Positions 1 through 64,000 of a DNA stretch of 64,000 bases are shown here, piece after piece. The position numbers and the translations under genes were made by a program. Location: the IMG/VR virus record IMGVR_UViG_3300045988_164636, positions 1 through 64,000 of that record; one strand, written 5' to 3'. Source of the stretch: a virus. Positions within the stretch are counted from its first letter, which is position 1. The number at the start of each line of letters is the position of its first letter. A model generated the notes under the pieces. That model was not told the origin of the DNA and ran no database searches. It saw only the letters and a list, made by a program, of their open reading frames with translations.

Positions 1-111
1 CAGTACAAGTTATATATAACTAACTTTAGCAAGTTAAAGTGCTAAAGTAAGCCCTATATATAATACCTATTTAAAAGAAAAAAGGCACTTTAACACTTTA
101 AAGTGTTAAAA

Positions 112-180
112 AAAAATCCCAATGAAAAAATTTTTAAAAACCTATTGACAAACAAAAAAATCTGTGATAGAATATAGACA
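112..180 (+). repeat. 69-nt promoter cassette, copy 1 of a tandem duplication
   Basis: String AAAAATCCCAATGAAAAAATTTTTAAAAACCTATTGACAAACAAAAAAATCTGTGATAGAATATAGACA occurs identically at 112-180 and 199-267. Confidence 0.9.
145..173 (+). promoter_or_regulatory. early promoter TTGACA-17-TGaTAGAAT
   Basis: -35 at 145-150, TG at 165-166, -10 at 168-173, 17-nt spacer. Confidence 0.7.
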
Positions 181-198
181 GTCAATCAGGCGAACGGA

Positions 199-267
199 AA
201 AAATCCCAATGAAAAAATTTTTAAAAACCTATTGACAAACAAAAAAATCTGTGATAGAATATAGACA
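199..267 (+). repeat. 69-nt promoter cassette, copy 2
   Basis: Identical to 112-180; period 87 nt. Confidence 0.9.
232..260 (+). promoter_or_regulatory. early promoter (duplicate of 145-173)
   Basis: Same sequence inside repeat copy 2. Confidence 0.7.
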
Positions 268-330
268 AGCAAGAAAAACACGGTTAAGCCGAAACCACCG
301 AAAAGTGTTTCGGGGAAAAGGATATCTACA

Positions 331-672
331 ATGTATACGATAATCAATTCGTTAATCGCAAGCGTAAAGCCCATAACCGCTGAATACTCACCTGACGCTT
401 TAAGCCGTCTCGTAGACTTAGAAAAAATCGCTGACGATTATGCAAGCTATGACTATATCGACACACGCTATAGCGATATGTCGGAAATTGACGAAATAAT
501 GGATAGTCTTATAAGCGACCTTGAGAACGATTTTTACACCGATACCGGTATATATGACAAGTCAAACGCTGATAAAGTTATCAATACTGTATATGATATT
601 TTTACCGCATTTGCAAGTTGGACGGACGACATGTCAAGCAATAGCCATTCTGTAAGTTTTTGGAACGCATAA
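331..672 (+). CDS. hypothetical early protein, strongly acidic (D/E/Y-rich)
   Basis: 113-aa ORF directly downstream of the duplicated promoters; no recognisable family. Confidence 0.6.
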   Translation: MYTIINSLIASVKPITAEYSPDALSRLVDLEKIADDYASYDYIDTRYSDMSEIDEIMDSLISDLENDFYTDTGIYDKSNADKVINTVYDIFTAFASWTDDMSSNSHSVSFWNA

Positions 673-678
673 CGGTTA

Positions 679-783
679 ATAGGTTTTCTAAAGGGTTTTG
701 TACCTTAAACAAGCCCTATTCCATAGGCTTTATGCCTTATATCTAATAGCCGAAGGGCTTTGCACTGGAAGGACTTTACTATG
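679..783 (+). promoter_or_regulatory. structured 5' leader, copy 1 (three hairpins)
   Basis: About 105-nt leader repeated at 1079-1184; hairpins AGGGTT/AAGCCCT, AGGC/GCCT and AGCC-GAAG-GGCT, then RBS GGAAGGA. Confidence 0.55.
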
Positions 784-1065
784 ACAGTATACGAAAAAAT
801 GGACGTTATCGTCCGCACGCATGATGCTTATATCGATAGCGTCAACGAAAAAATCAACAGTCACGCTATCTTGACGGATGCCTTCCGTAAAGAAATTATC
901 AAGACTGTAAATGCCTTCGATAATGAGCTTAGACAGCAGGACAGGGAATTATCCCTGCTGGCTACAACGGAACAGGCGGAAAATATGGCTGACAGTTTTT
1001 CTTACAAGATTGTTGAGTATTACGCTGACAAGTACGAAAAATTCTTGAAATACCTTGACGATTAA
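781..1065 (+). CDS. hypothetical early protein (paralog of 1182-1472)
   Basis: Start moved to ATG 781 (MTVYEKM) after GGAAGGA; N-terminus aligns with MTIYEKM of the next gene. Confidence 0.65.
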   Translation: MTVYEKMDVIVRTHDAYIDSVNEKINSHAILTDAFRKEIIKTVNAFDNELRQQDRELSLLATTEQAENMADSFSYKIVEYYADKYEKFLKYLDD

Positions 1066-1078
1066 AATATAATATTCT

Positions 1079-1184
1079 ATAGGTTTTCTGAAGGTTTGTA
1101 CCTTAAAACAAGCCTATCCCATATGGGACTTATTCCCAAATATTTTATAGCCGAAGGGCTTTATACTGGAAGGACTTTACTATG
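1079..1184 (+). promoter_or_regulatory. structured 5' leader, copy 2
   Basis: Same architecture as 679-783; the second hairpin has a different sequence (TGGGA/TCCCA) but still pairs. Confidence 0.55.
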
Positions 1185-1472
1185 ACTATCTATGAGAAAA
1201 TGCATGCAATTGTTGCCTATTACAGCAATACGGTTTTACCGTATATCAATGAGCAGGTTGCAAAAGTAAGCACAATGACGGAACAGGATAAAGACGATAC
1301 TACAACGGATATAAATAATTTAATGTATCCCGTTGAGAACGCCTATAAAGATTTATTGCATTTATGCAATAATAACCGTGAAATCAATGTTGTTGACGCA
1401 TTCAAGGATGAAATGCTGTCATTACTGATTGATGATGCGTATGAGATAACAGAACGTTATTTCACGGAATGA
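1182..1472 (+). CDS. hypothetical early protein (paralog of 781-1065)
   Basis: 96-aa ORF with the same leader and RBS as its paralog. Confidence 0.65.
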   Translation: MTIYEKMHAIVAYYSNTVLPYINEQVAKVSTMTEQDKDDTTTDINNLMYPVENAYKDLLHLCNNNREINVVDAFKDEMLSLLIDDAYEITERYFTE

Positions 1473-1488
1473 CTTAAACGGTAAATAT

Positions 1489-1527
1489 ACCGCCCTTGAA
1501 ATAAAATACAAGGGCGGTTATTTTTTT
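1489..1527 (+). terminator. rho-independent terminator
   Basis: ACCGCCCTTG / CAAGGGCGGT stem followed by a T7 run. Confidence 0.85.
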
Positions 1528-1539
1528 GTAATACCATAT

Positions 1540-2060
1540 AAGACAGGATATTATACTAACTATAATACTATACAATCTAAGGTGCTATACTGATTATAAT
1601 ACTATACTGTCATAATATTATGATTAGTATAGTATTTTTTATTATTATATGGTCATATCAAATATTTAAAAATAGTTATATTATACATTGTATAATACTA
1701 TATCGAGTATATGTTATGCGGCGGGGTGTATACTATAGTATACCTAATATTCCTTTCCGCCGTCTTATATAAAGTTAATATATGTTTATATCACACCTTT
1801 TATGGTAAAAAGTCCTAAAACCCGATACTATATGAAATCAAATACTATATGAAATATATCATATATTAAAGTATGTAAAAATGCGTCGGCGCGAATACCT
1901 CTGATCAGCGCCGCTTTTTGCAATGCAATATTATACATAGCAAAATATTATATGGTTAAAGTTATAGGTTAAATATATATGAAAATCCTAGTACTTTGCT
2001 ATGTATAATATTACATTACAAAATATTATCATTTTAAAATATCTTACATGGTAATACATT
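1540..2060. repeat. AT-rich ORF-free region packed with AATACTATA boxes and dyad symmetries
   Basis: Boxes at 1564, 1598, 1625(rev), 1694, 1728-1743 (palindrome), 1824, 1841; inverted repeat AATATTATACATAGCAAA 1927-1944 / 1994-2011. Confidence 0.7.
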
Positions 2061-2234
2061 GCTCCAACCCGGTGCACTTCACCACGCTAAAGTGCTAAAG
2101 CATTTTTTGTGAAAAATTTAACAAAGTAAAAATCTCGCAAAAATCCCAAAACCATACTTTATTTTAAAAATATTGCGGAAGTAGGTTAGTGTAAACTAAT
2201 TTGGTTGACGTTTTGCAAGTTAGGGTAGGCTAAT

Positions 2235-2251
2235 CTTGCAAGCCTTGCAAG
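2235..2251. promoter_or_regulatory. two adjacent CTTGCAAG palindromes (operator-like)
   Basis: CTTGCAAG at 2235-2242 and 2244-2251, half-sites TTGCAAG at 2213 and CTTGCAA at 2266, just upstream of the -35 at 2282. Confidence 0.45.
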
Positions 2252-2281
2252 AAAATTTTTTAAAACTTGCAAAAAAAAAGC

Positions 2282-2310
2282 TTGACTTTTAAGCTCGGAT
2301 GTGTTATAAT
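2282..2310 (+). promoter_or_regulatory. early promoter TTGACT-17-TGtTATAAT
   Basis: -35 at 2282-2287, -10 at 2305-2310, TG at 2302-2303. Confidence 0.75.
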
Positions 2311-2368
2311 ATAATCAAGGAGTTAAGGCAACACCAAATTAACCGCCTTAACAAGAAAGGATTTAGTA

Positions 2369-2617
2369 ATGGATGAAAGAATTAAGGTTGAACAGAACTT
2401 ATTAAAGTATCTTGAATGGTATCACGATATAGATACAGAAAATGGTTATACTATATCAATCACACCTATAAGAGAATATTTGGATAAGGTTCTTTTTACA
2501 GGCTGGGAAGAAGTGGAAAAATTCATGGCAGCAATGACTGATTGCAATATGCCTTATGAAAATCAGGTTGAAATGATGAAAGCAATGGCAAAAGGTATTG
2601 AACTCTGGAATATCTAA
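2369..2617 (+). CDS. hypothetical early protein
   Basis: 82-aa ORF, RBS AAAGGA, behind promoter 2282. Confidence 0.6.
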   Translation: MDERIKVEQNLLKYLEWYHDIDTENGYTISITPIREYLDKVLFTGWEEVEKFMAAMTDCNMPYENQVEMMKAMAKGIELWNI

Positions 2618-2662
2618 GCAAAATGCACAAAAGCGGAATTGAATATTTAGTGAATATGACTA

Positions 2663-2691
2663 TTGACAATTCCGCTTGAATGTGCTATAAT
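2663..2691 (+). promoter_or_regulatory. early promoter TTGACA-17-TGcTATAAT
   Basis: -35 at 2663-2668, -10 at 2686-2691. Confidence 0.75.
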
Positions 2692-2723
2692 ATAGGTACA
2701 GTAAATGAAAGGAATTAATTCAT

Positions 2724-3032
2724 ATGATTAATGTAAGAACTTTAAAGAACCTTAAGGAAAATGACGGGCTGACACTTAAAAAAGGCAAGAGAATAACCTA
2801 TAAAACAGGTTGGCAGGTTGCCACAGAAGGAATTGAAACTACAGACCCATATGTAGCAATAAAAGCTGTAAAAGAATATGGCGGAGATTGTGGTATTTGG
2901 TTTTCAAATGGTATTTACTATATAGACAAGAGCCACAGAGAAAGTACAAAAACTAAAGCAATGGAAATTGGTAGGGCTTGTAAACAGATTTCAATTTTAA
3001 AGTGGGCGAATATGAGTTTGGCATATTGCTAA
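2724..3032 (+). CDS. hypothetical early protein
   Basis: 102-aa ORF, RBS AAAGGA. Confidence 0.6.
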   Translation: MINVRTLKNLKENDGLTLKKGKRITYKTGWQVATEGIETTDPYVAIKAVKEYGGDCGIWFSNGIYYIDKSHRESTKTKAMEIGRACKQISILKWANMSLAYC

Positions 3033-3039
3033 ACAGGCA

Positions 3040-3070
3040 GGGCGGTGAAAAATCCGCCCCCCCCTTTTTG
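3040..3070 (+). terminator. rho-independent terminator
   Basis: GGGCGG-TGAAAAAT-CCGCCC hairpin followed by a T run. Confidence 0.75.
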
Positions 3071-3227
3071 TCCGGACGTGCCGTTACCTCCAGCAATGGC
3101 ACGTTCAAGCCTTCCAATATATTGATAAGGCAAATATTTTATTTTAAAAGTATTATAGTCAAAATAGCAAAAAAATCCCGAAAAAGTCGAAAATTTTTGT
3201 GCAAAGTGACAAAAATGCTTAAACCTA

Positions 3228-3256
3228 TTGACTTTCACCTATAGATGTGATATAAT
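3228..3256 (+). promoter_or_regulatory. early promoter TTGACT-17-TGaTATAAT
   Basis: -35 at 3228-3233, -10 at 3251-3256; AAAAATCCCGAAAAA box at about 3172. Confidence 0.75.
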
Positions 3257-3292
3257 ATAAGAATAGTCAAGAGATACTACAGAGAGGAAAAT

Positions 3293-3574
3293 TTGAATAT
3301 GTTAAATTTTGATTTTAATGCTATTGTAGGTTATAACAGCTATGATAAGGAAAAGCTCGCAGTTGAACAGCTTGCCTGCTATATATTCTCTCTTGCGGAT
3401 GTTATTGTCAATGATACATATACAGAAGATGAATATTTAAAGATGAATGAATGGGAACGGAATTCCGCCGTTTGTCAAATTCGACAGGATATATTAGATA
3501 ATATCCTTGATGGAAAAGATGAAAACAAGATAACAGATAAAAAAACTTTTATGAAATTTTGGGAAAATGCTTGA
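3293..3574 (+). CDS. hypothetical early protein
   Basis: 93-aa ORF (TTG 3293 or ATG 3299), RBS AGAGGAAA; its stop codon lies inside the next -35 box. Confidence 0.55.
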   Translation: MNMLNFDFNAIVGYNSYDKEKLAVEQLACYIFSLADVIVNDTYTEDEYLKMNEWERNSAVCQIRQDILDNILDGKDENKITDKKTFMKFWENA

Positions 3575-3599
3575 CAAATTGAAAAAAATATGTTATAAT
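3571..3599 (+). promoter_or_regulatory. early promoter TTGACA-17-TGtTATAAT
   Basis: -35 at 3571-3576, -10 at 3594-3599. Confidence 0.75.
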
Positions 3600-3654
3600 A
3601 TAAATACAGTAAGAGAGATGGTAAACTCTTAAAAACATAGAAAAGGATTTATTT

Positions 3655-3843
3655 ATGGAACAGAGAATAATGACAGTAGTATTAACAAATGGTGAAAAGA
3701 GAACAAGCGTAGATACTAATATTATGGTTCTCATTAATAAGTATTTTGATATGTTATATTGTGAAAAGCATATTATCGGCTGCACAATTAAAACGCCTAC
3801 AGGATTTACACTTGCAGCATTTCGTGGTACACATAAGATATAA
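3655..3843 (+). CDS. hypothetical early protein
   Basis: 62-aa ORF, RBS AAAAGGA. Confidence 0.5.
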   Translation: MEQRIMTVVLTNGEKRTSVDTNIMVLINKYFDMLYCEKHIIGCTIKTPTGFTLAAFRGTHKI

Positions 3844-3856
3844 AGGGGGATTTAAA

Positions 3857-4015
3857 ATGAGAGAAACAATGCTTGATAACTTAATCAAAAGATATGGATT
3901 TGAAAATGATAAGGTAATAGAGTTTGCTCAGGTAATTGAGCGAACCCCACATAATTGGTTGTGGGATAAGATAGTATTAACTATCTATAAAGAATATATG
4001 AGTACATCGGAATAA
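3857..4015 (+). CDS. hypothetical early protein (52 aa)
   Basis: Start moved from 3746 to ATG 3857, which follows RBS AAAGGGGGA. Confidence 0.5.
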   Translation: MRETMLDNLIKRYGFENDKVIEFAQVIERTPHNWLWDKIVLTIYKEYMSTSE

Positions 4016-4029
4016 ATCCTTTCAGTAGG

Positions 4030-4058
4030 ACGGCGGAATAAAATCCGCCGTTCTTTTA
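4030..4058 (+). terminator. rho-independent terminator
   Basis: ACGGCGGA / TCCGCCGT stem followed by a T run. Confidence 0.75.
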
Positions 4059-4241
4059 TATTATCAATACTATACAAAGTCAATAATAGACAAACTTCTC
4101 GACGTGCGGATTTCTATTAAATCCGCACGTTTTCCTCTCCAAAATAATAGACGAGCCAATATTTTTATTTGAAAATATCTTAGGTTGCATAGTATGCAAA
4201 ATCCCAAAAAAGGCGACCGCATTTTTGTGCAATTTTTCTTC

Positions 4242-4270
4242 TTGACAATTTAAAATTTTTGTGGTATAAT
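4242..4270 (+). promoter_or_regulatory. early promoter TTGACA-17-TGgTATAAT (no ORF before the next promoter)
   Basis: -35 at 4242-4247, -10 at 4265-4270. Confidence 0.7.
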
Positions 4271-4339
4271 ATAGATACAGAAAAGGGAAAGAGAGAAAAA
4301 AGAAAAAATAAAAATCCCGAAAAAAATTCTCAAAATCCC

Positions 4340-4368
4340 TTGACAATATCACTTAAATGTGATATAAT
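4340..4368 (+). promoter_or_regulatory. early promoter TTGACA-17-TGaTATAAT
   Basis: -35 at 4340-4345, -10 at 4363-4368. Confidence 0.75.
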
Positions 4369-4438
4369 ATAAGAGTACCAAAAAGGTACAGAAAAATTTT
4401 AACCGCCTTTAAAGGCAGAAATGGAGTTGTTACACATT

Positions 4439-4798
4439 ATGGCAGAATTAAAGATTACTAAGAAGGATATGTTCGCAGAATTGAAGGCAATGGCTGAAAC
4501 TGCGGGTAGAGATGACCTTGTCAAGTTTATCAATCACGAACTGGAATTACTTGCCAAGAAGTCAAGCAAGAGAGTTAAGCCTGAGAATGAGGAAATGTAC
4601 AAGGAAGTAATTACTACACTTGCTACTTTTGATAAGCCTGTTACAGTAAGTGAAATCCTTGCAAGCGGAATGCTTGACATTGCAAAGTATTCAAATCAGC
4701 GTATTGCCGCATTATTAAAGAAGGGTATTGAAAATGACGAGGTAGTCAAGGTTACAGATAAGAAGAAGTCGCTGTTTTCTATCAAGAGCGAGGAATAA
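4439..4798 (+). CDS. winged-helix-like early protein, family copy 1
   Basis: Start at MAELK (GGAG 10 nt upstream); paralogs at 10182, 19678 and (C-terminal part) 62885; acidic tail. Confidence 0.65.
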   Translation: MAELKITKKDMFAELKAMAETAGRDDLVKFINHELELLAKKSSKRVKPENEEMYKEVITTLATFDKPVTVSEILASGMLDIAKYSNQRIAALLKKGIENDEVVKVTDKKKSLFSIKSEE

Positions 4799-4848
4799 TT
4801 CTCACAGGGTGGGCGAAATTCCCACCCCCTATTTAAAGGGGGTATTTA

Positions 4849-5307
4849 ATGATTAGTGCAGAAGAAAAAGAAAAATCAATTCTTAACTATATGCAAACTT
4901 TATCTTTAACAAGAGAAGAAGCAGAACAGTTATGGAATGATGATAATTCAGATGAACTTTTACCAGAACAACAAGAACTGGAAGAAAAAGCAAAAAAGAA
5001 TTTAAAGCGACAGTATGAAATCAATCCCGATAAAGTGCGGAAAAAGGTTGAAAAGGAAAGAAAAGTCAATCTCACCAAAAAAATGTTGCTTGAGAATTTT
5101 GCAGAAACCCTTGAATGTTTAAACATTACAGAGTATACAACATTTACTGAAACTGAAATTGATTTTAAGTATAATGATAAAATATATACTTTAAAATTAA
5201 CAGAACATAAAAAGGGGTGGAACAGAGAAGAAGTTTTAAAGAAACAGATGAAACTTGATAAGTCTAAATTTGCAAATGAAAATAAAGAAAGGAAAATAGA
5301 AATATGA
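4849..5307 (+). CDS. hypothetical protein (paralog of 10609-11010)
   Basis: Shared LTR[ED]EA-x3-W-x-DDN motif and the same position after the wHTH gene. Confidence 0.6.
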   Translation: MISAEEKEKSILNYMQTLSLTREEAEQLWNDDNSDELLPEQQELEEKAKKNLKRQYEINPDKVRKKVEKERKVNLTKKMLLENFAETLECLNITEYTTFTETEIDFKYNDKIYTLKLTEHKKGWNREEVLKKQMKLDKSKFANENKERKIEI

Positions 5308-5510
5308 CTGTTTGGGTATTATATGATGAAATAACTAATTCAGACGGTTTTTCCATAGAAGTTTTTTCAACAAAAGAAAAAGCCTACGCTCGTATAATAT
5401 CACGTTTAAATTATGAAGATTACCCCGAAACCTCAAAAGAAGAATTGATAAATTATATACTAGCTGATGATTTTGAAGGACTGGCTGTCCTTGAAAAGGA
5501 GATAATATGA
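5304..5510 (+). CDS. hypothetical small protein (paralog of 5507-5716)
   Basis: ATGA overlap; both paralogs end in EKEII. Confidence 0.55.
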   Translation: MTVWVLYDEITNSDGFSIEVFSTKEKAYARIISRLNYEDYPETSKEELINYILADDFEGLAVLEKEII

Positions 5511-5716
5511 AAATATATATAGTGGTAGATGACGAAGAAGAACTTGAAGATATGAAAGTATTTTCAAATAAAACTGAAGCAGAAGATTATATGGTAGATT
5601 ACATCTTCAAATGTTATGATACAGAAGTAATACCTTCAAGAGAAGATGTAAGAACATATATACGGGATTATGGATTTTTTGAGGCGATATATTTAATAGA
5701 AAAGGAGATAATATAA
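5507..5716 (+). CDS. hypothetical small protein
   Basis: 69-aa ORF translationally coupled to the previous gene. Confidence 0.55.
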   Translation: MKIYIVVDDEEELEDMKVFSNKTEAEDYMVDYIFKCYDTEVIPSREDVRTYIRDYGFFEAIYLIEKEII

Positions 5717-5717
5717 T

Positions 5718-5915
5718 ATGTATGCTTTAGTTATAGACGGTTGTGATAGTGTAGATATTGCGGAAGATATTGATACTTTACTTGCACAGTATACCGATAA
5801 AGAAGTAAAAGCAGTATTAAAATATGGTATATACTATGAAGTATATGCAAAAGATGAATATAGTGACAATTTTATTTCTACTGGAGATTATATACTTAAA
5901 GCAATAATGAGATAA
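5718..5915 (+). CDS. hypothetical small protein
   Basis: 65-aa ORF, RBS AAGGAGA. Confidence 0.55.
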   Translation: MYALVIDGCDSVDIAEDIDTLLAQYTDKEVKAVLKYGIYYEVYAKDEYSDNFISTGDYILKAIMR

Positions 5916-5922
5916 TACATAT

Positions 5923-5955
5923 AAGGCGGAAATACCTAATCCGCCTTTATATTTT
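5923..5955 (+). terminator. rho-independent terminator
   Basis: AAGGCGGA / TCCGCCTT stem followed by a T-rich tail. Confidence 0.75.
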
Positions 5956-6118
5956 ATTTTCAATACTATACAAAGTCAATGATTGCCCGGTCGCAGCATT
6001 TTCTACGGCAATGCTGCGTTTTCACGTCCGCAATCATTGACTCAACAAATATTTTATAAAAAAAGTATTATATAAAAAATAGTAAAAAATCCCGCAACAG
6101 ATTTGTGCAATTTGACTA

Positions 6119-6147
6119 TTGATTTCTTTTTCATCTTGTGATATAAT
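6119..6147 (+). promoter_or_regulatory. early promoter TTGATT-17-TGaTATAAT (no ORF before the next promoter)
   Basis: -35 at 6119-6124, -10 at 6142-6147. Confidence 0.65.
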
Positions 6148-6214
6148 ATAAGAGTAGTCAAGAGAGATAAGAATTAAAAGAACAAATAAAAGTTTGAAAA
6201 ATTCAAAAAACCTC

Positions 6215-6243
6215 TTGACAAATGATATAAAATGTGTTATAAT
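6215..6243 (+). promoter_or_regulatory. early promoter TTGACA-17-TGtTATAAT
   Basis: -35 at 6215-6220, -10 at 6238-6243. Confidence 0.75.
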
Positions 6244-6296
6244 ATAATCAAGATAAAGAGCTGATAAACTTTAAAAACAGAGAAAAGGATTTAAAT

Positions 6297-6401
6297 ATGA
6301 AAAAATTTTTTGATGAAGTTACTCTTGTTGATATAATCTATGCTACTGTACTATTAATAATAACAGGGGTAGTTTTCTATTTATATTTTATATCTTTTTA
6401 A
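6297..6401 (+). CDS. 34-aa single-TM peptide
   Basis: ATG after AAAAGGA; hydrophobic core IIYATVLLIITGVVFYLYF; too short for the ORF track. Confidence 0.45.
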   Translation: MKKFFDEVTLVDIIYATVLLIITGVVFYLYFISF

Positions 6402-6424
6402 TTAAAGTACAAGTAAATGAAATA

Positions 6425-6676
6425 ATGGGAGTTTTAATCATAATGAAGAATGAAAAATTTTGGGAATTTATTAATTACCTTTGTCTTGCTGGATTAATTA
6501 TAGGTCAAATCACCATTGGTTTTATGTTTTATGTAGGACAAATAATATACTTTATAACAGATATACTTATCTTAATAAGAGTATTTGCTTGTAAGTACCC
6601 TTTAAGTGAAAAAATTAAGAATATAGCACTTACCGCAATTTGTTTAGGTGTTTTAATAGTAAAAATATTTTATTAA
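6425..6676 (+). CDS. small membrane protein (2-3 TM)
   Basis: 83-aa hydrophobic ORF; alternative start ATG 6443 after GGGAG. Confidence 0.55.
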   Translation: MGVLIIMKNEKFWEFINYLCLAGLIIGQITIGFMFYVGQIIYFITDILILIRVFACKYPLSEKIKNIALTAICLGVLIVKIFY

Positions 6677-6691
6677 AAGGAGTTTGATTTT

Positions 6692-6796
6692 ATGATAAAA
6701 GTAAATGGTAGAGAAATGACAAAAGAACAGTTCCGTAATTATATTCTTGCGGAGATGAAGAAAATACGGGAAGAAAAAAAGGAGAAAAAAATATGA
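6692..6796 (+). CDS. 34-aa basic peptide
   Basis: RBS AAAGGAG; ATGA overlap with the next gene. Confidence 0.4.
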   Translation: MIKVNGREMTKEQFRNYILAEMKKIREEKKEKKI

Positions 6797-7026
6797 GAGA
6801 AATAAAAAAGTTTATATCTGTTGATAATAAAGAGTTCGATACTGAAAAGGAATGTGCAGATTATGAACAGAAAATGTTAGATTACATAAACAGTAATCTT
6901 GTATTTACCGAATGTTCGTCTTGTCAATATCATGCTCTTTGCAATTATTTATTTGAAAAGAAGATATGTTATGTAAGTCTTTGTGATTTTATAAAGGAAA
7001 AAACAATGGGGGAATTTAATAAATGA
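6793..7026 (+). CDS. hypothetical Cys-rich small protein
   Basis: 77-aa ORF, RBS AAGGAGA. Confidence 0.55.
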   Translation: MREIKKFISVDNKEFDTEKECADYEQKMLDYINSNLVFTECSSCQYHALCNYLFEKKICYVSLCDFIKEKTMGEFNK

Positions 7027-7247
7027 AAGAAATATATATTGTATTTGGCGAAGATGATTGTGCATTTTGTTGTTCAAATAGAGATACTTTATGGCAAAAA
7101 TTATCTGAATTATTTGGTGGAGCAAGAGTTAGGCTAAATCCGACCGCCATAGATGATTACATTGATTTTTTTGATGAATATACTCACGAGTGGTGTTCAT
7201 CAAATGTACATTATGAAGTAATACGTTGTTACGGGTGCGATGAATAG
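7023..7247 (+). CDS. hypothetical small protein
   Basis: 74-aa ORF, ATGA overlap. Confidence 0.55.
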   Translation: MKEIYIVFGEDDCAFCCSNRDTLWQKLSELFGGARVRLNPTAIDDYIDFFDEYTHEWCSSNVHYEVIRCYGCDE

Positions 7248-7409
7248 TCGCACTTTTATTTTTACTTTAACACTTTAACACTTTAGCGTGGTGAAGTTGC
7301 GGGCGGTTTAGATTAGTGTCCGCCCGATTTGTGCAATCTGCACAAAAACACGCACTTTTTTCACTGAAATTTTGGTCATTTTGACAACAAGCAAATTTCC
7401 TAAAACCTA

Positions 7410-7438
7410 TTGACAAATTTAATTTTTTGTGTTATAAT
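7410..7438 (+). promoter_or_regulatory. early promoter TTGACA-17-TGtTATAAT
   Basis: -35 at 7410-7415, -10 at 7433-7438. Confidence 0.75.
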
Positions 7439-7470
7439 ATAAGTACAGTAAAGGAAAGGAATAAAACGAA

Positions 7471-7626
7471 ATGGTTAAATGCAATTACTGTGGAAGTACC
7501 GCTCAGGTAAAATTTGTAAAAGAAGAAGAAAAAAAGGATTATATTGTAAAATATTACAAGTGCGGTTGCGGAAATAAAATTTCAATTACTTTTAAAAAAA
7601 CACTTGACAAATCCACAAAAGTATGA
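7471..7626 (+). CDS. 51-aa zinc-ribbon protein
   Basis: CxxC at the N-terminus and CGC near residue 31; RBS AAAGGAAAGGA; the next promoter lies inside its 3' end. Confidence 0.5.
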   Translation: MVKCNYCGSTAQVKFVKEEEKKDYIVKYYKCGCGNKISITFKKTLDKSTKV

Positions 7627-7632
7627 TATAAT
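7604..7632 (+). promoter_or_regulatory. early promoter TTGACA-17-TGaTATAAT
   Basis: -35 at 7604-7609, -10 at 7627-7632. Confidence 0.75.
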
Positions 7633-7686
7633 ATAATCAAGATAAGGGAGCTGATAAACCGACAGAACAGAGAAAAGGAACTAAAT

Positions 7687-7938
7687 ATGATGAAGAATAA
7701 GAATTTATGGGTAGTTTCTATAAGCCGTTGTCCGAAATATGTAACTACAACAAAAGAAAAGGCTCTTGAATTGTTAAAAAACTATCTTGAAGAACATATT
7801 GAAGAAATTGAAGAAAAATATTATGGTAAAGAAGATATAGAAATGATTATGACCGAAGTTGAAAAATATAATGACTTCATAGAAAATGTATGTCAAGATT
7901 ATTCTTGTGCAATAGACGAAGTTCTTTATGAAGATTAA
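7687..7938 (+). CDS. hypothetical acidic small protein
   Basis: 83-aa ORF behind the shared leader ATAAGGGAGCTGATAAACCGACA. Confidence 0.55.
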   Translation: MMKNKNLWVVSISRCPKYVTTTKEKALELLKNYLEEHIEEIEEKYYGKEDIEMIMTEVEKYNDFIENVCQDYSCAIDEVLYED

Positions 7939-7952
7939 GGAGGAATAATTAT

Positions 7953-8393
7953 ATGAATGCAATTTATTTAGATATGGACGGAACAATAGCTGATTTATAC
8001 GCAGTACCGAACTGGTTAAAAATGTTGAGGGCGGAAAACCCAGCCCCCTATATACAGGCTGAACCGCTTGTACGATTATCCGCATTAGCAAGACATTTAA
8101 ACAGACTTCAGCGGAAGGGATATATTATAGGTATTATATCGTGGGGAAGTAAACACGCTACCCCCGAATATGATGAAGCAGTAGCAAAGGCAAAAAACTT
8201 TTGGCTCAATAAACATTTACCGAGCGTAAAGTTTGATGAAATACACATTGTGCCCTATGGTACACCAAAAAGTACAGTAGCAAAAGAAAAGAATGGTTAT
8301 TTATTTGATGATGAAGAAAATAACCGTACAGAATGGGGCATAAATGCTTTTGATGTAATTAATATGCTTGATATACTCGGTGAACTTGAATAA
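7953..8393 (+). CDS. HAD-superfamily hydrolase (nucleotidase-like)
   Basis: N-terminal DMDGT (DxDxT) motif; RBS AAGGAGGA. Confidence 0.6.
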   Translation: MNAIYLDMDGTIADLYAVPNWLKMLRAENPAPYIQAEPLVRLSALARHLNRLQRKGYIIGIISWGSKHATPEYDEAVAKAKNFWLNKHLPSVKFDEIHIVPYGTPKSTVAKEKNGYLFDDEENNRTEWGINAFDVINMLDILGELE

Positions 8394-8411
8394 TTAAGGA
8401 GGAACATTTAT

Positions 8412-8609
8412 ATGACAGTAAAGGAATTTTATAATCTTTGTACAAATAATCATTGGGAAGATAAGGAATTAGTTATTGCAGCTCGGGGTGAAGAAATAGA
8501 TAATTATCAGGAATTAACATTTTCTAATGTGTTAATGATAAGTGATTTTTATAGTTGTACTAAAGATGACCATTTAGAGCCAAATACAAGAATAACTTTA
8601 GTAGTATAA
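8412..8609 (+). CDS. hypothetical small protein
   Basis: 65-aa ORF, RBS AAGGAGGA. Confidence 0.55.
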   Translation: MTVKEFYNLCTNNHWEDKELVIAARGEEIDNYQELTFSNVLMISDFYSCTKDDHLEPNTRITLVV

Positions 8610-8634
8610 TGTAAGATATAAAGGATAAATAATT

Positions 8635-8733
8635 ATGATTAACGAAATAATAGCTGATTTAATTTTTGGCGGAATAATACTGGTTTGTCCAGTATCCGCC
8701 TTAATAATGCAAAAGATAAAAGATAAAAAATAA
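8635..8733 (+). CDS. 32-aa single-TM peptide
   Basis: RBS AAAGGA; sequence MINEIIADLIFGGIILVCPVSALIMQKIKDKK. Confidence 0.4.
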   Translation: MINEIIADLIFGGIILVCPVSALIMQKIKDKK

Positions 8734-9045
8734 TAGGCAAGGCGGGCAACCGCCTTCCTTTTCTATCTTCAATACTATACATAATAATATATTGACAGTG
8801 CCAATATTTGCCGGCGGCGCGAATACCACTGAATAGCGCCGCAATTTTGTATAATATTGACAATGTATAGTATTTTATTTTGAAAATATATAAAAAATAA
8901 ATCATTACAAAAATCCCGAAAAATGCAAGGTTAGCCTTATCTAACTTGCAAAAATGGGGGCAATCATTTATTAGGCAAGGTATTCCAAAAAAGTATTGCT
9001 TTTGTTGAAATTTTTTGTGCAAAACGCCGAATTTACGAAAACCTA

Positions 9046-9074
9046 TTGACTTTCCGCCCCAGTTGTGATATAAT
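9046..9074 (+). promoter_or_regulatory. early promoter TTGACT-17-TGaTATAAT (1st of 3 in tandem)
   Basis: -35 at 9046-9051, -10 at 9069-9074. Confidence 0.7.
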
Positions 9075-9145
9075 ATAAGAGTAGTCAGGAGAGATAAGAA
9101 ATTAAAAGAAGCTGACCGCATTCGAAAAAAATTTCTTGAAACCTC

Positions 9146-9174
9146 TTGACAAACAACTGAAAATGTGCTATAAT
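9146..9174 (+). promoter_or_regulatory. early promoter TTGACA-17-TGcTATAAT (2nd of 3)
   Basis: -35 at 9146-9151, -10 at 9169-9174. Confidence 0.7.
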
Positions 9175-9239
9175 AATAGTACAGTCAAGAGAGAGCGGAA
9201 ACCGCTCAAAGAAAATTTTAAAAAAATTCAAAAAACCTC

Positions 9240-9268
9240 TTGACAAATGACACAAAATATGTTATAAT
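9240..9268 (+). promoter_or_regulatory. early promoter TTGACA-17-TGtTATAAT (3rd of 3)
   Basis: -35 at 9240-9245, -10 at 9263-9268. Confidence 0.75.
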
Positions 9269-9324
9269 AATAACAGAAATAAGGGAGCTGATAAACCGAC
9301 AAAACAGAAAAAGGAATTCACTTT

Positions 9325-10080
9325 ATGAATATTGTAGTATTTGACACAGAAACTATAGGTCTGAACAAGCCGTGGGCATATAACATAGGGTATGTTATAT
9401 ATGATACCGAAACTGGCGAAATTTTGGAACAAAAGGATTTTATTGTAGAGCAGATATGGCATAATATACCATTATTTGAAACTGCATACTATGCGGACAA
9501 AAGACCTTTATATGTTAGCCGTATGCGTGGAAAAAAGTGCGTAATGAAGAAATTCGGTCATATCACGCAGGAAATGTATAGAGATTTCAAGAAGTATAAT
9601 ATTGAACTTGCTTACGCTTATAATTCATCTTTTGATAATAGAGTATTTACCTTTAATTGTGAGAGGTTTATGTGTATAAACCCTTTTGATAATATCAATA
9701 TACTTGATATAAGAGGAAACGTTCATAACAAGATAGCTTTTACAGAAGATTTTCAGAATTTTTGCGAACTGAATAATCAGTTTACAGAGAGCGGAAACTA
9801 TTCCACAACAGCGGAAACTGTATATAGATATATAAGTAAAAATATGGAATATATAGAAGAACATACCGCATTAAGTGATAGTCTTGACGAATTAAGAATA
9901 CTTGAAGAAACAATTCATTTAGGCTGTGAATATGGTAAAGAATATAAGACTTATTCAAGCATACCGAGAAATGTAGAGCGAGACCTTGTAATAATAGATA
10001 ATAATTTAGGTGAGACTTGGAAATTCCCTTATACAAAGAGGAAAAATAAGGAAAAGGGAAATTACATTATCCTTAATTAA
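9325..10080 (+). CDS. DEDDh (DnaQ-like) 3'-5' exonuclease
   Basis: Exo I FDTET, Exo II NSSFD, Exo III HTALSD motifs in the canonical order. Confidence 0.8.
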   Translation: MNIVVFDTETIGLNKPWAYNIGYVIYDTETGEILEQKDFIVEQIWHNIPLFETAYYADKRPLYVSRMRGKKCVMKKFGHITQEMYRDFKKYNIELAYAYNSSFDNRVFTFNCERFMCINPFDNINILDIRGNVHNKIAFTEDFQNFCELNNQFTESGNYSTTAETVYRYISKNMEYIEEHTALSDSLDELRILEETIHLGCEYGKEYKTYSSIPRNVERDLVIIDNNLGETWKFPYTKRKNKEKGNYIILN

Positions 10081-10084
10081 TCAC

Positions 10085-10113
10085 TTGACAATAGCACAAA
10101 AATGTGTTATAAT
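10085..10113 (+). promoter_or_regulatory. early promoter TTGACA-17-TGtTATAAT
   Basis: -35 at 10085-10090, -10 at 10108-10113. Confidence 0.75.
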
Positions 10114-10181
10114 ATAAGAGTAGTCAAAAGACTACATAAACAAATTTATCGCCTTTAAGGCAGAAATGGAGTTGTCACGTT

Positions 10182-10553
10182 ATGGCAGAAAAGAAGATTA
10201 CAAAGAGAGAACAGTTTGAGAAGGTCATTGCTATCCTTACAGAGCAGGAGCAGACAGAACTTGTAACATTTATCCAGCACGAAATTGAACTGCTTGATAA
10301 GAAGAAGTCAAGCAAGAAGAAGTCAGATAATACAGAATTACTTGATGAGGTATATGGTTATCTTGTCGGCATGGATAAGCCTTGCAAGGTGAGCGAAATT
10401 ATTACAAGATATAACCTGCTTCCGCCTATGTCAAGTGCAAAGATTACTTCACTTTTAACCGAGCTTGTAAAGCAGGGCAGAGCTACAAAGGAACTTGTTA
10501 AGGGTACGAACTCTTACAAGGCGGTAGAAGAAACAGAAACAGAAGAAGCCTAA
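10182..10553 (+). CDS. winged-helix-like early protein, family copy 2
   Basis: MAEKKITKREQF aligns with MAELKITKKDMF of 4439; same leader and same gene order. Confidence 0.65.
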   Translation: MAEKKITKREQFEKVIAILTEQEQTELVTFIQHEIELLDKKKSSKKKSDNTELLDEVYGYLVGMDKPCKVSEIITRYNLLPPMSSAKITSLLTELVKQGRATKELVKGTNSYKAVEETETEEA

Positions 10554-10608
10554 ATAAAATGGGCAAGGTGAAATTCCTTGCCCCCTTCTTAAGGGGGAGT
10601 GGTAAATT

Positions 10609-11010
10609 TTGGTATATAATTTTAATGGTAAAAAGTTAAGAATAGATGAGAGCGAACTGGAAAAAATTTCCAAAGCCCTTGACTTAACAAGAGATGAAGC
10701 AATTGAAGTATGGCTTGATGATAACGGTTATACCGACAATGAAGAACAAATTGCCCTTGATAATAAAGCAAGTGCTGTAAAAATCAACCATTACGCCAAA
10801 GCAATAGATACCAAACCAAAAGAAAAGAAGCCCAGAAATTACAAGGAGGATTTTGAAAAAATTTCCATAATTAACAATATTTCCGCATTTTTAAGCGGAA
10901 AAGGTTATGAAAATGTAAATATTGAGAATAAAGCCAAGATAATTACATTCAAATGCGGAGCAGATACCTATAAAATAGACTTAATCCGCACAAGATTAAA
11001 TAAAAAATAA
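10609..11010 (+). CDS. hypothetical protein (paralog of 4849-5307)
   Basis: TTG start after GGGGGAG; LTRDEAIEVWLDDN motif. Confidence 0.55.
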   Translation: MVYNFNGKKLRIDESELEKISKALDLTRDEAIEVWLDDNGYTDNEEQIALDNKASAVKINHYAKAIDTKPKEKKPRNYKEDFEKISIINNISAFLSGKGYENVNIENKAKIITFKCGADTYKIDLIRTRLNKK

Positions 11011-11017
11011 TATTTTT

Positions 11018-11049
11018 AAGCAAGATTTGAATAAAATCTTGCTTTTTTT
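11018..11049 (+). terminator. rho-independent terminator
   Basis: AAGCAAGATTT / AAATCTTGCTT stem followed by a T7 run. Confidence 0.8.
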
Positions 11050-11771
11050 ATATATTTTCCGCCAAAAATATTGATATATACATAATATTTAGTCATTATT
11101 TGGCGGAAAATATTATTTTTTACTTACTGTTGTTAGCTATGATAAAATGATAATATTGCGGAACGAGTATATATTCGCACCAAAGTATTGTACTTAAAAA
11201 AATTAGCAAATTTTACTTAATGCCCTCAATACCTTGCCGCATAAATCATTGATAAGCTCCGGGCAGAGCGCGAGAGTCACGCTCTGTTATTCTCTTTTCC
11301 CTAGCCCTATATGCAAAATTTTGATGAAAAAAGTTAAGTCGAAATTAATCTTCGTCTTTCCCAAAACTTTATTTTATTTTCTTGAAATTTAAGGCTACAA
11401 TCTTAAATTAATCTTATAAACGAATATGAGTTCGTATCAAGATTTTCATTTTAAAAAAAGTAAGCAAATTCTTCTTGCGGCAGTTCTTAGGATTCTATAC
11501 AGCCGCACTCCACATTTTTAAAGAACAGCCCGCCAAAAATTCATAGATTTTCATCTTCTTTTGTGAGCAACAGCACAGCAAATAAATGGTTTGTGATTAT
11601 GAGTTTGTTTCGTAGAAAATAATATATAATTTTTTCTACAAATGATTAATATTCCTTATTCTTGCGGGCGGATTGCAAAGGTGTAAGCCCATAACCTCAC
11701 CAAAATTTTCCATATATGCAAATTTTTTATAAATAAAGTTATATCTGGAAAAAATGGAAAAATTCCCGCAA

Positions 11772-11800
11772 TTGACTTTGTTTAAAATTTATGTTATAAT
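11772..11800 (+). promoter_or_regulatory. promoter TTGACT-17-TGtTATAAT
   Basis: -35 at 11772-11777, -10 at 11795-11800. Confidence 0.65.
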
Positions 11801-11827
11801 ATTTAAAAAAGGATTCTTTAAATTCAC

Positions 11828-11856
11828 TTGACTTTTACTAAAAATTATGTTATAAT
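11828..11856 (+). promoter_or_regulatory. promoter TTGACT-17-TGtTATAAT
   Basis: -35 at 11828-11833, -10 at 11851-11856; near-identical copy at 12945-12973. Confidence 0.7.
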
Positions 11857-11890
11857 AAAAATGAGAAAATAAAAGAAAGGAGTGAAATAA

Positions 11891-12295
11891 ATGGAAGTAG
11901 CTTGTAACCAAAAGATAGTCATAGTTGATAAATCTCCCGCCGATAAAAATCATAAATATTCTACTATTAATTTAGAAGCTTGGAAAAATGCTATGAGCAA
12001 ACTTAATAATACTACCTATAAATTATGGGATTATATTATGTTTAATCAGAATAAATATAAATTTGCATTATCCGCAGTTGACTTTTGCAATGTAAGTGGA
12101 GCCAGTCGTTCTACTTATAAAAGAGCGGTAAATGAATTAATTGAAAAAGGCTTTCTAGTATTAACTAACGAAGCTCGCAATGAATATACATTCTATGACT
12201 ATCCTAATCGAGATACAATGCCCGCAACAGAAGATGATATTAATATATCAATAGCAAATGATAATTGCATTAATGCGGAAGGCTTTGTATTTTAA
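11891..12295 (+). CDS. wHTH DNA-binding protein (replication-organizer-like N-terminal fold), paralog A
   Basis: YKLWDYI...FALS..DFC..SGASRSTYKRAVNELIEKGFL aligns with 12573-12869; RBS AAAGGAG. Confidence 0.6.
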   Translation: MEVACNQKIVIVDKSPADKNHKYSTINLEAWKNAMSKLNNTTYKLWDYIMFNQNKYKFALSAVDFCNVSGASRSTYKRAVNELIEKGFLVLTNEARNEYTFYDYPNRDTMPATEDDINISIANDNCINAEGFVF

Positions 12296-12500
12296 ATAGA
12301 TGGCTCATTGATGAGCCATTTTCAATAATTTGAATCACGAATGGGCTAGCTGGCTCATTGATGAGCAATTTTTATCTTAACATGGCTCACTGATGATCAG
12401 AGTTAGCCCATTCGTGATCAATTTTTATCTTATTTTTAATCACGGATGGGCTACAAATATTACAAATAATACATATATTACAATTGTAATATTACAGGGG
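12296..12500. repeat. iteron/operator field
   Basis: TGGCTCATTGATGAGCCA-type dyads at 12301, 12351, 12383; AATCACGRATGGGCTA at 12333, 12404(rev), 12437; CAATTTTTATCTTA twice; ATTACAATTGTAAT palindrome at 12476. Confidence 0.8.
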
Positions 12501-12520
12501 AAATATTACCCGCAGTTGCA

Positions 12521-12549
12521 TTGACTTTTATAAAAATTTATGTTATAAT
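12521..12549 (+). promoter_or_regulatory. promoter TTGACT-17-TGtTATAAT
   Basis: -35 at 12521-12526, -10 at 12544-12549. Confidence 0.7.
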
Positions 12550-12572
12550 TAAAATAAAAAGGAGTAAAATAA

Positions 12573-12869
12573 ATGGAACAGAAGACAATTACTATTGACC
12601 GTACTTTAATTAAAGAAGAAATATCTATTGTATGTCTTTATGCTGCAATGAATAAACTTGATGATACAGTTTTTAAATTATGGACATATATTTTAATTCA
12701 AGAGGAAGCCCAATTTGCCCTATCTATAACCGACTTTTGTAAAATAAGCGGCGAATCTCAATCCACAGTTGAAAGAGCAGTTGTAGAATTAATAGAGAAG
12801 GGGTATCTCCGCTTAATTAATAAAGAAAAAAATACTTATATATTTGAACTTTATCCTTCAAATACATAA
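12573..12869 (+). CDS. wHTH DNA-binding protein, paralog B
   Basis: FKLWTYI...FALSITDFCKISGESQSTVERAVVELIEKGYL; RBS AAAGGAG. Confidence 0.6.
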   Translation: MEQKTITIDRTLIKEEISIVCLYAAMNKLDDTVFKLWTYILIQEEAQFALSITDFCKISGESQSTVERAVVELIEKGYLRLINKEKNTYIFELYPSNT

Positions 12870-12944
12870 TCTTAAGAAGTTATCCTAAACTTCTTTTACA
12901 TCTATATATTAAGTTGTAAAGAGTTTTAAGGATAACTACTTTAT

Positions 12945-12973
12945 TTGACTTTTATTAAAAATTATGTTATAAT
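12945..12973 (+). promoter_or_regulatory. plus-strand promoter firing antisense into minus-strand gene 12986-13723
   Basis: TTGACT 12945-12950, TATAAT 12968-12973; copy of promoter 11828 including the first transcribed bases AAAATGAGAA. Confidence 0.6.
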
Positions 12974-12985
12974 AAAAATGAGAAC

Positions 12986-13723
12986 TCAATTTTCATTCGC
13001 CCAATCTTTCTCATCTATTAATTGAGTTCTTTTCTTGGGATAATAGCCTAATTTATTAATTACTAAATCAACAAATAAATCATAAGAATCCGCAGTTTCT
13101 ATAGCACCAACAGCCGCATCTCTTTCTTCTTTTGTTAAAATACCATTTTTATAATCATCATCTATTGCGGCAATCAGAACATCTACGTTACCATAAGCAG
13201 TAGCCGCACATTCTTTTAATATTTTTAATTCTTCTTCATTAAGTGGGGCAGTTCCTCGTTCATTAGTCCAGATATATTCACTTCTACCTAAATCGCCACG
13301 GTCCGCCAGATGATTGTGTCCATAGTGTTTTACTTTTGAATTATTAGTATAAACTTTAGCAGTATTTAGAGATATTTGAGTATGAACTTCTTTTATATTT
13401 CTCCATATATCTTCTCCAACTCTTGCACAAGTATCTATTCTTTCTTTATATAATACTTCATTAATTTGTCCATTCTTATCTTTGATTTTGCCCCATCTCT
13501 TCGGCATTTCTTTATCAATAATTTCAAATGCTTTTGTATACTCAGGATAAAATACTCTATCAATGTATAATTTTTTACCCTCAAAATGATATTCTGCATA
13601 AGTTTTTAAAAGCTCAAATTTTTTAGCTCTTGTAGTAGATGAACTTCTGCTAATTGAATCTGGTTTTAATCCAAACCAAACCGATAATTCTCTTAAGGTT
13701 ATATAGCCTTCTTTTAATTCCAT
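12986..13723 (-). CDS. hypothetical protein with N-terminal HTH-like segment (paralog of 14274-14987)
   Basis: MELKEGYITLRELSVWFGLKPDSI vs MELQENKIYTSAELAEWFKITPKTF; RBS AAAGGAGA. Confidence 0.65.
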   Translation of the reverse strand: MELKEGYITLRELSVWFGLKPDSISRSSSTTRAKKFELLKTYAEYHFEGKKLYIDRVFYPEYTKAFEIIDKEMPKRWGKIKDKNGQINEVLYKERIDTCARVGEDIWRNIKEVHTQISLNTAKVYTNNSKVKHYGHNHLADRGDLGRSEYIWTNERGTAPLNEEELKILKECAATAYGNVDVLIAAIDDDYKNGILTKEERDAAVGAIETADSYDLFVDLVINKLGYYPKKRTQLIDEKDWANEN

Positions 13724-13770
13724 AATATTTGTCTCCTTTTAAAAAATTTTTATTCTTGATTTTTATTTTA

Positions 13771-13846
13771 GTAAGATAAAGTATCTATAATTTTTAAGCT
13801 ATATATATATTTCTATAGCTTAAAAATTATAGATACTTTATCTTAC
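13771..13846. repeat. perfect 33-bp inverted repeat with 10-nt spacer
   Basis: Arms 13771-13803 and 13814-13846 are exact reverse complements (GTAAGATAAAGTATCTATAATTTTTAAGCTATA). Confidence 0.95.
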
Positions 13847-14009
13847 CATAGATTATTGAAAAAAGATTTCAATAGTTTAATCTATAACGTCCAAAAAATC
13901 AAAGAATAATAATCTAAAATTTAAGATAGAAAGCCTACCAAAAGATAAAAGTTCTACAAAAATAAGATAAAATTAACATAACTAAAAAAATGTTGAACTT
14001 TATCTTAAG

Positions 14010-14038
14010 TTGACTTTTATAAAAAATTATGTTATTTA
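14010..14038 (+). promoter_or_regulatory. weaker plus-strand promoter TTGACT-17-TGtTATTTA, antisense to 14274-14987
   Basis: -35 at 14010-14015, -10 at 14033-14038. Confidence 0.4.
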
Positions 14039-14094
14039 AAACGGTAAACGAGGAAAGGGTAGAGTGATGATAGATGAGGTAGAATGGGCACATT

Positions 14095-14250
14095 CCACTC
14101 AGAGTAAACATCTTAAAATATAATATGAAATATAATATAAAATATAATATATAATATAAAAATAATAACCTCATTCAAGACAAGTATCTTATAATATAAA
14201 ATATATAATATAAAATATAAATAACCCCACTCAGAATAAACATCTTAAAA
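14095..14250. repeat. three roughly 65-nt direct repeat units with TAATATAAAAT microsatellite
   Basis: CCACTCAGAGTAAACATCTTA at 14095, CCTCATTCAAGACAAGTATCTTA at 14169, CCCACTCAGAATAAACATCTTA at 14225, each followed by (ATAATATAAAAT)n. Confidence 0.75.
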
Positions 14251-14273
14251 AAATTTAAAAAAGAAAGAGCAGA

Positions 14274-14987
14274 TTAAAAATCTACTCTCCAATCTTCTTC
14301 TCTCTTCTCAACCTGAACACCAAAACCTACAAAACTTTCAATATTATGAGCAACTTCCGCACAATATTCATCCCACTTATCTTTTTCATAATTTTCAGTA
14401 TAATCAGCCCATTCTTCTTGAGTAATTTCTCCTGATTGATAAGCTTCTCTAAACGCTTGATATTCTTCCGTTTCTTCTCCAAAATTATATTTTTTTCTTA
14501 TATCTTTAATAATCTTCATTTCTAAATTATTAAAATGCAGCATTTCTCCGGAAGGGGTTATTTTACAAAAAATAAAACGACAAGATCCATCTTTTCCACT
14601 TTCTTGCGGATGTTTTTTACTACTTATTTTACCATATCTTCTTTTTCTTTCTTGATTAACATAGTTTTTTAAAGTAGATAATTTAATGTCAAATTTTTCT
14701 TGTCTAAACATTTTTTCTGCAACTTTTGTACCTCTGTCAATATTCTCGCCTTGATACCCCCACATTTCATCAAATAATTGTTTTACTCTCGCAGAAGCTT
14801 TTCCTTTATATTCAAAAATATAAACATCTTTAATCAAGATACCTTTTCTTCCTAAATCTTCGAAAGAACAATAATCCTTTAATATTTCTAATCTTTTAAT
14901 TCTTGTATTAGAAAATGTTTTAGGGGTAATTTTAAACCATTCTGCTAATTCCGCAGATGTATAAATTTTATTTTCTTGTAATTCCAT
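14274..14987 (-). CDS. hypothetical protein with N-terminal HTH-like segment (paralog of 12986-13723)
   Basis: 237-aa ORF, RBS GGAGGAAAAAA. Confidence 0.65.
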   Translation of the reverse strand: MELQENKIYTSAELAEWFKITPKTFSNTRIKRLEILKDYCSFEDLGRKGILIKDVYIFEYKGKASARVKQLFDEMWGYQGENIDRGTKVAEKMFRQEKFDIKLSTLKNYVNQERKRRYGKISSKKHPQESGKDGSCRFIFCKITPSGEMLHFNNLEMKIIKDIRKKYNFGEETEEYQAFREAYQSGEITQEEWADYTENYEKDKWDEYCAEVAHNIESFVGFGVQVEKREEDWRVDF

Positions 14988-15023
14988 ATTTTTTCCTCCA
15001 TTATTCTTAAAGTATCGGCGACA

Positions 15024-15075
15024 ATTCCCGATTTTGTTTCGCTATAATAATATATAGCGAAACAAAATCGGGAAT
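15024..15075. repeat. perfect 23-bp inverted repeat with 6-nt spacer
   Basis: ATTCCCGATTTTGTTTCGCTATA 15024-15046 and its exact reverse complement at 15053-15075, in the leader/promoter region of 14274-14987. Confidence 0.95.
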
Positions 15076-15283
15076 AACTATTTAAATTACGGAATATATT
15101 GTTTTTATTCCATACATTATTAAAAAATAAAATTATCAAGTTATACAAAGTTGACCAAGAGATGCAGAGAATATAAATCTTCTTCTTCCTTAATATAATT
15201 ATCAAAACTTTCTTAAAAGTCCATCAATTATAAAAAGAGCAGATTTTCAATCTGCTCTTAAAAAACAAAAGGAGAAAAGAAAA

Positions 15284-15811
15284 ATGATTTATATAGGTTA
15301 TCCTTGTATAGGTAAAACAACTTTAGCAAAAGAAAAAAATAATTTTATTGATTTAGAATCTTCATATTTCAATTCTAATTCTAAACTTAATCCTTCTGTC
15401 TTAGTTATTACAGCGGATGCGGCATCTACAAATTATAATAAATACGAAAATTATTGTAATTTAGCAATAGACTTAAATAATCAGAATTTTAATGTATTTG
15501 TAAGTTCTCATAAACAAGTTACAGATTATTTAATAAATTATTATAAAAATATAGGACAAACAAGCAAACTCTGTATAATATATCCAGCGGAAGATTTATA
15601 TGCAGACTGGAGTAGAAGAGCTTTTGAAAGATATTTGAAAGATAAATCAGATAAAAACAAAAGAGCATTAGATAGAATATTGGAATATTATACGGAGGAT
15701 ATTAAATATTTAAAAAACTTATGTTTTACAAAAAATATTAATTCTATAGAAATTACGGAAATAGATTATAAATTAACTAATTATATAAATAATAATCCTT
15801 TCAACTCCTGA
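15284..15811 (+). CDS. P-loop NTPase/kinase-like protein
   Basis: Walker A GYPCIGKTT at residues 5-13; RBS AAGGAGAAAAG. Confidence 0.5.
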   Translation: MIYIGYPCIGKTTLAKEKNNFIDLESSYFNSNSKLNPSVLVITADAASTNYNKYENYCNLAIDLNNQNFNVFVSSHKQVTDYLINYYKNIGQTSKLCIIYPAEDLYADWSRRAFERYLKDKSDKNKRALDRILEYYTEDIKYLKNLCFTKNINSIEITEIDYKLTNYINNNPFNS

Positions 15812-15956
15812 GGGCGGATGCGACAAAAAGACTTCCAAGCAAGCAAGCTTGCTTTACAGCCATTTTGTCTTTCCTTGCCCTTAGCAATGCTCTTCCCCCA
15901 AGGGGGAAATTCGCATTGCTGTAAGTTATTGTTCATTTGTTTTTAAAAAAATTTTT

Positions 15957-15965
15957 TGTTATAAT
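15957..15965 (+). promoter_or_regulatory. class II promoter (A/T tract + TGTTATAAT)
   Basis: TTTTTAAAAAAATTTTTTGTTATAATAATTATAGTAAAAAAG. Confidence 0.6.
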
Positions 15966-15999
15966 AATTATAGTAAAAAAGAAAAAGGAGTTAATAATA

Positions 16000-16419
16000 A
16001 TGACAAAAGAAGAAATTTATATTGCGGCATTAGATAATTGTTCAAAGAAAGAAAACTGTTTCAATTGTCCTTATTTGGGGATAAATTGTTGGCAAAAATT
16101 AAGAAAAGACATAAAAAAGAATATAAACCCAGATAATTTTATTGCAGTAGGTTTAATTAAAAAGGGATACGTTAAGTCTGATTATTATCCAATGTGTGCG
16201 GCAATTAATTATAAAGATGTATATTTAAAACCTTTTGAAGATTATACTCAAGAAGTAGAATGGTTTGGAGATATTTATTTTGTAATCCCGCAAAAAGAAA
16301 TATCATATGATGTATACGATGAAAATAGTAATATAATATATAGTGCTTCTACTATTGAAGAAGCAAAAGAATATGTTAATAATTTAACTATCAAAAAGAC
16401 AGAAAAGGAGAAAATATGA
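16000..16419 (+). CDS. Cys-rich protein, tandem paralog 1 of 3
   Basis: Start at MTKEEIYIAALDNC after AAGGAG; C-x-CxxCPY-x-C then FIAVGLIKKGY. Confidence 0.65.
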   Translation: MTKEEIYIAALDNCSKKENCFNCPYLGINCWQKLRKDIKKNINPDNFIAVGLIKKGYVKSDYYPMCAAINYKDVYLKPFEDYTQEVEWFGDIYFVIPQKEISYDVYDENSNIIYSASTIEEAKEYVNNLTIKKTEKEKI

Positions 16420-16850
16420 CAAGAGAAGAAATTTATATTGCGGCATTAGATAACTGTTTAGGCAGAAAGAATGATAATTTAACGTGGGAGAATTGTCAAA
16501 AATGTCCTTACTTTGGAAGAGGCTATTGTCAAAATGAATTAAGAGAAGGTATTGCTTGTAATACTAATCCAGATGCTTTTATTGCGGTTGGGTTAATTAA
16601 AGAAGGATATATTAAGCCATATAAGAATTTCGTATCTGTTGCAATTCCCTATTCGGAAGTAAGTTTGAAGCCTACGAAAGAAAAAAATCAAAAAGTAAAA
16701 TGGCTTAATGATACATATTTTACAATTCCAGAAAAAGAAACAAAATATGATATATATGACAAATATAATAATATAGTATATAGCACTTCATTTATTGAAG
16801 AGGCGACAGATTATATTAAGAACTTAGTTATTAAAGTCGTTACTGATTGA
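16416..16850 (+). CDS. Cys-rich protein, tandem paralog 2 of 3
   Basis: MTREEIYIAALDNC..CQKCPYFGRGYC..FIAVGLIKEGY; ATGA overlap. Confidence 0.65.
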   Translation: MTREEIYIAALDNCLGRKNDNLTWENCQKCPYFGRGYCQNELREGIACNTNPDAFIAVGLIKEGYIKPYKNFVSVAIPYSEVSLKPTKEKNQKVKWLNDTYFTIPEKETKYDIYDKYNNIVYSTSFIEEATDYIKNLVIKVVTD

Positions 16851-16894
16851 AAAGCGGAAATTAAATACAGTTTTTGCGGAAAAGGGTGTTTTTA

Positions 16895-17422
16895 ATGACA
16901 AGAAAAGAAATATATACAGCCGCACTTGTGAATTGCTGCATGGGAGAAGGACTAAATTGCAGAAATTGTCCTTATGACGGCTACAAAAACTGCATATCTG
17001 ATCTTATGACGGATATACGGTATAACGAAATAGATCCAGAAGAATTTATTGCGACAGGTCTTATTAAAAAAGGATATGTATCAAAATCGAATAAAAACGA
17101 ACTTCATTACTATGAAGATGTAGCTATAGAACCTTCTGAAAAAAACAACATTGAAGTAACATGGTTTAAAAACGGATATTATGTAGAAGATAAAAATATT
17201 AAATCATTTCATTTTTTAAGAGATGTAAATGATAAAATTCTTTGTGCTTCCGTCAATTTTGAAAAAGTACGGTGGTATTTTTATCATATAGATATAAAAA
17301 AGAATAATGCGGAATATGAGGTAGTAGATGCATATGGTCAAGTTTTATTTACTTCTACTGATTATGATGCCGTATATAAATATTATCATAACCTATATTT
17401 AGACGAAATAACAAAAGACTAA
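16895..17422 (+). CDS. Cys-rich protein, tandem paralog 3 of 3
   Basis: Start at MTRKEIYTAALVNC; CRNCPY..C..FIATGLIKKGY. Confidence 0.6.
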   Translation: MTRKEIYTAALVNCCMGEGLNCRNCPYDGYKNCISDLMTDIRYNEIDPEEFIATGLIKKGYVSKSNKNELHYYEDVAIEPSEKNNIEVTWFKNGYYVEDKNIKSFHFLRDVNDKILCASVNFEKVRWYFYHIDIKKNNAEYEVVDAYGQVLFTSTDYDAVYKYYHNLYLDEITKD

Positions 17423-17514
17423 TAGTTTATTTGTTTTTATTAAAAAATTATTATATAATATATTTAAAGAAAGTGGAAAATGAATTTCCGCATATAATAG
17501 AGGAGAATAATATA

Positions 17515-17868
17515 ATGAAGAATGCAATGACAGATATGATTTATAACAGACTTAAGACAACCAATGAAAGATGTTTAAGAGAAGATTTTGAAAAGGCTGT
17601 TAATGAAGCTCTTGAACAGATTGCCGCAGAAAAGAAGGCGGAACAGGAGAAGAAGCGGGCAGAGGAGATTGCTGCAGCAAAGGCTAAGGCTGACGAGGAG
17701 AACAAGAGAAAGGCAATTGGCACTATTGCTAAGGCATGGCAGACTCTTGTACCTGAGGTAGACACTAATATAATTAAGAAGTATTTAGAGTATACTTATA
17801 TTATTAAAAAGAATGCTTTTGACCCAAATGAATACTTTACTATTTTTGATAAGTATTTTAACTGTTAA
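17515..17868 (+). CDS. hypothetical coiled-coil protein (A/E/K-rich)
   Basis: Start moved to ATG 17515 after AGAGGAGA; contains AAEKKAEQEKKRAEEIAAAKAKADEENKRKA. Confidence 0.55.
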   Translation: MKNAMTDMIYNRLKTTNERCLREDFEKAVNEALEQIAAEKKAEQEKKRAEEIAAAKAKADEENKRKAIGTIAKAWQTLVPEVDTNIIKKYLEYTYIIKKNAFDPNEYFTIFDKYFNC

Positions 17869-17879
17869 TAAGAAAGAAT

Positions 17880-17910
17880 AAGGCGGCGTGTAGTCCGCCT
17901 TTATTTTTTT
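17880..17910 (+). terminator. rho-independent terminator
   Basis: AAGGCGG-CGTGTAGT-CCGCCTT followed by a T run. Confidence 0.8.
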
Positions 17911-17970
17911 TAAAAATTTTGTTATAATTATTATAGAAAAAAGAGAAAAGAGAAAAAGGCGGTTTCTATA

Positions 17971-18579
17971 ATGGATATGATAACAGATTTTGATAAGAAT
18001 ATATTAAAGAAATGGGCATTAAATTACTTTCCGCAAAAGCAAAGAGAAAATAGTTATATGTCTATTGAAGATATATGGTATATGTGGGAAAATGATGCGG
18101 CGGATATTGATAATGTAAGATTTACTAATGGAGTATCAAGAGGTGTCTTTATATTTGATGATAGTGATTATGTTGTAAAATTTTCACTTATAGAAGAATA
18201 TGATTCGTTTATTAATGAACAAGAATTGTACATTGAAGCAGAAATGTGTGGCGTAGAGAAATTTTTTGCTCCAATTACATATTTATGTACTATTGGTGGA
18301 TTCAAATTTTATGCTCAAAAGAAAGTGAAAAGCGGTACCCGCATAGATACAGATGGAGAAAATCTATCAGAAGCATCTATATCACTTTTAAATGAGTGTA
18401 ATGATACCAGTTTTTGTCAGAATGATTTATTTGATGATTTTTATGACTGTTACGAAGAAAAAGAATTATGTAAACTTATAGATTTTATTAATGATTATAA
18501 CATCAATGACATACATTATAAAAATGTAGGGTTTTTAAATAATTTGCCTATTATTATTGACTATGCGGGTTGTTGCTAA
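17971..18579 (+). CDS. protein-kinase-like fold protein, paralog 1
   Basis: VVKF (Lys), catalytic-loop-like NDIHYKNVGF, IIIDYAG (DFG-like); aligns with 18690-19397. Confidence 0.45.
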   Translation: MDMITDFDKNILKKWALNYFPQKQRENSYMSIEDIWYMWENDAADIDNVRFTNGVSRGVFIFDDSDYVVKFSLIEEYDSFINEQELYIEAEMCGVEKFFAPITYLCTIGGFKFYAQKKVKSGTRIDTDGENLSEASISLLNECNDTSFCQNDLFDDFYDCYEEKELCKLIDFINDYNINDIHYKNVGFLNNLPIIIDYAGCC

Positions 18580-18689
18580 GCAAATTTAGCAAATTGTATT
18601 TACAAAAAAGCAGAAACGTGCATTCCCTTTCATTTTTTAAAAATTTTTGTTATAATTATTATAGTGAAAAGGAAAAGGAGCTAATAGTT

Positions 18690-19397
18690 ATGAATATTAA
18701 TTATACAACAGATGAAATACTGGCAGCAATTGATGAATTTCTGCCGCTTGAAAAAGGTATGCGTCTTACAGAGGATACTTTTGAAGATTTTATAAATGAC
18801 CACGATTCTGGAATAATAGAAGATTATGCTCATGGTGCTTCTAAATTGGTAGTATTTCTTAAAGATGCCAATTTTGTAGTAAAGATACCTTTTACGGGAT
18901 ATATGTTTGATGATGAATATTCAGAATACTGTGATAATTATTGTACTTTTGAGGGTGCGGAAGAAGATAGTTCTGGAGAGTGTTGGGATTATTGTAGAAC
19001 AGAAGTAACAATATATCATAAAGCACTTGCCGCAGGTGTTGAAAAATATCTCCTTGAAACTGAAAAAATAGGTGAAATTAATGGCTACCCCATCTATGTA
19101 CAGGAAAAATGTGTAAGTTTTTTTAGTTCATCTACTGTTATCCCAACTAATAATGAGAAACTTGTTTCAAGGAACGATTTTGAAGATAATAATATTTATA
19201 CGACGGTTCTTTCCTCAGTCTTTTGTTTTTATTGCTATCTTGATATTATCAATGGAGAAGATACTTATGAATCTTTTGGTAGATTTAATAATTTTGCAGA
19301 AGAATATTTGAGTGATATTCACAATGGTAATATAGGCTTCAACGTATGCGGAAAACCTGTTATCTTAGATTATAGTGGATACCATGAGTCTTGTTAA
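18690..19397 (+). CDS. protein-kinase-like fold protein, paralog 2
   Basis: Start at MNINYTT after AAGGAG; VVKIPF, SDIHNGNIGF, VILDYSG. Confidence 0.45.
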   Translation: MNINYTTDEILAAIDEFLPLEKGMRLTEDTFEDFINDHDSGIIEDYAHGASKLVVFLKDANFVVKIPFTGYMFDDEYSEYCDNYCTFEGAEEDSSGECWDYCRTEVTIYHKALAAGVEKYLLETEKIGEINGYPIYVQEKCVSFFSSSTVIPTNNEKLVSRNDFEDNNIYTTVLSSVFCFYCYLDIINGEDTYESFGRFNNFAEEYLSDIHNGNIGFNVCGKPVILDYSGYHESC

Positions 19398-19476
19398 AAG
19401 GTTGGTCAAAACAAGATAAACTAATTTATATATTTTTTATTATAAATATATAGCTTAAAAACAGGAGGGGATTAAA

Positions 19477-19608
19477 ATGCAGAAAATTAAGGAATTCATT
19501 TGCCGCCATTTTGGGCATAAGTATAAGATTTTAGCTATTGAAGATAATGGTACATTATATTTATGTAGTAGGTGCAATAAAACGCTATTTGTGAAGAATA
19601 AGCACTAA
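19477..19608 (+). CDS. 43-aa zinc-ribbon-like peptide
   Basis: RBS AGGAGGGG; C-x-H-x3-H ... CxxC. Confidence 0.45.
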   Translation: MQKIKEFICRHFGHKYKILAIEDNGTLYLCSRCNKTLFVKNKH

Positions 19609-19677
19609 TTTGTTTTTATAAAAAATTTTTGTTAAAATAATAATACAATAAAGAAAGAGTTCAAAGGAGAAAAAGAT

Positions 19678-20100
19678 ATGGCTGATAAGAAGTTTACAAA
19701 GATTGATATGTTCAACACAATTATTAATGTTATCAATGAGGTTGAGATTGCGGCAGATGAGAACACTCCCTCAACAGATGAAGTTATTGACTGGTGCAAG
19801 GGTCAAATTGAGGTAGTAGAAAAGAAGGCAAGCAAGGCAAGAGAAACTGCCGCAAAGAAGAAGGCAGAAAATGATGTATACAAGGAAAGAGTATATGATT
19901 TTATTACTAATTCAGAAGAGCCTGTAACTGCGGACGATATAGTTGCAAATATAGGTGAGGAAAGTTTTACGAAGGCTAAGGCAGTAGCAAGATGTACAGC
20001 TCTTGTTAAGGAAGGTCGTATCACTAAGGAAGAGATTAAAGTAAACAAGGTGCGTAAGATGACTTATCAGGTTGCTGAAACTGAGGAGGAAGAGGCGTAA
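19678..20100 (+). CDS. winged-helix-like protein, family copy 3
   Basis: MADKKFTKIDMF...; C-terminal EPVTADDIV...LVKEGRITKEE and acidic tail as in 4439 and 10182. Confidence 0.6.
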   Translation: MADKKFTKIDMFNTIINVINEVEIAADENTPSTDEVIDWCKGQIEVVEKKASKARETAAKKKAENDVYKERVYDFITNSEEPVTADDIVANIGEESFTKAKAVARCTALVKEGRITKEEIKVNKVRKMTYQVAETEEEEA

Positions 20101-20118
20101 GCCTCTTTTCTTTTTAAT

Positions 20119-20934
20119 ATGAAGAAATGTTTAGTATATTTCCGCAATAGTCAATATGATATGAGTGCGGAAGAATTAATTATTCAATTTAAAGAGTCAG
20201 ATAAATGGCAAGATTTTTTAAATTTACATTCAAATCAAAAGGTTATTGTGCCTGTTGATAACGCAAATAACTTTGAATATGTTTTAAAACAAGTTAATAA
20301 TCCATTTAATTTAGTATTTATGTTTAGTCCAGATATGGAATGTTTAAATGTAGTTACTAAGATATGTAAAGAAAGCGGCATCCCCTACTTTTATGATACC
20401 ATAGTCAAGGATTGGGAAACATTATATCAAATTATGAATGAAGGTGTATATAGTATTTACATAGGCGGAGATTTAGGATTTGATCTGCCGCTTATTAAGA
20501 AAATTTATTCATCTTTTGACACATCAATAAGAGTGATTGCAAATAGTAATATTAAAGACATTTATTCCTTTTTTATTAGACCAGAAGATTTAGAACTTTA
20601 TGCCCCTTATGTTGATATTGTTGAAATGCGGTTTCCGCATGATAAGCCTGAATTGCAAGATAACTTATTTAATGTATATTTTGAACAAAAGAAATGGAAT
20701 TATGATATTAGTTATCTTACTTTTGACGAAATTAAGTTTCCGAATCAATATATGGAAACAATATTTGGAATAAAAAGGTTGCATTGTCATCATAGATGTA
20801 TGAGGGGTAAACAGTGTGATTTGTGTGGGGCATTGGTAAATTTTTCCAATACGCTTAATGAACATAAGGAGGAATTATTAAATGGCAGCAAGAGGACAGA
20901 AGATAAAGACTCAGATAATGCAGAAGATACTTGA
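20119..20934 (+). CDS. hypothetical protein with C-terminal Cys/His cluster
   Basis: 271-aa ORF; HCHHRC-x5-C-x2-C near the C-terminus. Confidence 0.55.
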   Translation: MKKCLVYFRNSQYDMSAEELIIQFKESDKWQDFLNLHSNQKVIVPVDNANNFEYVLKQVNNPFNLVFMFSPDMECLNVVTKICKESGIPYFYDTIVKDWETLYQIMNEGVYSIYIGGDLGFDLPLIKKIYSSFDTSIRVIANSNIKDIYSFFIRPEDLELYAPYVDIVEMRFPHDKPELQDNLFNVYFEQKKWNYDISYLTFDEIKFPNQYMETIFGIKRLHCHHRCMRGKQCDLCGALVNFSNTLNEHKEELLNGSKRTEDKDSDNAEDT

Positions 20935-21169
20935 TACTTTTGAAGGTAGTTTTATAAATGATAAAGAAATACGAATATGCGGAGAAGAAGATGGGTATCC
21001 TATACAGATTAAGGTAGCATTAACTGCGGCAAAGGAAAATATTGACAATCCAAATGAGATAGGATATGAGCCGCCACAAGCCGCAGACTCCGCAGATACA
21101 GTAGAGGTAAGTATTACATCAGAAGAAAAGAAGACAGTAGCTCAGCTATTGGCAGGTTTAGGCTTATGA
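20882..21169 (+). CDS. hypothetical protein
   Basis: 95-aa ORF with strong RBS AAGGAGGA; overlaps the end of 20119-20934 in another frame. Confidence 0.55.
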   Translation: MAARGQKIKTQIMQKILDTFEGSFINDKEIRICGEEDGYPIQIKVALTAAKENIDNPNEIGYEPPQAADSADTVEVSITSEEKKTVAQLLAGLGL

Positions 21170-21852
21170 TGATTTCAAAGAATAAAATGGCTATTTTAAT
21201 AGCCACTTTTTCTTTTATCATTTTAATGTTTTCTTCTAAAAAAGAATATGTACCTTCTACTTTTGTATTAAATGCTCCAGAACCAGTTATTATGACAATA
21301 GACTTTAATTATCCGTGGCGGCAATATACTCCTTCAATTATTGAAGAAAAACCAGATATAATAAATATGGCTGTATATTTTGATCCTTTTGATATAACAC
21401 AACCTTCTAATCTCACATATGAACAATTGCATAAATATCTTGCCGCATATTGCAAGAACTGGGTTGGATTAGAAGATTATTTATTGTCAAAAGATAAAGA
21501 GATTAATCTTATATTTTTATTAAGTGTGGCTAAAACTGAAACAGGTGCAGGTATTATTACTCATGGTTGGTATAATTGTTTCAATATCCGCCAAGAAAAT
21601 AGCTATGCTTTTGTTAATTACAATAGTTATGAAGAAAGTATTGATGATTTTATTCATCTTATATTGAATGGATATGTTGCGGAAGATGGAATATGGTACG
21701 AAGAACCTTGGATAGATTATAATGGAGTAGAACATACAAGTAAGTCTGTTCATACTATTGGTTTGCATTATGCGAGTGAAATATGGGCGCCTTATATTGA
21801 AAATATCTGTTGGGAAATAAAATCATTTAGTGAAAAGATTGAGGAGTCTTAA
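21166..21852 (+). CDS. membrane-anchored glucosaminidase-domain protein (FlgJ/LytD-like)
   Basis: N-terminal TM; AKTETGAG...NCFNIR...NYNSYEESIDDFIHLI resembles the glucosaminidase motif pattern. Confidence 0.5.
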   Translation: MMISKNKMAILIATFSFIILMFSSKKEYVPSTFVLNAPEPVIMTIDFNYPWRQYTPSIIEEKPDIINMAVYFDPFDITQPSNLTYEQLHKYLAAYCKNWVGLEDYLLSKDKEINLIFLLSVAKTETGAGIITHGWYNCFNIRQENSYAFVNYNSYEESIDDFIHLILNGYVAEDGIWYEEPWIDYNGVEHTSKSVHTIGLHYASEIWAPYIENICWEIKSFSEKIEES

Positions 21853-21870
21853 GACTCCTCTTTATTTTTT
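21841..21870 (+). terminator. rho-independent terminator
   Basis: GAGGAGTCTTAAGACTCCTC followed by a T run; class II promoter follows (-10 at 21884-21889). Confidence 0.85.
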
Positions 21871-21923
21871 AAAAAATTTTTGTTATAATTATTATAGTAA
21901 AAAAGAGAAAAGGAGCTAATAAA

Positions 21924-22112
21924 ATGTTTGGTGATATGACTTATATGTTTATGGATTACGAAGAAAGAATTGAAAAGGCAAAAGAAGAAGTTGATAATGC
22001 GGTTGAATGCGGAGAATCTGTAGATATTCATCAAATTCTTGATGCTTATGATTTAAATCGGGCTTCCGCAAGTGATATAAGATATATTATGAGAAATGTG
22101 AGGAATTATTAA
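21924..22112 (+). CDS. hypothetical small protein
   Basis: 62-aa ORF, RBS AAAGGAG. Confidence 0.55.
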   Translation: MFGDMTYMFMDYEERIEKAKEEVDNAVECGESVDIHQILDAYDLNRASASDIRYIMRNVRNY

Positions 22113-22402
22113 TGAAGAAGAATAAATTTCAAAAGTTAGTTGAGCAAAATATTAAAAAGAATGTAAAAGAATTGGTAGAATCATTAAAGCCCGAACTTAA
22201 AGATTGTTCTAAAAACTATTTAATAATAAAATATCAAAATGTAGATTATGATTTTGTATATCAGAGCAATTGTCAACTCAAGAGATACCTCCCGAATAAG
22301 AAAATAATTTTTATTCCTGCAGAATTTGAAATAAACTCTTGGGGCAATAAAGAATTTTCTGAGTATATTGAGAATTTAATTAAAGCAAGAAAAGGTGAAT
22401 AA
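22112..22402 (+). CDS. hypothetical small protein
   Basis: 96-aa ORF, TAATG overlap. Confidence 0.55.
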   Translation: MKKNKFQKLVEQNIKKNVKELVESLKPELKDCSKNYLIIKYQNVDYDFVYQSNCQLKRYLPNKKIIFIPAEFEINSWGNKEFSEYIENLIKARKGE

Positions 22403-22403
22403 A

Positions 22404-22571
22404 ATGATAGAATGTAGTTTTGAAGGAAGAGATGGCTTTTGTCATTGTCCATATTGTCCCGCTGCAGAAGATCCTTGTCCAGTGTTTGAATACCAAAGTA
22501 TGTGTAAGTTTTATACTGTTGAGATACCAGAAGAAATGTTTACTGAGGAGGAGACAGAGGAAATTGATTAA
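22404..22571 (+). CDS. 55-aa Cys-rich protein (family with 22947 and 23290)
   Basis: MIECSFEGRDGFCHCPYCPAAEDPCPVFEYQSMCKFY...; RBS AAAAGGTGA; too short for the ORF track. Confidence 0.5.
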   Translation: MIECSFEGRDGFCHCPYCPAAEDPCPVFEYQSMCKFYTVEIPEEMFTEEETEEID

Positions 22572-22782
22572 AGAAATAGAAGTATGTGAATGCGATGTAT
22601 GCGGACGATTAATGAAGCCAGATATATTACACATAGATGGTAATATTTGTAATGATAGAAAATTTTTACCTACTGGTTGGATTAAAATTGGTGGTGATAC
22701 TGGGATGTTATTATGCAATATTTGTAATAAAGCATTTAAAGAATTACGAAAGAAATATCAAAAAGAGGAAGAAAATGTTTAA
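22564..22782 (+). CDS. zinc-ribbon protein (paralog of 22775-22960)
   Basis: Probable TTG start after GAGGAGGAGACAGAGG; CECDVCG ... CNICN. Confidence 0.45.
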   Translation: MIKEIEVCECDVCGRLMKPDILHIDGNICNDRKFLPTGWIKIGGDTGMLLCNICNKAFKELRKKYQKEEENV

Positions 22783-22960
22783 GTCAATGAATATATATGA
22801 GTGTGACATATGCGGAGCAATTAGCAAACCCAAAATTATCTTTACTCATATGAATGAAATAATTGAAGAACTACCCGATAATTGGGAACGAAGAGGAAGT
22901 ATAGTCATTTGTAAAAATTGTGCTGATAGATTAAAGGAGAACAATAATGGTAAAATGTGA
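22775..22960 (+). CDS. zinc-ribbon protein
   Basis: ATG 22775 after AGAGGAAGAAA; YECDICG ... CKNC. Confidence 0.5.
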   Translation: MFKSMNIYECDICGAISKPKIIFTHMNEIIEELPDNWERRGSIVICKNCADRLKENNNGKM

Positions 22961-23183
22961 TTGGGAAATTGAAGAAATATGTACTAATAGTATTTGCCCA
23001 AAGGCGGCAGATTATTGTCCAGTAATAGATTGTCCGCATATATGCAAATTTTATCTTCCTAAATATGAACAGGACTGGGAACAAGTAGCAGGAGGATATA
23101 AATGCACTAAGTGTGGCAGAATTTATAGCGAAGTTGAAACAGGAGATATATGTGCTTGTTGGTATGAGGAAGAGGAGGACTAA
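22947..23183 (+). CDS. Cys-rich small protein
   Basis: 78 aa, 9 Cys; RBS AAGGAGA. Confidence 0.55.
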   Translation: MVKCDWEIEEICTNSICPKAADYCPVIDCPHICKFYLPKYEQDWEQVAGGYKCTKCGRIYSEVETGDICACWYEEEED

Positions 23184-23200
23184 ACCCTCCTCTTTATTTT
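23172..23200 (+). terminator. rho-independent terminator
   Basis: GAGGAGG-ACTAAAC-CCTCCTC followed by a T run. Confidence 0.8.
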
Positions 23201-23289
23201 TACAAAAAATTTTTATATAATATAGATAAAGAAATAAAGATTATTTCTTAATAATAATAACAATAATAAGAGAGAATAAAGAAAAAAGA

Positions 23290-23538
23290 ATGAAAGTTAA
23301 GCAATGTAAGTGGAGTACAGATAATATTTGCACAAGAGTACCAGAGTATTTAGGCTGTACTTGCCCGCTTACAAAGAATCAAGAATTATGTAAAGAATAT
23401 CAACAGACAGAATTAGTTTATGTAAATTACGATAGGTTAATAGATGCTTTTGATAAAATCAAGGAAATGTCTACTGCAGCAGGCGTTGATATGATAGACC
23501 AGCTTGAATTTTATTTAAATAAATTAGCTGAGAGATAA
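23290..23538 (+). CDS. Cys-rich small protein
   Basis: 82 aa; CKWSTDNICT...CTCP...C pattern as in 22947. Confidence 0.55.
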   Translation: MKVKQCKWSTDNICTRVPEYLGCTCPLTKNQELCKEYQQTELVYVNYDRLIDAFDKIKEMSTAAGVDMIDQLEFYLNKLAER

Positions 23539-23628
23539 AGAAGCTTTTTAGCTTCTTTATTTTTTTAAAAAATTTTGTTATAATTATTATAGCAAGTAAG
23601 AAAGAAATAAAAATCAAAAGGAGTAGCT

Positions 23629-23820
23629 ATGAGAGATATTAACAGAATTGATGGTATATGTGATTCATTAAAACAGATATGGAAGACACTTCCTGACTGG
23701 CGGCTAATGCAGTTAATTGTAAATTTTCAAGATTATATAAGTAATGATGGATATTATCTTGAAGACAAAGATTTTATTAAGGTGCTTGCGGAGATGACAG
23801 GAGTAGATTTATATGAATGA
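23629..23820 (+). CDS. hypothetical small protein
   Basis: 63-aa ORF, RBS AAAGGAG. Confidence 0.55.
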   Translation: MRDINRIDGICDSLKQIWKTLPDWRLMQLIVNFQDYISNDGYYLEDKDFIKVLAEMTGVDLYE

Positions 23821-24073
23821 AGAATATCTTGAACGTGGGGCAGTTCTTAAAGAAATAAATAAATCATTATCTTTTATAGATTGTCCTCCTATTATAAGTA
23901 GCATAGTTAATTCAATTGTGCTTAATATGCCCGCAGAAAATGTCGAGTATAAAAAACAAGGATATTGGGAATTCTCTGATAATCCTAATTGTCAATATCA
24001 ATGTTCTGCTTGTGGTAAAGAAACAAATATGACATCTCATTATTGTCCTCGTTGTGGAGCTTGTTTAATTTAA
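23813..24073 (+). CDS. protein with C-terminal zinc ribbon
   Basis: CSACGK-x10-CPRCG at the C-terminus. Confidence 0.55.
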   Translation: MNEEYLERGAVLKEINKSLSFIDCPPIISSIVNSIVLNMPAENVEYKKQGYWEFSDNPNCQYQCSACGKETNMTSHYCPRCGACLI

Positions 24074-24087
24074 GGAGATGAATTTAT

Positions 24088-24579
24088 ATGACAGATAATT
24101 TTATAAAAAAGTCCAGTCTTTTTAGAGGTAAAAGAGTAGATAATGGTGAATGGGTTATAGGATATTATTGTGTAATTGAAGGTATAAGTTACCGCATATA
24201 CACAGGTTATGCAAAAACAGTTCATGGAGAATTTTGTCCAGATTGGTATGAAGTTATTCCTGAAACTGTAAGTCAATATACCGGATGGACAGATAAATAC
24301 AGAATAAAGATTTTTGAAGGAGATATAATTAATATAACTCCTAATCAAACTAATAGACTTATGGAAGTAAGATGGAATGATGAAACAGTTTCTTGGGAAC
24401 TGACAGATATAGGTACTCCAACATGGGAAGTAAATCATCTTATTAATACTATTAGTCTTGGAGAACTTGAACTTGAAGCTTGTTATGGTGAACCAATTTC
24501 TTTTATTGTTGGAAATATTTATGATAACCCAGAATTAATGGAGGATTTAAATGATAGACGAACGTATAAAATATGCTAA
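24088..24579 (+). CDS. YopX-family protein
   Basis: FRGKRVDNGEWVIGYY ... ETVSQYTGWTDKYRIKIFEGDII, the typical YopX pattern. Confidence 0.7.
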   Translation: MTDNFIKKSSLFRGKRVDNGEWVIGYYCVIEGISYRIYTGYAKTVHGEFCPDWYEVIPETVSQYTGWTDKYRIKIFEGDIINITPNQTNRLMEVRWNDETVSWELTDIGTPTWEVNHLINTISLGELELEACYGEPISFIVGNIYDNPELMEDLNDRRTYKIC

Positions 24580-24832
24580 TATGTTAGAAACTTTAGAAGA
24601 TATAGCTAGAGATGAAACTTGCCCTATGAATATTGCGGCAGATATTTATCAATGGATAGATGAATTATCTTATTTAGATGTAATGCCTATAAGACATGGG
24701 TATTGGGAAATAGGATATTTTCATGATAGGGTATGTAGTCGCTGTTTACATCCAGACAATGATCTCGATGATTATCCGCACACCTATTGTCCAAACTGTG
24801 GAGCAAAAATGGATAAAGAAAAGCCTTATTGA
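24551..24832 (+). CDS. protein with C-terminal zinc ribbon
   Basis: CSRC-x16-CPNCG. Confidence 0.55.
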   Translation: MIDERIKYANMLETLEDIARDETCPMNIAADIYQWIDELSYLDVMPIRHGYWEIGYFHDRVCSRCLHPDNDLDDYPHTYCPNCGAKMDKEKPY

Positions 24833-24859
24833 GAATAAAAATAGGAGAGTATAATATAA

Positions 24860-25207
24860 ATGCGAAAAATCATAAAGTTATTTTTACCTGTTTTAATTTT
24901 ATGCCTTTTAGCAGGGTGTTCGAAACTCATTAGTACTGAATATAAGGACGTTGAAGTTAAAATTATAGATTGTTATCATGAAGATAGTTATACTACATAT
25001 GTTCCTTATAATAAAAGTTTTATACCAGTAGTATATTTTGAAGTAAATAAAGTAACAGTTAGTTACAATAATAATCAATATGTAATTAAAGGAGAAGAAG
25101 TATATTATAAATATAAGGATAAGATTGGTGAAACAGTAACAGGAACATTAGAAATTGAAAATTATGAAGATGGAACTAAAAAATTCAATATTGTAAGTTT
25201 AAGTTAA
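24860..25207 (+). CDS. lipoprotein
   Basis: Signal peptide with lipobox LLAGC. Confidence 0.65.
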   Translation: MRKIIKLFLPVLILCLLAGCSKLISTEYKDVEVKIIDCYHEDSYTTYVPYNKSFIPVVYFEVNKVTVSYNNNQYVIKGEEVYYKYKDKIGETVTGTLEIENYEDGTKKFNIVSLS

Positions 25208-25217
25208 GGTATAAGAA

Positions 25218-25496
25218 ATGAAACTATTAATTAAAAATAAAAATACAGGAGAAACTATACATTCTTTAGATGTGAATCCTTGTTTAGACTGGTCTTCTGA
25301 GAATACTTATTGCTACACTAATAAAGGTTGTAAAATATTATCAGTACCTCGATTGTATTTAAAAGTACAAGGTAATAATATAGATTACAACTTTATTGTA
25401 AAAGAAGTTATTAGAAGAGGAAATATTATAATTATAATAGGTGAAAAGGAAAATGTAGAATATAAACTATCTTTTAAAATGGAGGAATATAATTGA
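25218..25496 (+). CDS. hypothetical protein
   Basis: 92-aa ORF. Confidence 0.5.
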   Translation: MKLLIKNKNTGETIHSLDVNPCLDWSSENTYCYTNKGCKILSVPRLYLKVQGNNIDYNFIVKEVIRRGNIIIIIGEKENVEYKLSFKMEEYN

Positions 25497-25702
25497 AGTT
25501 TTTAAATTTAATTACCATATCTTCTACACAGTATAAAGAAATATTAGATAGATTATATTTTCTTAGGAGAGTATTACTTAAATTATCTGACGATAACCCA
25601 GAAATAAATTCAACGCGTAAGACTGTTGAAGAAATAGGGTATATTTTTACATATAATAATTCTGAGGAGAAATTCAAAAATGAATATAAAGAAAAGGAAT
25701 AA
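25493..25702 (+). CDS. hypothetical protein
   Basis: 69-aa ORF, TTG start after GGAGGAA. Confidence 0.45.
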   Translation: MKFLNLITISSTQYKEILDRLYFLRRVLLKLSDDNPEINSTRKTVEEIGYIFTYNNSEEKFKNEYKEKE

Positions 25703-25814
25703 AATATTAGGAATAATTGGAGTTATTTCTCTTTGTATTATAGGAATAACTTGTTTAGCAATGTTTTGTTTTGAAATTTATTTAACTTTTTTAATGGTTA
25801 GGAGTGTCTTATAA
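25680..25814 (+). CDS. 44-aa single-TM peptide
   Basis: MNIKKRNKILGIIGVISLCIIGITCLAMFCF...; RBS GAGGAGA; TAATG junction with the next gene. Confidence 0.4.
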   Translation: MNIKKRNKILGIIGVISLCIIGITCLAMFCFEIYLTFLMVRSVL

Positions 25815-26032
25815 TGATTACTTATAGATGCGATTTCTGCGGAGAAGAAGGAGCCATTCATGGAATTATTCTGCCTAATAAGGATACTTCTGATGAATTT
25901 AGATTGTATGAATATGATCTATGTGAAAATTGTATAAGAGAACTTTGTCAACATACAAGAGAGGAATTGATGAAATATGAAGGTTCAAGTAAAGAAACAA
26001 GGGGAAGATTTGCAGGAGTATTTAAATTTTAA
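25814..26032 (+). CDS. zinc-ribbon protein
   Basis: CDFCG ... CENC; same family as 22564 and 22775. Confidence 0.55.
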   Translation: MITYRCDFCGEEGAIHGIILPNKDTSDEFRLYEYDLCENCIRELCQHTREELMKYEGSSKETRGRFAGVFKF

Positions 26033-26188
26033 GCGGAAGCATCATACTACCAAAATAAAGAAAGGTAGGGGCAGTTATGATAGAAAGAATTATAAAAAAA
26101 TTTCCGCAGAAGATTTTTAATCTTATTTCATTTTTCTAAAAATTTTTGTTATAATATATATACAGTAAAGAAAGAAAGGAAAAAAGAA

Positions 26189-26464
26189 ATGGCTAAAACT
26201 TCACCTGAGATGATTGAAAAAATCAATGAATTATATTATATGATAGGAGTAAAAAGTCAAGTCGCAAGACAGCTTGGAATATCTCCCGCCACAGTAGCTA
26301 AGTATATTGATTCAAACTATATACCTAAGCAGGTGAAGTTTGAAGATATACCGCTTCCAGAAGATTTATCTATTGAAATATTTCAGCAAGAGTGGGTAGA
26401 TATACTAAAAATAAGCGAAGCTGAAATGGCGGCAATTAATGAGTTCAGAAAGGAGTTAAACTAA
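26189..26464 (+). CDS. HTH DNA-binding protein
   Basis: SQVARQLGISPATVAKYI helix-turn-helix; RBS AAAGGAAAAAAG. Confidence 0.55.
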   Translation: MAKTSPEMIEKINELYYMIGVKSQVARQLGISPATVAKYIDSNYIPKQVKFEDIPLPEDLSIEIFQQEWVDILKISEAEMAAINEFRKELN

Positions 26465-26781
26465 TGAAGGCTTTTGAAAATGCTGAGAGTTTAATGAGTG
26501 CAAATTTAAGAAGAGTAGGAATTACATTTGCCGCATGGGAAAAGCAGCCAGATTTAAAGTGTAATAGTAATTATCATATTTTATGTGCAAGATTATTTAA
26601 TCTTGATTATATATCATATCTTAAATACATTACTAATAAATATGGAGCAATTATTGTAGATAGCCCTGTTCCTTACGCTTTATTTCCAGATAGTAAGAAA
26701 TGTGATGCTCTTGTAGATGAACTTAATAAGAGATGGGAAATTGTATGTAAATTTAGAGAGGAGAATAATATCAATGTTTGA
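26464..26781 (+). CDS. hypothetical protein
   Basis: 105-aa ORF, TAATG coupling. Confidence 0.5.
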   Translation: MKAFENAESLMSANLRRVGITFAAWEKQPDLKCNSNYHILCARLFNLDYISYLKYITNKYGAIIVDSPVPYALFPDSKKCDALVDELNKRWEIVCKFREENNINV

Positions 26782-26828
26782 TTCTTTTTTAACAGATACA
26801 CAGGTGGAAGATTTTATGGAGGAAGAGT

Positions 26829-27050
26829 ATGAAGAAGAATGATTTTGTTTTACTATGCATATGGATTATGTTATTAATAATTCAGGTTACAATTATCATT
26901 TATGGCATTGTTCAAAATCAACAGGAAAGAGTATATTTATATGGAAAACAGCAGATAGACATATCTTTTAATAATCAGAAGATAGATAATTATGAAATAG
27001 TAGAAAAAGAAAATGGAAATGACCTTATAATCCATTTTGAAAAAATATAA
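26829..27050 (+). CDS. small membrane protein
   Basis: N-terminal TM FVLLCIWIMLLIIQVTIIIYGIV. Confidence 0.5.
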   Translation: MKKNDFVLLCIWIMLLIIQVTIIIYGIVQNQQERVYLYGKQQIDISFNNQKIDNYEIVEKENGNDLIIHFEKI

Positions 27051-27097
27051 AATTTTTGTTATAATATATATACAGTAAGAAAAGGAGAAACAAAAAA

Positions 27098-27214
27098 ATG
27101 GGCAGAACAGGAGAAAGCATTGAGAATAGAATTCATATATTAACACAAAGAGATGCTATGCGGAATGCGGCAATTATTAAGAAGTTAAATAGGCAGCTCC
27201 GCAAGATGAAGTAA
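27098..27214 (+). CDS. 38-aa basic peptide
   Basis: RBS AAAGGAGA behind class II promoter (-10 at 27060-27065). Confidence 0.4.
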   Translation: MGRTGESIENRIHILTQRDAMRNAAIIKKLNRQLRKMK

Positions 27215-27240
27215 CTTTTGATTTTTATAAAAATTTTTGT

Positions 27241-27246
27241 TATAAT
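27241..27246 (+). promoter_or_regulatory. class II promoter -10 driving tRNA island A
   Basis: TTTTTATAAAAATTTTTGTTATAATATATATG, 30 nt upstream of the first tRNA. Confidence 0.6.
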
Positions 27247-27275
27247 ATATATGTGAGTTAATTCTCACATAATAT

Positions 27276-27349
27276 GTGGATGTCGGTTAATGGTAAGCCT
27301 CCAGATCTGGGTTCTGGGTACGAAGGTTCGATTCCTTTCATCCGCACCA
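27276..27349 (+). tRNA. tRNA-Pro (UGG) with C33
   Basis: Acceptor GTGGATG/CATCCGC, D GGTT/AGCC, anticodon stem CCAGA/TCTGG with loop UCUGGGU, T GAAGG-TTCGATT-CCTTT, A73, CCA. Confidence 0.75.
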
Positions 27350-27673
27350 GCCGCAGTTGGTTATTACGAATCTGCGATGAAAACAAAATTTGTAATAAAT
27401 ATAAGAATGGTAGTTTAATAAAAATTCTGTCATATGCGGAGATGCAGGTAAAGAATCCTGAACGTTCTTATTTTAAATGTAATTACATTTTTGTCTTTTG
27501 GGTTTATTTAGACAATAAAGAAAATAAAACAGCATAAGCTACGCTATAGGAGCTGTACTGTGAGTTCAGGTAAAAACTTCGACTTTATTAACTAAGACGT
27601 GAGGGAGTTAATCGGCTTATGAAATTTCGATGACGGGAAATTTTAGGGTTGCAACCTTGATAGCAGTATATAC
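27350..27673 (+). ncRNA. ORF-free 324-nt spacer, candidate structured RNA
   Basis: No credible ORF; starts with GCCGCAGTT as does the spacer at 33677; local hairpins. Confidence 0.3.
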
Positions 27674-27750
27674 AGGGGAGTATCCGAATTGGCATAGGAG
27701 TTAGTTTCAAACACTAAATTATAAGGGTTCAAATCCCTTCTTCCCTACCA
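27674..27750 (+). tRNA. class I tRNA with anticodon CAA (Leu codon UUG), short variable loop
   Basis: Acceptor AGGGGAG/CTTCCCT, anticodon stem TTAGT/ACTAA, loop UUCAAAC, variable ATTAT, T AAGGG-TTCAAAT-CCCTT, A73, CCA. Confidence 0.7.
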
Positions 27751-27755
27751 TTAGA

Positions 27756-27986
27756 AGAGCTGGTTAGTTTAATGGCTAAAACGAAATCGAGTCGTTAAAT
27801 GATAAATTCAAGTATTCTTTTGAAATTTAGTTCATTTCAACTGAATAAACTAAATTTATTGATTTAAATGTCAAACGGATCCAATTGAGGTGCACCAATT
27901 TTTTACTGACGGATTTAGAAGTTAGAACTAAGAACTTCATTGACACAACAAGATTTAATGCGGGTTCGATTCCCGTACTGGCTCTT
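27756..27986 (+). ncRNA. tRNA-like element with about 160-nt insertion
   Basis: 5' AGAGCTG + D-like TTAG/CTAA + hairpin AACGA-AATCGAG-TCGTT; 3' GCGGG-TTCGATT-CCCGT + TGGCTCT pairing with the 5' end (2 G-U pairs). Confidence 0.3.
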
Positions 27987-27991
27987 AATAT

Positions 27992-28116
27992 GTGGAGGTA
28001 GCCCAACGGCAGAGGCAATGGACTTGTGGAGTGATCGGTATCATTAATTGGTTCAACTCCAATACTTCGCACCAAAAATCCATTCAGTGTGGGTTCGAAT
28101 CCCATTCTCCGCACCA
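27992..28116 (+). tRNA. tRNA interrupted in the anticodon loop by a 49-nt tRNA-like minihelix (28026-28074)
   Basis: Outer acceptor GTGGAGG/TCTCCGC, anticodon stem ATGGA 28018-28022 / TCCAT 28079-28083, T GTGGG-TTCGAAT-CCCAT, A73, CCA. Insert has its own acceptor GTGGAGT/ACTTCGC, T arm ATTGG-TTCAACT-CCAAT and A-CCA. Confidence 0.6.
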
Positions 28117-28147
28117 AAAGAAAAAGAAAAAAGAAAAGGAGAAAAAT

Positions 28148-28966
28148 ATGAGTTCTTATTATAGAGTATCTATTGATGATAATGAAGAAGTAGAAAAATA
28201 TTCAAATTTAATTGATTTAATTAGTGATCATGGATTTGTGAATAGTAAAGGAACAAATAAATTTTGTAGAATATCAGATGATAATTTAAAAGAAACTGAT
28301 TTTTTTACTATAAATAAAATTAAAAATCTTGCATTTGATGAAATCCTCTTAAAAAGAAAAAGTATGCAAGAAACAGATTTTAATGTAGATAATATAGTTT
28401 CCAATTCTCATATTTATAATTTAATGGAAAATAGAAATTCTTGTAGAACTATATTTGCTGATTTTGGTAATGAAAAATCTATTATTAAAAATGATTTCGG
28501 AGAAAATTCAATTAATGCTTCTACGAGTTCTAATACAATTATTCAGAATGAAAAGGCGGCATATAATATAACTGCTTCTACTGGTTTAGCCTCTATTGAT
28601 ATAGATATTAATAGTTCTAATTCTATTATAGCTAATACTGGAGATAATAGTTTAATTTCTATTGATAGTTCCAATTCAATTGCAGCAAATACTGGAGATG
28701 GCAGCTTAGTATGTGCAAAAGGAATTGGAACTGCCGCAATTTCATCTGGTGATTATTCTATTGTAAGTGCTGAAGGTAAAGACAGTTTTGCTATAGGCAT
28801 AGGTCATAATTGTATTGCTAAAGGTAAATTAAATAGTTATCTTATTCTTGCAGATTGGAAAGATAATAAATTAATTGATTTAAAAATGCACATAGTCGAT
28901 AATATAAAAATAAAAGAAGACGTTTATTATACGTTAAAAGATGGAGAATTTGTTGAGGTTAATTAA
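28148..28966 (+). CDS. beta-solenoid-like repeat protein (N[TI]G-x2-S repeats), paralog of 29232-30218
   Basis: Start moved to ATG 28148 after AAAAGGAGAAAAA (upstream part overlaps tRNAs); shared C-terminus AEGK[DN]SFAI...IKEDVYYTLKDGEFVEVN. Confidence 0.65.
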   Translation: MSSYYRVSIDDNEEVEKYSNLIDLISDHGFVNSKGTNKFCRISDDNLKETDFFTINKIKNLAFDEILLKRKSMQETDFNVDNIVSNSHIYNLMENRNSCRTIFADFGNEKSIIKNDFGENSINASTSSNTIIQNEKAAYNITASTGLASIDIDINSSNSIIANTGDNSLISIDSSNSIAANTGDGSLVCAKGIGTAAISSGDYSIVSAEGKDSFAIGIGHNCIAKGKLNSYLILADWKDNKLIDLKMHIVDNIKIKEDVYYTLKDGEFVEVN

Positions 28967-29028
28967 ATGGGAGTCAATGATTGTTTTTGTTTAAGAGTTT
29001 TATTGATTGAGAAGGAGTAAAATATTGC

Positions 29029-29235
29029 ATGATTATTAAAAACCAAGTATATGTACTCTCAAATTATGCAACAAGTGAATTACAAAAGATTTTAGACTGC
29101 CACGCAAAAGCTGGATATAAATTAGTTTCAACAGAAATGGCGAAAAACAGATACGATGTCGATGTGATGTATCTTTTCTTTGCGGGTGAATTTGATGAGA
29201 ATAAAAAGTTAAGTTTGACAGGAGAAAATAAGTGA
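29029..29235 (+). CDS. hypothetical small protein (DUF4177-like?)
   Basis: 68-aa ORF; segment AGYKLVSTEM...VMYLFF. Confidence 0.4.
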   Translation: MIIKNQVYVLSNYATSELQKILDCHAKAGYKLVSTEMAKNRYDVDVMYLFFAGEFDENKKLSLTGENK

Positions 29236-30218
29236 AAGGTTTAAAAGGTTTTAAAGGCTTTAATAAGGATTTTACTTGTCAAGGAAAACAGTATGCTGAA
29301 AATACTATTTTTAAAGAAAAAGATGCTGAAATTAATAAAAGTGGTATACATTTCTGTGTAAATCCATTCGATGTATTAGAATATTATGGATTTGTTAATG
29401 AAAATGCTGAATTAAATGAATTCGCAGAGGTAGAAGCATTACATGACTGCAAGACAGACGATGACAAGGAATATGTCACAAAAAAATTGAAAATTGGTAC
29501 AAAAATAGGCATCGAAGGATTAATAAAAGCATTTGTTGATTTTACGTTAGCAAAAACAGAAAGTATAGTAACGAACATAAATTCTCGATCAATATCAACA
29601 AACACAGATCTTGAGTCAGTGACAATGAATACAGGTTTTTGTTCAGGAGCAATAAATACAGGACGTGATTCAATAGCAATGAACAAGAGTAGTTATTCAG
29701 TAGCAATGAACACAGGTAATCGTTCTGTATCAACGAGTATAGGTCTTCAATCAGCGGCAATGAATACTGGTATCTATTCTGCGGCAATGAATACAGGACT
29801 TAATTCAGCTTCTATTAATACTGGCAATTTTTCCGTATCCATGAATACAAGTTATCGTTCAGGAACATTGAACACAGGGGACAATTCAGCTTCTATAAAT
29901 ACTGGTGATTTTTCAGTTTCCACGAATACTGGTAATTGTTCGGTAGCGATGGGTAGTGGTGATTATTCGGTAGCAATAAACATCGGTGATTGTTCGATAG
30001 CAAACGCTGAAGGAAAAAATAGTTTTGCAATTGCGACAGGAATTAATAGCAAAGCAAAAGGAAAATTTGGATGTTATATTGCTATTGCAGAATGGAAGCA
30101 AAAAAATATCGGAGAATATGAATTCATTGATTTCAAATCACATAAAGTTGATGGAAAAATTATAAAAGAAGATGTTTATTATACATTAAAAGATGGAAAA
30201 TTTGTTGAGGTTAATTAA
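29232..30218 (+). CDS. repeat protein: KGFxKDFTCxGxQY N-terminal domain + about 15 NTG-x2-S-x-[AS] repeats
   Basis: GTG start after AGGAGAAAA; repeats SVAMNTGNRSVSTSIGLQSAAMNTGIYSAAMNTGLNSASINTG...; C-terminus matches 28148-28966. Confidence 0.7.
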   Translation: MKGLKGFKGFNKDFTCQGKQYAENTIFKEKDAEINKSGIHFCVNPFDVLEYYGFVNENAELNEFAEVEALHDCKTDDDKEYVTKKLKIGTKIGIEGLIKAFVDFTLAKTESIVTNINSRSISTNTDLESVTMNTGFCSGAINTGRDSIAMNKSSYSVAMNTGNRSVSTSIGLQSAAMNTGIYSAAMNTGLNSASINTGNFSVSMNTSYRSGTLNTGDNSASINTGDFSVSTNTGNCSVAMGSGDYSVAINIGDCSIANAEGKNSFAIATGINSKAKGKFGCYIAIAEWKQKNIGEYEFIDFKSHKVDGKIIKEDVYYTLKDGKFVEVN

Positions 30219-30433
30219 ATGGAAATAGAAAAAGCAGAAAAAATAGCAGAAAAAATAGACCGATTAAAAAAATGGAAAAAATTGAGCGGTGCTTATGTGA
30301 TTTAGGAGCAATAAAAGTAGATAACATAATTATTTCTTTTTATTTAGAGCCTGATTTAGGAAAAATAATAAAAAAATATTATGAAGAAAAAATATCCTCT
30401 TTAAAAAAAGAAATAGAGAGTTTTGAATAAAAA

Positions 30434-30606
30434 TCAACAGTGGCGAAATAGGTAGACGCTAGTATGGCTGTTGTAATGACAGCAATAAGTTTACTTGCAG
30501 AAACGGCATGAGATACAGAGCGAGATAATTCAAACCTATAGTAAATAGGCATTAAAAATAATGGGAACGAGATTATTATGTATGGTGCAAATCCATACCT
30601 GTTGAT
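30434..30606 (+). ncRNA. tRNA-Leu-like element with about 90 extra nt and no CCA
   Basis: Acceptor TCAACAG/CTGTTGA, classic Leu-type D arm TGGCGAAATAGGTAGACGC, T arm GTATGG-TGCAAAT-CCATAC; internal hairpin GCTGT-TGTAATG-ACAGC. Confidence 0.4.
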
Positions 30607-30705
30607 TATTAAGTCGAGTCTTCCGACTTTAAATGGAGTAGGTTATTAGGTTTGTATGTTTTTCGCCCGTAACTGCAATCACAACAGAAAAACATACTTT
30701 AATAT

Positions 30706-30782
30706 ACGAGTGTGGTGCAATTGGTAGACACAGAGGCTTCAAGTACCTCCATTTCTGGGTTCGAATCCCAGCACTTGTACCA
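30706..30782 (+). tRNA. class I tRNA with anticodon CAA and Leu-type D arm
   Basis: Acceptor ACGAGTG/CACTTGT, D GTG-CAATTGGTAGA-CAC, loop UUCAAGU, variable CATTT, T CTGGG-TTCGAAT-CCCAG, A73, CCA. Confidence 0.7.
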
Positions 30783-30787
30783 AATAT

Positions 30788-30864
30788 GCGGAGATGGCTT
30801 AGCTGGTTAAAGCATCTGACTGATATTCAGAAGATCTTGAGTTCGAATCTCAATCTCCGTACCA
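30788..30864 (+). tRNA. tRNA-Ile (GAU)
   Basis: Acceptor GCGGAGA/TCTCCGT, anticodon stem TCTGA/TCAGA with loop CUGAUAU, T TTGAG-TTCGAAT-CTCAA, CCA. Confidence 0.85.
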
Positions 30865-30869
30865 TATAT

Positions 30870-30964
30870 GGAGGCGTAACCCTAATTGGTAAGGGATCGG
30901 TTTGCTAAACCGAGAGTAATCAGTTTATACTGGTGTGATGGTTCAAATCCATCCGCCTCCGCCA
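30870..30964 (+). tRNA. tRNA-Ser (GCU), class II
   Basis: Acceptor GGAGGCG/CGCCTCC, loop UUGCUAA, long variable arm, T GATGG-TTCAAAT-CCATC, G73, CCA. Confidence 0.85.
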
Positions 30965-31230
30965 ATAATATTAAGAGCTGTGAATATAGGCGGGAAAGAG
31001 AGATTTTTAACAACATATCTCGTTAGTTGTGGACATGGAAACTGCTCCTATGGCTGAAGGTTTCTTCTTAATATTTTCAATAGAAAAAGGCTGATGACCT
31101 GCGGAAGATTGAAATGATATATATCTCCGCCGTGCTAAAACGTATTAGATGACTATTGAGAGGTTACTTATTATTCTGGATTGCTCGCATTGCGGAATAA
31201 GTAATCAAAAGACAATCCAGTTTTATATAT
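30965..31230 (+). ncRNA. ORF-free 266-nt spacer with group-I-intron-like core motifs
   Basis: GGCGGGAAAG 30989-30998 and CTCCGCCGTGCTAAAA 31125-31140 resemble the P4 pairing (ACGGGGAAACC / AATCCCGTGG) of the true intron at 56458/56489. Confidence 0.3.
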
Positions 31231-31320
31231 GCCGACCAAATCTGTACGGCTACAGAGCTCGTCTTGAAAACGATGCGTGGGTTAATAGCCCATGGGGATC
31301 GACACCTCTGGTCGGCGCCA
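31231..31320 (+). tRNA. tRNA-Ser (UGA), class II, atypical T loop
   Basis: Acceptor GCCGACC/GGTCGGC, D TCTG/CAGA, loop CUUGAAA, long variable arm, T loop AUCGACA (A54), G73, CCA. Confidence 0.6.
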
Positions 31321-31455
31321 AGTACGTCAATTCATATAATTAATTCCTTTTCTGTGATGAGGAGAGTCTATTTTAGACTCTCCTTTATCCTTTTTGGTTA
31401 AAGTTGTTCAATATTATTTCTTAACTTTTGATTAAATAAAAAGGAGTGAAGTTTT

Positions 31456-31659
31456 ATGGATATGGTATTATATGCTCTTTTAAACAAGAGAATAAAAACA
31501 ATGTCATCTTCAATAAAAACAATTACAATAGATGAAAACAATCATTTAATTGTTATTTTATCTAATGATACAAGAATAGATGCGGGAGCTTTGCCTACTG
31601 GTGACCAGACCGCCGCAATAACAAATGAAGCGATTGATAAAATTTTTTCAGAAATTTAA
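31456..31659 (+). CDS. 67-aa paralog of the tail-fibre N-terminus
   Basis: MDMVLYALLNKRIK...NNHLIVILSNDTRIDAG matches MDMTLYALLNKKIK...ANHLICTMSDNTIIDAG of 37372-39072; RBS AAAGGAG. Confidence 0.6.
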   Translation: MDMVLYALLNKRIKTMSSSIKTITIDENNHLIVILSNDTRIDAGALPTGDQTAAITNEAIDKIFSEI

Positions 31660-31738
31660 TATTCCTATTTCATTTTTCTAAAAAATTTTGTTATAATTAT
31701 TATAGTAAAAAAGAGGAGATTATAAATCTTCCTCTAAA

Positions 31739-31927
31739 ATGAGAAAGGAAATTAAAAATATGAAGAAAAATTATGAGTATAAAATAGATAAAAAAGAAAG
31801 AATATTAGCAATAGTTAAGAAAATAAAAATTGCCGCAGATTGTGGATTATTAATTCTGAATGCTATACTCTTGATAAATAAAATCTCAATATTATATATA
31901 AATTTTTTGAAGAAAAGAAAAACTTGA
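31739..31927 (+). CDS. small membrane protein
   Basis: 62-aa ORF (or ATG 31758) with C-terminal TM. Confidence 0.45.
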   Translation: MRKEIKNMKKNYEYKIDKKERILAIVKKIKIAADCGLLILNAILLINKISILYINFLKKRKT

Positions 31928-32021
31928 CAGCAAATTATCAAAGAAGATTAATTATTCAATTTCATTTTTTTAAAAATTTTTGTTATAATTATTATAGTAA
32001 AAGAGAAAGGAAATTAAAAAT

Positions 32022-32444
32022 ATGAGGTTATGGCATACGGATTTAATATCTGTTCTTCCAAAGGAACAGCTTGTAGGTCAATGGAGAGAACTTTCCGCAA
32101 TAGCAGGTTCAATTAAGCAGAAAGGTACTCCCAACCATCTTCTTGTTAATTTTGTAATGGATTATGATTTAGACCATTTTATTAATTATGCTCGTATGAT
32201 AAGAGCGGAAATGACAAAAAGAGGATACAGAACTGCTAATTCTGTTTGGGAAAAGATAGCTTCTCTAAAAGAAGATTATACTCTTATAAAAGACAAAGAA
32301 GTTTATCCTGATATTATGAATAGTCAATATCTTTCAATTTGTTATGAAAATCTTCTGGAAAAATTCATTAGAGGTGGCATATCAGAAGAGGATATGAACA
32401 ATATAGAAGAAGTTTTTAAAGAAGCATTTGAAGTAAATATGTAA
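32022..32444 (+). CDS. pyrimidine-dimer DNA glycosylase (T4 endonuclease V-like)
   Basis: MRLWHTDLISVLPKEQLVGQWRELSAI follows the endo V N-terminal pattern (L..L....L..E.REL). Confidence 0.6.
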   Translation: MRLWHTDLISVLPKEQLVGQWRELSAIAGSIKQKGTPNHLLVNFVMDYDLDHFINYARMIRAEMTKRGYRTANSVWEKIASLKEDYTLIKDKEVYPDIMNSQYLSICYENLLEKFIRGGISEEDMNNIEEVFKEAFEVNM

Positions 32445-32512
32445 AAAAAATCATTTGAAAAAATAAAAAATTTTTGTTATAATATATATACAATAAAGAA
32501 AGGAAATAAAAA

Positions 32513-32746
32513 ATGCAGACGATTTATAAGATGAAGTTAAATACAATTAATGATGTTAAGTCTTTTGTCGATGCGGCAAATGAATATAAGGGAAGAATTA
32601 CTGTCCGCAATATGCACTACGCTGTAGACGGAAAGTCAATCATGGGAATTTTTTCAATTGATTTGTCGGGTATTCTTGATGTAGAATTTGATAATGAACC
32701 CAGTAATGAAATACTTGATTTATTTAAGAGTTGGAGAGTTAAGTGA
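32513..32746 (+). CDS. HPr-like domain protein lacking the His15 site
   Basis: AVDGKSIMGIFSIDL resembles the HPr Ser46 region (KSIMG..SL); no HARPA motif. Confidence 0.45.
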   Translation: MQTIYKMKLNTINDVKSFVDAANEYKGRITVRNMHYAVDGKSIMGIFSIDLSGILDVEFDNEPSNEILDLFKSWRVK

Positions 32747-33198
32747 AGGAAGTTCATATTTTAATAGGAATCCCCGCAAGTGGTAAATCTACTTTTGCTA
32801 AAAATTTTGTTTTCTCTCATAAAGGGTACAAAATTGTATCAACAGATGATATAAGATGGAAGTTATTTGGAGATGCAAGTATACAGGGAAATCCTAAGAT
32901 GATTTTTGCTATTGCTCACAAAGAAATTATGTCTTATTTAGATAAAGGATATAATGTTATATTTGACGCAACAAATATATCAAGAAAAAATCGAGTAAAT
33001 CTTATTAATTTTTTAAAAGAATGTGAAGTAGAAAATGTTGTGGCGGATTATTTTCCTGTTACAATAGATGTTGCTCTTGAGAGAAATCAGCAAAGAAAAA
33101 GACACGTTCCAGAAAAAGTTATTCATAAGATGTTTGGCAAAATTGAGAAGCCTAAATATGAGGAAGGATTTTCAGAAATAAATTGCCACAACGATTAA
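32743..33198 (+). CDS. P-loop kinase (polynucleotide-kinase / AAA_33-like)
   Basis: GIPASGKST Walker A, STDDIR, FDATN. Confidence 0.6.
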   Translation: MKEVHILIGIPASGKSTFAKNFVFSHKGYKIVSTDDIRWKLFGDASIQGNPKMIFAIAHKEIMSYLDKGYNVIFDATNISRKNRVNLINFLKECEVENVVADYFPVTIDVALERNQQRKRHVPEKVIHKMFGKIEKPKYEEGFSEINCHND

Positions 33199-33222
33199 TT
33201 TGAAAAAATAAAAAATTTTTGT

Positions 33223-33228
33223 TATAAT
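33223..33228 (+). promoter_or_regulatory. class II promoter -10 driving tRNA island C
   Basis: AAAAATAAAAAATTTTTGTTATAATATATATACAG. Confidence 0.6.
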
Positions 33229-33281
33229 ATATATACAGTTTGAGAAAGAAATAAAAATTAAAAAATCTCAAACTTAGATAT

Positions 33282-33357
33282 TGCGGGATGATGCAGAGGT
33301 AACATGTTAGCTTAGTAAAACTAATTACAGAGGGTTCAAGTCCTTCTCCCGCCACCA
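33282..33357 (+). tRNA. tRNA-like gene with expanded (8-10 nt) anticodon loop and U1-C72 mismatch
   Basis: Acceptor TGCGGGA/TCCCGCC, D ATGC/ACAT, anticodon stem TTAG(C)/(A)CTAA with loop UUAGUAAA, T GAGGG-TTCAAGT-CCTTC, A73, CCA. Confidence 0.5.
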
Positions 33358-33597
33358 GTGGATTTTCATATTCCGCTTTCTACGAGCGATAGCTTGCATG
33401 AGAAGTAGACGGGACCGGTCATCAATGATTGCAAGGTTGAGAACTTCCGCTTCAATTCCTTTAAATAGTTATATCTCCTGCGGGAATATGACAGCCTTGA
33501 AATTGCGATAGAGAGGTAGGTTTTATGGGAAGATAGCATAAAAAATGCACTTGATTGCAATGAGGGATATTGGTTGAAATCCAATTCTTCTCACCAA
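33358..33597 (+). ncRNA. ORF-free spacer ending in a tRNA-like T arm + acceptor + CCA
   Basis: 3' end ATTGG-TTGAAAT-CCAAT TCTTCTC A CCA; candidate 5' partners GAGAAGT (33400) or GAGAGGT (33511), but no canonical D or anticodon arms. Confidence 0.3.
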
Positions 33598-33600
33598 TAT

Positions 33601-33676
33601 GGAGATGTAGCTCAGATGGTAGAGCAACGGGCTTTTAATCCGTGAGCCAAGGGTTCGAACCCCTTCATCTTCACCA
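33601..33676 (+). tRNA. tRNA-Lys (UUU)
   Basis: Acceptor GGAGATG/CATCTTC, D GCTC/GAGC, loop CUUUUAA, T AAGGG-TTCGAAC-CCCTT, A73, CCA. Confidence 0.9.
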
Positions 33677-34102
33677 GCCGCAGTTTCTTATATAATTAAT
33701 CTGAGGGACTAAATTAAAATTGATTATATAGAGAGAATAAACATGGATTTAGTAGATAAACTACCACCGATTGATTAATTCAAGTATGTGGCTCGTGGCT
33801 TAAACTCTCTACAAAAAATAAGGCAAAGTAATCTACAATATGGTATTATCTGTACCAAGGTCTTAACCTCGAGACCTTATAAATAAAGAAGGAGATAATT
33901 GCTCTACTCGTAGTCTCATTAGCTTTAAAAGCAACAGAACGAGGACTAACTAAGTGATTCATGAGTCACTGGTTAGGTTCAGTAGTAGATTTAGCCTGTA
34001 TCGGCTTGGTGTACGAGAAATTGCGTCATAGACGTGGTTTCTGAGGCACGCTGGAGAATTTAGACATCCAGAGGAAGTAGATCCTACTACTGAATTAAAT
34101 AT
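33677..34102 (+). ncRNA. 426-nt ORF-free, highly structured RNA candidate
   Basis: Helices TTCAGTAGTAG/CTACTACTGAA (11 bp, enclosing about 95 nt), AAGGTCT/AGACCTT, CTGGA/TCCAG, CGTG/CACG, TATATAAT/ATTATATA; contains TAAGGCAAAG...CAATATGG. Confidence 0.4.
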
Positions 34103-34179
34103 GGCACCATCTTCTAATAAGGTCAGGAAACCGGTCTTTCACATCGGTAATATGGGTTCAAATCCCGTTGGTGTCACCA
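34103..34179 (+). tRNA. tRNA-Glu (UUC)
   Basis: Acceptor GGCACCA/TGGTGTC, anticodon stem CCGGT/ATCGG, loop CUUUCAC, T ATGGG-TTCAAAT-CCCGT, A73, CCA. Confidence 0.8.
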
Positions 34180-34184
34180 AATTT

Positions 34185-34263
34185 ACGTCATTAGCTCAGC
34201 TGGATTAGTAGCAACCGCCTTCTAAGCGGTAGGTCATAGGTTCGAATCCTATATGGCGTGCCA
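34185..34263 (+). tRNA. tRNA-Arg (UCU)
   Basis: Acceptor ACGTCAT/ATGGCGT, anticodon stem ACCGC/GCGGT, loop CUUCUAA, T ATAGG-TTCGAAT-CCTAT, G73, CCA. Confidence 0.85.
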
Positions 34264-34303
34264 ATCAAAAGAATTTTAATAATTATGGTTATTGATTCTG
34301 TTT

Positions 34304-34379
34304 ACCGGTATAGCTTAGTCGGTAAAGCGTCGGACTGTTAATCCGTAGACCGTAGGTTCAAGTCCTACTACCGGTGCCA
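34304..34379 (+). tRNA. tRNA-Asn (GUU)
   Basis: Acceptor ACCGGTA/TACCGGT, loop CUGUUAA, T GTAGG-TTCAAGT-CCTAC, G73, CCA. Confidence 0.85.
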
Positions 34380-34560
34380 ATGTCGTAGTTTGTATGTTTA
34401 CAGCGACTTTAAATAAATTGATTAGACATTCTATCAGGCTCATGTTGTTAGCACCTTTTGTGAAATTAGCTAATCTAAGTTAGCCGCCATCCTGATAAAA
34501 ATAAAAACTTTGCGAACAAAAGAGTGTAAGCGGATAATGCTTAGACATTTCCGTGTATTA
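34380..34560 (+). ncRNA. ORF-free 181-nt spacer with nested hairpins
   Basis: ATCAGG...CCTGAT stem (34431/34489) enclosing GCTAA/TTAGC; no tRNA cloverleaf. Confidence 0.25.
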
Positions 34561-34636
34561 GCTGGAATAGCATAATTGGTGATGCAACGCTCTTGTAAAG
34601 CGGAGACTGTAGGTTCGAGTCCCACTTCCAGCACCA
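34561..34636 (+). tRNA. tRNA-Thr (UGU)
   Basis: Acceptor GCTGGAA/TTCCAGC, D GCAT/ATGC, loop CUUGUAA, T GTAGG-TTCGAGT-CCCAC, A73, CCA. Confidence 0.85.
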
Positions 34637-34641
34637 TTTAT

Positions 34642-34715
34642 GTGGATATAGTTCAATGGTAGAATGCTAGCCTTCCAAGCTAGATATGCGAGCTCAATTC
34701 TCGTTATCCACTCCA
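34642..34715 (+). tRNA. tRNA-Gly (UCC)
   Basis: Acceptor GTGGATA/TATCCAC, anticodon stem CTAGC/GCTAG, loop CUUCCAA, T GCGAG-CTCAATT-CTCGT, U73, CCA. Confidence 0.8.
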
Positions 34716-34918
34716 TCAAGAACACCTCTTTCACTCTAAAAAGTTAAATTCTTGGAATTAATGATCAAACAACATAAAATCCGATGTTTTGTATTGGTAG
34801 TTGAAAAATAAAAAGGAATAATATTAGCAACAATATTATTATACTTATATTTTTTGAGTGCCATAGTTTTAGGTTAATAGAGTGGAGAATAAAAGGTTGC
34901 TATTTTATTCTCCGATAT

Positions 34919-34992
34919 TGCACAGTCGCCAAGTGGCAAAAGGCAGTAGACCTTGACTCTACCATTCGCTAGTTCGAATCTAGCCTGTGCAG
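34919..34992 (+). tRNA. tRNA-Gln (UUG) with C33, no encoded CCA
   Basis: Acceptor TGCACAG/CTGTGCA (U1-A72), Gln-type D arm TCGCCAAGTGGCAAAAGGC, anticodon stem GTAGA/TCTAC with loop CCUUGAC, T GCTAG-TTCGAAT-CTAGC, G73. Confidence 0.75.
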
Positions 34993-35287
34993 GACCAACG
35001 TCTTTAGTAACCTCCCCGTGGTGTTGGTTGGGTAATTCTAATACTAAAGTTTCGATAGAGGACACTTCCTCATAAAGCGGCTACAGCAAATATTCTTATA
35101 AATTGGATTATGAAAAATTTTTTCCGCTTTGTTAATTTATTTAAGACGGACAAACAGCAACTTCAAATGATAAATTATTTTTATGTTAAGCCTCCTTCCA
35201 TCCGTCTTGAAAATAGAAAGAGCCTTACAGCAAATATTCTTATAATACTTTTTATTATATTAATTAGGCTCTTGTATTTACAAAAAA

Positions 35288-35327
35288 TGCGGAATGATAA
35301 TATAAAAATCATTCCGCATTTTTTAAT
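35288..35327. terminator. bidirectional terminator hairpin
   Basis: AAAAAATGCGGAATGAT-loop-ATCATTCCGCATTTTTT. Confidence 0.75.
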
Positions 35328-35344
35328 ATAGAAAGGAATTAACT

Positions 35345-35623
35345 ATGGTATCATTTGAATTAAAAGAAAATCAAACTGGATATGAAGTCATAGAAGATTA
35401 TTTTGTAAAAAAATTTAATTTTCGTTTAGGAATTTATGAACAATATCTTGTTGCTTTGGAAATATCATATGATAATGTTTATTGGACAAGAGTTACAGAT
35501 ATATTACAAACAGATTCAATGTATTTTGAATGGGGTATAGATTGGTATGAAGGTGAAAAATATATTCATCTTTTAGGTGTTAAAAATATAGAAGATATTG
35601 ACATTATTGGAGAAGGAGTTTAA
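35345..35623 (+). CDS. hypothetical protein
   Basis: 92-aa ORF, RBS AAAGGAA. Confidence 0.55.
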   Translation: MVSFELKENQTGYEVIEDYFVKKFNFRLGIYEQYLVALEISYDNVYWTRVTDILQTDSMYFEWGIDWYEGEKYIHLLGVKNIEDIDIIGEGV

Positions 35624-35624
35624 A

Positions 35625-37073
35625 ATGACAATTACTGAACAACTTACAGATATGTTATCAGAAAAAAGAACTGAAAATGGAGCAATCTCATGGAGTACAA
35701 CACAGTCTAGAATTATAGATATGTTTGCTTCAATAGGCGGCAAAAGAAATGCTTCAACAGAAGAAATAGAAAATATATATCTTGCCGCACGAACAGAAAA
35801 TGCGGATTTAGCTGACAAGATGATTTTCTATTGTAGAGATATTCTTGGGGGACTGGGAGAAAGACGTATTGGAAGAATATTGCTTCATAAATTAGCTTGT
35901 ATTGACCCTGATAAAATGAAAAGAAATTTTAACTTAATTGCAAAGTATGGTAGATGGGATGACTTTTATTGTTTAGAATATACTCCCTGTGAAATGGATA
36001 TGTGGGAATATTTATATGGACAACTTATATTCGATCATATGGAATATACGTTACGCACTGGAAATGTTTCATTACTTGCTAAATGGCTTAAGAGTGAAAA
36101 TGCTTCTTCTGCGGAAGCTAAAAGACTTGCCCGCAAGTTTTGTCAGATAAATAATATCTCTTATAAAAAGTATAGAAAGATACTTTCAGAATTAAGAAAA
36201 TATATAAATGTAATTGAAACTAAAATATCTAAAAATGAATGGAATACAATTGAATATTCAACTATTCCTTCAATAGCTCATCATAAATATTCAAGTGCTT
36301 TTGCAAAACATGATAGAGAAAGATATACAGAATATCTTGAAAAATTAAAATCAAATAGTCCAGAAGTAAAGATAAATGCAAAGACGATAACTCCCGCAAC
36401 AATTATTTCAAATATATCTAATCCAGCGGCAGAAGCTCAGTGGAATGCCTTACCTAACTATTTTACTGGTAACAAGAATATCATTTGTTGTGCAGATGTT
36501 AGTGGTTCAATGAGGTATAGTGGCTGTTGTTCGGGAACTCAACCAATAGATAATTCAATAGGATTAGCAATGTATTGTGCAATGCACAATAATGGAATTT
36601 ATAAAAATAAATATTTGACTTTTACTGATAAACCTACATTAATTGAATATGATTCAAAAAGAGATTTAGCATATAACGTTGGACGAGCAAAAACTCATAT
36701 AGGATATAACACTAATCTCGATGGAATGTTTGAAGCAATTTATGAGGCGGCATCCGCAGCACACAGGTCACCAGAAGGTCTTGTAATTGTTTCAGATATG
36801 GAAATAGATAGCTTTTTAGCAGAAAATAAAACAGATGGCATAGTTGATAAGTGGTCAAAAAAGTTCCATGCTGCTGAGCTTGCATTTTTCCCCGTTGTAT
36901 TTTGGAATGTTGATGCTCGTAATGACTTTACTATATTAAATAAAATTAAAAATCCTTATGTTAAATATGCAAGTGGCAATTCTCCTACAATATTTAGCAA
37001 TCTTGAAACAATTATGGATAAATCTCAGTATGATGCAATAGTAGAAATATTAAATAAGTATGAAGTGGTTTAA
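35625..37073 (+). CDS. DUF2828/Ro60(TROVE)-like helical domain + vWA domain protein
   Basis: Start at MTITEQL after GGAGAAGGAG; N-terminal TENGAISWSTT...RDILGGLGERR...YGRWDDF pattern; MIDAS motif DVSGSM. Confidence 0.5.
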   Translation: MTITEQLTDMLSEKRTENGAISWSTTQSRIIDMFASIGGKRNASTEEIENIYLAARTENADLADKMIFYCRDILGGLGERRIGRILLHKLACIDPDKMKRNFNLIAKYGRWDDFYCLEYTPCEMDMWEYLYGQLIFDHMEYTLRTGNVSLLAKWLKSENASSAEAKRLARKFCQINNISYKKYRKILSELRKYINVIETKISKNEWNTIEYSTIPSIAHHKYSSAFAKHDRERYTEYLEKLKSNSPEVKINAKTITPATIISNISNPAAEAQWNALPNYFTGNKNIICCADVSGSMRYSGCCSGTQPIDNSIGLAMYCAMHNNGIYKNKYLTFTDKPTLIEYDSKRDLAYNVGRAKTHIGYNTNLDGMFEAIYEAASAAHRSPEGLVIVSDMEIDSFLAENKTDGIVDKWSKKFHAAELAFFPVVFWNVDARNDFTILNKIKNPYVKYASGNSPTIFSNLETIMDKSQYDAIVEILNKYEVV

Positions 37074-37171
37074 TACCACTTCATTTTTTTATATGTATGG
37101 GTAAAATAAAAACATCTAATTGCTGTATTTTTTAATTATTATTGTAATATAAAGAAAGGAGCTAATGTCTT

Positions 37172-37333
37172 ATGATTAATATAATCGGACAAGGAGATAA
37201 AACAACAACTTATTTAATGTCTTATGTTGCTGATACAGAAGCAGATATTACTGCGGAAGAACCTTCTGATAATATAGCAATTGGTAGCACTTGCTTAGTT
37301 ATAGAAACTTCTAATGTATATATTGCTTGGTAG
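37172..37333 (+). CDS. 53-aa hypothetical protein upstream of the fibre gene
   Basis: RBS AAAGGAG; too short for the ORF track. Confidence 0.4.
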   Translation: MINIIGQGDKTTTYLMSYVADTEADITAEEPSDNIAIGSTCLVIETSNVYIAW

Positions 37334-37371
37334 TGATAGACAATGGCATTTATTATAAGGGGGTAATTTAA

Positions 37372-39072
37372 ATGGATATGACTTTATATGCCCTTTTAAA
37401 CAAAAAAATAAAAGGCGTTATTTCTGGAGTAGATTCTGTTCAAGTAAAAAATCAAAATTTAGTTTTTAATTTTACAGATGGGTCTACTCAAACAATGATA
37501 TTCCCTACTCCCGCAGATGGAAAAAATGGTACTAGCATTATAGATATAGATGTAGATGCGGCTAACCATTTAATTTGTACAATGTCAGATAACACTATTA
37601 TTGATGCAGGTATAGTCAATACTGTGCAAGGTGAGAGAGGTCCCGCAGGAAAAAATGGAAAAGATGGCAAAAATGGTATCAATGGACAAGATGGTATAGA
37701 TGGTATTTCGCCTACTGTTACAATAACTGAATCAACAGGCAGACATACTATATCTATTACAGATAAAGAAGGAGTAAAATCTTTTGTTGTTAAAGATGGT
37801 TCTGCTCTTGATGTAGAAGACTATTATACAAAAGATGAAGTTAATGCAGAATTAGATAAAAAAGCTAATGCGGCAGATTTACCTACTATACCTACCAATT
37901 TATCTGAATTTAATAATGATGAAAACTTCATCAAAAATACTGTTGATAATCTTATTCATTACTATAATAAAGCAGATACATATACACAGACAGAAGTTAA
38001 TAACTTAATTGCAAATATACAAAAATTAACTTCTCAAATTGTTACAGAATTACCCACTGAAAATATTGATACAAGTGTTATATATTTAATAAAGCAAGAA
38101 GAATCTAATTCTTATATGCAATATATGTATATCAATAATGCTTGGGCGGAATTAGGTACAACACAAGTAGATTTATCTAATTATTATAATAAAAGTGAAA
38201 TAGATAATAAACTTGCGGAAAAGGCTGATAAAACAGAATTACCTACAGTTCCAACTATGGTTTCCGCATTTATTAATGATGCAAAGTATATAAGTGATTA
38301 TACTGAAACAGACCCAACTGTTCCTACATGGGCTAAAGCTAAAACTAAACCTACATATACAGCTGCAGAAGTTGGAGCATTACCTGATGATACTGAGGTA
38401 CCTATTTTTACTAATAAGCAAGTGCTTGATAGCATTACTTCTGAAAAAGTTAATGGCTGGGATGAAGCTGCCGCAAATAAGCATACTCATGAAAATAAAA
38501 TTGTGATTGATAAATTCTCTGAAAATGATGAGGGGAAAGTTGTATATGATAACAAACCTTTAGCAAGTGATAATCTTTGGCATGGTACGCAGGCAGATTA
38601 TGATGCTCTTGGTGAATATGACGAGAATAAGACTTATGTTATTACTGACGGCGGCGAAGATGTTGATTTAAGCGAGGTCGTAATTGACGATAGTTCTACT
38701 ACATCTGAAAAAAAGTCTTGGTCTGTGAAGAAGATAAATGATACTATTGTTTTGAAAAATACTAGAATATTATATAAAAACGCTCCGACATCTTCAGGAA
38801 TGACAACCTTTACATTAAATATATCCTCTTTAGGATTGACCCATGGCATATATCATTTTAAATGTTATATAGTAGGTAATGGCAATGTCGCTCATTGTGC
38901 TGAAGGCAGTATTGGACAATATAATGGTAGTTATTACATATCTATTGATTATAAATCATCTCACATTTCCAGTATCGTTGTAAACGGAACAACAATTACA
39001 GTCACAACTTCTGCAGCTCATTATAATCTTAGTTTTTCTATTCAATCAATATATGATTGGGCAGAATCATAA
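37372..39072 (+). CDS. tail fibre with collagen-like triplets
   Basis: GERGPAGKNGKDGKNGINGQDGIDG G-X-Y run; duplicated YY[TN]K[DS]E[VI]...LPT[IV]PT..S.F.ND fibre repeats. Confidence 0.8.
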   Translation: MDMTLYALLNKKIKGVISGVDSVQVKNQNLVFNFTDGSTQTMIFPTPADGKNGTSIIDIDVDAANHLICTMSDNTIIDAGIVNTVQGERGPAGKNGKDGKNGINGQDGIDGISPTVTITESTGRHTISITDKEGVKSFVVKDGSALDVEDYYTKDEVNAELDKKANAADLPTIPTNLSEFNNDENFIKNTVDNLIHYYNKADTYTQTEVNNLIANIQKLTSQIVTELPTENIDTSVIYLIKQEESNSYMQYMYINNAWAELGTTQVDLSNYYNKSEIDNKLAEKADKTELPTVPTMVSAFINDAKYISDYTETDPTVPTWAKAKTKPTYTAAEVGALPDDTEVPIFTNKQVLDSITSEKVNGWDEAAANKHTHENKIVIDKFSENDEGKVVYDNKPLASDNLWHGTQADYDALGEYDENKTYVITDGGEDVDLSEVVIDDSSTTSEKKSWSVKKINDTIVLKNTRILYKNAPTSSGMTTFTLNISSLGLTHGIYHFKCYIVGNGNVAHCAEGSIGQYNGSYYISIDYKSSHISSIVVNGTTITVTTSAAHYNLSFSIQSIYDWAES

Positions 39073-39091
39073 AAAAGGAGAGTGAAACAAT

Positions 39092-39976
39092 ATGCCTATT
39101 ATGCAAGGTAACAAGCAAGTTGCAAATGTTTATAATATAAATAACAATTTTTATTCTATGCCTATTGGTTGCATCATTCCTTTTAGCAGTAATACAATTC
39201 CTGCAGGTTTTTTACTTTGTGATGGTTCAGAGGTATCAAAGGCGGATTATGCAGATTTGTTTGCTATTATTGGAAATATTTATGGAGCAGCAATAGATAC
39301 AAGTAAATTCAAGTTACCTGATTTAAGGGATGAATTTGTACAAGGTGCTAATAATAATTTGGGCACGGGTAAAGATGCTGGACTTCCGAATATCACCGGT
39401 ACGTTTTATCATGATACAAATGCAAAAGCTGGACTATCAGGTGCGTTTACATATAAAGGTACAGGTCGACAAAATTTAGCAAATGACACGCCAACAAATT
39501 CTGGTCTAGTAACATTTGACGCTTCAAAATCAAACTCAATATATGGTAACTCAAACACAGTCCAGCCGCCGGCGGTTTGTCTTAATTATATTATTAAGGC
39601 TACAAATGTATCTGATATACCCATAGATACGACAAATATTATTGATGATACAACAACTACCGCAACAGATAAAACTTATTCTGCTAATAAGATAAATAAT
39701 ATGATGGCTATATTCCCTTTTAAATGGGAATTAATAGGAACCTCTTCTTCAGAAGAAGTTACAACTTTTAAGCAAACAATGTCAAGCGGAAGTCCTTTCT
39801 GTGTATATCACAGTTCTGGAATATTCTGTTTCGGTAATGGCATTCCCGCCAATAGAGGAAAACTCTACGGAATGACTACTGGAGCAGTTGCTTCTGTTGA
39901 ATATACTACTGCAGGTTTACTTACAGTACAAGTAACTGCCGGAACAGCTTATATTTATGAAATGAAAACAATATAA
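39092..39976 (+). CDS. tail fibre protein with phage tail-collar domain
   Basis: PIGCIIPFSSNTIPAGFLLCDGSEVSKADYADLFAIIGNIYG...FKLPDLRDEF is the collar-domain signature. Confidence 0.8.
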   Translation: MPIMQGNKQVANVYNINNNFYSMPIGCIIPFSSNTIPAGFLLCDGSEVSKADYADLFAIIGNIYGAAIDTSKFKLPDLRDEFVQGANNNLGTGKDAGLPNITGTFYHDTNAKAGLSGAFTYKGTGRQNLANDTPTNSGLVTFDASKSNSIYGNSNTVQPPAVCLNYIIKATNVSDIPIDTTNIIDDTTTTATDKTYSANKINNMMAIFPFKWELIGTSSSEEVTTFKQTMSSGSPFCVYHSSGIFCFGNGIPANRGKLYGMTTGAVASVEYTTAGLLTVQVTAGTAYIYEMKTI

Positions 39977-39980
39977 CTAT

Positions 39981-40009
39981 TTGCAATTCCATAAAATTTT
40001 TGATATAAT
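39981..40009 (+). promoter_or_regulatory. promoter TTGCAA-17-TGaTATAAT with no downstream ORF
   Basis: -35 at 39981-39986, -10 at 40004-40009. Confidence 0.5.
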
Positions 40010-40015
40010 ATAAAT

Positions 40016-40100
40016 AGAAGATGAATTTAATATTCATTTTCTATCCCCTTTCTATTTACTCAGCAGTTAGATATGGAAATTATCTAGCTGCTGTTTTTTT
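40016..40100 (+). ncRNA. candidate 85-nt sRNA
   Basis: Lies between promoter 39981-40009 and the terminator; 13-bp stem 40061-40073/40081-40093 followed by a T7 run; extra hairpin ATGAAT/ATTCAT. Confidence 0.4.
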
Positions 40101-40102
40101 AT

Positions 40103-40137
40103 GCAAAAAAATAAAAGGGTACGATTGCTCGTACCCT
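40103..40137 (-). terminator. terminator of the minus-strand lysis operon
   Basis: AGGGTACG/CGTACCCT stem with a T run on the minus strand. Confidence 0.75.
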
Positions 40138-40180
40138 ACACAATAGTAAATCCAAAACCAAAAATATGGTTTAAGATTTT

Positions 40181-41425
40181 TTATTTCAAAATTAGGTTTT
40201 TCACATTTACTGCGGCAGTTACTTGATTATTAAGTCCAATTACCGCTCTATCTCCAACTAATTCAAGAACTGTAAATTTGGTACTATATACCCAAGAAGA
40301 TAATGTGCCACCATAATAATCTTTGGCATTTTTCTTTACCATTACAATTGAACCTTTATTTATTTTCGTTGACTTGTTTGTCTTTTTATTTGCTAAGTAC
40401 AGCTTTGAATCTAATAATATTGCAGTAACTTTTCCTTTTAATCCGATAGTAATATTTTTGCCATTTACCGCTAATACATCAAATACAGTATGATAAACCC
40501 AAAAAGCTAATTTAGCTCCATTGATAGCTGTTGCATTTTTTACAACTCTAACTTTATTACCCTTCTTAAATTTAGAAGTAGTAGTGGTGGTAGTAGTAGG
40601 TTTCTTTACTGTGGAAGTTTTTACAACAATCAGATCTTTTGAATTAACTGCGGCCGTTACCGCTCCATCAATCCCGATTACGACTCTATTTCCAGACACT
40701 TCCATTACATCAAAGACTGCATCATAAACCCAAGAGGCAAGATTTCCGCCGTCGTAAATTTTTGCTCCAGATTTAACTCTTACTTTATCGCCTTTTTTAA
40801 TGGTATTAGTTGTTGGTTTATTGTCGTTGGTTGACTTATATTCTTTATAACATAAATTAGAATCAACATCTTTGCCGCCAATTTTTTCAATACCCCATTG
40901 CCACATAACTTGATTATAATTATATTTACTTGGTATTTTTGGATCATATGTCCAGTTAGCTAACCAAATATCATATTTATTTACTAATCTTGCTTTATCA
41001 AAATAATTTTCAAGCCAAGAGGGATTGGCATAGATACCATAAGGAATACCAATCTCTTTCATTGTATTACAGAAAGTTACCGCCATATCTGTTCTTTGTT
41101 TGGTTGTAAGCATTTCAATTTGCTTTTGTTCTTCCATATCAAAGAAACAAGGATAAGTAGGATTTTGACCTTTTACAACAGAAACGCAAGCATTTAATTC
41201 TTTTTCAAAAGTCTTACCATCTGTTGCTTCAAAGTACCAGTAAAATCCATAAGGAATACCATATTTTCTGCAAGCGGCAAGATTTTTATCAAAATAGCTA
41301 TCCTTATCAGTTCTAATTCCAGCTCTAATGATGATGAATTTTACCCCTGCTTTTTTTGCAGCTTCAAAATCAAAGTTTTCTTGCGCCCTGCTTATATCAA
41401 TGCCTTTAATCTGCATTTGAATCAT
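40181..41425 (-). CDS. endolysin: GH25 muramidase + three SH3b-like repeats
   Basis: KGIDISRAQENFDFEAAKKAGVKFIIIRAG GH25 N-terminus; three repeats of about 90 aa, K[KG]x[KI]V[RM]VK...WVY...F.V...G....IG. Confidence 0.9.
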   Translation of the reverse strand: MIQMQIKGIDISRAQENFDFEAAKKAGVKFIIIRAGIRTDKDSYFDKNLAACRKYGIPYGFYWYFEATDGKTFEKELNACVSVVKGQNPTYPCFFDMEEQKQIEMLTTKQRTDMAVTFCNTMKEIGIPYGIYANPSWLENYFDKARLVNKYDIWLANWTYDPKIPSKYNYNQVMWQWGIEKIGGKDVDSNLCYKEYKSTNDNKPTTNTIKKGDKVRVKSGAKIYDGGNLASWVYDAVFDVMEVSGNRVVIGIDGAVTAAVNSKDLIVVKTSTVKKPTTTTTTTSKFKKGNKVRVVKNATAINGAKLAFWVYHTVFDVLAVNGKNITIGLKGKVTAILLDSKLYLANKKTNKSTKINKGSIVMVKKNAKDYYGGTLSSWVYSTKFTVLELVGDRAVIGLNNQVTAAVNVKNLILK

Positions 41426-41699
41426 CCTTTCCTTTTGTGAAAAGTTCTTTTATATTGCCTACTAATTCGTATGAACCAGTTGAAGCAAGTCCGCTTGCAA
41501 GTCCGCCTAAAAGTATTTCAGGTGTAAATCCCCAATTATTTACCCAGCAATTAAGAACTACACCGAGAACACCCATAATAAGAGGAATAAACTTATTTAT
41601 TTTATCAGAAGGAATTACATTTTTAATGATAAATCCTATAATAAGACAAATACCTACTACAACAAGTACAATGTAATCTTTTAAAAAGCTAATATCCAT
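41406..41699 (-). CDS. holin
   Basis: 97 aa, 2-3 TM, charged C-terminus, immediately upstream of and overlapping the endolysin. Confidence 0.75.
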   Translation of the reverse strand: MDISFLKDYIVLVVVGICLIIGFIIKNVIPSDKINKFIPLIMGVLGVVLNCWVNNWGFTPEILLGGLASGLASTGSYELVGNIKELFTKGKDDSNAD

Positions 41700-41715
41700 T
41701 TAAAACACTCCTTTA

Positions 41716-42141
41716 TTAAAAAATTTTATATTTAGGTAAAGGTTCTTTAAAAATTAAATACCTTAAACCATCATCAACAAAAATTGCTACAACAGATAAG
41801 CCTAACCATGCAAAACAAAATGGTAAACATATCTGTCCTAAAATATTAAGCGGAAGTCCGCTATAATCCCAAACATTCCAACCTAAGATAATATTAATTA
41901 CTACTCCAGATATAAATTCAAAAGTAGTAATAATTATCATTCCTAGGACTGCTTGAGTTAATAAATTTGGGCGGAAACGGGGATACTCATTGAGTAAGCC
42001 TATCCCCGTAAAGCAAAGCCCGCCGACAATTAGCATAGTCCAATGAGTATTACCTCTAAAAGCAATTTCTATCATTCCATAGATAATTCCGCCTATAATA
42101 AATAGAAAAAACTGCTTAAGAAATTGTTTCATTTTGCCCAC
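41716..42141 (-). CDS. 4-TM membrane protein (PF06541-like, WDYS motif)
   Basis: IEIAFRGNTHWTM ... GWNVWDYSGLP. Confidence 0.55.
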   Translation of the reverse strand: MGKMKQFLKQFFLFIIGGIIYGMIEIAFRGNTHWTMLIVGGLCFTGIGLLNEYPRFRPNLLTQAVLGMIIITTFEFISGVVINIILGWNVWDYSGLPLNILGQICLPFCFAWLGLSVVAIFVDDGLRYLIFKEPLPKYKIF

Positions 42142-42715
42142 CTAAAATAGTATTCATTATTTCTTGATATTTTTCATTTAATTTTGTAACTCCATAAACT
42201 ACAACTTTAACTTCTTCTGAATTGGTCATTTCATCTACTTGTTGTTTTAGTAAATTACAATAAGTAAGATTATAAGTCTTAAAAGAAGTAATTGCCGCAA
42301 CTAAACTTAGGAACTCTTCAGAAGTATATGTTCTACAAGGGTTACCAGAAGAATGATAAGGAACTGAATTTCCTTGTTGAGCTACTGAAGACCAAGCTAA
42401 CATATTAATTTGATCTTCATCAGATAAATCATAATGTTCTCCATTATAATCATATCCGGAATAAATTAATGACGAACAAGCTTGATTTATCTCTTGCTTT
42501 TTATTTTCTTTTAATTCTTCTATTGGATAGTATTCTTCTATAGAAAGAATTTTTCCAGTTTCATCTGTTTTTGTGATTTTAAAATGTCCATTTGAATTTA
42601 TTATAAAATTTGCAATTTTAGAATTATCTTCAACCCAGTATGGTGCATTGTCATCATATTTAGAACAAGGAAAATCAGGAACCATTGTCCACGATTTATT
42701 TTTAAAAACAACCAT
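42116..42715 (-). CDS. hypothetical structural-module protein
   Basis: Start moved to MVVFKNK after AAAGGAGGAAG. Confidence 0.55.
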   Translation of the reverse strand: MVVFKNKSWTMVPDFPCSKYDDNAPYWVEDNSKIANFIINSNGHFKITKTDETGKILSIEEYYPIEELKENKKQEINQACSSLIYSGYDYNGEHYDLSDEDQINMLAWSSVAQQGNSVPYHSSGNPCRTYTSEEFLSLVAAITSFKTYNLTYCNLLKQQVDEMTNSEEVKVVVYGVTKLNEKYQEIMNTILGGQNETIS

Positions 42716-42728
42716 CTTTCTTCCTCCT

Positions 42729-43379
42729 TTAAATATTGTACCAAAGTAAAGATACTCGGCCTGGAATTGTTTCGCATCCAATTCTTATTTTTTGATTTTC
42801 ATCAAAAGAATAAGTTACTACATTATTATTAAAAGACATAATATTTCCAGATGTATTTATTTGAGGAACGTCTAAGCTTATATACCCCATATAACTATTT
42901 CCTTCAATTGTAATCATTGTTAATATAATTACTCTATTTTTATTTCCATCTGCTGGATAAGGAAATTCTACATATTTTGGGTCTTCAGTTGTTGTCCATA
43001 TTCCATTATAATTTAGAGTATTTAATCCTAATGTTCCATTTATTTTTGGTAGAGTTAAAGTAACTGGTTGAGTTAAATCATTTGGACTACCAAACTGAAC
43101 ATAATTTGTATTATTTCCATATATACGGAAAATACCTTTTCTATGTTCATTTCCAGATAAGCTATTTCCTATTGCTAAATAATTTATTGAAGGGCTAGAA
43201 ATATTATAAGCTAAACCTTTGTGTATATAACGGTTATCTTTTTCTTTATCACTTATTATTGGATACACCCATCCACCATTATCACTAAATTGATCAATTG
43301 ATAAAATTTTTGTTTTATCATCAACATATTTTTTATTAACAATATCTTCATCTTTTTCAATAGGAGCAATTAATTTCAT
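42729..43379 (-). CDS. tail-fibre-like protein
   Basis: N-terminal ...DIVNKKYVDDK motif common in fibre proteins; RBS AAGGAGGAA. Confidence 0.5.
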   Translation of the reverse strand: MKLIAPIEKDEDIVNKKYVDDKTKILSIDQFSDNGGWVYPIISDKEKDNRYIHKGLAYNISSPSINYLAIGNSLSGNEHRKGIFRIYGNNTNYVQFGSPNDLTQPVTLTLPKINGTLGLNTLNYNGIWTTTEDPKYVEFPYPADGNKNRVIILTMITIEGNSYMGYISLDVPQINTSGNIMSFNNNVVTYSFDENQKIRIGCETIPGRVSLLWYNI

Positions 43380-43394
43380 TAGAATTCCTCCTTA

Positions 43395-44237
43395 TTAAGC
43401 TATATATCTTACTTCATACGTATTTTCCGCAAGAGTTCCTGTACCTACAATAGTAATAGTAATCACATTACCTGAAATTGATATATTAGGATAAACTTGT
43501 TCTCCAGTATCCACCTCAAAAACAGCGACTCCATTAATTGTCGCGGCAGCCGGACCTTCTGAAGTAACAGTCCATTTATAAGAGCCTCCTGAAGCTATAA
43601 TTGCACTATTTTTCTTTGTGTAGATCAATGTTTCTTTTTCATCACCTGAAGGAATATAGTCCCATGTAGGTGTTACTGCACTAGCAATAAACACATCTCC
43701 TACTTTTGCAGCTTGACCTGCATATGTACCAGCCTCTGCAACTTTATATGTATCTCCTACCTTAACATCCGTACTAGGTAATCCCGCAGTACTGGTAACT
43801 GTTCCCTTATAAGTCATTCCTTGAACTGTACTTATTTTAGTGTCTACATAATCATAAACTTCTTGTAAATCTGTAGTTAAAATATCTTTATCAAAAACGA
43901 CTGTGTTAACTGTTTCGCCAGTTTTTTCACCTAAATTATAAATATCTTTATGTTGTGTAATTTTTAAATGGAAGCCTCTTTTAGTTGTTGATTTGACTAA
44001 ATCAGTTTTTTCAAAAGTGTAAGTAAATTGTGTATCAGTATCTGTATCTGTGGATTCTCCGCCAAAAGCAATCCAATCCGTTCCATTATACACTTTTGGT
44101 TTATTATCTACAGTATCATAATACATCTGTCCTGCTTTTCCATTGTCTGGATGCGCCGCAAGATTTTGTAATATAACATTTCTTAATTCATTTCCATTTA
44201 AATTTAAATGTACTAAAATTTTATTTTCTGCTGACAT
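43395..44237 (-). CDS. tail-fibre-like protein
   Basis: N-terminal LNLNGNELRNVILQNLAAHPDNGKAGQMYYDT...YNGTDW fibre motif. Confidence 0.55.
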   Translation of the reverse strand: MSAENKILVHLNLNGNELRNVILQNLAAHPDNGKAGQMYYDTVDNKPKVYNGTDWIAFGGESTDTDTDTQFTYTFEKTDLVKSTTKRGFHLKITQHKDIYNLGEKTGETVNTVVFDKDILTTDLQEVYDYVDTKISTVQGMTYKGTVTSTAGLPSTDVKVGDTYKVAEAGTYAGQAAKVGDVFIASAVTPTWDYIPSGDEKETLIYTKKNSAIIASGGSYKWTVTSEGPAAATINGVAVFEVDTGEQVYPNISISGNVITITIVGTGTLAENTYEVRYIA

Positions 44238-44251
44238 TGTTCATTTCCTCC

Positions 44252-44518
44252 TTAATTTAAATAAGCTTTTCCGCCAAAAGCTCCATTGAAAGTTATTCTT
44301 AAATTATTATTATCTATATATTCAACTGCGCCCATTACTTCATTATTAGCACTATCTATAATGGTAACAGATGGATATTTTTTCATATTATGCTGAATCT
44401 CCCAAACACTTGCGGCAATTGCTTGCTCATATATAAAAGTATCTGTTAGTATTTTTATCTTTTGAAAGACGTGTTTTACGCCTTCTTCATCTAAATAATT
44501 TTTTGTACTATCTGCCAA
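44252..44518 (-). CDS. hypothetical structural-module protein
   Basis: 88-aa ORF, RBS AAGGGGGAA. Confidence 0.5.
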   Translation of the reverse strand: MADSTKNYLDEEGVKHVFQKIKILTDTFIYEQAIAASVWEIQHNMKKYPSVTIIDSANNEVMGAVEYIDNNNLRITFNGAFGGKAYLN

Positions 44519-44530
44519 GTTAATTCCCCC

Positions 44531-47272
44531 TTAAACAAAAACTTCATTCCAAATATTATCTAAAGCCTCATTTGATATTGATGAACCTAATAACACTCCA
44601 TCGCCATTGATGATGTTACCGGCTATAGTTAAATTACCTTGATAATCTAATTCAAGAGCATTAGATCTTTTTTCATCAGATATACCATTTCCCGCAATAA
44701 ACAAATGATATGACTCTTCATATAAGGTTTCATCAATAGTATCTCCTGTAAAAATTATTCTATCACCATCTTGATTATAATATTTTTTACCTTTAACCCA
44801 TTCTGTATCAGATGTTTTAACATATTCTCCAGATGAATTTAATTCATAATAATCTTTTGGAGAGCTTGGTTTATAAAACTCTATAATAATTTTATTCTTA
44901 CCTTTGGAATCAAAATAATATATTTTATCACTTTGAATAGTATTATCTGATGTTAAGAAAAAAGTTTTTGTATCTTGATTAAATTCACCTATGATAGTTG
45001 CAGATTTTTTAGATTGATTATGAATAAGATAATTACCTAAAAGATTTTGTAGACTACCTTTTATATTATTACCATTGCCTATTACAAAATTATTCGCTCC
45101 TTCAATACTGTTTAAACTATTAAAAGCAGTATTACAAGAGCCAGTTATCTTTTGCCCCGTGCCCGCAACAATATTATAATTTCCACTAATATTTGAATTT
45201 CCACCGCCAATTAAATTGTAGCTTCCAGAGCAATCTTGATCTCCACCCATTAATAAATTATAATCGCCAGAAAAAGAAGAAGTGCTGATAGTACTGGCTA
45301 TATTACCTATCCCAGAAGACATTTGCAATCCATTTGATAAAATTAAATTATAACGTCCAACTATTTCATTATCTTGACCAGATATAATTTGCCCACCACC
45401 ATCAACATCATTTCGTTCTCCACAAATGATATTTTCGTAAGAGCCACTATTAAATCCTACTCTATTTCTCATTCCAGAGATGATAGAACGATTATCATTT
45501 TGAATAGTATTTTCTAATCCAGATATAATACTATGAGAGCTACTACTTATTTCATTCGATTGTCCACTTACAAAAATATTATTAGAATTATTAATTTTAT
45601 TATAATAACCACTGGAATGACAAGCATTTCCACCAATAATTTCATTACCTTGATTTTCCACATGATGATAATGACCGCCTATAATTTTAGTATAAAAACC
45701 TTCTGCATGGCTAGTTTGTGCATTATCAATAGTTGCACCATGTCCTTCTACATGGCTCCCCATTCCTCCATTAAGCAAGGTATTAGAAAAACCTTCTGCG
45801 TGTCCAGAATTTGTATTTTCTAATCTATTTCCATGTCCTTCAACATGAGCCGCAGTATTTTTTAAATTACTATTATTAAAACCTTCCGTATGAGTAAATT
45901 CACCTTTAGCTTGGTTATTATATCCTTCAATATGGTTATATGCGTAACGTTCATTTCCTATTTTTTCATTAGAATTTTTTTTAACCCACTTTTGATTATC
46001 GCCTTGAAAAATATAAGATTCAATTCCTGCAGCATGATTTTTTTTATAGAATTCAGATTGAGTTAATATATTATTATCACTGATATATTCTTTATTTAAA
46101 TATATTGTAAATGAATCCCCATTTTCCGCATTTGCAATAGTAATACCATATTTAGATAAATCTACTTCATTATCATCTAAGTACCATTTTTGAGAAATAA
46201 TTGTACCTGTATTATTAATTTCTTCCACATAAGTAAAAAACATCTCATTTTTTGAATAATCAACAGTAGCATTAATTAATATTAAAGAATTAAATTCTAC
46301 AGTTAAAGATTCTGATTTAATTAATTCTATAGTATAATTATTTAAATATTCCCAATTTAAATTAGATTGATTATTATATTCTGCTATATTAGTAATATCA
46401 GTTCCATAAACTACGTTTTCTTTTGTTGCGGCAGACGGATGTGATAAATAAATTTTATTTATTAATTGGAAAGAACCGTCTTGATTTGTTAAATTTTCAA
46501 TAGTTAAAACATTTGCCGCATCATAGTGTATACAAAATAAATTATTTCCTATTTCTTCATCTTTTGTAAAACTATATCCAAAATTATTTTCATTATTTAA
46601 ATATATTGTAGTAATATAATTATTATCTTGTGCTTCAAGAGTATTGATTGATAATAATAAATTTACACTATCAATAGAAAGAGGAAATGTCTTAGCTAAA
46701 TAATATCCAGTATTATTATATATTGTTAAATTGTCTGGATTTTCTGGAATATTTGCGGAAGTGTATAATTTAATAGAATTGACATCTTCTTGAAAAATAT
46801 TTGTAAGCATTAAATTAATATCTTGATATAATGTTAAATCAATTTCATCTCTTACTATGGTATACCAGTTATTATTCTTTTGAATATAATTATAATTGAA
46901 AATATCTATATTAACTGAATAACTTTCAACTATAAAAGATTGCGGCAGATTAATATCTTGTAAACTAAAAATTAATTCTTCATTATTAATATGATAGTTA
47001 TTACTATTTTCAACTAAATTAATTAATTTAATATTAGAAGAAATATTTAAGATAGGATTACCTGCATAGGCGTAATATTTGTCAGTAGTATCTGCAATTA
47101 TATTCTTTCCGCCTTCAATGTGATTATAAGGTCCAAGAGCAAGATTACTCTCATAGTCATTAAATATCTCACTCGTATAATATCCTTCTTGATATTCACC
47201 AACATCTTTTTGTCTAAGCCAAGATGTAACTTGATATAATCCTTCTCCATCTAAATATCCATTCTCCGCCAT
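44531..47272 (-). CDS. large tail fibre / receptor-binding protein with SHAEG / G-x-x-N solenoid repeats
   Basis: 913 aa; repeats HVEGHGN..NTNSGHAEGFSN..., ISGQSNEISSSSHSIISGLEN..., YadA-head-like periodicity. Confidence 0.7.
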   Translation of the reverse strand: MAENGYLDGEGLYQVTSWLRQKDVGEYQEGYYTSEIFNDYESNLALGPYNHIEGGKNIIADTTDKYYAYAGNPILNISSNIKLINLVENSNNYHINNEELIFSLQDINLPQSFIVESYSVNIDIFNYNYIQKNNNWYTIVRDEIDLTLYQDINLMLTNIFQEDVNSIKLYTSANIPENPDNLTIYNNTGYYLAKTFPLSIDSVNLLLSINTLEAQDNNYITTIYLNNENNFGYSFTKDEEIGNNLFCIHYDAANVLTIENLTNQDGSFQLINKIYLSHPSAATKENVVYGTDITNIAEYNNQSNLNWEYLNNYTIELIKSESLTVEFNSLILINATVDYSKNEMFFTYVEEINNTGTIISQKWYLDDNEVDLSKYGITIANAENGDSFTIYLNKEYISDNNILTQSEFYKKNHAAGIESYIFQGDNQKWVKKNSNEKIGNERYAYNHIEGYNNQAKGEFTHTEGFNNSNLKNTAAHVEGHGNRLENTNSGHAEGFSNTLLNGGMGSHVEGHGATIDNAQTSHAEGFYTKIIGGHYHHVENQGNEIIGGNACHSSGYYNKINNSNNIFVSGQSNEISSSSHSIISGLENTIQNDNRSIISGMRNRVGFNSGSYENIICGERNDVDGGGQIISGQDNEIVGRYNLILSNGLQMSSGIGNIASTISTSSFSGDYNLLMGGDQDCSGSYNLIGGGNSNISGNYNIVAGTGQKITGSCNTAFNSLNSIEGANNFVIGNGNNIKGSLQNLLGNYLIHNQSKKSATIIGEFNQDTKTFFLTSDNTIQSDKIYYFDSKGKNKIIIEFYKPSSPKDYYELNSSGEYVKTSDTEWVKGKKYYNQDGDRIIFTGDTIDETLYEESYHLFIAGNGISDEKRSNALELDYQGNLTIAGNIINGDGVLLGSSISNEALDNIWNEVFV

Positions 47273-47300
47273 ATTTTTCCTCCTTTCTATCTTATTTTAT

Positions 47301-48056
47301 TTAATCATCAGCAACTTCCATTGCTAAAAAAACTACCGTACTATTTCCACGATCTGTAGTAAGACCTGTAAATTTAACTACATAAGAATATAATAATCTA
47401 TAATATTTTCCTTTTGAATTAATAACTTCATTTTTATTAAAAATTCTATTAGTAGCACAACTAGAAACTTCATATAAACTATTAAAATTTCCTTGTATTA
47501 CAAATAACGGTAATTGATTTAAAGTTATCGAAGGAAGTTCTGTTGATAACCATCTTGATGAAAAATTATAATTATATATTTGTTCTTTATAAATATTATT
47601 GTTTTGTATAAAAAGATGAGCCTTCGGATCTATATTGGATTGATAATGTAAATTGCCTAACCAAAATTCAAAATAGCCAATTTCTTTTTGATAACCTATC
47701 CCAAAGTCTAGAATTCCTTCAGTAAAACTGAAACTTATTATATCTTTATTTGCACTTATATTATAATATATTTTCTTACAATCATTTATCAAGTCATTAG
47801 TCCTGCTGCTGGTTAAATAATTGTAAATATATTGGTTATTATTTATTAGATATTTGATAGATAATAGAACTGAATTTACCTGAAATCCTATTCCATTCTT
47901 TTTTTCTAAATCGAAATATATCATTGAATTATCATTGTCAATAGAACTATTTAAAAATATTGATGTTATAATAGGATATATAGCTTCTATGATACAAGCA
48001 GATAAAACACTTGCAGATGAAGCATTTATGTTGATTGATTTATCTATTAAACTCAT
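47301..48056 (-). CDS. hypothetical structural-module protein
   Basis: 251-aa ORF in the fibre/baseplate operon. Confidence 0.5.
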   Translation of the reverse strand: MSLIDKSININASSASVLSACIIEAIYPIITSIFLNSSIDNDNSMIYFDLEKKNGIGFQVNSVLLSIKYLINNNQYIYNYLTSSRTNDLINDCKKIYYNISANKDIISFSFTEGILDFGIGYQKEIGYFEFWLGNLHYQSNIDPKAHLFIQNNNIYKEQIYNYNFSSRWLSTELPSITLNQLPLFVIQGNFNSLYEVSSCATNRIFNKNEVINSKGKYYRLLYSYVVKFTGLTTDRGNSTVVFLAMEVADD

Positions 48057-48058
48057 TG

Positions 48059-48256
48059 TTATTCCTCCTCAATATAAATACTTAAAGGAGTATTAACTAT
48101 ACCCAGAATACCTTGTTCAAAAGGATAACTGATAACTCTATCTTCATAGATTATCTTTTCAGTTTCTTTTTCTATAATTTGCATTCCGCTAATAGAAAGT
48201 CCTTTCATGGCTAAACCTAAAGCTAAACCTTTTTCAAATCCACTTTTTTCTGCCAT
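48059..48256 (-). CDS. hypothetical small structural-module protein
   Basis: Start moved to MAEKSG after GGGGTGA. Confidence 0.45.
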   Translation of the reverse strand: MAEKSGFEKGLALGLAMKGLSISGMQIIEKETEKIIYEDRVISYPFEQGILGIVNTPLSIYIEEE

Positions 48257-48260
48257 ATTA

Positions 48261-48680
48261 TCACCCCACTGAATTAAGTATATCATAAATTTCTTCTGAA
48301 GTCAAAGGGCGGCAACTATCATCGCTTATATCTAAGCCGCTTATATCTATATTTTCCCTAGTAGATTGATTAAATATACCAGTAATATATCCTTCTTCAT
48401 TTTTATTTATAATAAAATTATTTAGGATCGATTTATTATTTAACAAATAAGTTAAATCAAATCCTTCTTCATTAAAGTCAATAGCAGTAGTTTTGGGAAA
48501 AATATTTTCATCTTCCATATTAGTAACAAATAATATTCTTTTTAGTTCATTATCAATAGTACAATCTAAATAAATTTCTTGCGTATCTAAAACAAAAAAT
48601 AATTGTCCAGATATTAAAGGATAATTATCTAATTTATTAGATTTTAGTCTAATTGGTATAAATAAAGAATTTTTCTTCAT
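48261..48680 (-). CDS. hypothetical structural-module protein (first gene of the minus-strand operon in this window)
   Basis: 139-aa ORF, RBS AAAGGAG; divergent promoter region 48681-48831. Confidence 0.5.
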   Translation of the reverse strand: MKKNSLFIPIRLKSNKLDNYPLISGQLFFVLDTQEIYLDCTIDNELKRILFVTNMEDENIFPKTTAIDFNEEGFDLTYLLNNKSILNNFIINKNEEGYITGIFNQSTRENIDISGLDISDDSCRPLTSEEIYDILNSVG

Positions 48681-48769
48681 TTTATATCATACTCCTTTTA
48701 TCTCAATTCTATATTATAATAAAAAAATTTTTAATATAATCAATTTAAACTGCCCATTTGCTGCATTAG

Positions 48770-48798
48770 TTGACTTTTTTAAAAATTTTTGTTATAAT
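48770..48798 (+). promoter_or_regulatory. promoter TTGACT-17-TGtTATAAT
   Basis: -35 at 48770-48775, -10 at 48793-48798; a class II-type promoter on the opposite strand lies at about 48700-48735. Confidence 0.65.
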
Positions 48799-48831
48799 TA
48801 TTACAGTAAAAAGAAAGGAAATGATAAAAAG

Positions 48832-50022
48832 ATGTTAAACCCCAAAACTCAAGAAAGAGAACTTTGTTATGTAGTTGAAATTAATGATATTCAGCCTATT
48901 CCTAATTATGATAGAGTTGAATTAGCAACGGTAAATGGTTGGCATATCATCGTTCAGAAGAATCAGTTTAAGGTCGGAGATAAGGCTGTTTATTTTGAAG
49001 TAGATTCAAGAGCACCTGAAAGTGCGGAATTTGATTTTCTTGCCAAGAGAAAGTATAAAATTAAGACTTTAAAAATGTGCGGCTGCATTTCTCAAGGATT
49101 ACTTATGTCTTTTGCAGATTTTGGTTTTGCAGAAGATGAATATAATATAGGAGATTTTTTAACTAAGAAATTAAATGTTACTTATGCTGATGATGAAGAT
49201 AATGCAAGAAAGGCACCTTCCGCAGATAAGTATAAAAAGATGGAAATGCGTCATAAAAAACTTTTTAAAAATTCTTTTGTAAAGAAAGTTATGCAGTATG
49301 AAGTTGGACGTAAGATAATGTTTGTTTTCTTTGGTAAGAAGAAAGATAAGAAGTCAAGTTTCCCTAACTGGGTTGTGAAAACTGATGAAGAAAGAGCCGA
49401 AAACCTACCCTATCTATTTAATAGCAAGAATAGAGAATCTATGCATTGGATGGTTACAGAAAAGATTGATGGAACTTCTGCAACATTCACTTTGAAGAAG
49501 ATAGGTAAGCATAAGTACGATTATCGAGTATGTTCAAGAAATGTATGTTTTGATAAGCCTGATAAGAAATGCTTCTATGAAACAAATGTGTATACTGAAA
49601 TTGCAGAAAGATATAATATGGAGCAGAAACTTAAGCAGCTATTTGAAATAAGTGAAGATATAGTTTTTGTTACAATTCAAGGCGAAATATACGGGAAAAA
49701 AATCCAAAAGAGAGATTATAATATGGAAGGAACAGATCTTGCTATTTTTAATGTTATTTTTGGTTATAAAGATGGTTCAACAGAAAGGTTAAATCCTCGT
49801 GAAATGGAAGTCATTATGAAGATATATAATCTTCCTACTGTTCCAGTCCTTGATTATAACTTTACTTTACCTGTAACTTGTGATGAAATGTTAGAATATG
49901 CGGCAAGTGAAAAATCAAAAATAGACGGCGGTATGCGTGAAGGTGTTGTATTAAGAAGTTTTGATGGTAAGCAATCTTTTAAGGCTGTATCAAGAGATTT
50001 CTTACTCAAATATCATAGTTAA
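48832..50022 (+). CDS. ATP-dependent RNA ligase, Rnl5 (DraRnl/NgrRnl)-type
   Basis: N-terminal OB-like ...VVEINDIQPIPNYDRVELATVNGWHIIVQK; motif I KIDGTS; IQGEIYG; EGVVLR...FKAVS. Confidence 0.8.
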   Translation: MLNPKTQERELCYVVEINDIQPIPNYDRVELATVNGWHIIVQKNQFKVGDKAVYFEVDSRAPESAEFDFLAKRKYKIKTLKMCGCISQGLLMSFADFGFAEDEYNIGDFLTKKLNVTYADDEDNARKAPSADKYKKMEMRHKKLFKNSFVKKVMQYEVGRKIMFVFFGKKKDKKSSFPNWVVKTDEERAENLPYLFNSKNRESMHWMVTEKIDGTSATFTLKKIGKHKYDYRVCSRNVCFDKPDKKCFYETNVYTEIAERYNMEQKLKQLFEISEDIVFVTIQGEIYGKKIQKRDYNMEGTDLAIFNVIFGYKDGSTERLNPREMEVIMKIYNLPTVPVLDYNFTLPVTCDEMLEYAASEKSKIDGGMREGVVLRSFDGKQSFKAVSRDFLLKYHS

Positions 50023-50036
50023 TAGGAGTAACAATA

Positions 50037-50792
50037 ATGTCAATCTATATAACAGGAGATACTCATGGAGATTTCCGCAGATTTTCTGCGGATAATTTCC
50101 CTGAAGGTAAAACACTTACAAAAAAAGATTATGTTATTATATGCGGTGATTTTGGTGGAATATGGGATGTCAAAGAATCTTCTCCGCAAGAAAAATATTG
50201 GTTAGACTGGTTAAATGGAAAACCTTGGACTACATTGTTTGTTGATGGAAATCATGAGAATTTTGATAGACTAAACTCTTTACCTGTTGAATATTGGCAT
50301 GAAGGTTACGTTCATATTGTAAGACCAAGTATTTTACATCTTATGCGTGGTGAAAGATTTATTATTGATAATTGTCGTATACTTGCTTATGGCGGAGCAC
50401 CTAGCCATGATGTATATGATGGTATTCTTGATAGAGAAAATTATCAAACTGATGCAATATTCAAATTCAATGTTAAACGGTATCAAAAGCAACATAAAGC
50501 TTTTCGTATTAATCATATTTCTTGGTGGAAAGAAGAAGTTCCTAGCATACAAGAGTATGAGTATGCTTTAGATAATTTATGCTATCGGAGGACTAATAAT
50601 TTTTTAATTACACATGAAGCTCCCGCCCCAATTTTATCTACTTTTGGCTACCCTTATAATCAGACTTCTTTCGAAATATTTGACTTTTTGCAATATGGTT
50701 ATTTTGATAAACATTATTTTGGACATCATCATATTAATCAAGATTTTGGCAAAAGTGAATGTATATATAATATAATAAAGAAAATATGGTAA
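50037..50792 (+). CDS. calcineurin-like metallophosphoesterase
   Basis: GDTHGD, GDFGG, GNHEN motifs in order. Confidence 0.75.
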   Translation: MSIYITGDTHGDFRRFSADNFPEGKTLTKKDYVIICGDFGGIWDVKESSPQEKYWLDWLNGKPWTTLFVDGNHENFDRLNSLPVEYWHEGYVHIVRPSILHLMRGERFIIDNCRILAYGGAPSHDVYDGILDRENYQTDAIFKFNVKRYQKQHKAFRINHISWWKEEVPSIQEYEYALDNLCYRRTNNFLITHEAPAPILSTFGYPYNQTSFEIFDFLQYGYFDKHYFGHHHINQDFGKSECIYNIIKKIW

Positions 50793-50874
50793 AGTGGAGG
50801 TTTTTCTTCCACTTTATTTTTTAAAGAATTTTTGTTAAAATATTATTAGATTAAAAAGAAAGAGTTGATGAAAT

Positions 50875-51204
50875 ATGATAAGTAGATTTTTTTGTTGTGA
50901 ATGTGGTCAGGAAGGAATACCAATCTTCCGCAAACCAAGCTGTAAAAGAGAAAGAGGTCATTTAAAAAATTTATTTTGTGTACATTGTGGACGAGAAACT
51001 AATCATGTCGAGATAAAAGAAAATGACTTTGAATATACCTATGAAGATTTTGAAAAAGAATTTAAATTAGGTAGATTTATTAATGGAAAACGCATTCCAG
51101 TTAATGAATTGCAATACTGTAGCAATATTAATTGTAGTAGATATGTAAATGGCAAATGTTGGGATGCCGCAAATATTTCAAACTGTAAATATAAGGAGGG
51201 ATAA
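50875..51204 (+). CDS. zinc-ribbon protein
   Basis: CCECG ... CVHCG plus C-terminal Cys cluster. Confidence 0.55.
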   Translation: MISRFFCCECGQEGIPIFRKPSCKRERGHLKNLFCVHCGRETNHVEIKENDFEYTYEDFEKEFKLGRFINGKRIPVNELQYCSNINCSRYVNGKCWDAANISNCKYKEG

Positions 51205-51205
51205 A

Positions 51206-51760
51206 ATGTCTATCTTAATAACATCAGATCTTCACTTGAATCATGATAAAGATTTTATTTATGGCTCAAGAGGATATTCTACTGTAAAAGAAATGAATGA
51301 AGATATAGTAACGAAGTGGAACATGACTATTGATAATAAAGATACAATTTATGTTCTCGGTGACATTATGATGGGTAAGGACATAGAAACTGCCGCACAC
51401 TATTGGAATAAATTAAAGGGCGATAAAAAAATAATCTTAGGTAATCATGATTCTAAGAAAAAAATTGAATTGTATCAAACCTGCCCTAACACAGAAGTAA
51501 TTGGATATGGCGGAATTATTAAATATAAAGGGTATAGATTTTATTTATCTCATTATCCTGCTCTTTGCGGAAATGCAGATGATAGAGATTTAAAATCTTG
51601 TACAATTAATTTATGTGGACATAAACATACTAAAAATGCTTTTGAAGATTGGAATTTAGGAAAAATTTATCATATTGAATTAGATACTAATTTTATGTAT
51701 CCTTGTGACTTGGACTTAATTTTATTTAATATAAAGGAGAAAATGAGAAATGACTTTTAA
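51206..51760 (+). CDS. metallophosphoesterase (second copy, different family member)
   Basis: Start at MSILITSDLHLNHD after AAGGAGGGA; GDIMMG, GNHD, GHKH. Confidence 0.7.
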   Translation: MSILITSDLHLNHDKDFIYGSRGYSTVKEMNEDIVTKWNMTIDNKDTIYVLGDIMMGKDIETAAHYWNKLKGDKKIILGNHDSKKKIELYQTCPNTEVIGYGGIIKYKGYRFYLSHYPALCGNADDRDLKSCTINLCGHKHTKNAFEDWNLGKIYHIELDTNFMYPCDLDLILFNIKEKMRNDF

Positions 51761-52241
51761 ATTATATGCAGAATATTATAATGAAGAAATGGGTATGACT
51801 TTAGTTTTTAAAACAGATCGAGGATTCTTTACGGGTCATGCCAAACTTCACGAAGGAGAAGAAAGAGTTAGTAAGTTCATTGCAGGTGAGATTGCCGAAA
51901 TGAAGGCAAGACGAGATTATTACAATGATAAAAGGAAAGAATATAATGTTCAGAAGAAAACATATGAATATCTTATTAATGCTATTGAAAGTAAATCAAC
52001 TTTTTATCCTGATGATGTTGAATATAAGACTATTTTAAAAAACTATTATAATCTTTTATCTTTAATATGTACGAATGATAAAGAGATACAAAGATTAACT
52101 AGATGTATTAAAAATAGAGCTTCTGATGAAGAATATGCTATTAATTTAAATGAATTCTTAGAAAAACAGAAAACAAAAAGAGCAAAATCAAAGAAAGAAT
52201 TTGAAGAACTTTTAAAGAAGCAGAATAAACTTAAGGAGTGA
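51750..52241 (+). CDS. hypothetical protein
   Basis: 163-aa ORF, RBS AAGGAGAAAA. Confidence 0.5.
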   Translation: MTFKLYAEYYNEEMGMTLVFKTDRGFFTGHAKLHEGEERVSKFIAGEIAEMKARRDYYNDKRKEYNVQKKTYEYLINAIESKSTFYPDDVEYKTILKNYYNLLSLICTNDKEIQRLTRCIKNRASDEEYAINLNEFLEKQKTKRAKSKKEFEELLKKQNKLKE

Positions 52242-52489
52242 ATAGATTGGGACAAGAAAATACTCCAACAGTAACAGGTAGAATTGTTAATGAAACAAAT
52301 GATACTAAAGGAACCGGTATAGTAGCAAAATTCGTTGTTATTGAAAATGCAGAGTGGTCTGAAAATATGAAATGTGTAGAAGATGAATGCGGAGATTTTT
52401 ATTTTGGATATAGATGTTCAAATTGTAAGGCTATTATGAATAGAACAAAATTTTGCGGCAATTGCGGAGCAAGAATGATTAATTATTAA
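52238..52489 (+). CDS. protein with C-terminal zinc ribbon
   Basis: CSNC-x9-CGNCG; GTG start after AAGGAG. Confidence 0.5.
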   Translation: MNRLGQENTPTVTGRIVNETNDTKGTGIVAKFVVIENAEWSENMKCVEDECGDFYFGYRCSNCKAIMNRTKFCGNCGARMINY

Positions 52490-52565
52490 ATGGGTAATTT
52501 TAATTTATTTCTTTAAGATTACTTTTATATATAATTGTGAAATAAATTAAAAAAGGAGCTTTCCT

Positions 52566-53753
52566 ATGAAAAAATTTTATGATACCTGTAGTCTTTTAGA
52601 TCTACAGGAAAAGGCTTTTGAGGAAGATTTTTATATTAGTATTATTACTTTAAGAGAATTAGAAAATATAAAAACCTCTGCAAATAAAGATGCGGAAACC
52701 AAATACAAAGCCAGAAAATTGTCTAAACTTTTACAAAAATATGCAGATAAATATGAAGTAATTTTAGACCAAACTAATGATATAATTACCGCAGATGATA
52801 GAATAATATCTGCCGCACAGTCAGTGGAATGTCAATTTGTAACCAAAGATATGTGTTGTTGGAATTTAGCAAAAGCCAAACATTTAAATATGGATTTTAT
52901 AATTGATAACACTATTGATGGTTATACTGGTTTCAAAGAAATATTTGTTCCAACAGAAGAAAATTTAGCTTATTTTTATGAGCATATGAATGAAAACATT
53001 TTTGATTTATTACGGAATGAATATTTAATCATAAAAACTGCGGAAGATGGTAAGATTGGTCCATATATTTGGACAGGAACAGAATATCAAGAAATTGGGT
53101 ATCCTAATTTTTGTTCAGAACAGTTTGGAAAAATAAAACCAAAAGATGAATATCAACTTGCTGCGATGGATTGTCTTAGCCGCAATCAAATAAGTATGGT
53201 AAGAGGCGGCGCCGGAACAGGCAAATCATTTCTATCTTTAGCTTATTTATTTCATCTTTTAGAGGAAGGTCAAATAGATAAAATCATTGTCTTTTGTAAT
53301 ACTATAGCTACAATTGGATCCGCTAAGCTTGGATATTACCCCGGAAGCAAGGATGAGAAGCTTTTAGACTCTCAAATTGGTAATATCTTGACCAGTAAAT
53401 TAGGTGATAGTTTTGCTGTTGAACAAATGATTGAATCTGGAAAATTACTTTTATTACCATTTTCTGATTTAAGAGGTTTTGATACAACAGGTATGAGAGC
53501 AGGAGTTTATATAACAGAAGCTCAGAATCTTGATATTAATCTTATGAAGCTGGCATTACAAAGAATTGGTGATGATTGTATTTGTATTTTAGATGGTGAT
53601 TCAGATACTCAGGTTGATGATTCTAATTATGCAGGTATTAATAATGGTATGAGAAGAACTTCTGAAATTTTCAGAGGTCATGATATATATGGAGAAGTTA
53701 CACTTCAAAGAGTTTATCGAAGCAAAATTGCGGAAATAGCTGAGCAAATGTAG
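52566..53753 (+). CDS. phoH: PIN-domain + PhoH-like ATPase
   Basis: N-terminal PIN-like domain; Walker A GGAGTGKS; PhoH C-terminal pattern. Confidence 0.8.
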   Translation: MKKFYDTCSLLDLQEKAFEEDFYISIITLRELENIKTSANKDAETKYKARKLSKLLQKYADKYEVILDQTNDIITADDRIISAAQSVECQFVTKDMCCWNLAKAKHLNMDFIIDNTIDGYTGFKEIFVPTEENLAYFYEHMNENIFDLLRNEYLIIKTAEDGKIGPYIWTGTEYQEIGYPNFCSEQFGKIKPKDEYQLAAMDCLSRNQISMVRGGAGTGKSFLSLAYLFHLLEEGQIDKIIVFCNTIATIGSAKLGYYPGSKDEKLLDSQIGNILTSKLGDSFAVEQMIESGKLLLLPFSDLRGFDTTGMRAGVYITEAQNLDINLMKLALQRIGDDCICILDGDSDTQVDDSNYAGINNGMRRTSEIFRGHDIYGEVTLQRVYRSKIAEIAEQM

Positions 53754-53764
53754 GAAAGGAAAAA

Positions 53765-54241
53765 ATGTTAAAACCAGCAATTTTATATAAAAAAGAAATT
53801 GAACAGAATATCTTAAATTTAGCTTATAGTGATGAAATGTTTCTATTTACTGGAACTTTAAAATATATTATCCCCGATTTTGAAGATAATAATGGATCTT
53901 TATATCAATATGCAATTCTTGATAAAGATAAAATTATAGGATATTTTACTTATTATATTGACTGGTATATTTCAAGTGTTAGTAATTTTGGACTAATTGC
54001 TTTTGAAAAAGATAACTCGAATATAGGTATAAATATTTATAGAGAAATCAAGAGGATAATTAATGAATATCATATTCATCGGATAGAATGGCGTATGGTA
54101 GGAAATAATCCAGTTGAAAAACATTATAATAAATTTTGTAAAAAATACAATGGAAATAAATATATTTTGAAAGATGCGTTAAGAGATAAACAAGGGCTTT
54201 ATCATGATGATGTAATTTATGAAATAGTTTTTAATAATTAA
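53765..54241 (+). CDS. GNAT-like acetyltransferase
   Basis: 158 aa; ...IGINIYREIKRIINEYHIHRIEWRMVGNNPVEKHYNKF... fits the GNAT core pattern. Confidence 0.45.
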   Translation: MLKPAILYKKEIEQNILNLAYSDEMFLFTGTLKYIIPDFEDNNGSLYQYAILDKDKIIGYFTYYIDWYISSVSNFGLIAFEKDNSNIGINIYREIKRIINEYHIHRIEWRMVGNNPVEKHYNKFCKKYNGNKYILKDALRDKQGLYHDDVIYEIVFNN

Positions 54242-54311
54242 AGGGAGAATTAAATTCTCCCTTTATTTTTTTTGAATTTTATTATATAATAAAATAAAAA
54301 AGGAGAAAAAT

Positions 54312-54776
54312 ATGATAGAAATTTATACAGATGGTAGTTCAGCAAAAATTGGAAGTGGCTATGGCACAATAGTTATGTTAGATAGTCCTTATATTATATC
54401 AGAATATTTTGAAGAGGGAACTAATAATCAGATGGAACTAAAGGCAATAATTGCCGCACTAGAGTTTGCAAAAGAACATAAAGAAGATAAATTTATTATC
54501 TATTCGGATTCAGCTTATTGCGTAAATATGTGTAATGACTGGATTTTTAATTGGGCTGCGGCAGGCTGGAGGAGAGGAAAAAATAAGGAAATTTTAAATT
54601 TAGATTTAGTAAAAAAAATATATTCTTTATTAGATACCACTTTTAACCGTAATTATACTATTGAAAAGGTTGATGGACATAGCGGTAATATTGGTAATGA
54701 GATAGCTGATGCTGTTGCTACAAGAAATAAAGTAAAATTGAACAAATTTTTAGAAAAGTATGAGAGAGAAGTTTGA
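54312..54776 (+). CDS. rnhA: ribonuclease HI
   Basis: IYTDGS, ELKAII, YSDSAY, GHSGNIGNEIAD catalytic pattern. Confidence 0.85.
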   Translation: MIEIYTDGSSAKIGSGYGTIVMLDSPYIISEYFEEGTNNQMELKAIIAALEFAKEHKEDKFIIYSDSAYCVNMCNDWIFNWAAAGWRRGKNKEILNLDLVKKIYSLLDTTFNRNYTIEKVDGHSGNIGNEIADAVATRNKVKLNKFLEKYEREV

Positions 54777-54830
54777 AATTTATAAAAAAATTTGCTATAA
54801 TAATAAAAGATAAAAAGAAAGGAGAAAAAG

Positions 54831-56342
54831 ATGAAAAATAATATTAATTATTCTGCTGATTCAGTCCAGACGTTGATTGGACTGGAGCCTTTTAGAAAAT
54901 CTCCCGGTATGTATATTGGTGATACTGGAGAATATGGACTTCATCATATAGTTAAAGAGATTATTAATAATTCGGTAGATGAAGCTTTAAATGCCAATTG
55001 TACACATATTAATATAACATTGTTAAAAGATGGCGGAGTTCAGATTGAAGATGATGGACGAGGTTTCCCGCATGGAATGTTAGACGATACATTTTCTATT
55101 TTAGGAGGATGTTTCGGAAAGGAACATACCGGAGGAAAGTTTAACAATAATGGTGAATCAGGATATAATACTTCTGGTGGTATGCATGGTATAGGATGTA
55201 AATGTGCTGCAGCTCTTGGTATTAAAACTATAGCTATTTCGCATAGAGATGGTATTGAAGAAATAGTTGAATTTTCAAGAGGTAAAATGATTAAGCAGAT
55301 AACTGATAATAAATGTGATTCTAATTTGCATGGAACTTTAGTTATTTGGTATCCAGATCCAGAAATATTTAAGACAACAATTACATTCAATAGAGAAAAG
55401 ATTGAAAAAGAATTCTGTCAAGAATACAGTTTTTTAAATAGCGGATTATATTTTACCATTAAAGATGAGAGAACAAATTATTATAAAGAATATTATTCAA
55501 AAAATGGTATTGAAGATTACTTAAATTATTTAAATAAAGATAAGACTTATATTTTACATCCAGTGTGTTTTTCTGCGGAAGAAGGAAATTATAGTATTGA
55601 ACTTGGAATTGCTTATAATACGGAATATTCTAATTCAATAAGATTATATACTAATAGTATCCCTCAAACAAAAGGAACTCACTTAACTGGATTTAAAACA
55701 GCTTGGACTTCCGCAATTAATAAGTTTGCAAAAGAAAATAAATGGTTAAAAGCAAATGATAGTAATTTATCTGGTGATGATTTATTAGAAGGTCAGCTTT
55801 TGATAATAAACTTTAAAATGGTTGACCCTATTTTTGAAGGACAGACAAAAGAAAATTTAACCTCGGCGGAAGGTAGAACTTATACTCAGAAATTGATTTC
55901 TTCTTCTTTTGAAGAAATATTCAATAGCCGCAAAAACGAAATTAAAACAGTAGTTGATAAGGCAACAAGTGCAAGAAAAGCAAGAGATGCCGCAAAAAAG
56001 GCAAGAGAAAGAATAAGAGAAGGAAATAAAAAAGGATTAAAGGCAAAAATGGCAATCAGTAAAAAATTTGTTGATTGCATATCTAAAAATCCTGCGGAAA
56101 GAAATCTTCTCTTGGTTGAAGGAAATAGTGCGGCAAGTAGTGCAATTGAAGCAAGAAACGCAAAGACTGATTGTATTTATATGTTAAGAGGTAAAGTTGT
56201 AAGTCCGCTAAAAACTCCAATTGATAAACTTTTAGCTAATCAAGAAATTTCAGATATAGTTAAGGTAATTGGAGCTGGATTTGGTAACGACTTCGATGTG
56301 AATAAGATGAACTTTGATAAAATCGTTATAACCTCGGATGCT
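54831..56342 (+). CDS. gyrB: type II topoisomerase B subunit (GyrB/ParE-like), exon 1
   Basis: GLHHIVKEIINNSVDEA ATPase motif; Toprim EGNSAASSA; ends ...KIVITSDA just before the DxD motif. Confidence 0.85.
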
Positions 56343-57394
56343 AAGAGAATGAAATTGGCTGTGTAATACCTTTCAAGTTTACCACTTGGGTAACTTTATA
56401 TAAACCATCTTAGTCATTTTTGAATGAGATATAGATGGAATTAATATAAAGTTGCTAACGGGGAAACCTGACCAGATAGTGCTGAAGGTAATCCCGTGGC
56501 AAACATTATTTAATTCCTTATTATTATTAAAAGGAGAAAACATATAATGATAGGAATTTATAAAATCACTAACAAAAATACAGGTAAAGTTTATATCGGG
56601 CAATCTGATAATATTGAAAGAAGATTAAACGAACACAAACAAAAAAGAACTCAAACAATAGATAATTATATCAATGTTTTGGGTGTAGAAAATTTTGATT
56701 TTGAAATTTTGGAAGAATGTAAGAAAGAAGATTTAGATTTAAAAGAAAAGGAATATATTAAAAAATATAATTCTCAAATTAAAGGATATAATATTCAACA
56801 AGGTGGGTATAATAATTCTCAAGGTGAAGGTAATGGAAGAGCTCTTTTAACGGAGGCAGATGTTATCTTTATCAGAACAGCTTATCAAAATCATGAATCG
56901 CCAAAAGAAATTTTTGAAAAATATTTTTCAGACAAAATAACAAAAAATAATTTTCAAAGTGTTTGGCAAGGAAGAACTTGGATAAATATTATGCCAGAAG
57001 TTTATACTGAAGAAAATAAGAAATATTATATTTCTGGACAACAAAAAGCAAAATCTTCTCTTTCAAAAGAAGAAGTTCTCTTATATAGACAATATTATGT
57101 TGATCATACAAGAGAAGAAGTTTATCAAAAGATGTTATCTGATAAAGGCGATATTTTAAAAAAAGCTACTTTTTTTAAAATATTAATAGGTGATGTCAGA
57201 GATAATAGTATTTATAAAGAAATTCCAATTTATAAAAAATCAAAAAAGTGTTGGGAATTAAATAATGAGGCTGTATCGACTATCCCCGAATCGGGGGAGT
57301 AGAGCTATTATTGGTACATAGTTCGAAATGGTATCCTTAGTTTTATAGACTAAGTAAGAGATAGTCAGGGCTTATAGAAATATAAGAATAACCG
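56343..57394 (+). mobile_element. group I intron carrying a GIY-YIG homing endonuclease
   Basis: Follows exon T 56342 and ends in G 57394; P4-like ACGGGGAAACC / AATCCCGTGG; AAGAGATAGTCAGGG S-like element; joining the exons restores ITSDA-DSDG-LDIELLLVTFFFTYMRPL. Confidence 0.8.
56547..57302 (+). CDS. GIY-YIG homing endonuclease (intron-encoded)
   Basis: GIYKITNKNTGKVYIGQSDNIERRLNEH. Confidence 0.85.
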   Translation: MIGIYKITNKNTGKVYIGQSDNIERRLNEHKQKRTQTIDNYINVLGVENFDFEILEECKKEDLDLKEKEYIKKYNSQIKGYNIQQGGYNNSQGEGNGRALLTEADVIFIRTAYQNHESPKEIFEKYFSDKITKNNFQSVWQGRTWINIMPEVYTEENKKYYISGQQKAKSSLSKEEVLLYRQYYVDHTREEVYQKMLSDKGDILKKATFFKILIGDVRDNSIYKEIPIYKKSKKCWELNNEAVSTIPESGE

Positions 57395-57793
57395 GATTCA
57401 GATGGGCTAGATATTGAACTTCTTCTAGTTACATTCTTCTTTACCTACATGAGACCACTTGTAGAAGCTGGTAAATTATATAGAGCGGTAACCCCTCTTT
57501 ATATAATCAAAAATGGTAAAGAAAAAGTATATATATATTCAGAAGATGAGTTTACAGATTGGAAGACCAGACATGGTAACCCTACCGAGATATTACGAGC
57601 GAAGGGTCTAGGAGAGTTAGACGCAACCGTACTTCACGAGGTATGTTTCGAGAACCAAAGATTTAGGCGAATTACGATTTCAGATGTAGACCAAGCGGCC
57701 GCACTTCTTGATACATTACAGGGTAAAGCAGTTGAACCTCGTAAAAAGTATATTTATGAAAATGCGGAACATTTAGGATTTAATTTTGATTAA
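57395..57793 (+). CDS. gyrB: type II topoisomerase B subunit, exon 2
   Basis: In-frame DSDGLDIELLLVTFFFTYMRPLVEAGKLYRAVTPLY..., the GyrB C-terminal Toprim/tail pattern. Confidence 0.8.
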   Translation, partial: DSDGLDIELLLVTFFFTYMRPLVEAGKLYRAVTPLYIIKNGKEKVYIYSEDEFTDWKTRHGNPTEILRAKGLGELDATVLHEVCFENQRFRRITISDVDQAAALLDTLQGKAVEPRKKYIYENAEHLGFNFD

Positions 57794-57806
57794 TGGAGGC
57801 GTATAA

Positions 57807-60176
57807 ATGAGTTTAATTACAGAAAATGATATATTAAATGAAGCAAAAGATTGTTTCTTAGGATACGCTTCAGAAGTTTTAACAGATAGAGCAATTCCTG
57901 CGGCGGAAGATGGATTACTTTCCGCACAAAGGAAAATTATATGGACTCTTGAAGATTATCTTAAAATGAATAGTAAGAGTAAGACAAAGAAGTGTCAAGC
58001 TATTGTTGGGTCAACTCTAGCTACATCATATTATCACGGTGATGCCGCTTGTTATGGAGTTTTATGCAAAATGTCTCAACCTTACCTTATGAGGTACCCC
58101 CTCATTGATGGACAAGGTTCATTAGGTACACAGGAGGATAATGACCTCGTTGCTTCTTCAAGATATACGGAGGCTAGACCCTCTAAATATTCTGACCTAA
58201 TGATGAAAGATTTTAAGAAAAAAGTTGTTCCATTAAAAGAAACATATAATGGAGAATTTATGGAGCCTGTAGTTCTTCCATCTTTATTTCCTAATGCTAT
58301 ATGTAATGGTAGACAGGCTATCGGCATCTCAATGTCTCATACATCGGCTCCACACAATCTCGGAGAAGTATGCGATGCTATCATAACTTATCTTAAACAA
58401 AATAAGTCTATAACTTTAGATGAACTGTTAGATATAATGCCCGGACCAGATTTCCCACTTCCTAATACTATTATAAATAAGAAGGACATTCGTACAGCTT
58501 ATGCAACAGGGCATTCCGCAGTTTCTCTTAAAATAAGAGGTCATTATGAAATTAAAGGTCAGAATTTAATTTTTACAACTATTCCATATAGAACTTATAG
58601 AAATAAGATAAAAGAACAAATTGAAAAGAATGTTGATGAATTAGATAAATATATTGATGATTTTGATGATGAATCTGCTCTTGGAGAAAATAAATTAGTA
58701 TTTAGATGTAAGAAGAATGTTGACCCAGAAGCAGTTGCACAAAAATTATTTGCATTAACAGATTTACAAACAACTTTATCTTACAATATGAACTTTATTG
58801 TAGATGGAACACCTAAAATGTGTTCAATGATAGATTTAATTAAATCTTATGTAAAGCATCAAGAAAATATTATAATTAAGATTGCGGAAGATGATAAAAG
58901 TAAAGCAGAATTAAAAAAGCATACTACAGAAGGGCTTATTATAATTTTAAATGATATTGACAATGCTATTCAGATAATAAAAAATTCAGAAAATAGGAAC
59001 ACCGCAAAAATTTCTTTAATGAATCATTATAAATTAACAGATGTTCAGGCGGATGCTGTTCTTGATATGAAGTTAGTAAAACTTACTAAATTAGATAAAG
59101 ATGAATTATTAAATTTATTAAAAGAATTAGAAGTTATAATTGCGGAATGTAATAAACTTATTTCTGATGAAGAATACAGAGCAAATCATTTAATTGAAAA
59201 AGTGCGGGAAATGAAAAGTAAATATGCAGACCCCCGCAGAACTATACTTACACAAATTGATGTATCAAAAGAAGAAAAAGAAGTTGCAGAAATTATACCT
59301 GAAGATTGTGTAGTTATTATTACAAGAAATGGTATGATAAAGAGGATTCCTTCACAATCATTTAAAGTACAAAAGAAAAATGGTAAGGGAGTAAAAAATG
59401 CGGAAGATACTTTATTAACTACTATATCAACTAATACTATTGATACTTTAATGCTTTTTACTGATAAAGGAAAGATGTATAGAGTTTCAATTAATGAGAT
59501 CCCAGAAGGAACAAACACTGGAAAAGGTAGTTTAATTAGTTCTATTGTATCAACAGAACAAGATGAAAAGGTTATTGCCGCAACATCCTTATACCATAAA
59601 AGTAAAGCTAAGTATGTTATCTTTATAACAAAAAATGGTATGATAAAGAAAACCGCCTTAAGTGAATATGAAGGTGGAAAAAAGAAAACTGGTATAGTGG
59701 CAATTAAATTTAAAGATAATGATACTCTTGCTAATGTTACTTTTGCGGAAGAAGAAGATTTTATTGTTATTACTAAAAATGGCATGGGCATAAGAATAGA
59801 AAGTAAGAGTATTTCTCCAATAGGTAGAGTATCTATGGGAGTGAAGGCAATTAAGCTCAATGATAATGATGAAGTTTTATGCGGACTTCCTATTCATAAA
59901 AATAGTGATAAATTAGCTCTTTTTACTATTGACGGATTAGGCAAAAAAATAGCCTTAAATGAACTTTATACACAAGGTAGAGGCGGAAAAGGTATCATCC
60001 TTTCGAAGGAACATCTTGCTGGAGCATTATTAATTGATAATAAAGATATTATATTAATTAATGGTAAGCCTAATTTAATATGTATAGCGGCAGAAGATAT
60101 ACCTGAATGTTCACGAATTGCCGCAGGCAATAAGATTATTAAAGGTAGTATAATTGAGTCTGTTGTTAAATTATAA
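57807..60176 (+). CDS. gyrA: type II topoisomerase A subunit (GyrA/ParC-like)
   Basis: AIPAAEDGLLSAQRKIIW; active site SSRYTEAR; beta-pinwheel C-terminal repeats; QGRGGKG GyrA-box-like motif. Confidence 0.85.
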   Translation: MSLITENDILNEAKDCFLGYASEVLTDRAIPAAEDGLLSAQRKIIWTLEDYLKMNSKSKTKKCQAIVGSTLATSYYHGDAACYGVLCKMSQPYLMRYPLIDGQGSLGTQEDNDLVASSRYTEARPSKYSDLMMKDFKKKVVPLKETYNGEFMEPVVLPSLFPNAICNGRQAIGISMSHTSAPHNLGEVCDAIITYLKQNKSITLDELLDIMPGPDFPLPNTIINKKDIRTAYATGHSAVSLKIRGHYEIKGQNLIFTTIPYRTYRNKIKEQIEKNVDELDKYIDDFDDESALGENKLVFRCKKNVDPEAVAQKLFALTDLQTTLSYNMNFIVDGTPKMCSMIDLIKSYVKHQENIIIKIAEDDKSKAELKKHTTEGLIIILNDIDNAIQIIKNSENRNTAKISLMNHYKLTDVQADAVLDMKLVKLTKLDKDELLNLLKELEVIIAECNKLISDEEYRANHLIEKVREMKSKYADPRRTILTQIDVSKEEKEVAEIIPEDCVVIITRNGMIKRIPSQSFKVQKKNGKGVKNAEDTLLTTISTNTIDTLMLFTDKGKMYRVSINEIPEGTNTGKGSLISSIVSTEQDEKVIAATSLYHKSKAKYVIFITKNGMIKKTALSEYEGGKKKTGIVAIKFKDNDTLANVTFAEEEDFIVITKNGMGIRIESKSISPIGRVSMGVKAIKLNDNDEVLCGLPIHKNSDKLALFTIDGLGKKIALNELYTQGRGGKGIILSKEHLAGALLIDNKDIILINGKPNLICIAAEDIPECSRIAAGNKIIKGSIIESVVKL

Positions 60177-60259
60177 GAGATAAAGGAGAGTTGATCTCTT
60201 CTTTATTTTTATATAAATTTTTGTTATAATATAATTACAGTAAAAAAGGAGAAATAAAT

Positions 60260-60616
60260 ATGAGAATTGATTTTAAATATAATGTGAGAAAGATAAAATG
60301 GTTTTTTCAGAAATATAAAAGAGGATATTCTGATAGAGATTTATGGAATTTAGATAACTGGATATTAGATATGCTTGAAAAAGTAATAAATGATTTTAAA
60401 ATTCAAAATAATCATAGTTATCCCGCCACTTTTGATTCAATGGACGATTGGACGGCTGAATTAGAATACGCTCATTCACTGTTGAAACATCTCAATGAAA
60501 TTAAGGAAAATGATAGTGGATATTCTTCTTATGAAGAATATTATGAAGATTTAAATTATACAAAAGATAAGCTCTTTGATTGGCTAAAAGAATATTTGTT
60601 TAATTTATGGGACTAA
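60260..60616 (+). CDS. hypothetical protein
   Basis: 118-aa ORF behind class II promoter (-10 at 60225-60230). Confidence 0.5.
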   Translation: MRIDFKYNVRKIKWFFQKYKRGYSDRDLWNLDNWILDMLEKVINDFKIQNNHSYPATFDSMDDWTAELEYAHSLLKHLNEIKENDSGYSSYEEYYEDLNYTKDKLFDWLKEYLFNLWD

Positions 60617-60674
60617 TTGATTTTCTTAAAAATTTATTATAAAATAATTATAGTAAAAAGAAAGAGGAAAAAAT

Positions 60675-62621
60675 ATGAGTAGATTAGAATCATTAATCGA
60701 AGAATTAAATACTGCATCATATAATTATTATAATGGGTTGCCACTTTTAATGTCAGATGAAGAATATGATAAGAAGTATGATGAATTAAAAGAAATTGAA
60801 AAGTCAACTGGACTTATATTATCTAATTCTCCGACCCAAAAAATTGGAGCTTCAATTCTTCCTAATTTGAACAAAATTACTATTACTGATAGACCAATGT
60901 TATCATTAGATAAATGTCACACAATAGAAGAATTAGAAAAATTTTCTAAAAATCAGCTTATGTGTGCAACTTGTAAATGTGATGGTTTATCTGTAAGAAT
61001 TATCTATGAAAACGGAAAAATTGTTTCCGCAAATACAAGAGGAAATGGATTTGAAGGACAGGACATAACTGAGCATATTAAGCATTTTCTTAATGTTCCT
61101 CTCGTAATTCCGACAAGAGATAGGGTAATTGTTGATGGTGAAGCAATAATCTTCATTAAAGATTTTGAAGAAATAAATATAAACAAGGAATTTAAAAATC
61201 CTCGTAATCTTGCGGCAGGTACTTTAGCTAGTCTTGATACTTCACTATGCACTTCTCGAAGAATGAGATTCATAGCTTGGGATTTAATTCAATATGGAAA
61301 TATACAATTTGAAGAATATAATGAAAAATTTGATATTTTATATGATTTAGGTTTTGAATTTGTTATAGGTAATCTAGCTATGGCAGAAGAGTTTGATTAT
61401 ATGAATGATTTATTAAAAGCACAAGCTGCACGATATGCAAGAAAAGGATTACCAATTGATGGTATTGTTTGGCGATTTAATGATGAAAATTTCGATACAA
61501 CTCGTACAGCTAAATTCTTTAATAATGCTATAGCATTTAAGTTTAAAGATGAGGAAGCAGTAAGTACATTATTGGATATAGAGTGGAGCATGGGTAAAAC
61601 TGGAGTTCTTACCCCCGTAGCAATTTTTGAACCCGTAGAACTAGAAGGAACAGAAGTATCTAGGTCTAGTATTCATAATGTAAATATTATGAATGATTTA
61701 GCTCCTAATGGGTGGTATAAGGGATCAAGAGTAACAATTGTTAAATCTAATCAAATAATTCCGCAAATTATAAAAGTAGAACCTCCGAAATTTATTGATA
61801 GTGATGAAATACTTGAACCACCTTTAATGTGTCCGATTTGCGGAAAACCCACATTGATAGAAGATACTGGAAACAGTTTGGTTCTCGTATGCAAAAATCC
61901 AGATTGTGAAGGACAATTATTAAATAGAATTGACCATTTTGTTGGAAAAAAAGGACTAGATATAAAAGGATTATCAAAAGCAACTATTTCTAAATTAATT
62001 TCTTGGAATTGGTTAAATAATATTGATGATGTATTTAATTTGAAAGAATACCGGCAGGAATGGATAAAAAAATCTGGTTTTGGAACTGCTTCTGTTGATA
62101 AAATTTTAAATAAAATAGAAGAAAGAAGAAATGATTGTGAATTATGGCAATTTATTTCTGGGTTAAGTATACCTTTAATTGGTTCAACTTATGCAAAACA
62201 ACTTGCCGCATATTTTAAAACTTGGGATAATTTTTTAAATGCAATAAATCATCATTTTGATTTTTCTTCTCTTGAAGGATTTGGTGATGAGATGCATCGT
62301 TCATTGACAACTTATAATTATACAATAGCATCAAAAATTGCTTCCTTGTTAATTTTTAAAGAAAAGAAAGAAGAATTATCAGATGAATGCAAAGGTTCTA
62401 CTTTCTGTATTACAGGTAAATTATCTCATTTTAAAAATAGAGATGAACTTAAAACTTTGATTGAAAAATGCGGCGGCAAGGTTACTGGAAGTGTAACAGC
62501 TAAAACATCTTTTTTAATTAATAATGATGTTAATAGCAATTCAGCAAAAAATGTTGCCGCACAAAGATTGAATATTCCAATTCTTACAGAAGAAGAATTT
62601 TTAAATATGGTGGGCAAATGA
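60675..62621 (+). CDS. ligA: NAD-dependent DNA ligase
   Basis: Ia domain YYN...MSDEEYD; KCDGLS; TRGNG; Zn finger CPICG...CKNPDC; HhH region; C-terminal BRCT. Confidence 0.95.
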   Translation: MSRLESLIEELNTASYNYYNGLPLLMSDEEYDKKYDELKEIEKSTGLILSNSPTQKIGASILPNLNKITITDRPMLSLDKCHTIEELEKFSKNQLMCATCKCDGLSVRIIYENGKIVSANTRGNGFEGQDITEHIKHFLNVPLVIPTRDRVIVDGEAIIFIKDFEEININKEFKNPRNLAAGTLASLDTSLCTSRRMRFIAWDLIQYGNIQFEEYNEKFDILYDLGFEFVIGNLAMAEEFDYMNDLLKAQAARYARKGLPIDGIVWRFNDENFDTTRTAKFFNNAIAFKFKDEEAVSTLLDIEWSMGKTGVLTPVAIFEPVELEGTEVSRSSIHNVNIMNDLAPNGWYKGSRVTIVKSNQIIPQIIKVEPPKFIDSDEILEPPLMCPICGKPTLIEDTGNSLVLVCKNPDCEGQLLNRIDHFVGKKGLDIKGLSKATISKLISWNWLNNIDDVFNLKEYRQEWIKKSGFGTASVDKILNKIEERRNDCELWQFISGLSIPLIGSTYAKQLAAYFKTWDNFLNAINHHFDFSSLEGFGDEMHRSLTTYNYTIASKIASLLIFKEKKEELSDECKGSTFCITGKLSHFKNRDELKTLIEKCGGKVTGSVTAKTSFLINNDVNSNSAKNVAAQRLNIPILTEEEFLNMVGK

Positions 62622-62806
62622 GAAAAAACCAATTAAAGAATTTATCAAATAAAATTGCAGCACTTGAAAATGAAATAAGATTAGGTAATAATATAGAAAA
62701 AAATGAAAAAGAAATTACTATATTGATGTCAAGACTATCTTTTCAAGAGCTGATACAACTTGAGGAATATTTATCAAATATTTTTGACAATAGCGAAAAT
62801 TTTTGA
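62618..62806 (+). CDS. hypothetical coiled-coil small protein
   Basis: 62-aa ORF, ATGA overlap with ligA. Confidence 0.45.
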   Translation: MRKNQLKNLSNKIAALENEIRLGNNIEKNEKEITILMSRLSFQELIQLEEYLSNIFDNSENF

Positions 62807-62812
62807 TATAAT
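62784..62812 (+). promoter_or_regulatory. early-type promoter TTGACA-17-TGaTATAAT
   Basis: -35 at 62784-62789, -10 at 62807-62812; AAAAATCCCAAAAA box downstream at 62836. Confidence 0.7.
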
Positions 62813-62884
62813 ATATAAGTAATAAGGGAAAAGAAAAATCCCAAAAACAAAAATATTTTTTAGATTTAAAGGAGAAAAAAGGTT

Positions 62885-63163
62885 ATGACAGATAACGCTA
62901 TTAAGGTATTTAACTACATCAAGGAAAACGAAGATAAGAACATTACAGCAGCAGATATTGCTGAAGCAACTGGACTTAATAAGAAGTCAGTAGATGGTAC
63001 AATTACAATGTCGCTTTACAGACATAAGGATGCAGATAAGAATGAAATTCCCCTTGCAGTTCGTGTAGAAGGCGGAGTTGAAGTTGTAAATGGTAAGCCC
63101 AAGGTAATTAAGTATATTAAGCTTACAGATGCAGGTAGAGAATTCGTTCCTACAGAAGACTAA
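62885..63163 (+). CDS. small winged-helix protein (family copy 4)
   Basis: ITAADIAEATGLNKKSVDGTI...; resembles the C-terminal domains of 4439, 10182 and 19678. Confidence 0.55.
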   Translation: MTDNAIKVFNYIKENEDKNITAADIAEATGLNKKSVDGTITMSLYRHKDADKNEIPLAVRVEGGVEVVNGKPKVIKYIKLTDAGREFVPTED

Positions 63164-63227
63164 TTCTATAAATAAAATAAGGAGAAGTAATTTTTGCTTC
63201 TCCTTTTTCTTATTATAAGGAGAAATA

Positions 63228-64000
63228 ATGATCTGGATAATTTTATGTGTTATAATATGCGGCGGCATCATAGTGGCAGCCGCAATTATAAGTAGTAAAT
63301 TAATAAAGAAGATAAAAAAACAATATAATGAACATTTTGAATTATCTAAAGATTTAGAAAAGTTAAAAAATGAAATCTCAAAATGGGATAAAGAAAGAGA
63401 ACAACTTTTCATTTCTAAATTTAAATTGATAACAGAAGTAAATAATTTAAATGAAAAAAGAAACAATTATGTAAATGATATTATAAAAGTAAAAGACGAA
63501 ATCCTTGCGGGCTATCAATCTTATGAAGATAATTTAAATAAGCAATATTTATCTATTGAAGATGATTTTGATAAAAAAATAAGTAATTTACAAGAACGAT
63601 ATGAAAATACTTGTAGTCAGTATTTCTGTGAATTAGAAAAAGCAAAGTTGGAATTAGACAATATAAAAGAAAAAAGAAAAAGAACAGTAGAAGTTTTAAA
63701 TAGAGAACAAACAGAATTAGAAGATGAAGAAAATCATCGTTTAAAAATTACAGCGGCAGATATTGCAGATATAAATACATTAGAAAAAATCCGTCCACAA
63801 CTTTCTAAACCAAGAGTATTAAGTATGTTAATATGGAGTACTTGGTTCCAAAAACCTATGACAGAACTATGCAATAAATTAATTGGTACTTCTGTAAAAA
63901 GTGGGGTTTATAAGATTACTAATATTTTGACTAATGAATGTTATATAGGTCAGGCGACCGATCTAGCTAAAAGACTAAAGGAACACGCTAAATGCGGCTT
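63228..64000 (+). CDS. TM + coiled-coil (DUF4041-like) protein with C-terminal GIY-YIG/T5orf172-type motif; 3' end outside the window
   Basis: Open frame from ATG 63228 (RBS AAGGAGAAA) to the window end; N-terminal TM IWIILCVIICGGIIVAAAII; ...SGVYKITNILTNECYIGQATDLAKRLKEH. Confidence 0.6.
   Translation, partial: MIWIILCVIICGGIIVAAAIISSKLIKKIKKQYNEHFELSKDLEKLKNEISKWDKEREQLFISKFKLITEVNNLNEKRNNYVNDIIKVKDEILAGYQSYEDNLNKQYLSIEDDFDKKISNLQERYENTCSQYFCELEKAKLELDNIKEKRKRTVEVLNREQTELEDEENHRLKITAADIADINTLEKIRPQLSKPRVLSMLIWSTWFQKPMTELCNKLIGTSVKSGVYKITNILTNECYIGQATDLAKRLKEHAKCG

Follow-up and report, generated by a model that had tools for sequence, protein, structure and literature searches.

The tetranucleotide GCGG, together with its complement CCGC, is strongly enriched over the whole of the 64-kb window (the complete stretch of DNA analysed, 64,000 nucleotides), which is part of an SPbeta-like siphophage of about 127 kb known from gut metagenomes. 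From position 1 to 64,000, 355 dispersed sites were counted on both strands, about 5.5 per kb, with GCGG occurring 182 times and CCGC 173 times on the plus strand. By base composition only 65 sites (41 GCGG and 24 CCGC) are expected, by a dinucleotide model about 75 (44 and 32), and by a maximal-order Markov model about 165 (88 and 78). The excess is thus 5.5-fold over composition and 4.7-fold over dinucleotides, and the massive over-representation proposed in an earlier sequence-only reading stands under all three models, with ratios well above 1. The G+C content of the window is 30%, and one third of all CpGs (355 of 1064) lie within this word. The same reading had taken the pentamer TGCGG/CCGCA as the unit. 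However, the 100 copies of TGCGG and 101 of CCGCA correspond to maximal-order Markov ratios of 1.16 and 1.20, so that the pentamers are almost fully accounted for by the tetramers and the signal unit is GCGG/CCGC. The flanks show only a soft preference: T over G over A, and never C, precedes GCGG, and A or C followed by A comes after it.

Each of the three reading frames on either strand contains the word, and so does intergenic DNA, as had been claimed from the sequence alone, and the claim that it is no artefact of codon usage also held. Against 300 synonymous-codon shuffles, CCGC occurred 120 times with 41.2 expected (z 15.2) and GCGG 168 times with 86.1 expected (z 12.5), giving ratios of 1.95-2.9x and an excess on the sense strand of +79 and +82, respectively. 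Against 300 codon-order shuffles, the ratios were 4.7x for CCGC and 2.8x for GCGG. Under both nulls the two words were the top two 4-mers, with z of 12-20. Additionally, the 12.0 kb of intergenic DNA held 60 sites, compared to 8.9 expected by the zero-order and 13.4 by the dinucleotide model (4.5x over dinucleotides). There the word was the rank-1 4-mer (z 12.7), and its density was equal to that of coding DNA.

The distribution of the sites along the window is uniform. All 2-kb bins were enriched (2.7-9.2x), the index of dispersion was 1.02, as for a Poisson process, and the average spacing was about 1 word per 180 bp. This excludes the localised form of the packaging-related site that had been among the early suggestions. 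The excess was the same in both orientations, no positional switch was seen, and a check of orientation over the 64 kb gave no skew. In the stretch 20100-21160, where about 12 sites had been reported, all 12 were confirmed (20142, 20167, 20375, 20465, 20488, 20628, 20635, 20979, 21026, 21071, 21081 and 21090). The examples from tail and structural genes on the minus strand (44271-47269) were likewise recovered, at 44271, 46126 and 47266. Over the minus-strand genes at 42-46 kb, the plus strand carries 2 GCGG and 13 CCGC, indicating that the sense strand is GCGG-rich here too.

Comparison of the window with a sister contig, IMGVR_UViG_3300045988_158359 (92.6% nucleotide identity over 37.5 kb), suggests that the word itself is preserved by selection at the DNA level. 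In 83.9% of cases the word was unchanged, which places it third among 128 4-mers; many other CpG 4-mers reached 29-60%. At fourfold sites, G or C inside the word was conserved in 84% of cases versus 57-59% outside it (Fisher p about 1e-5), and this effect was seen in all four strata of local divergence (Mantel-Haenszel odds ratio 0.37). NCC followed by GC changed to NCT in 8% of cases versus 32% in controls, and NCT followed by GC changed to NCC in 32% versus 4.6% (p 1e-6). At the outer positions of the word, C to T amounted to 0.4% and 0.8% versus 5.7% for ordinary C (p 2.5e-5 and 1.7e-4), and outer bases at third codon positions were 92-96% conserved versus a baseline of 70%. CpG outside the word is hypermutable (20% versus 5.7%), and CpG within it is not. 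Among aligned Ala codons GCG/GCA, the share of GCG was 49% before G versus 9% otherwise. Conservation of the core was 0.78-0.87 for any base at -1 or +1, i.e., independent of the flanks.

At all four positions, loss of the word was 4-10x rarer than at comparable G/C or CpG sites, and the one-step neighbours CTGC and GTGG turned into the word 3-7x more often than T into C elsewhere. The 4-bp unit as a whole is subject to a directional force, in coding and non-coding DNA alike, and the pattern does not fit codon usage, hairpins or Vsr-type repair. The force appears to be natural selection for site density, with a scaled advantage of about 2.5-3.4 per site if it is read as mutation-selection balance. 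Under such selection the word would serve as a recognition signal, its reader being a protein that moves along the phage DNA or scans it, and probably an enzyme that handles DNA. Over 15 kb of sequence flanking the window, however, conservation of the word was just moderately above that of other CpG 4-mers (0.78 versus 0.56-0.69, rank 84 of 126), which speaks against selection being strong everywhere. Several further lineages of the phage family show no difference between the evolution of the word and that of any CpG 4-mer.

The enrichment is a trait of the phage clade. Among 58 related loci around the capsid gene the median was 3.2x, and regions of the sister contig beyond the capsid locus showed 4.4-6x. 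Other phages gave 0.32x (c-st), 0.41x (Tsamsa), 0.72x (SPbeta), 0.99x (phage K) and 1.55x (PMBT24); it can be seen that the enrichment is not generic to AT-rich phages of Firmicutes. The set of depleted palindromes varies between lineages of the family. The enrichment tracks the clade across lineages with these differing profiles of restriction avoidance, and hence probably across different hosts.

Our best guess, and a tentative one, is that the word is a minimal Chi-like protective signal for an AddAB-type helicase-nuclease of a Clostridia host. Such an enzyme would enter at a double-strand end and degrade the DNA until the word is met on the 3'-ending strand. If each short word were recognised with low probability, every additional copy would shorten the stretch destroyed. 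If the genome had ends at many positions, through permutation or through breaks in replicating DNA, both orientations would be required throughout, and a uniform, strand-symmetric field as observed would be expected. The ligase gene starts near 65 kb in a contig of 118.9 kb and near 112.7 kb in one of 126.8 kb; contigs that different samples yielded for one phage thus begin at different points, compatible with a circular or permuted map. A permuted genome could account for the missing orientation skew.

The Chi sites published for AddAB are 5'-AGCGG-3' in B. subtilis and 5'-GAAGCGG-3' in S. aureus, and GCGG forms the 3' four bases of both, although resemblance alone is not membership. Like these, the phage word is short, over-represented, present at a few copies per kb and found mostly inside genes in any frame. 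Firmicute Chi protects against a helicase-nuclease entering at DNA ends; for GCGG here this role is putative. Phage K shows that a Firmicute phage loads exposed ends with a GCGG-core Chi, since all 20 of the host Chi copies in its first 50 kb, in both orientations, lie within the 8.5-kb terminal repeat. Of the resemblance to Firmicute Chi that had been remarked upon at the outset, the common GCGG core was upheld; an orientation skew and constrained flanks were not found. Chi works in one orientation, and its copies in bacterial chromosomes are skewed along the direction of replication, whereas GCGG and CCGC are here equally frequent with no such skew. Also, a Chi site has 5-8 nt, none of which is dispensable, and AddAB reads all five bases of AGCGG, whereas only four bases are constrained here and A at -1 is disfavoured, AGCGG being the least favoured of the occurring forms flanked by A, G or T.

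Evidence from hosts and relatives is mixed. Three candidate-host loci showed 2.0-2.2x over composition, which is not outstanding and rests on a weak host assignment; the weak host leads, obtained through the lysin, are an Acutalibacteraceae MAG and a Ruminiclostridium MAG. PMBT24, a relative with a known Clostridia host, carries the nuclease inhibitor Gam and has the word at just 1.55x; the searched parts of the present phage yielded no Gam homologue. In the temperate prototype SPbeta, the Chi of the host is not enriched. The phage encodes a Sak4-like annealase, a RecJ-like exonuclease, a DnaB-like helicase and a primase, and with its own set for recombination and replication the dependence on host AddAB is less obvious.

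In a wider formulation, which is possible though doubtful, a clade of large SPbeta-like gut phages would have evolved a 4-bp "self" word kept by selection, which either disarms an end-processing nuclease of the host (as a minimal, orientation-balanced Chi of gut Clostridia) or is read by a DNA-scanning protein encoded by the phage. If true, it would be the first example of positive selection filling a phage genome with a tetranucleotide instead of clearing one from it. Bacterial DNA uptake sequences and KOPS/SRS are similar in their many dispersed copies, their independence of frame and a fixation bias acting on the DNA itself. They differ in being 8-12 nt long and belonging to cellular chromosomes, with KOPS/SRS strongly polar, whereas the GCGG word has 4 nt, is non-polar and occurs in a phage.

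Among the alternatives, the least unlikely is that a sequence-specific DNA-modifying enzyme or a DNA-binding protein, encoded by phage or host, has the word as its target; a CCGC methyltransferase of AciI type or another base-modifying enzyme would be an example. Selection would then act on the density of marked sites, for instance because a denser mark shields more of the genome from nucleases. A 4-bp unit independent of flanks and orientation suits a double-strand recognition enzyme. AciI and HhaI represent classic 4-bp methyltransferase specificities; CCGC is one such target, as is GCGC, which in another lineage was the best-conserved GC-rich 4-mer (rank 6-18 of about 131). Cytosine methyltransferases are a well-known feature of SPbeta-group phages, and the hypermutability of CpG outside the word but not within it also fits. 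However, a scan of the window and its flanks (about 82 kb out of 127 kb) revealed no C5-methyltransferase motifs (PCQxFS, ENV) and no N6/N4 motifs, nor did the family loci L001-L098 show methyltransferase motifs, which counts against the methylation target at CCGC suggested earlier. Moreover, targets of restriction-modification are normally depleted in phages, not enriched. Avoidance of this kind, which likewise involves 4-bp CpG-containing specificities, is seen in the same window for GGCC, CGCG, GCGC, GATC and CTAG (depleted 3-10x), whereas CCGC, the AciI specificity, is enriched and conserved, the opposite sign. We know of no precedent for selection raising the number of modification sites.

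Rather improbable is a non-adaptive, word-specific bias of mutation or repair, such as Vsr-like very-short-patch (VSP) repair combined with host CCGC methylation, in which T:G mismatches in the word are turned to C:G, both creating and preserving it. Most strain differences are indeed CpG transitions (GCGG to or from GCAG, 33; GTGG, 24), and it is precisely the two CpG cytosines that show more T to C and less C to T. VSP repair was reportedly found by Bhagwat and McClelland in 1992 to shift oligonucleotide abundances in E. coli, where the Dcm/Vsr word CCWGG, also a short methyltransferase-type word, gains copies through T:G to C:G. Since the comparison of two contigs has no outgroup and its substitutions are unpolarised, selection and word-specific biased repair are not fully separable. 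However, a VSP bias would be confined to the methylated cytosine, and here the outer positions, which VSP repair leaves untouched, are protected more strongly. The T-containing precursors are not depleted either (CTGC/GCAG 1.9x; GTGG/CCAC 1.0x, or 1.03x), and the fivefold enrichment far exceeds the magnitude for CCWGG. Pfam gave no Vsr match for the window ORFs scanned, which were about 145 aa or longer, and neither Vsr nor a C5-methyltransferase turned up in the parts of the phage covered. The persistence of the enrichment across lineages with differing restriction avoidance also argues against such a bias.

Less plausible again is that the phage primase or another replication enzyme starts preferentially at the word, whose high density on both strands would secure frequent lagging-strand priming in a very AT-rich genome. 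A primase site was the last of the four functions that the earlier reading had offered without choosing between them. The phage does encode its own primase (363 aa, phrog_47) in a gene adjoining that of the DnaB-like helicase. Phage primases read words of 3-5 nt that differ between phage groups (GTC in T7, GTT/GCT in T4, GCA in SP6), and the trait follows the clade rather than AT-rich phages generally. However, one site per 360 nt per strand far exceeds the need for Okazaki fragments, so that selection per site should be negligible. To our knowledge, enrichment of known primase words in their own genomes has not been reported. A primer templated by the word would presumably begin with a pyrimidine, which is unusual, and the strand asymmetry favoured by rolling-circle replication is absent.

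The idea that composition produced the pattern as an artefact, through the usage of codons or dipeptides, clumped G+C, terminator hairpins or tRNA genes, can be dismissed almost entirely: the other non-palindromic G/C-only 4-mers are all somewhat raised (1.4-2.4x), many gut phages show a background of 2x, some GC-rich hairpins exist and tRNA genes hold 7 sites, but the excess outlasts both shuffle nulls, coding and intergenic densities are equal, hairpins account for only about 50 of the 355 sites, and no other G/C-only 4-mer has comparable enrichment or conservation.

The word does occur in intergenic hairpins, as had been pointed out, but these hold a minority of the sites. Among neighbouring sites 6-50 nt apart, GCGG preceded CCGC in 44 pairs versus 18 in the reverse order, an excess of about 25 pairs, and 9 of the GCGG..CCGC pairs are intergenic. 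In the intergenic hairpin at 4030-4052 (ACGGCGGAATAAAATCCGCCGT), one of this minority class, the word lies in the arms and the structure looks like a terminator. Further hairpins lie at 5923-5948 (AAGGCGGAAATACCTAATCCGCCTT) and 17880-17902 (AAGGCGGCGTGTAGTCCGCCTT), and a long one at 35285-35322 (AAAATGCGGAATGAT...ATCATTCCGCATTTT).

The window, 64 kb of a large tailed phage at 30.0% G+C, contains 182 copies of GCGG and 173 of CCGC. Base composition predicts 41 and 24 copies, dinucleotides 44 and 32, and a maximal-order Markov model 88 and 78. A third of the window's CpGs fall inside the two words. All the sites listed in the sequence-only reading are present, and the over-representation it described survives correction, the tetramer ratio not falling to near 1. 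That reading had proposed the pentamer TGCGG/CCGCA as the unit. With maximal-order Markov ratios of 1.16 and 1.20, the pentamers are explained by the tetramers, and therefore the unit is GCGG/CCGC. The flanks are soft: the preceding base is T in 56%, G in 26%, A in 16% and C in 0% of cases, and GCGG is followed by A (46%) or C (28%) and then by A. A tandem or longer repeat family was rejected, as no extended conservation appears in the flank logo.

The ORFs called, 107 in all and 102 after removal of those overlapping tRNA genes, were shuffled. When protein and codon usage were preserved, CCGC was observed 120 times against 41 (z 15) and GCGG 168 times against 86 (z 12.5); with codon order shuffled, the ratios were 4.7x and 2.8x. 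Under both nulls the two words are the top two over-represented among all 256 4-mers, and they are present in every frame and on both strands. In 12 kb of intergenic DNA (27.8% G+C, tRNAs excluded), 60 sites were found where composition predicts 8.9 and dinucleotides 13.4, the word again being the top 4-mer. The agreement of two shuffle types with intergenic DNA rules out a dipeptide artefact and a codon artefact, the latter as the sequence-only reading had asserted. All 2-kb bins are enriched, with Poisson counts per bin (variance/mean 1.02), and site spacing is exponential apart from about 25 surplus GCGG..CCGC pairs that form GC-rich hairpins, too few for hairpins or terminators to be the source. 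The word is not a matter of codon usage, G+C clumping, hairpins or tRNAs.

The sister contig IMGVR_UViG_3300045988_158359, from a related strain, could be aligned with 37.5 kb of the window, the two sharing 92.6% identity. Of the word's sites, 83.9% are intact in the sister, which places the word third among 128 4-mers. Comparable conservation is seen in the Shine-Dalgarno word GGAG and in words made of A and T alone; many other 4-mers that contain CpG or are rich in G/C reach 29-66%. At fourfold-degenerate positions, G or C is conserved in 84% of cases inside the word compared to 57-59% outside (p ~1e-5 each), and in non-coding DNA G/C conservation is 97.7% inside and 90.0% outside. The effect persists when stratified by local divergence (Mantel-Haenszel odds ratio 0.37), which removes regional confounding. 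Core conservation is unaffected by the flanking bases.

Both losses and gains are shifted. NCC followed by GC differs as NCT at 8%, compared to 32% in controls, and where the window has NCT followed by GC, the sister has NCC at 32%, compared to 4.6% in controls (p 1e-6). The same two-way pattern was displayed by NGC and NGT followed by GG and by GCA followed by G. When window and flanks were pooled, CpG cytosines of the word changed to T at 3.6-5.4% against 20% at other CpGs, and T to C changes creating the word occurred at 9.6-16% against 3.1% elsewhere. The two outer positions of the word change at 0.4% and 0.8%, compared to 5.7% for ordinary C (p 2.5e-5 and 1.7e-4). Simple hypomutability is ruled out because gains are elevated too. 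Read as mutation-selection balance, the 12- to 30-fold shift in the gain/loss ratio would correspond to a scaled advantage of about 2.5-3.4 per site; equilibrium frequencies of 0.64 and 0.82 are predicted on this basis, and 0.61 and 0.77 were observed. From these unpolarised substitutions, it is very probable that a directional force at the DNA level maintains the word in this lineage. As a separate observation, CpG outside the word is hypermutable in window and flanks, its C being seen as T in the sister at 20% compared to 5.7% for other C, and non-word CpG has about half of its expected abundance; methylation or an intrinsic effect may be the cause.

In the 15-kb flanks the contrast is weaker: the word is conserved at 0.78 (rank 84 of 126), and other CpG words at 0.56-0.69. 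The signal was mostly weak or absent in other family lineages, which limits its generality: in several of them the word evolves like any CpG word, with the G_GG context still leaning towards C, and in one the well-conserved word is GCGC, not CCGC. The weaker signal in flanks and other lineages indicates that the force is strongest where the enrichment is strongest. Its target may differ between lineages.

According to exact-protein look-ups, the window corresponds to about 52-116 kb of the 126.8-kb metagenomic contig ena:ERZ27290380:k141_186936, and other samples yield near-identical contigs. It encodes GyrB, GyrA, NAD-dependent ligase, RNA ligase, PhoH, RNase H, a GH25 lysin, tail-fibre-like proteins and 12 tRNAs. 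The flanks contribute YonB (major capsid), YonD, YonG, portal, YorF and YorH, together with a Sak4-like annealase, a DnaB-like helicase, a 363-aa primase and a RecJ-like exonuclease; by these flank genes the phage is classed as an SPbeta-like siphophage. No close relative of the window was found among GenBank phages by megablast, and the best protein identities to GenBank relatives are at most 36% for GyrA and DUF2828. The nearest named capsid relative is gut phage phAss-1 (OQ749652), at 49% aa identity (capsid gene at 195-1217 of L034, the left flank). The hosts of phAss-1 were tentatively placed among Clostridia/Eubacteriales by its describers, and it reassigns the TAG stop codon (PMC10607447). 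Unlike phAss-1, the window has ORFs that read normally under the standard code, and none of its 12 tRNAs was reported by ARAGORN as a suppressor. A host search via the lysin gave weak matches only.

The enrichment is not generic to AT-rich Firmicute phages. Among those with known hosts, the ratio over composition is 0.32x in Clostridium phage c-st, 0.41x in Bacillus phage Tsamsa, 0.72x in SPbeta, 0.99x in Staphylococcus phage K and 1.55x in Enterocloster phage PMBT24. In the phage's own clade, surveyed as 58 IMG/VR loci around capsid homologues (49-98% aa identity), the median is 3.2x (range 1.3-5.4); more distant gut relatives show about 2.1x, and the sister contig 4.4-6x in each part examined.

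The window also avoids GGCC (0.09x), CGCG (0.15x), CTAG (0.23x), GATC (0.26x), GCGC (0.34x) and CATG (0.41x), a 2.4-11x depletion of the sort that restriction avoidance usually leaves. Which palindromes are avoided varies between family lineages (L035-L097), suggesting differing host restriction repertoires. In the 58-locus survey, GCGC (0.08-3.8x) and CGCG (0-2.6x) are lineage-variable, and GGCC and CCGG are mostly depleted. An interim idea, that GCG/CGC or 'S-CG-S' words are generically enriched in the family and GCGC and CGCG are removed in the window by restriction avoidance, was weakened by this survey because CCGC is enriched almost everywhere while the two palindromes vary over 0-3.8x. 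CTGC/GCAG, one transition from the word, is itself in excess in the window, and in several relatives no 4-mer ranks higher; it may arise by decay of the word or be a signal in its own right.

Taken together, these findings suggest that a DNA-scanning protein recognises the word. Such a protein would act on phage DNA, and fitness would rise with copy number. Among systems in which DNA gains protection from additional copies of a short word, Chi with its helicase-nuclease is the best known. Published Firmicute AddAB Chi sequences end in GCGG (B. subtilis AGCGG, S. aureus GAAGCGG), the core they have in common with the phage word. In phage K (NC_005880), all 20 copies of GAAGCGG/CCGCTTC that the first 50 kb contain fall within the 8486-bp long terminal repeat (129-7921; 13 on the plus and 7 on the minus strand) and none in the next 41.5 kb; by our own estimate, composition predicts about 0.4 per strand. 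This clustering looks like end protection against AddAB, and it is what such protection should produce in a genome whose ends are fixed and repeated. If ends occurred at many positions, the same logic would give a uniform field in two orientations, as in the window. Contigs of the window phage from different samples begin at different points. PMBT24 (OQ326496), a cultured relative with an SPbeta-like replication module and CCGC at the modest ratio already given, is annotated with a Gam host-nuclease inhibitor (34047-34538) and an 'exodeoxyribonuclease V' gene; no Gam homologue was matched in the examined parts of the window phage. Against a Chi-like mechanism, the orientation skew that defines Chi is absent, constraint covers four bases only, A at -1 is disfavoured, and the phage encodes its own recombination proteins. 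The mechanism is therefore offered tentatively, with a probability below even but above that of any rival.

Of the rivals still considered, a modification or binding target is the likeliest, though less likely than the Chi-like mechanism. A repair bias specific to the word is improbable. Its classical form, very-short-patch repair, was rejected because the outer positions are protected, T-containing precursors are not depleted (CTGC/GCAG 1.9x, GTGG/CCAC 1.0x), and a scan of about 82 kb of the genome and of family loci L001-L098 showed no C5-methyltransferase motif; the search for Vsr covered the larger window ORFs with Pfam only. A primase word has a lower probability again. The packaging-related site suggested in the sequence-only reading is excluded, as a localised signal, by the even distribution along the window.

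A literature search on GCGG/CCGC over-representation in phages returned nothing relevant, and no earlier report of this enrichment was found. Phage genomics mostly meets short words as missing ones, because restriction sites and PAMs are avoided. In this case a 4-bp word is accumulated and preserved in abundant uncultured gut phages, even at synonymous and intergenic positions, with a sign opposite to that of restriction avoidance in the same genome. It is of the same kind as other short words selected genome-wide, such as Chi and uptake sequences, but differs in being 4 bp long, non-polar and in a phage. To our knowledge, no Chi has been experimentally defined in gut Clostridia. If the host AddAB reads the word, it would be a candidate Chi for these bacteria, a sequence-based handle for host prediction and a rule for designing phage or plasmid DNA that survives in them. 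Should the word instead be read by an enzyme of the phage or by a modification system, an undescribed mechanism of protection or replication would be implied. The comparison of synonymous-site gain and loss rates between sister strains can be used for any k-mer anomaly.

Several other features of the genome were observed. The gyrase genes are interrupted at window 54831-60176, in the order GyrB N-terminal part (54831-56366), a GIY-YIG homing-endonuclease ORF (56547-57302), a separate 114-aa GyrB C-terminal piece (57449-57793) and gyrA (57807-60176). A possible RNA-repair and tRNA module occupies 27276-37073 and 48832-51760, comprising the 12 tRNA genes (27276-34993), an AAA_33 kinase-like protein (32743-33198), a DUF2828/TROVE-like 'RNA-binding' protein (35598-37073), an RNA ligase with OB fold (48832-50022) and a metallophosphatase (51149-51760). 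The Sak4-like (AAA_24) gene is split by a LAGLIDADG endonuclease ORF in one contig (L032, 16289-18341) and intact in another (L031, 16289-17275), a strain polymorphism. Finally, a 352-aa protein in the left flank (L034 8358-9416) matches the phage sigma-factor family phrog_5767, suggesting that host RNA polymerase may be redirected to phage late genes.

What the first reader, a model, noticed from the sequence alone, without database searches (positions are those of the whole stretch)
12296..12500. Iteron field between two paralogous wHTH genes: candidate replication origin or autoregulated operator
Within 200 bp there are three copies of the dyad TGGCTCAT-TG-ATGAGCCA (12301, 12351, 12383; progressively degenerate). 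There are three copies of AATCACG(A/G)ATGGGCTA, one of them inverted (12333, 12404, 12437). CAATTTTTATCTTA occurs twice, and there is an ATTACAATTGTAAT palindrome. The flanking genes (11891-12295, 12573-12869) encode paralogous winged-helix proteins of the type seen in replication initiator/organizer N-termini. This is classical iteron-plus-initiator architecture, duplicated.
Basis: partly seen in the sequence, partly recalled or inferred. Interest (0 to 1): 0.65.

Follow-up and report, generated by a model that had tools for sequence, protein, structure and literature searches.

The report
Phage binding-site array, probable replication origin
The repeat field is real: six phased 18-bp sites plus an easily melted AT-rich stretch, paired with the small DNA-binding gene just upstream of it, forming a swappable unit in large gut-bacterial phages that most likely acts as a replication origin.

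Summary
The repeats exist as described and are far beyond chance. Refined, they are six related 18-bp sites (U1-U6, 12301-12453). Their centres are spaced 30/20/32/21/32 bp, so they lie on roughly one face of the helix. A conserved AT-rich element (12454-12497) and the next early promoter follow.

Comparison with metagenomic relatives shows the field belongs to the upstream gene P1 (11891-12295), a winged-helix protein with a disordered tail ending in GFVF. It does not belong to the pair of paralogs. The array occurs without P2, and P2-type genes occur without it.

A 93%-identical P1 allele has the same flanks and nearly the same site spacing. Its 18-mer is different (TGGGCAAAATTTTGCCCA), and its amino-acid changes cluster in the recognition helix.

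More distant alleles each carry their own dyad array right after the stop codon, then an AT-rich tract and a GC hairpin. Site sequence follows the recognition helix rather than overall similarity. One relative sits directly behind a DnaB-like helicase gene.

Best reading: a cognate protein/site cassette (confidence about 0.8) working as an iteron-type origin (about 0.5). "Operator for P2" and "duplicated" are not supported. This is a new variant of a known kind in a large unnamed protein family.

The parts
11772..11856 (+). Two tandem consensus sigma-A-type early promoters (TTGACT-17-TATAAT with TG), at 11772-11800 and 11828-11856, that drive P1
   Evidence: The promoter cassette is repeated six times in the window (0 expected).
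11891..12295 (+). P1: a 134-aa winged-helix protein. Recognition helix is about residues 73-85, the wing 89-101, and a disordered net-acidic tail spans 111-134 and ends in GFVF-COOH. It is the proposed cognate binder of the array.
   Evidence: (AF2 pLDDT 72)
12301..12318 (+). Site U1, the perfect dyad TGGCTCATTGATGAGCCA, 5 nt after the P1 stop codon. It also forms a -12.9 kcal/mol RNA hairpin followed by UUUU, so it may act as a partial terminator.
12331..12348 (-). Site U2 (reverse complement TAGCCCATTCGTGATTCA), an asymmetric variant
12351..12368 (+). Site U3, TGGCTCATTGATGAGCAA
12383..12400 (+). Site U4, TGGCTCACTGATGATCAG. Its right half is degenerate here and closer to the consensus in L015.
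12404..12421 (+). Site U5, TAGCCCATTCGTGATCAA
12436..12453 (-). Site U6 (reverse complement TAGCCCATCCGTGATTAA). Together with U5 it forms a 50-bp inverted repeat.
12454..12497 (.). Conserved AT-rich element: TACAAATAT-like 9-mers repeated three times, and the 18-bp palindrome at 12475-12492. It is the proposed DNA-unwinding element. The sequence is retained (AGAAATATTACA.ATAATACAT) downstream of unrelated dyad arrays in relatives.
   Evidence: (top 0.8% least stable 40-mers)
12498..12549 (+). GGGGAAATATTACCCGCAGTTGCA followed by a consensus early promoter (-35 at 12521, -10 at 12544). This is the downstream boundary of the cassette.
12573..12869 (+). P2: a 98-aa tail-less paralog of P1 with a different recognition helix (SQSTVERAVVEL). 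It is a neighbour, not part of the module; a possible regulator or competitor.

Best explanation
The field is the cis-acting half of a two-part cassette. The other half is the gene immediately upstream, P1. Shown from sequence and comparison: six related 18-bp sites are spaced at about 2 and 3 helical turns, followed by a conserved, easily melted AT-rich element. The cassette travels with the P1-type gene, and site sequence co-varies with the P1 recognition helix. Inferred: P1 dimers bind the six sites through the winged-helix domain and build a phased nucleoprotein complex next to the AT-rich element. Their disordered acidic tails end in Phi-x-F-COOH (GFVF here; DLPF/EIPF, like the SSB C-terminal tip, in some relatives). 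Clustered there, the tails recruit a replisome or primosome component (helicase, primase or PriA-type), so that replication starts at the AT-rich element. Transcription from the strong early promoters, reading through the array, may help. On this reading it is an iteron-type phage origin served by a minimal origin-binding protein, and the whole unit is exchanged between related phages as a specificity cassette. P2 is a tail-less paralog placed next to it by mosaic recombination.
For: (1) The repeats are non-random and unique in the 64 kb. Site centres are 30, 20, 32, 21 and 32 bp apart. (2) Linkage: the same array directly follows a chimeric 128-aa gene with the P1 C-terminus in L015, with no P2 behind it. 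P2-type genes in L005, L011, L017 and L034 lack the array. (3) Cassette swap: in L035 and L036 (protein 93% identical, gene 91% nt) the array is only 51% identical to the window's. The flanking AT-rich element and promoter are 94% identical. There are again six 18-mers (TGGGCAAAATTTTGCCCA type), at offsets 0/31/51/83/105/127 against 0/30/50/82/103/135 in the window. 18 of the 37 nt differences in the gene fall in codons 64-89, giving S72C, R78N and N81R in the predicted recognition helix. (4) Alleles at 46-48% identity (L016, L032, L033), and more distant family members (L048, L053, L057, L068-70, L074, L075, L077/78), each have their own dyad array. It starts 0-40 nt after the stop codon with a 22-23 bp period and is followed by an AT-rich tract and a GC hairpin; in L077/78 the order is reversed, hairpin and AT tract first. 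At least 3 copies of a 10-mer occur in 14/38 downstream windows against 10/207 controls; at least 4 copies in 9/38 against 1/207. (5) Site sequence tracks the helix. L033 and L053 are 51% identical, share the helix SKP(S/T)YL, and share the half-site TGGTAAA..TTTACCA. L033 and L032 are 66% identical but have different helices and different dyads. (6) Replication context: in L048 the family gene starts 12 nt after a DnaB-like helicase gene (phrog_19, 3e-34) and is followed by 4 dyads, an AT tract and a terminator. For 12 members the PHROG hits (E 1e-7 to 9e-3) are to replication-initiator or DnaD-like N-termini, apart from a few unannotated families. (7) 93 of 266 family proteins end in Phi-x-F, about 10 expected, after a net-acidic linker. 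(8) The 40-mer at 12455 is among the 0.8% least stable in the window.
Against: There is no direct evidence that replication starts here. P1 has no helicase, loader or known initiator C-terminal domain, and its partner is unknown. The module is dispensable in near-identical phages: L005 and L017 lack it and carry a different repeat field, 4x AAAAAAGCACCTAACTAA. So it is at most one of several alternative or redundant origins, or an accessory function. About 60% of family members examined have no downstream array. Similarity to initiator families is weak: it is below Pfam thresholds for RepA_N and Phage_rep_O, and Foldseek finds only a generic winged helix (E>0.28). U1 also looks like an intrinsic terminator. 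Co-variation of helix and site would equally fit a repressor/operator pair.
Confidence: 0.5

Rival explanations
1. Regulatory array. P1 (and perhaps P2) binds the sites to control early transcription, for example as a roadblock or terminator enhancer downstream of its own gene, or as a distal operator or enhancer for the 12521 promoter. The allele-specific swaps would then resemble heteroimmune repressor/operator regions.
For: The locus lies in a cluster of four near-identical strong early promoters. Three to six dyads at a period of about 23 bp resemble lambda-type operators (established knowledge). Helix and site co-vary. U1 is terminator-like. The array lies between the stop codon and the terminator in relatives, so it is transcribed.
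Against: No site overlaps a -35 or -10; U6 ends 67 bp upstream of the -35. In L032 the array sits between convergent genes with no downstream promoter. The conserved AT-rich element and the C-terminal Phi-x-F tip have no obvious role. In L048 the context is a helicase operon.
Confidence: 0.22
2. Centromere-like or genome-organising site. A small winged-helix adaptor (in the style of TubR or ParR) coats a repeat array and links phage DNA to a motor or scaffold through its C-terminal tip.
For: The closest DNA-binding protein in the PDB by profile is TubR, although not significantly (E 0.49; Foldseek rank 45). A small protein, a repeat array and a C-terminal peptide motif are typical of adaptor/centromere pairs.
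Against: No TubZ, ParM or ParA-like NTPase was found among the window ORFs of at least 250 aa, or next to the gene in relatives. The gene content looks lytic. The conserved adjacent AT-rich tract is not explained.
Confidence: 0.07
3. Competition or incompatibility element. The array and its binder serve mainly in conflicts between co-infecting related phages, by titrating or hijacking a rival's replication or regulatory protein, which would explain the presence/absence polymorphism and the specificity swaps.
For: Closely related genomes differ in which cassette they carry: none, one or two. The specificity switch sits within otherwise 91-94% identical DNA.
Against: This is purely inferential. 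It is also not exclusive of an origin function, since origin titration is a known mechanism of that kind.
Confidence: 0.1
4. RNA or ssDNA structure only. The dyads would be tandem intrinsic terminators or 3'-UTR hairpins of the P1 transcript with no protein-site role.
For: The region folds at z = -6.5 on either strand. U1 forms a -12.9 kcal/mol hairpin followed by UUUU. The U3 core was flagged as terminator-like.
Against: U3 and U4 fold no better than shuffles (-5.9 and -3.6 kcal/mol). U2, U5 and U6 are not self-complementary. Dyads in relatives lack U-runs, and a separate GC hairpin terminator follows the AT tract. Copies within an array keep the same sequence, including asymmetric centres. 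No Rfam family matches. Hairpins alone would not explain co-variation with the recognition helix.
Confidence: 0.05

Closest known systems
SaPI (staphylococcal pathogenicity island) replication origins
   Same: Iterons lie immediately downstream of the initiator ORF with an associated AT-rich region. Recognition is by a winged-helix domain, and specificity differs between elements (PMC9371898).
   Different: The SaPI Rep is a self-loading helicase of about 500-600 aa, and its iterons are 5-6 bp and flank the AT tract. Here the binder is a 100-134-aa winged-helix protein with no ATPase, and the sites are 18-19-bp dyads mostly on one side of the AT tract.
RepA_N initiators (pSK41, pTZ2162, PLE RepA) and their iterons
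   Same: They have a DnaD-NTD-like winged-helix DNA-binding domain. [quoted passage not shown] This matches the L016, L033 and L053 arrays (for example GGTGGTTTAAAAAGTAAACCACC).
   Different: There is no Pfam RepA_N match and no host-specific C-terminal domain. The origin lies downstream of the gene, not within it. The window's own dyads have a TTGA centre rather than poly-A.
Phage lambda O protein and ori-lambda
   Same: Four dyad-symmetric iterons of about 19 bp are bound by dimers of an N-terminal winged-helix domain, next to an AT-rich region. Iterons and the O N-terminus co-vary among lambdoid phages, and transcription activates the origin (established knowledge; PMC3017604). There is a weak PHROG 'O-like' hit.
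   Different: Ori-lambda lies inside the O gene, and O has a C-terminal domain that binds the P-DnaB complex. P1 has only a short tail.
SSB C-terminal tip (..DDDIPF / ..DDDLPF) and acidic C-terminal Phe tails of phage replisome proteins (T7 gp2.5, gp4)
   Same: A disordered net-acidic linker ends in Phi-x-F-COOH. Some family members end in ..DDLPF..DDDEIPF or ..EEDMPF.
   Different: The tip is attached to a sequence-specific dsDNA binder, not an OB-fold ssDNA binder. P1's own tip is GFVF. No partner is identified. The comparison rests on my own knowledge and was not tested.
Lambda-type repressor/operator immunity regions
   Same: There are several phased dyad sites, and protein helix and site sequence co-vary within otherwise near-identical flanks.
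   Different: The sites do not overlap promoters. The array lies downstream of the gene. The associated AT-rich element is conserved.

Membership tests
Iteron-type replication origin | At least 3 phased repeats of an initiator-binding site | tested here: met
   There are six 18-mers with centre spacing 30/20/32/21/32 bp. Homologous arrays occur in about 13 distinct alleles.
Iteron-type replication origin | Adjacent AT-rich DNA-unwinding element | tested here: met
   12454-12497 is in the top 0.8% least stable 40-mers. An AT-rich tract follows the array in relatives (precedes it in L077/78), with a partly conserved sequence.
Iteron-type replication origin | Cognate initiator encoded next to the repeats and specific for them | tested here: inconclusive
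   Linkage and helix/site co-variation support cognate binding. Binding itself was not measured.
Iteron-type replication origin | Replication initiates there, or the fragment confers replication | not testable with these tools
GC skew follows transcription direction only.
Iteron-type replication origin | Initiator recruits or is a helicase or primosome | tested here: inconclusive
   No such domain is present. A Phi-x-F C-terminal tip is enriched in the family. The gene is adjacent to DnaB in L048.
RepA_N (PF06970) | Match to the RepA_N profile, or an NTD fold like RepA or the DnaD NTD | tested here: not met
   There is no Pfam hit at E<=0.1 and no RepA chain in the PDB profile search at E<=10. 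The DnaD NTD 2v79 is only rank 41, E 0.83. The PHROG DnaD-like hits are weak.
RepA_N (PF06970) | Semi-palindromic direct-repeat iterons converging on poly-A (PMC7145576) | tested here: inconclusive
   This is met in relatives L016, L033 and L053, but not by the window's TTGA-centred dyads.
Lambda O-type initiator (Phage_rep_O) | Profile match, origin inside the gene, and a C-terminal P-binding domain | tested here: not met
   There is no Pfam hit, and phrog_678 hits only at 2e-4 to 9e-4. The array is downstream of the gene. The tail is about 30 aa and disordered.
Repressor/operator | Operators overlap the regulated promoter | tested here: not met
   The nearest promoter's -35 is at 12521, 67 bp beyond U6. 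The L032 array lies between convergent genes.
TubR/tubC or ParR/parC centromere | Adjacent motor NTPase (TubZ, ParM or ParA) | tested here: not met
   None was found among the window ORFs of at least 250 aa by PHROG or Pfam, nor in the neighbours of relatives. The remaining 63 kb of the genome was not seen.
Intrinsic terminator | GC-rich hairpin followed by a U-run | tested here: inconclusive
   U1 forms a -12.9 kcal/mol hairpin followed by UUUU, and the U3 core was flagged. U3 (-5.9) and U4 (-3.6 kcal/mol) fold no better than shuffles, U2, U5 and U6 are not self-complementary, and most dyads in relatives do not qualify.

The most novel reading that the evidence does not exclude
A large, unnamed family (more than 2000 clusters at 50% identity) of minimal origin-tagging proteins in phages and mobile elements of gut Clostridia. 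Each is a sequence-specific winged helix that displays an SSB-tip-like Phi-x-F-COOH peptide. Bound as a phased array beside an AT-rich element, it would nucleate replisome or primosome loading on duplex DNA without any dedicated initiator ATPase or loader. Protein helix and site array would be swapped together as a cassette, setting replication specificity, and hence compatibility or competition, among co-circulating phages.
Probability: 0.25. Interest if true: 0.75.

Novelty: new variant of a known kind. Interest (0 to 1): 0.55.

Why it matters
Replication origins of large virulent phages of gut Firmicutes are essentially unmapped. This cassette gives a concrete, testable candidate: a defined protein, six defined sites, and a natural specificity-swap pair (window against L035) that serves as a built-in control. 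If the Phi-x-F tail proves to recruit replication proteins, it would show a very economical way of building an origin. It would also annotate thousands of currently nameless 'HTH domain' phage genes. The cassette swaps also illustrate how specificity modules move between near-identical phage genomes.

Tried and rejected
- **DNA search of GenBank phages and PLSDB plasmids with 8 kb around the locus:** no real match. tblastn of P1 against GenBank phages found nothing.
- **IMG/VR exact-pattern scans for the B-motif and the palindrome:** only single chance hits, or none.
- **Rfam scan of 10.5-15.5 kb:** only sub-threshold eukaryotic miRNA-like hits to palindromes, and nothing in the field.
- **PDB profile search and Foldseek against PDB and BFVD:** generic winged helix only, with no significant specific relative. 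The TubR lead (E 0.49) was not supported by context.
- **NCBIfam:** no family.
- **Pfam on long family members:** no C-terminal domain found.
- **GC skew:** follows gene orientation and says nothing about an origin.
- **Sequencing-run and read-mapping tool:** not available for this window, so there was no coverage or transcript-end test.
- **Small terminase/pac site:** considered and set aside. No terminase is nearby in the window, and only L057 has one adjacent.
- **CRISPR-like array:** considered and set aside because of the wrong repeat/spacer geometry.
- **Literature search for winged-helix initiators carrying SSB-tip mimics:** no precedent found.

Full report
**Setting.** The window is low-GC (about 30%). 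It encodes both type II topoisomerase subunits, an NAD-dependent DNA ligase, an RNA ligase, PhoH, tail-fibre proteins and an endolysin, and the contig is 127 kb. This is a large, lytic-looking phage. Its promoters are of the Firmicute sigma-A type, and its relatives come from human, pig and ruminant gut metagenomes and from Clostridia MAGs. No GenBank phage or PLSDB plasmid matches at DNA level, and P1 has no tblastn hit in GenBank phages.

**Observation.**
- The 18-bp dyad TGGCTCATTGATGAGCCA occurs only here in the 64 kb, even when 3 mismatches are allowed (expected 0.01).
- The second motif has 3 copies with up to 1 mismatch against 0.01 expected. Its third copy starts at 12438, not 12437.
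- The two motifs are variants of one 18-mer. This gives six sites: U1 12301-12318, U2 12331-12348 (inverted), U3 12351-12368, U4 12383-12400, U5 12404-12421 and U6 12436-12453 (inverted).
- Site centres are 30, 20, 32, 21 and 32 bp apart, close to 3, 2, 3, 2 and 3 helical turns.
- A 44-bp AT-rich element follows at 12454-12497. It holds 9-bp TACAAATAT-like repeats and an 18-bp perfect palindrome, it contains 3 of the window's 5 AATATTACA copies, and it ranks in the top 0.8% least stable 40-mers.
- Next comes a consensus early promoter at 12521-12549. It is one of six near-identical promoter cassettes in the window.

**Genes.**
- P1 (11891-12295, 134 aa) and P2 (12573-12869, 98 aa) are 44% identical (E 4e-28).
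- An AlphaFold model of P1 (pLDDT 72) is a winged helix. The recognition helix is at about residues 73-85, the wing at 89-101, and residues 111-134 are disordered.
- Pfam gives only HTH_36, at or below threshold.
- For twelve divergent family members, the PHROG hits (E 1e-7 to 9e-3) are to N-terminal parts of 'replication initiation', 'O-like' or 'DnaD-like' families, apart from a few unannotated families.
- Structure searches return only generic winged helices.
- The family is large (2155 representative clusters at E<=1e-3) and has no informative annotation (the only source names are 'hypothetical protein' and one 'archaellin').

**Which gene owns the array.** Relatives recovered through the protein searches settle this.
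- L004 (a close relative) has the same P1-array-P2 layout.
- L015 has a chimeric 128-aa gene with a different N-terminus and the P1 C-terminal half. The same array and AT-rich element follow it directly, but other genes, not P2, come after.
- L005, L011, L017 and L034 carry P2-type (tail-less) genes with no such array. Upstream of them is a different field: four AAAAAAGCACCTAACTAA repeats, an AT-rich tract and GC hairpins. That field follows a 249-aa ScpB-like winged-helix gene, or a remnant of it.
- The array therefore belongs to the P1-type gene. Its position between two paralogs results from mosaic recombination.

**Cassette swap.**
- L035 and L036 encode a protein 93% identical to P1 (gene 91% nt). 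Downstream, the AT-rich element and promoter are 94% identical to the window's.
- Between these flanks the array is only 51% identical.
- It is again six 18-mers, now of the TGGGCAAAATTTTGCCCA type. They start at offsets 0/31/51/83/105/127, against 0/30/50/82/103/135 in the window.
- Half of the nucleotide differences within the gene (18 of 37) fall in codons 64-89. They produce S72C, R78N and N81R in the recognition helix.
- So two separate divergent patches, the helix and the array, lie within conserved DNA.
- The type-1 array goes with the helix ASRSTYKRAVNEL in three loci (window, L004, L015). The type-2 array goes with C72-containing helices in L035, L036 and L014.

**Distant alleles.**
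- L016, L032 and L033 (46-48% identical to P1) each have their own array starting 1-25 nt after the stop codon:
  - L016: 3x GGTGGTTTAAAAAGTAAACCACC.
  - L033: at least 5x TGGTAAA-N5-TTTACCA.
  - L032: 2x GTGTACCAATTTTGGGTATAG plus TGGTGCTAAAATTGCACCA.
- These arrays have a period of about 23 bp. An AAATATTACA.ATAATACAT-like AT-rich element follows in L016 and L032, then a GC hairpin; the L033 contig ends inside its array.
- TGG-N12/13-CCA dyads are otherwise rare: 2 in the 64 kb, one of them U1.
- Members at 30-45% identity show the same grammar with unrelated dyads (L048, L053, L057, L068-70, L074, L075, and L077/78 with the order reversed).
- Quantitatively, at least 3 copies of a 10-mer occur in 14/38 downstream windows against 10/207 control windows. 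At least 4 copies occur in 9/38 against 1/207.
- Site sequence follows the recognition helix, not overall relatedness. L033 and L053 are 51% identical, share the helix SKP(S/T)YL, and share the half-site. L033 and L032 are 66% identical but have different helices and different dyads.
- In L032 the array lies between convergent genes, which argues against a conserved role as operator of a downstream promoter.
- In L048 the family gene starts 12 nt after a DnaB-like helicase gene and is followed by four dyads, an AT-rich tract and a clean terminator.

**The tail.**
- P1-type proteins end in GFVF. Relatives end in EFQF, TFKF, NFVF or DFQF, and the 249-aa protein ends in GFKF.
- Across 266 family sequences, 99 end in F and 93 match [FILVMWY]-x-F-COOH, where about 10 would be expected. 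The preceding linker is net-acidic.
- Some end in ..DDLPF..DDDEIPF or ..EEDMPF. From established knowledge, this is the pattern of the SSB C-terminal tip that recruits PriA, primase, helicases and polymerases.
- This is a resemblance, not a tested interaction. P2-type proteins lack the tail.

**Hairpins or duplex sites.**
- The whole field folds strongly on either strand, as any set of inverted repeats would.
- U1 is a good hairpin (-12.9 kcal/mol) followed by UUUU, and it may act as a partial terminator.
- U3 and U4 fold no better than shuffles, and U2, U5 and U6 are not self-complementary.
- In relatives the dyads lack U-runs, and a separate terminator follows the AT tract.
- Rfam finds nothing.
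- The sites are therefore best read as duplex binding sites, with the first one possibly doubling as a terminator.

**Mechanism.**
- Shown: a phased array of six related sites beside a conserved, low-stability AT-rich element. It is physically and evolutionarily coupled to the upstream winged-helix gene, and recognition helix and site sequence co-vary.
- Inferred: P1 dimers occupy the sites and form a nucleoprotein complex next to the AT-rich element. The clustered Phi-x-F tails recruit a replication factor, and replication starts there, helped by early transcription through the array.
- I put about 0.8 on 'cognate binding array of P1' and about 0.5 on 'replication origin'.
- Main counter-points:
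  - There is no direct replication evidence.
  - The protein is minimal.
  - Near-identical phages lack this cassette and carry another repeat field, so it is one of alternative or redundant modules, or it is accessory.
  - Many family members have no downstream array.
- Rivals are a regulatory array or roadblock (0.22), a competition or incompatibility element (0.10, not exclusive of an origin), a centromere-like adaptor (0.07) and RNA hairpins only (0.05).

**Comparison with known systems.**
- In layout it is closest to SaPI origins, where iterons lie immediately downstream of rep with an AT-rich region (PMC9371898).
- It also resembles lambda ori/O: dyad iterons bound by a winged-helix N-terminal domain, an AT-rich region, and type-specific co-variation.
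- The dyads of several relatives match the published description of RepA_N iterons, semi-palindromic repeats converging on poly-A (PMC7145576).
- Membership in RepA_N or Phage_rep_O was tested and not met.
- It differs from all three in having only a roughly 100-aa DNA-binding domain and a short tail with a C-terminal aromatic tip.

Noticed in passing
window 11050-11890; L014, L015, L017, L034, L005, L011: The window has about 840 bp with no ORF upstream of P1. Relatives carry there a 249-aa ScpB-like winged-helix gene ending in GFKF. It is followed by its own section: 4x AAAAAAGCACCTAACTAA (period about 22 bp), an AT-rich tract with TAATAGT repeated three times, and two GC-rich hairpins. L005 and L011 keep only the 3' remnant of the gene, with the field intact. 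This looks like a second cassette of the same grammar.
   Followed up: partly
window 11772, 11828, 12521, 12945, 27218, 48770: A promoter cassette of about 45 bp, TTGACTTTTATAAAAATTTATGTTATAAT(W)AAAATGAGAA, is repeated six times (0 expected by chance). Copies flank the swapped modules and could be the recombination substrates, reminiscent of the promoter/stem-loop cassettes of T4-type phages (from memory).
   Followed up: partly
window 12945-12973 (+) against 12986-13723 (-): One of these strong promoters fires on the + strand straight into the 3' end of the minus-strand 245-aa gene. This suggests convergent or antisense transcription. The arrangement is conserved in L017 and L034.
   Followed up: no
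window 12986-13723 (-) and 14274-14987 (-); 13771-13846; 15024-15075: Two minus-strand genes are paralogs (28% identity, E 1e-13) with no family match. Each has a long palindrome upstream: 38-nt arms at 95% identity, and 23-nt perfect arms with a 6-nt loop. These palindromes gave the spurious Rfam miRNA hits.
   Followed up: partly
window 14118-14220: Pure-AT tandem repeats hold the least stable 40-mer of the whole window (at 14128), between the two minus-strand paralogs.
   Followed up: no
family-wide (P0029-P0266; L040-L043, L047): 35% of family proteins end in Phi-x-F-COOH after an acidic linker. The longer members (198-235 aa), found in MAG contigs with an integrase nearby, end in ..EDLPF, ..DDLPF or ..NELPF, like the SSB tip, and have no downstream array.
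   Followed up: partly
wHTH genes in window, L014, L015, L017, L034 (alignment A2): The wHTH genes are mosaics. There are three N-terminal types, at least three recognition-helix types and two C-terminal types (tailed and tail-less), and they recombine freely, with breakpoints in the conserved ELIEKG region.
   Followed up: partly
L057 2095-3628: In an 11.8-kb viral contig, a 286-aa family member and its repeat array (TAGTGGAACTT..ACTACCACTA) sit between the major head gene and the large terminase gene (a 137-aa ORF between array and terminase was not analysed). The context differs from the large phages.
   Followed up: no
window 56547-57302: A GIY-YIG (homing-endonuclease-like) ORF lies between the two type II topoisomerase subunit genes.
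   Followed up: no
window 21188-21205: A single perfect TGG..CCA dyad, TGGCTATTTTAATAGCCA, lies inside ORF 21166-21852. It is the only other dyad of this frame in the 64 kb and is probably chance.
   Followed up: no
L064-L067, L055, L053, L059 (IMG/VR contigs of 76-186 kb): Family genes often lie within 0.2-6 kb of the end of large viral contigs. This may reflect assembly breaks in this hypervariable region, or a position near a genome terminus.
   Followed up: no

Follow-up and report, generated by a model that had tools for sequence, protein, structure and literature searches.

Minus-strand paralogous gene cassettes with predicted palindromic hairpin leaders in a large phage genome, possibly gated by convergent early transcription

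The window analysed is a single 64 kb stretch of DNA from an IMG/VR virus record. It contains two minus-strand open reading frames inside an otherwise plus-strand block, an arrangement noted in a preliminary description of the same DNA and confirmed here by the ORF map and by a local reversal of GC skew. The paralogy proposed for the two genes was likewise confirmed by BLASTP (28% identity over 211 aa, E 1e-13). The genes and the features surrounding them are as follows.

12874 to 12941, strand not assigned: imperfect long hairpin between a plus-strand HTH_36 gene (12573-12869) and the promoter at 12945.
12945 to 12973, plus strand: early-consensus promoter, TTGACT-17-TGtTATAAT, firing into the 3' end of paralog 1, whose stop codon is 12 nt away from the end of the -10.
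12986 to 13723, minus strand: coding sequence of paralog 1, an ORF of 245 aa with an N-terminal winged-helix-like domain of ~57 aa and a C-terminal alpha/beta domain.
13771 to 13846, minus strand: palindrome 1, with 33-nt perfect arms and a 10-nt AT loop, starting at the conserved anchor G; predicted 5'-terminal stem-loop of the paralog 1 mRNA.
13847 to 13896, minus strand: promoter-like module of paralog 1, with TTTTGGAC at 13896-13889, a T-run, AATAAT at 13857-13852 and a TATGG anchor; conserved in L013.
13963 to 14007: two further TAAGATAAAR motifs, at 13963-13972 on the plus strand and at 13998-14007 on the minus strand, the second adjoining the -35 of the 14010 promoter.
14010 to 14038, plus strand: decayed early promoter copy, with a -10 of TATTTA after a 20-nt deletion.
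14067 to 14123, plus strand: putative mini-ORF of 18 codons, MIDEVEWAHSTQSKHLKI, following the 14010 promoter; the conserved L017 version is MIDKVEWAHLTQDNYLKI, with synonymous changes.
14264 to 14290, minus strand: intrinsic terminator of paralog 2, one-directional and overlapping the stop codon, from the terminator scan.
14274 to 14987, minus strand: coding sequence of paralog 2, 237 aa, of the same family as paralog 1 and found by the family profile as P0093.
15024 to 15075, minus strand: palindrome 2 (SL2), with 23-nt perfect arms and a 6-nt loop; predicted second leader stem-loop of paralog 2.
15091 to 15111, minus strand: SL1, the stem-loop opening the predicted leader of paralog 2, with a stem of 6 bp from the anchor G and a counterpart in L017.
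15109 to 15158, minus strand: promoter-like module of paralog 2, with TTGGTC at 15158-15153, a T-run, AATAAT at 15121-15116 and a TATGG anchor; highly conserved in L017 and L018.
15235 to 15259, minus strand: terminator hairpin, also kept in L017 and L018; it stands upstream of the promoter of paralog 2 and is a copy, at 84%, of that gene's own terminator.

The two predicted genes are diverged paralogs of an unnamed family carried on large phage contigs, including those from gut metagenomes, and each forms a predicted self-contained expression cassette pointing against the surrounding early genes. Family searches recovered 73 homologs at first and then 589 clusters in metagenomes; one short family locus only was obtained from the metagenome contig scan and 2 loci from a scan of IMG/VR with the family protein profile. 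Related phages carry 1 to 4 copies, with tandem arrays of 2 to 4, and the family gene is counter-oriented in 8 of the 9 lineages with gene calls. Synteny extends to distant relatives, in which the cassettes likewise lie beside HTH_36 genes. The phage GenBank collection gave no DNA or protein match to the region or to either paralog, and the family was not found in 185,579 bacterial and archaeal species-representative genomes searched by protein and by back-translated motif, a search that yielded neither a host nor a prophage link. The 64 kb window contains no lysogeny genes, and no homolog of the sigma-factor genes seen in relatives was found within it. A relation to the phAss-1 group (recoded gut phages, 44.5% GC) was rejected, as this is a different group.

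The AF2 model of paralog 1 had a pLDDT of 90.7. The HTH-like character previously suggested for the N-termini was upheld at the level of topology, the modelled order of strand-helix-helix-helix-strand-strand being compatible with a winged helix, and was not upheld by significance. The best Foldseek matches of the N-terminal domain were the winged-helix DNA binders TraN, PhnF, SmtB/ArsR and FadR, none significant (E 0.35-2, TM 0.34-0.46), and Pfam HTH models gave only scattered matches to the family, all below threshold. Nothing significant was found in Pfam, PHROG, PADLOC, NCBIfam, PDB sequences or Foldseek against PDB and BFVD. The family fold is confidently predicted and is without a known match, and the protein is probably a nucleic-acid-binding regulator. 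An HNH nuclease assignment from the string 'HYGHNH' in paralog 1 was rejected, as these residues are not conserved across the family.

To characterize the upstream regions, 17 family cassettes were compared, 13 of which entered a gap-free leader alignment and 15 a count of stem starts. The cassettes share an ordered module of TTGGAC box, T-run, AATAAT and xTG, and in the 13 aligned leaders the columns of the GGAC box, the T-run and the xTG anchor were invariant or near-invariant. In 12 of the 15 cassettes counted, no more than 5 nt separate the anchor G from the start of the first leader stem. From this comparison we infer a family-specific promoter-like module of fixed geometry, with a AAAATTTTTGGAC box at about -57 to -42, a T-run, an AATAAT-like -10 and then xTG. 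This predicted module differs from the phage's early promoters of the form TTGACA-17-TGnTATAAT. The upstream box resembles an UP element; should it be one, host polymerase might use the cassette promoters like any others, and already in the early phase, which would weigh against the gating proposed below. The layout of a cassette would then run from the promoter-like module through one or two leader stem-loops, the first at about +1, to a Shine-Dalgarno sequence and the gene, and end in a one-directional terminator. For paralog 2 this terminator folds at -17.5 kcal/mol with a U-run on the gene strand vs -7.1 kcal/mol on the opposite strand, and the hairpin at 15235-15259 would insulate the cassette from the right.

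The two perfect inverted repeats that had been reported upstream of the paralogs, with arms of 33 and 23 nt, were recovered, and no other perfect inverted repeat of the hairpin type in the window is as long. Each lies less than 50 nt upstream of the start codon of its paralog. Predicted RNA folding energies were -45.2 kcal/mol (z -10.8) for palindrome 1 and -40.7 kcal/mol (z -6.9) for palindrome 2. A reading of them as free-standing cruciform or operator sites upstream of the promoters was not supported: both lie downstream of the conserved promoter-like module and within the predicted 5' leader. Strong leader hairpins were found in 16 of the 17 cassettes, and on this comparison the giant palindromes are predicted to be the family's conserved leader stem-loops, homologous to those stems. 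In keeping with this, their apex sequence GCTATA-N-TATAGC is found again upstream of family genes in L013, L015 and L016. A candidate promoter inside palindrome 1 was dismissed: L013 does not keep the TATAAT that lies in the palindrome's arm.

The perfect duplexes of 33 and 23 bp are of RNase III-substrate length (about 20 bp or more) and may be transcribed and cut. Neither palindrome was called in the intrinsic-terminator scan; neither arm is followed by a U-run, and a GC-rich stem is lacking. At the leader-stem position of L001, L003 (g2 and g4), L005 and L007, the terminator signature of A-tract, stem and U-tract was present, and in relatives the leader stems often look like bidirectional terminators. 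As the U-tract and GC-rich stems are missing from the window palindromes, their predicted role as a barrier or attenuator is weaker than in those relatives. Searches of Rfam 15 gave only sub-threshold matches to miRNA-precursor models (38 bits vs 90 needed), as expected of any perfect hairpin, and an IMG/VR scan with the palindrome-core pattern recovered three unrelated phages, all without a family gene. Leader folding summed to -572 kcal/mol in the sense and -554 kcal/mol in the antisense direction, with 50 vs 44 G-U pairs. This lack of strand asymmetry means that action of the hairpin as RNA or as DNA is not told apart by folding.

Comparison between relatives indicated remodelling of the palindromes. 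The counterpart of palindrome 1 in L013 is also perfect, with arms of 31 nt vs 33 nt in the window; about 8 positions per arm differ (~7 substitutions and 1 indel), and each difference is mirrored in the other arm. The corresponding proteins are 91% identical overall and 71% in their N-terminal domains. Palindrome 2 is imperfect in L017 and L018, and its perfection in the window is therefore recent; in L017, whose protein is still 80% identical, the outer arms are wholly non-complementary. Perfect hairpins can arise and be preserved through template switching (PMC8794818). In the window lineage the leader stems would have been lengthened and made perfect, probably via hairpin-templated copying between arms together with selection for pairing. 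The mirrored multi-base changes seen against both L013 and L017 resemble quasipalindrome correction by template switching, in which an imperfect repeat is perfected in this way (PMC8794818, PMC7202029). That process is a mutational mechanism and not a function, however, and accounts for the perfection of the stems but not for the retention of hairpins in 16 of 17 cassettes.

The early-promoter pattern had 6 matches in the window vs 0 expected. The promoter at 12945-12973 scored 11/12 plus TG, and its reported status as a copy of the promoter at 11828 was confirmed, with 93% identity over 45 nt. No plus-strand terminator was predicted across paralog 1 or between this promoter and the stop codon. 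A consensus promoter 12 nt from the stop, with no plus-strand terminator beyond it, makes full-length antisense transcription the default expectation, and by prediction two facing promoters, that at 12945 and the module at 13847-13896, have overlapping transcription units at this gene. The face-to-face layout at paralog 1 is kept in L013, L014 and L020. In four independent assemblies the promoter at 12945 has been kept as a perfect consensus with no plus-strand ORF to serve, and the distant cassettes L016 and L010 likewise face orphan consensus promoters.

The second convergent promoter did not match its initial description as a TATAAT-type promoter at the 3' end of paralog 2. The copy at 14010-14038 has 3 mismatches, all in the -10 hexamer, and alignment of the window with L017 showed that the window has lost 20 nt by deletion, with the -10 cut back to its 5' half and the start region gone. 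Between this promoter and the paralog 2 stop codon there are also 236 nt, which hold the mini-ORF, AT-rich repeats and the gene's own terminator. The intact counterpart in L017 serves the 18-codon mini-ORF first. The proposed geometry of a promoter directed antisense into each gene was thus retained for paralog 1, where it is conserved in relatives, but for paralog 2 the promoter is damaged in the window and intact in L017.

Among the 11 lineages examined, the clades of paralog 1 and of paralog 2 (L017) had a convergent promoter, as did L016 and L010, and it was missing from seven (L001/L002, L003, L005, L007, L008, L009 and L015). This distribution indicates that the convergent promoter is not a defining trait of the family and that antisense gating is not essential to it.

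The reading that we tentatively prefer, at a little short of an even chance, is that these are insulated backward cassettes with hairpin leaders, possibly gated by early convergent transcription. The promoter at 12945 would send host RNA polymerase antisense through all of paralog 1, and the ancestral promoter at 14010 would have done likewise through paralog 2. With antisense transcription arising from early promoters, the cassettes would be held down while those promoters fire and released at their shut-off, and timing of the cassettes by colliding transcription is plausible on the predicted layout. The palindromes would act as hairpins in nucleic acid and not as spaced protein half-sites. 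On the cassette mRNA, the 5' stem would stabilize or process the message, the perfect duplexes being of RNase III size; in many relatives the leader stems would attenuate transcription; and on the opposite strand the stems would pause or stop antisense polymerases that have passed the gene, before they reach the cassette promoter. The earlier proposal of a 'switch-like circuit' was abandoned, because a switch implies bistability and nothing supporting this was found; temporal gating is proposed instead.

It is also conceivable, if somewhat unlikely, that the convergent promoters are bystanders. The cassettes would have been inserted or recombined between modules of hairpin, promoter and small gene, with antisense transcription tolerated and the palindromes serving as insulators perfected by template-switch mutation, a documented source of perfect stems (PMC8794818, PMC7202029). 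Consistent with such an origin, the identity between the 12945 and 11828 promoters spans the first 12 transcribed bases and ends exactly at the cassette boundary, and the L013 cassette is flanked on both sides by directly repeated hairpin-plus-promoter modules. The absence of the convergent promoter from most lineages, the decay of the 14010 copy with no visible loss to the gene, and the recent perfection of palindrome 2 point the same way. Mere juxtaposition fits less well with the finding that two paralogs as diverged as 28% identity are both placed, now or in their ancestry, immediately downstream of an early promoter, an arrangement repeated in L016 and L010. It also sits uneasily with the maintenance of the 12945 consensus where it serves no plus-strand ORF, and with a paralog 2 terminator that lets plus-strand transcription through.

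A second alternative, which we regard as unlikely, is that the palindromes are DNA operators at which a winged-helix dimer binds its own palindrome and represses its own gene by roadblock just past the start, the long arms conferring specificity for each paralog. The winged-helix topology and the DNA-binding winged helices among its best structural neighbours favour this, as does the possession by each paralog of its own palindrome, with arm sequences that occur nowhere else in the window. The two palindromes also share a core, GCTATA-N-TATAGC, confined to these two sites in the window (0.08 expected). TAAGATAAAR motifs, which form the outer ends of palindrome 1, are clustered around it and beside the 14010 promoter; the window holds 9 copies vs 3.8 expected, and 6 of the 9 lie within 12370-14007. 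However, the spacing of GCTATA and TATAGC is 6 nt in paralog 2, 8 nt in L016 and 10 nt in paralog 1, L013 and L015, and not the fixed half-site spacing expected of a dimeric-repressor operator. A hairpin tolerates a variable loop of 6, 8 or 10 nt while a rigid dimer on B-DNA would not, which favours a hairpin over spaced half-sites. Arms of 23 to 33 bp far exceed known operators, and the winged-helix assignment is statistically non-significant. The arm differences between the window and L013, set against the protein and N-terminal identities given above, and the non-complementary outer arms of palindrome 2 in L017 likewise count against an operator.

A more speculative extension, which we consider quite improbable, is that the family protein recognizes its own leader hairpin, as an RNA stem-loop or an extruded cruciform, via the GCUAUA/UAUAGC apex, and together with the convergent early promoter forms a self-limiting timer. 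If true, this timer would set the exit of a large virulent gut phage from its early programme and would represent a novel class of phage regulators built on a novel fold.

That the cassettes are mobile elements (homing-endonuclease-like or hairpin-dependent transposons), with the palindromes as recognition or end structures, is highly improbable: the copy number of 1 to 4 among related phages, the autonomy of cassettes that each have a promoter and terminator, and the repeated modules on both sides of the L013 cassette would suit such elements, but neither protein has a nuclease, transposase, integrase or HUH motif or fold, or a match to an HUH/Y1 transposase (IS200/IS605-type) or protelomerase (Pfam, NCBIfam, PHROG and structure searches), the palindrome is on a single side only, the place beside HTH_36 genes is kept in synteny even among distant relatives and the family was not found in the bacterial and archaeal genomes searched.

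The features of the preferred reading, hairpin leaders with possible convergent gating, have partial parallels in known systems. 5'-Terminal stem-loops act as stabilizers or RNase III sites in the ompA 5' UTR, the B. subtilis aprE leader and the early mRNAs of phages SP82 and T7. The stems described here similarly lie within a few nt of the predicted 5' end and are perfect duplexes of more than 20 bp, of the size cut by RNase III, but they are far longer, with 23 to 33 bp of perfect pairing, as well as AT-rich, and their start sites are predicted. In lambda PR'-tR', a promoter-proximal terminator is read through by the antiterminator Q. The stems of L001, L003, L005 and L007, with A-tract, GC-containing stem and U-tract, resemble such promoter-proximal or bidirectional terminators in lying between promoter and gene, whereas the window palindromes are without the U-tract and GC-rich stem, and no antiterminator was identified.

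Convergent transcription with an antisense RNA occurs in prgQ/prgX of plasmid pCF10, in lambda, where PRE transcription runs antisense through cro, and in P22 sar/ant. These systems likewise have fully or partly overlapping convergent transcripts over the gene of a DNA-binding regulator, but they have defined antisense RNAs and terminators, whereas the partner here is an ordinary early promoter copy without a defined end. In coliphage 186 pR/pL and P2-like switches, as here, a strong and a weaker promoter stand face-to-face across a regulator gene, and the weaker is expected to be depressed by collision and occlusion (PMC5001618). The overlap in those switches is tens of bp vs ~870 bp here, covering the whole gene; the window has no lysogeny genes and no known repressor of either promoter, and bistability is not indicated.

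For large uncultured gut phages, almost no regulatory circuits have been mapped. The present analysis defines a widespread orphan family (589 clusters) with a confident unmatched fold, a cis-regulatory module of promoter-like box and leader stem-loops, and a recurrent head-on layout with early promoters. If the gating is right, it would offer a virulent phage a simple means of delaying a regulator without a dedicated repressor. The palindromes, remodelled on both arms between strains, provide a clean natural example of hairpin maintenance.

The imperfect hairpin at 12874-12941 is the first hairpin past the stop codon for transcripts of paralog 1. Its folding energy is about -20.6 kcal/mol whichever strand is read (z about -4), and L013 has a second copy of it on the other side of the cassette.

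The preliminary description placed two leftward genes in this region, and 12986-13723 (paralog 1) and 14274-14987 (paralog 2) were recovered; no other long ORF lies on the minus strand from 9.3 to 40 kb, and GC skew is reversed over the two. Their paralogy was confirmed at 28% identity (E 1e-13). A word-indexed search returned 73 homologs, and a profile search (E <= 1e-3, clustering at 50% identity) indicated a family of 589 clusters, nearly all of them unnamed and of 230-260 aa. Neither paralog had a match in Pfam, PHROGs, PADLOC or NCBIfam, scanning 42 homologs one by one gave no consistent match, and a profile search of PDB sequences returned nothing. The AlphaFold2 model built on a 42-sequence alignment was confident (pLDDT 90.7, pTM 0.81), and with this family model Foldseek matched nothing in the PDB, where the best E was 0.69, or in BFVD, where it was 0.011 at probability 0.51. 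A search of 185,579 species-representative bacterial and archaeal genomes turned up no member of the family, which within the data searched here is confined to phage-like contigs. The protein family and fold are without known counterpart.

The predicted topology of residues 1-57 was strand-helix-helix-helix-strand-strand. For the N-terminal domain modelled separately (pLDDT 86.5), the top structural neighbours were nearly all winged-helix DNA binders (TraN, PhnF, SmtB/ArsR, FadR), but with scores below significance (E 0.35-2, TM 0.34-0.46), so that the suggested HTH-like character of the N-termini is reasonable but not established. A nuclease motif based on the string 'HYGHNH' in paralog 1 was rejected because the string is not conserved. 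A weak SHOCT-like motif, G-x-I/L-T-x-E-E, was seen at residues 185-205 of paralog 1 and 179-192 of paralog 2; Pfam SHOCT/DUF1707 matches were sub-threshold.

The leader set comprised 260 nt of upstream sequence from each of 17 family genes, in the window and on contigs or loci of relatives (handles L001-L020). Thirteen of the 17 leaders aligned without gaps over 65 nt. Conserved in them are a AAAATTTTTGGAC box, then TAA after approximately 8 nt, a T-run, a hexamer resembling AATAAT/TATAAT, and an xTG anchor (TATGG in both window cassettes). Paralog 1, paralog 2 and L007 share an offset of 44 nt from TGG to ATG. This module is unlike the early promoters in lacking a good -35 element; its upstream box, at about -57 to -38 with the anchor counted as +1, matches the published consensus of an UP element in position and composition. 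The corresponding elements in the window were as follows.

13847-13896, promoter-like module of minus-strand paralog 1, highly conserved in close relatives
15109-15158, promoter-like module of minus-strand paralog 2, highly conserved in close relatives
15235-15259, conserved terminator copy upstream of the paralog 2 promoter, a further element that would insulate the paralog 2 cassette

Leader folding starts directly after the anchor. In 12/15 cassettes the first stem began no more than 5 nt from the anchor G (at nt 1-2 in 10 of these), strong hairpins were present in the leaders of 16/17, and the usual layout in most was a short first stem-loop followed by a long second. The palindrome at 13771-13846 (palindrome 1) is the only, and hence first, stem of the paralog 1 leader, and that at 15024-15075 (palindrome 2) is the second stem of the paralog 2 leader, whose first stem has 6 bp and lies at 15091-15111. 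As both lie between the promoter-like module and the ribosome-binding site, they belong to the predicted 5' leader and are not upstream of the promoter.

The mechanism we consider most likely, although tentatively, is one of insulated counter-oriented cassettes with a leader hairpin, held low by early transcription; its transcripts, the direction of regulation and the protein role are all what we infer. The sequence itself shows the anatomy of the cassettes, the conservation of that anatomy and the mirrored changes in the arms. Every cassette would be driven by its own non-early promoter, carry a hairpin in the leader and end in a one-directional terminator. The hairpin would give structure to the mRNA 5' end, which would serve stability or processing by RNase III; in relatives it would act in attenuation, and it would be met by antisense polymerases just before the cassette promoter. 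Early plus-strand transcription through the genes would keep expression low until the early promoters are shut off.

Convergent or antisense pairs include prgQ/prgX and lambda PRE/cro, and by analogy the arrangement in the window would work alike. The same analogy may be drawn with coliphage 186/P2, whose promoters are paired face to face (PMC5001618). The leader stems are similar to 5' stabiliser hairpins, RNase III sites and promoter-proximal terminators; those of the window fall outside the definition of a terminator.

The plus-strand promoter facing paralog 1 (12945-12973), described as a copy of that at 11828, has full consensus and is 93% identical to the latter over 45 nt. Its -10 ends 12 nt from the stop codon, and neither a plus-strand terminator nor a plus-strand ORF of >= 40 aa was predicted across paralog 1, so the host polymerase should make full-length antisense RNA. 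This promoter is retained in L013, L014 and L020. The preliminary description holds overall except for the second promoter (14010-14038), which is not of the TATAAT type: its -10 is TATTTA, with three mismatches, all in the -10, due to the loss in the window of 20 nt present in a relative, a loss that took away the end of the -10 as well as the start region. The intact ancestral promoter at paralog 2 is seen in L017, where it first serves an 18-codon mini-ORF (MIDEVEWAHSTQSKHLKI; window 14067-14123, plus strand) kept there with synonymous changes. After the mini-ORF come AT-only tandem repeats (window 14118-14225) built of ATATAATATAAAAT units, whose number differs from that in L017; copies of a 24-nt direct repeat (CCACTCAGAGTAAACATCTTAAAA), at 14095 and 14227, bracket them. 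The paralog 2 terminator has -17.5 kcal/mol and a U-run on the gene strand versus only -7.1 kcal/mol from the opposite side, and plus-strand read-through into paralog 2 is therefore predicted to be likely.

Consensus orphan promoters aimed at the 3' end of a family gene were also found in L016 and L010; seven other lineages are without a convergent promoter, and the arrangement is not conserved across the family. Three observations argue that it is dispensable and may derive from the modular and repeat-rich make-up of the region: it is absent in most relatives, it has decayed at paralog 2 in the window phage, and the match to the 11828 promoter breaks off precisely at the cassette boundary, with module copies flanking the L013 cassette. 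These observations also favour an account in which the promoters are bystanders and the hairpins were perfected by mutation; however, two far-diverged paralogs share the convergent arrangement, which argues for some function, and we regard this account as unlikely.

Both palindromes were real as described: palindrome 1 has arms that pair perfectly over 33 nt on either side of a 10-nt AT centre, and palindrome 2 has 23 perfect pairs with 6 nt between the arms. In a whole-window scan they were the longest perfect hairpin repeats (the runner-up had 17-nt arms), and as RNA they folded at -45.2 kcal/mol (z -10.8) and -40.7 kcal/mol (z -6.9), respectively. The long stems have a common apex, GCTATA-(AT-rich loop)-TATAGC, found in the window only in these two palindromes (0.08 expected) and also upstream of family genes in L013, L015 and L016. 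The gap between its halves is 6, 8 or 10 nt, which is compatible with a hairpin loop and incompatible with a dimer on B-DNA, making it quite unlikely that the palindromes are operators for autoregulation. Leader folding energies and G-U counts displayed no strand bias, so the sequence is compatible with a hairpin acting as RNA, DNA or both; no Rfam family was found for it. That the cassettes constitute a mobile element we consider highly improbable.

At palindrome 1, the window and L013 share 84% identity in DNA, and 91% in the proteins, and the palindrome is perfect in both (33-nt and 31-nt arms): the arms differ by ~7 substitutions and one indel, every change being mirrored in the opposite arm. 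In L017 and L018, whose protein is 80% identical, palindrome 2 falls short of perfection: pairing there is limited to an apex of 9 bp and a base of 5 bp, and the difference is confined to one arm; the perfect form is therefore recent. Mirrored multi-base changes and sudden perfection bear the signature of template switching between arms, a process by which stems are known to arise and persist (PMC8794818, PMC7202029); selection for pairing may also be acting. A homologous stem with AAAACACC...GGTGTTTT was found in L001, L003 (gene copies g2 and g4), L005 and L007, and this order of A-tract, stem and U-tract is characteristic of a bidirectional intrinsic terminator. A terminator scan of the window called neither palindrome, a U-run being absent from both stems. 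L017 carries another giant imperfect palindrome at 1-113 (-41.5 kcal/mol, z -8.5), upstream of the terminator and promoter of its paralog 2 homolog; very long inverted repeats are thus recurrent in intergenic DNA of this phage group.

Family genes on long contigs (31 to 167 kb) are nearly always opposed to the surrounding small early-type genes, as in L001/L002, L005, L009, L010, L003/L004/L011 and L016, the sole exception being L015. Tandem arrays occur, with four copies in L003/L004/L011 and two in L016. HTH_36 (DnaD/replication-initiator-like) genes often adjoin the family gene, as they do in the window, where dense repeats lie at 12297-12450 between two plus-strand HTH_36 paralogs: palindrome TGGCTCATTGATGAGCCA x3-4, ATCACGAATGGGCTA x3 (one inverted) and TTTTATCTTA x2. 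By sequence this looks like an iteron, origin or operator field. Six of the nine TAAGATRAAR motifs in the window are inside 12370-14007 (1.6 kb); two form the outer ends of palindrome 1 and another touches the -35 of the 14010 promoter. The motif may be bound by some local DNA-binding protein. In L001 7031-7250 (plus strand), downstream of the family gene and on the same strand, an orphan early-consensus promoter is followed by ~170 nt of hairpin-rich non-coding sequence ending in a terminator, a candidate small RNA antisense toward the adjacent HTH_36 gene. A similar orphan promoter lies between two family copies in L003 (7984-8012).

The window has ~30% GC and encodes gyrase A and B, NAD-dependent DNA ligase, RNA ligase, PhoH, a GH25 lysin, tail-fibre-like proteins and 12 tRNAs. 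No close relative was found among deposited phage genomes; top protein identities were ~35%, to Bacillus, Listeria and Enterococcus phages and human faecal contigs. Paralog 2 is on record in a 127-kb contig, and its relatives are of gut metagenome origin. Twelve strict TTGAC-N17-TGnTATAAT promoters on the plus strand at 2.3 to 12.9 kb suggest an early region served by a host sigma-70/sigma-A type polymerase. Two sequence classes were distinguished among plus-strand early promoters at 2282-12973: class 1 (TTGACAAAT...ATGTGTTATAAT) at 2.3 to 10.1 kb, and class 2 (TTGACTTTTATAAAAAATTATGTTATAAT, spacer conserved) at 11.8 to 14.0 kb; less strict copies of class 2 occur at 27218 and 48770. TAG is a sense codon in relatives (e.g. 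L001 6001-6735, L016 1686-2372 and 2633-3376), read as glutamine in several, and database protein P0019 has Gln at in-frame TAGs; in-frame TAG is absent from paralogs 1 and 2, and the 12 window tRNAs include no suppressor. Three tandem plus-strand paralogs (160, 144 and 182 aa) at 15937-17422, an uncharacterised cysteine-rich family, have in common an N-terminal motif, TxEEIYxAALxNC...CxxCPY, and a second motif, NPDxFIAxGLIKxGY.
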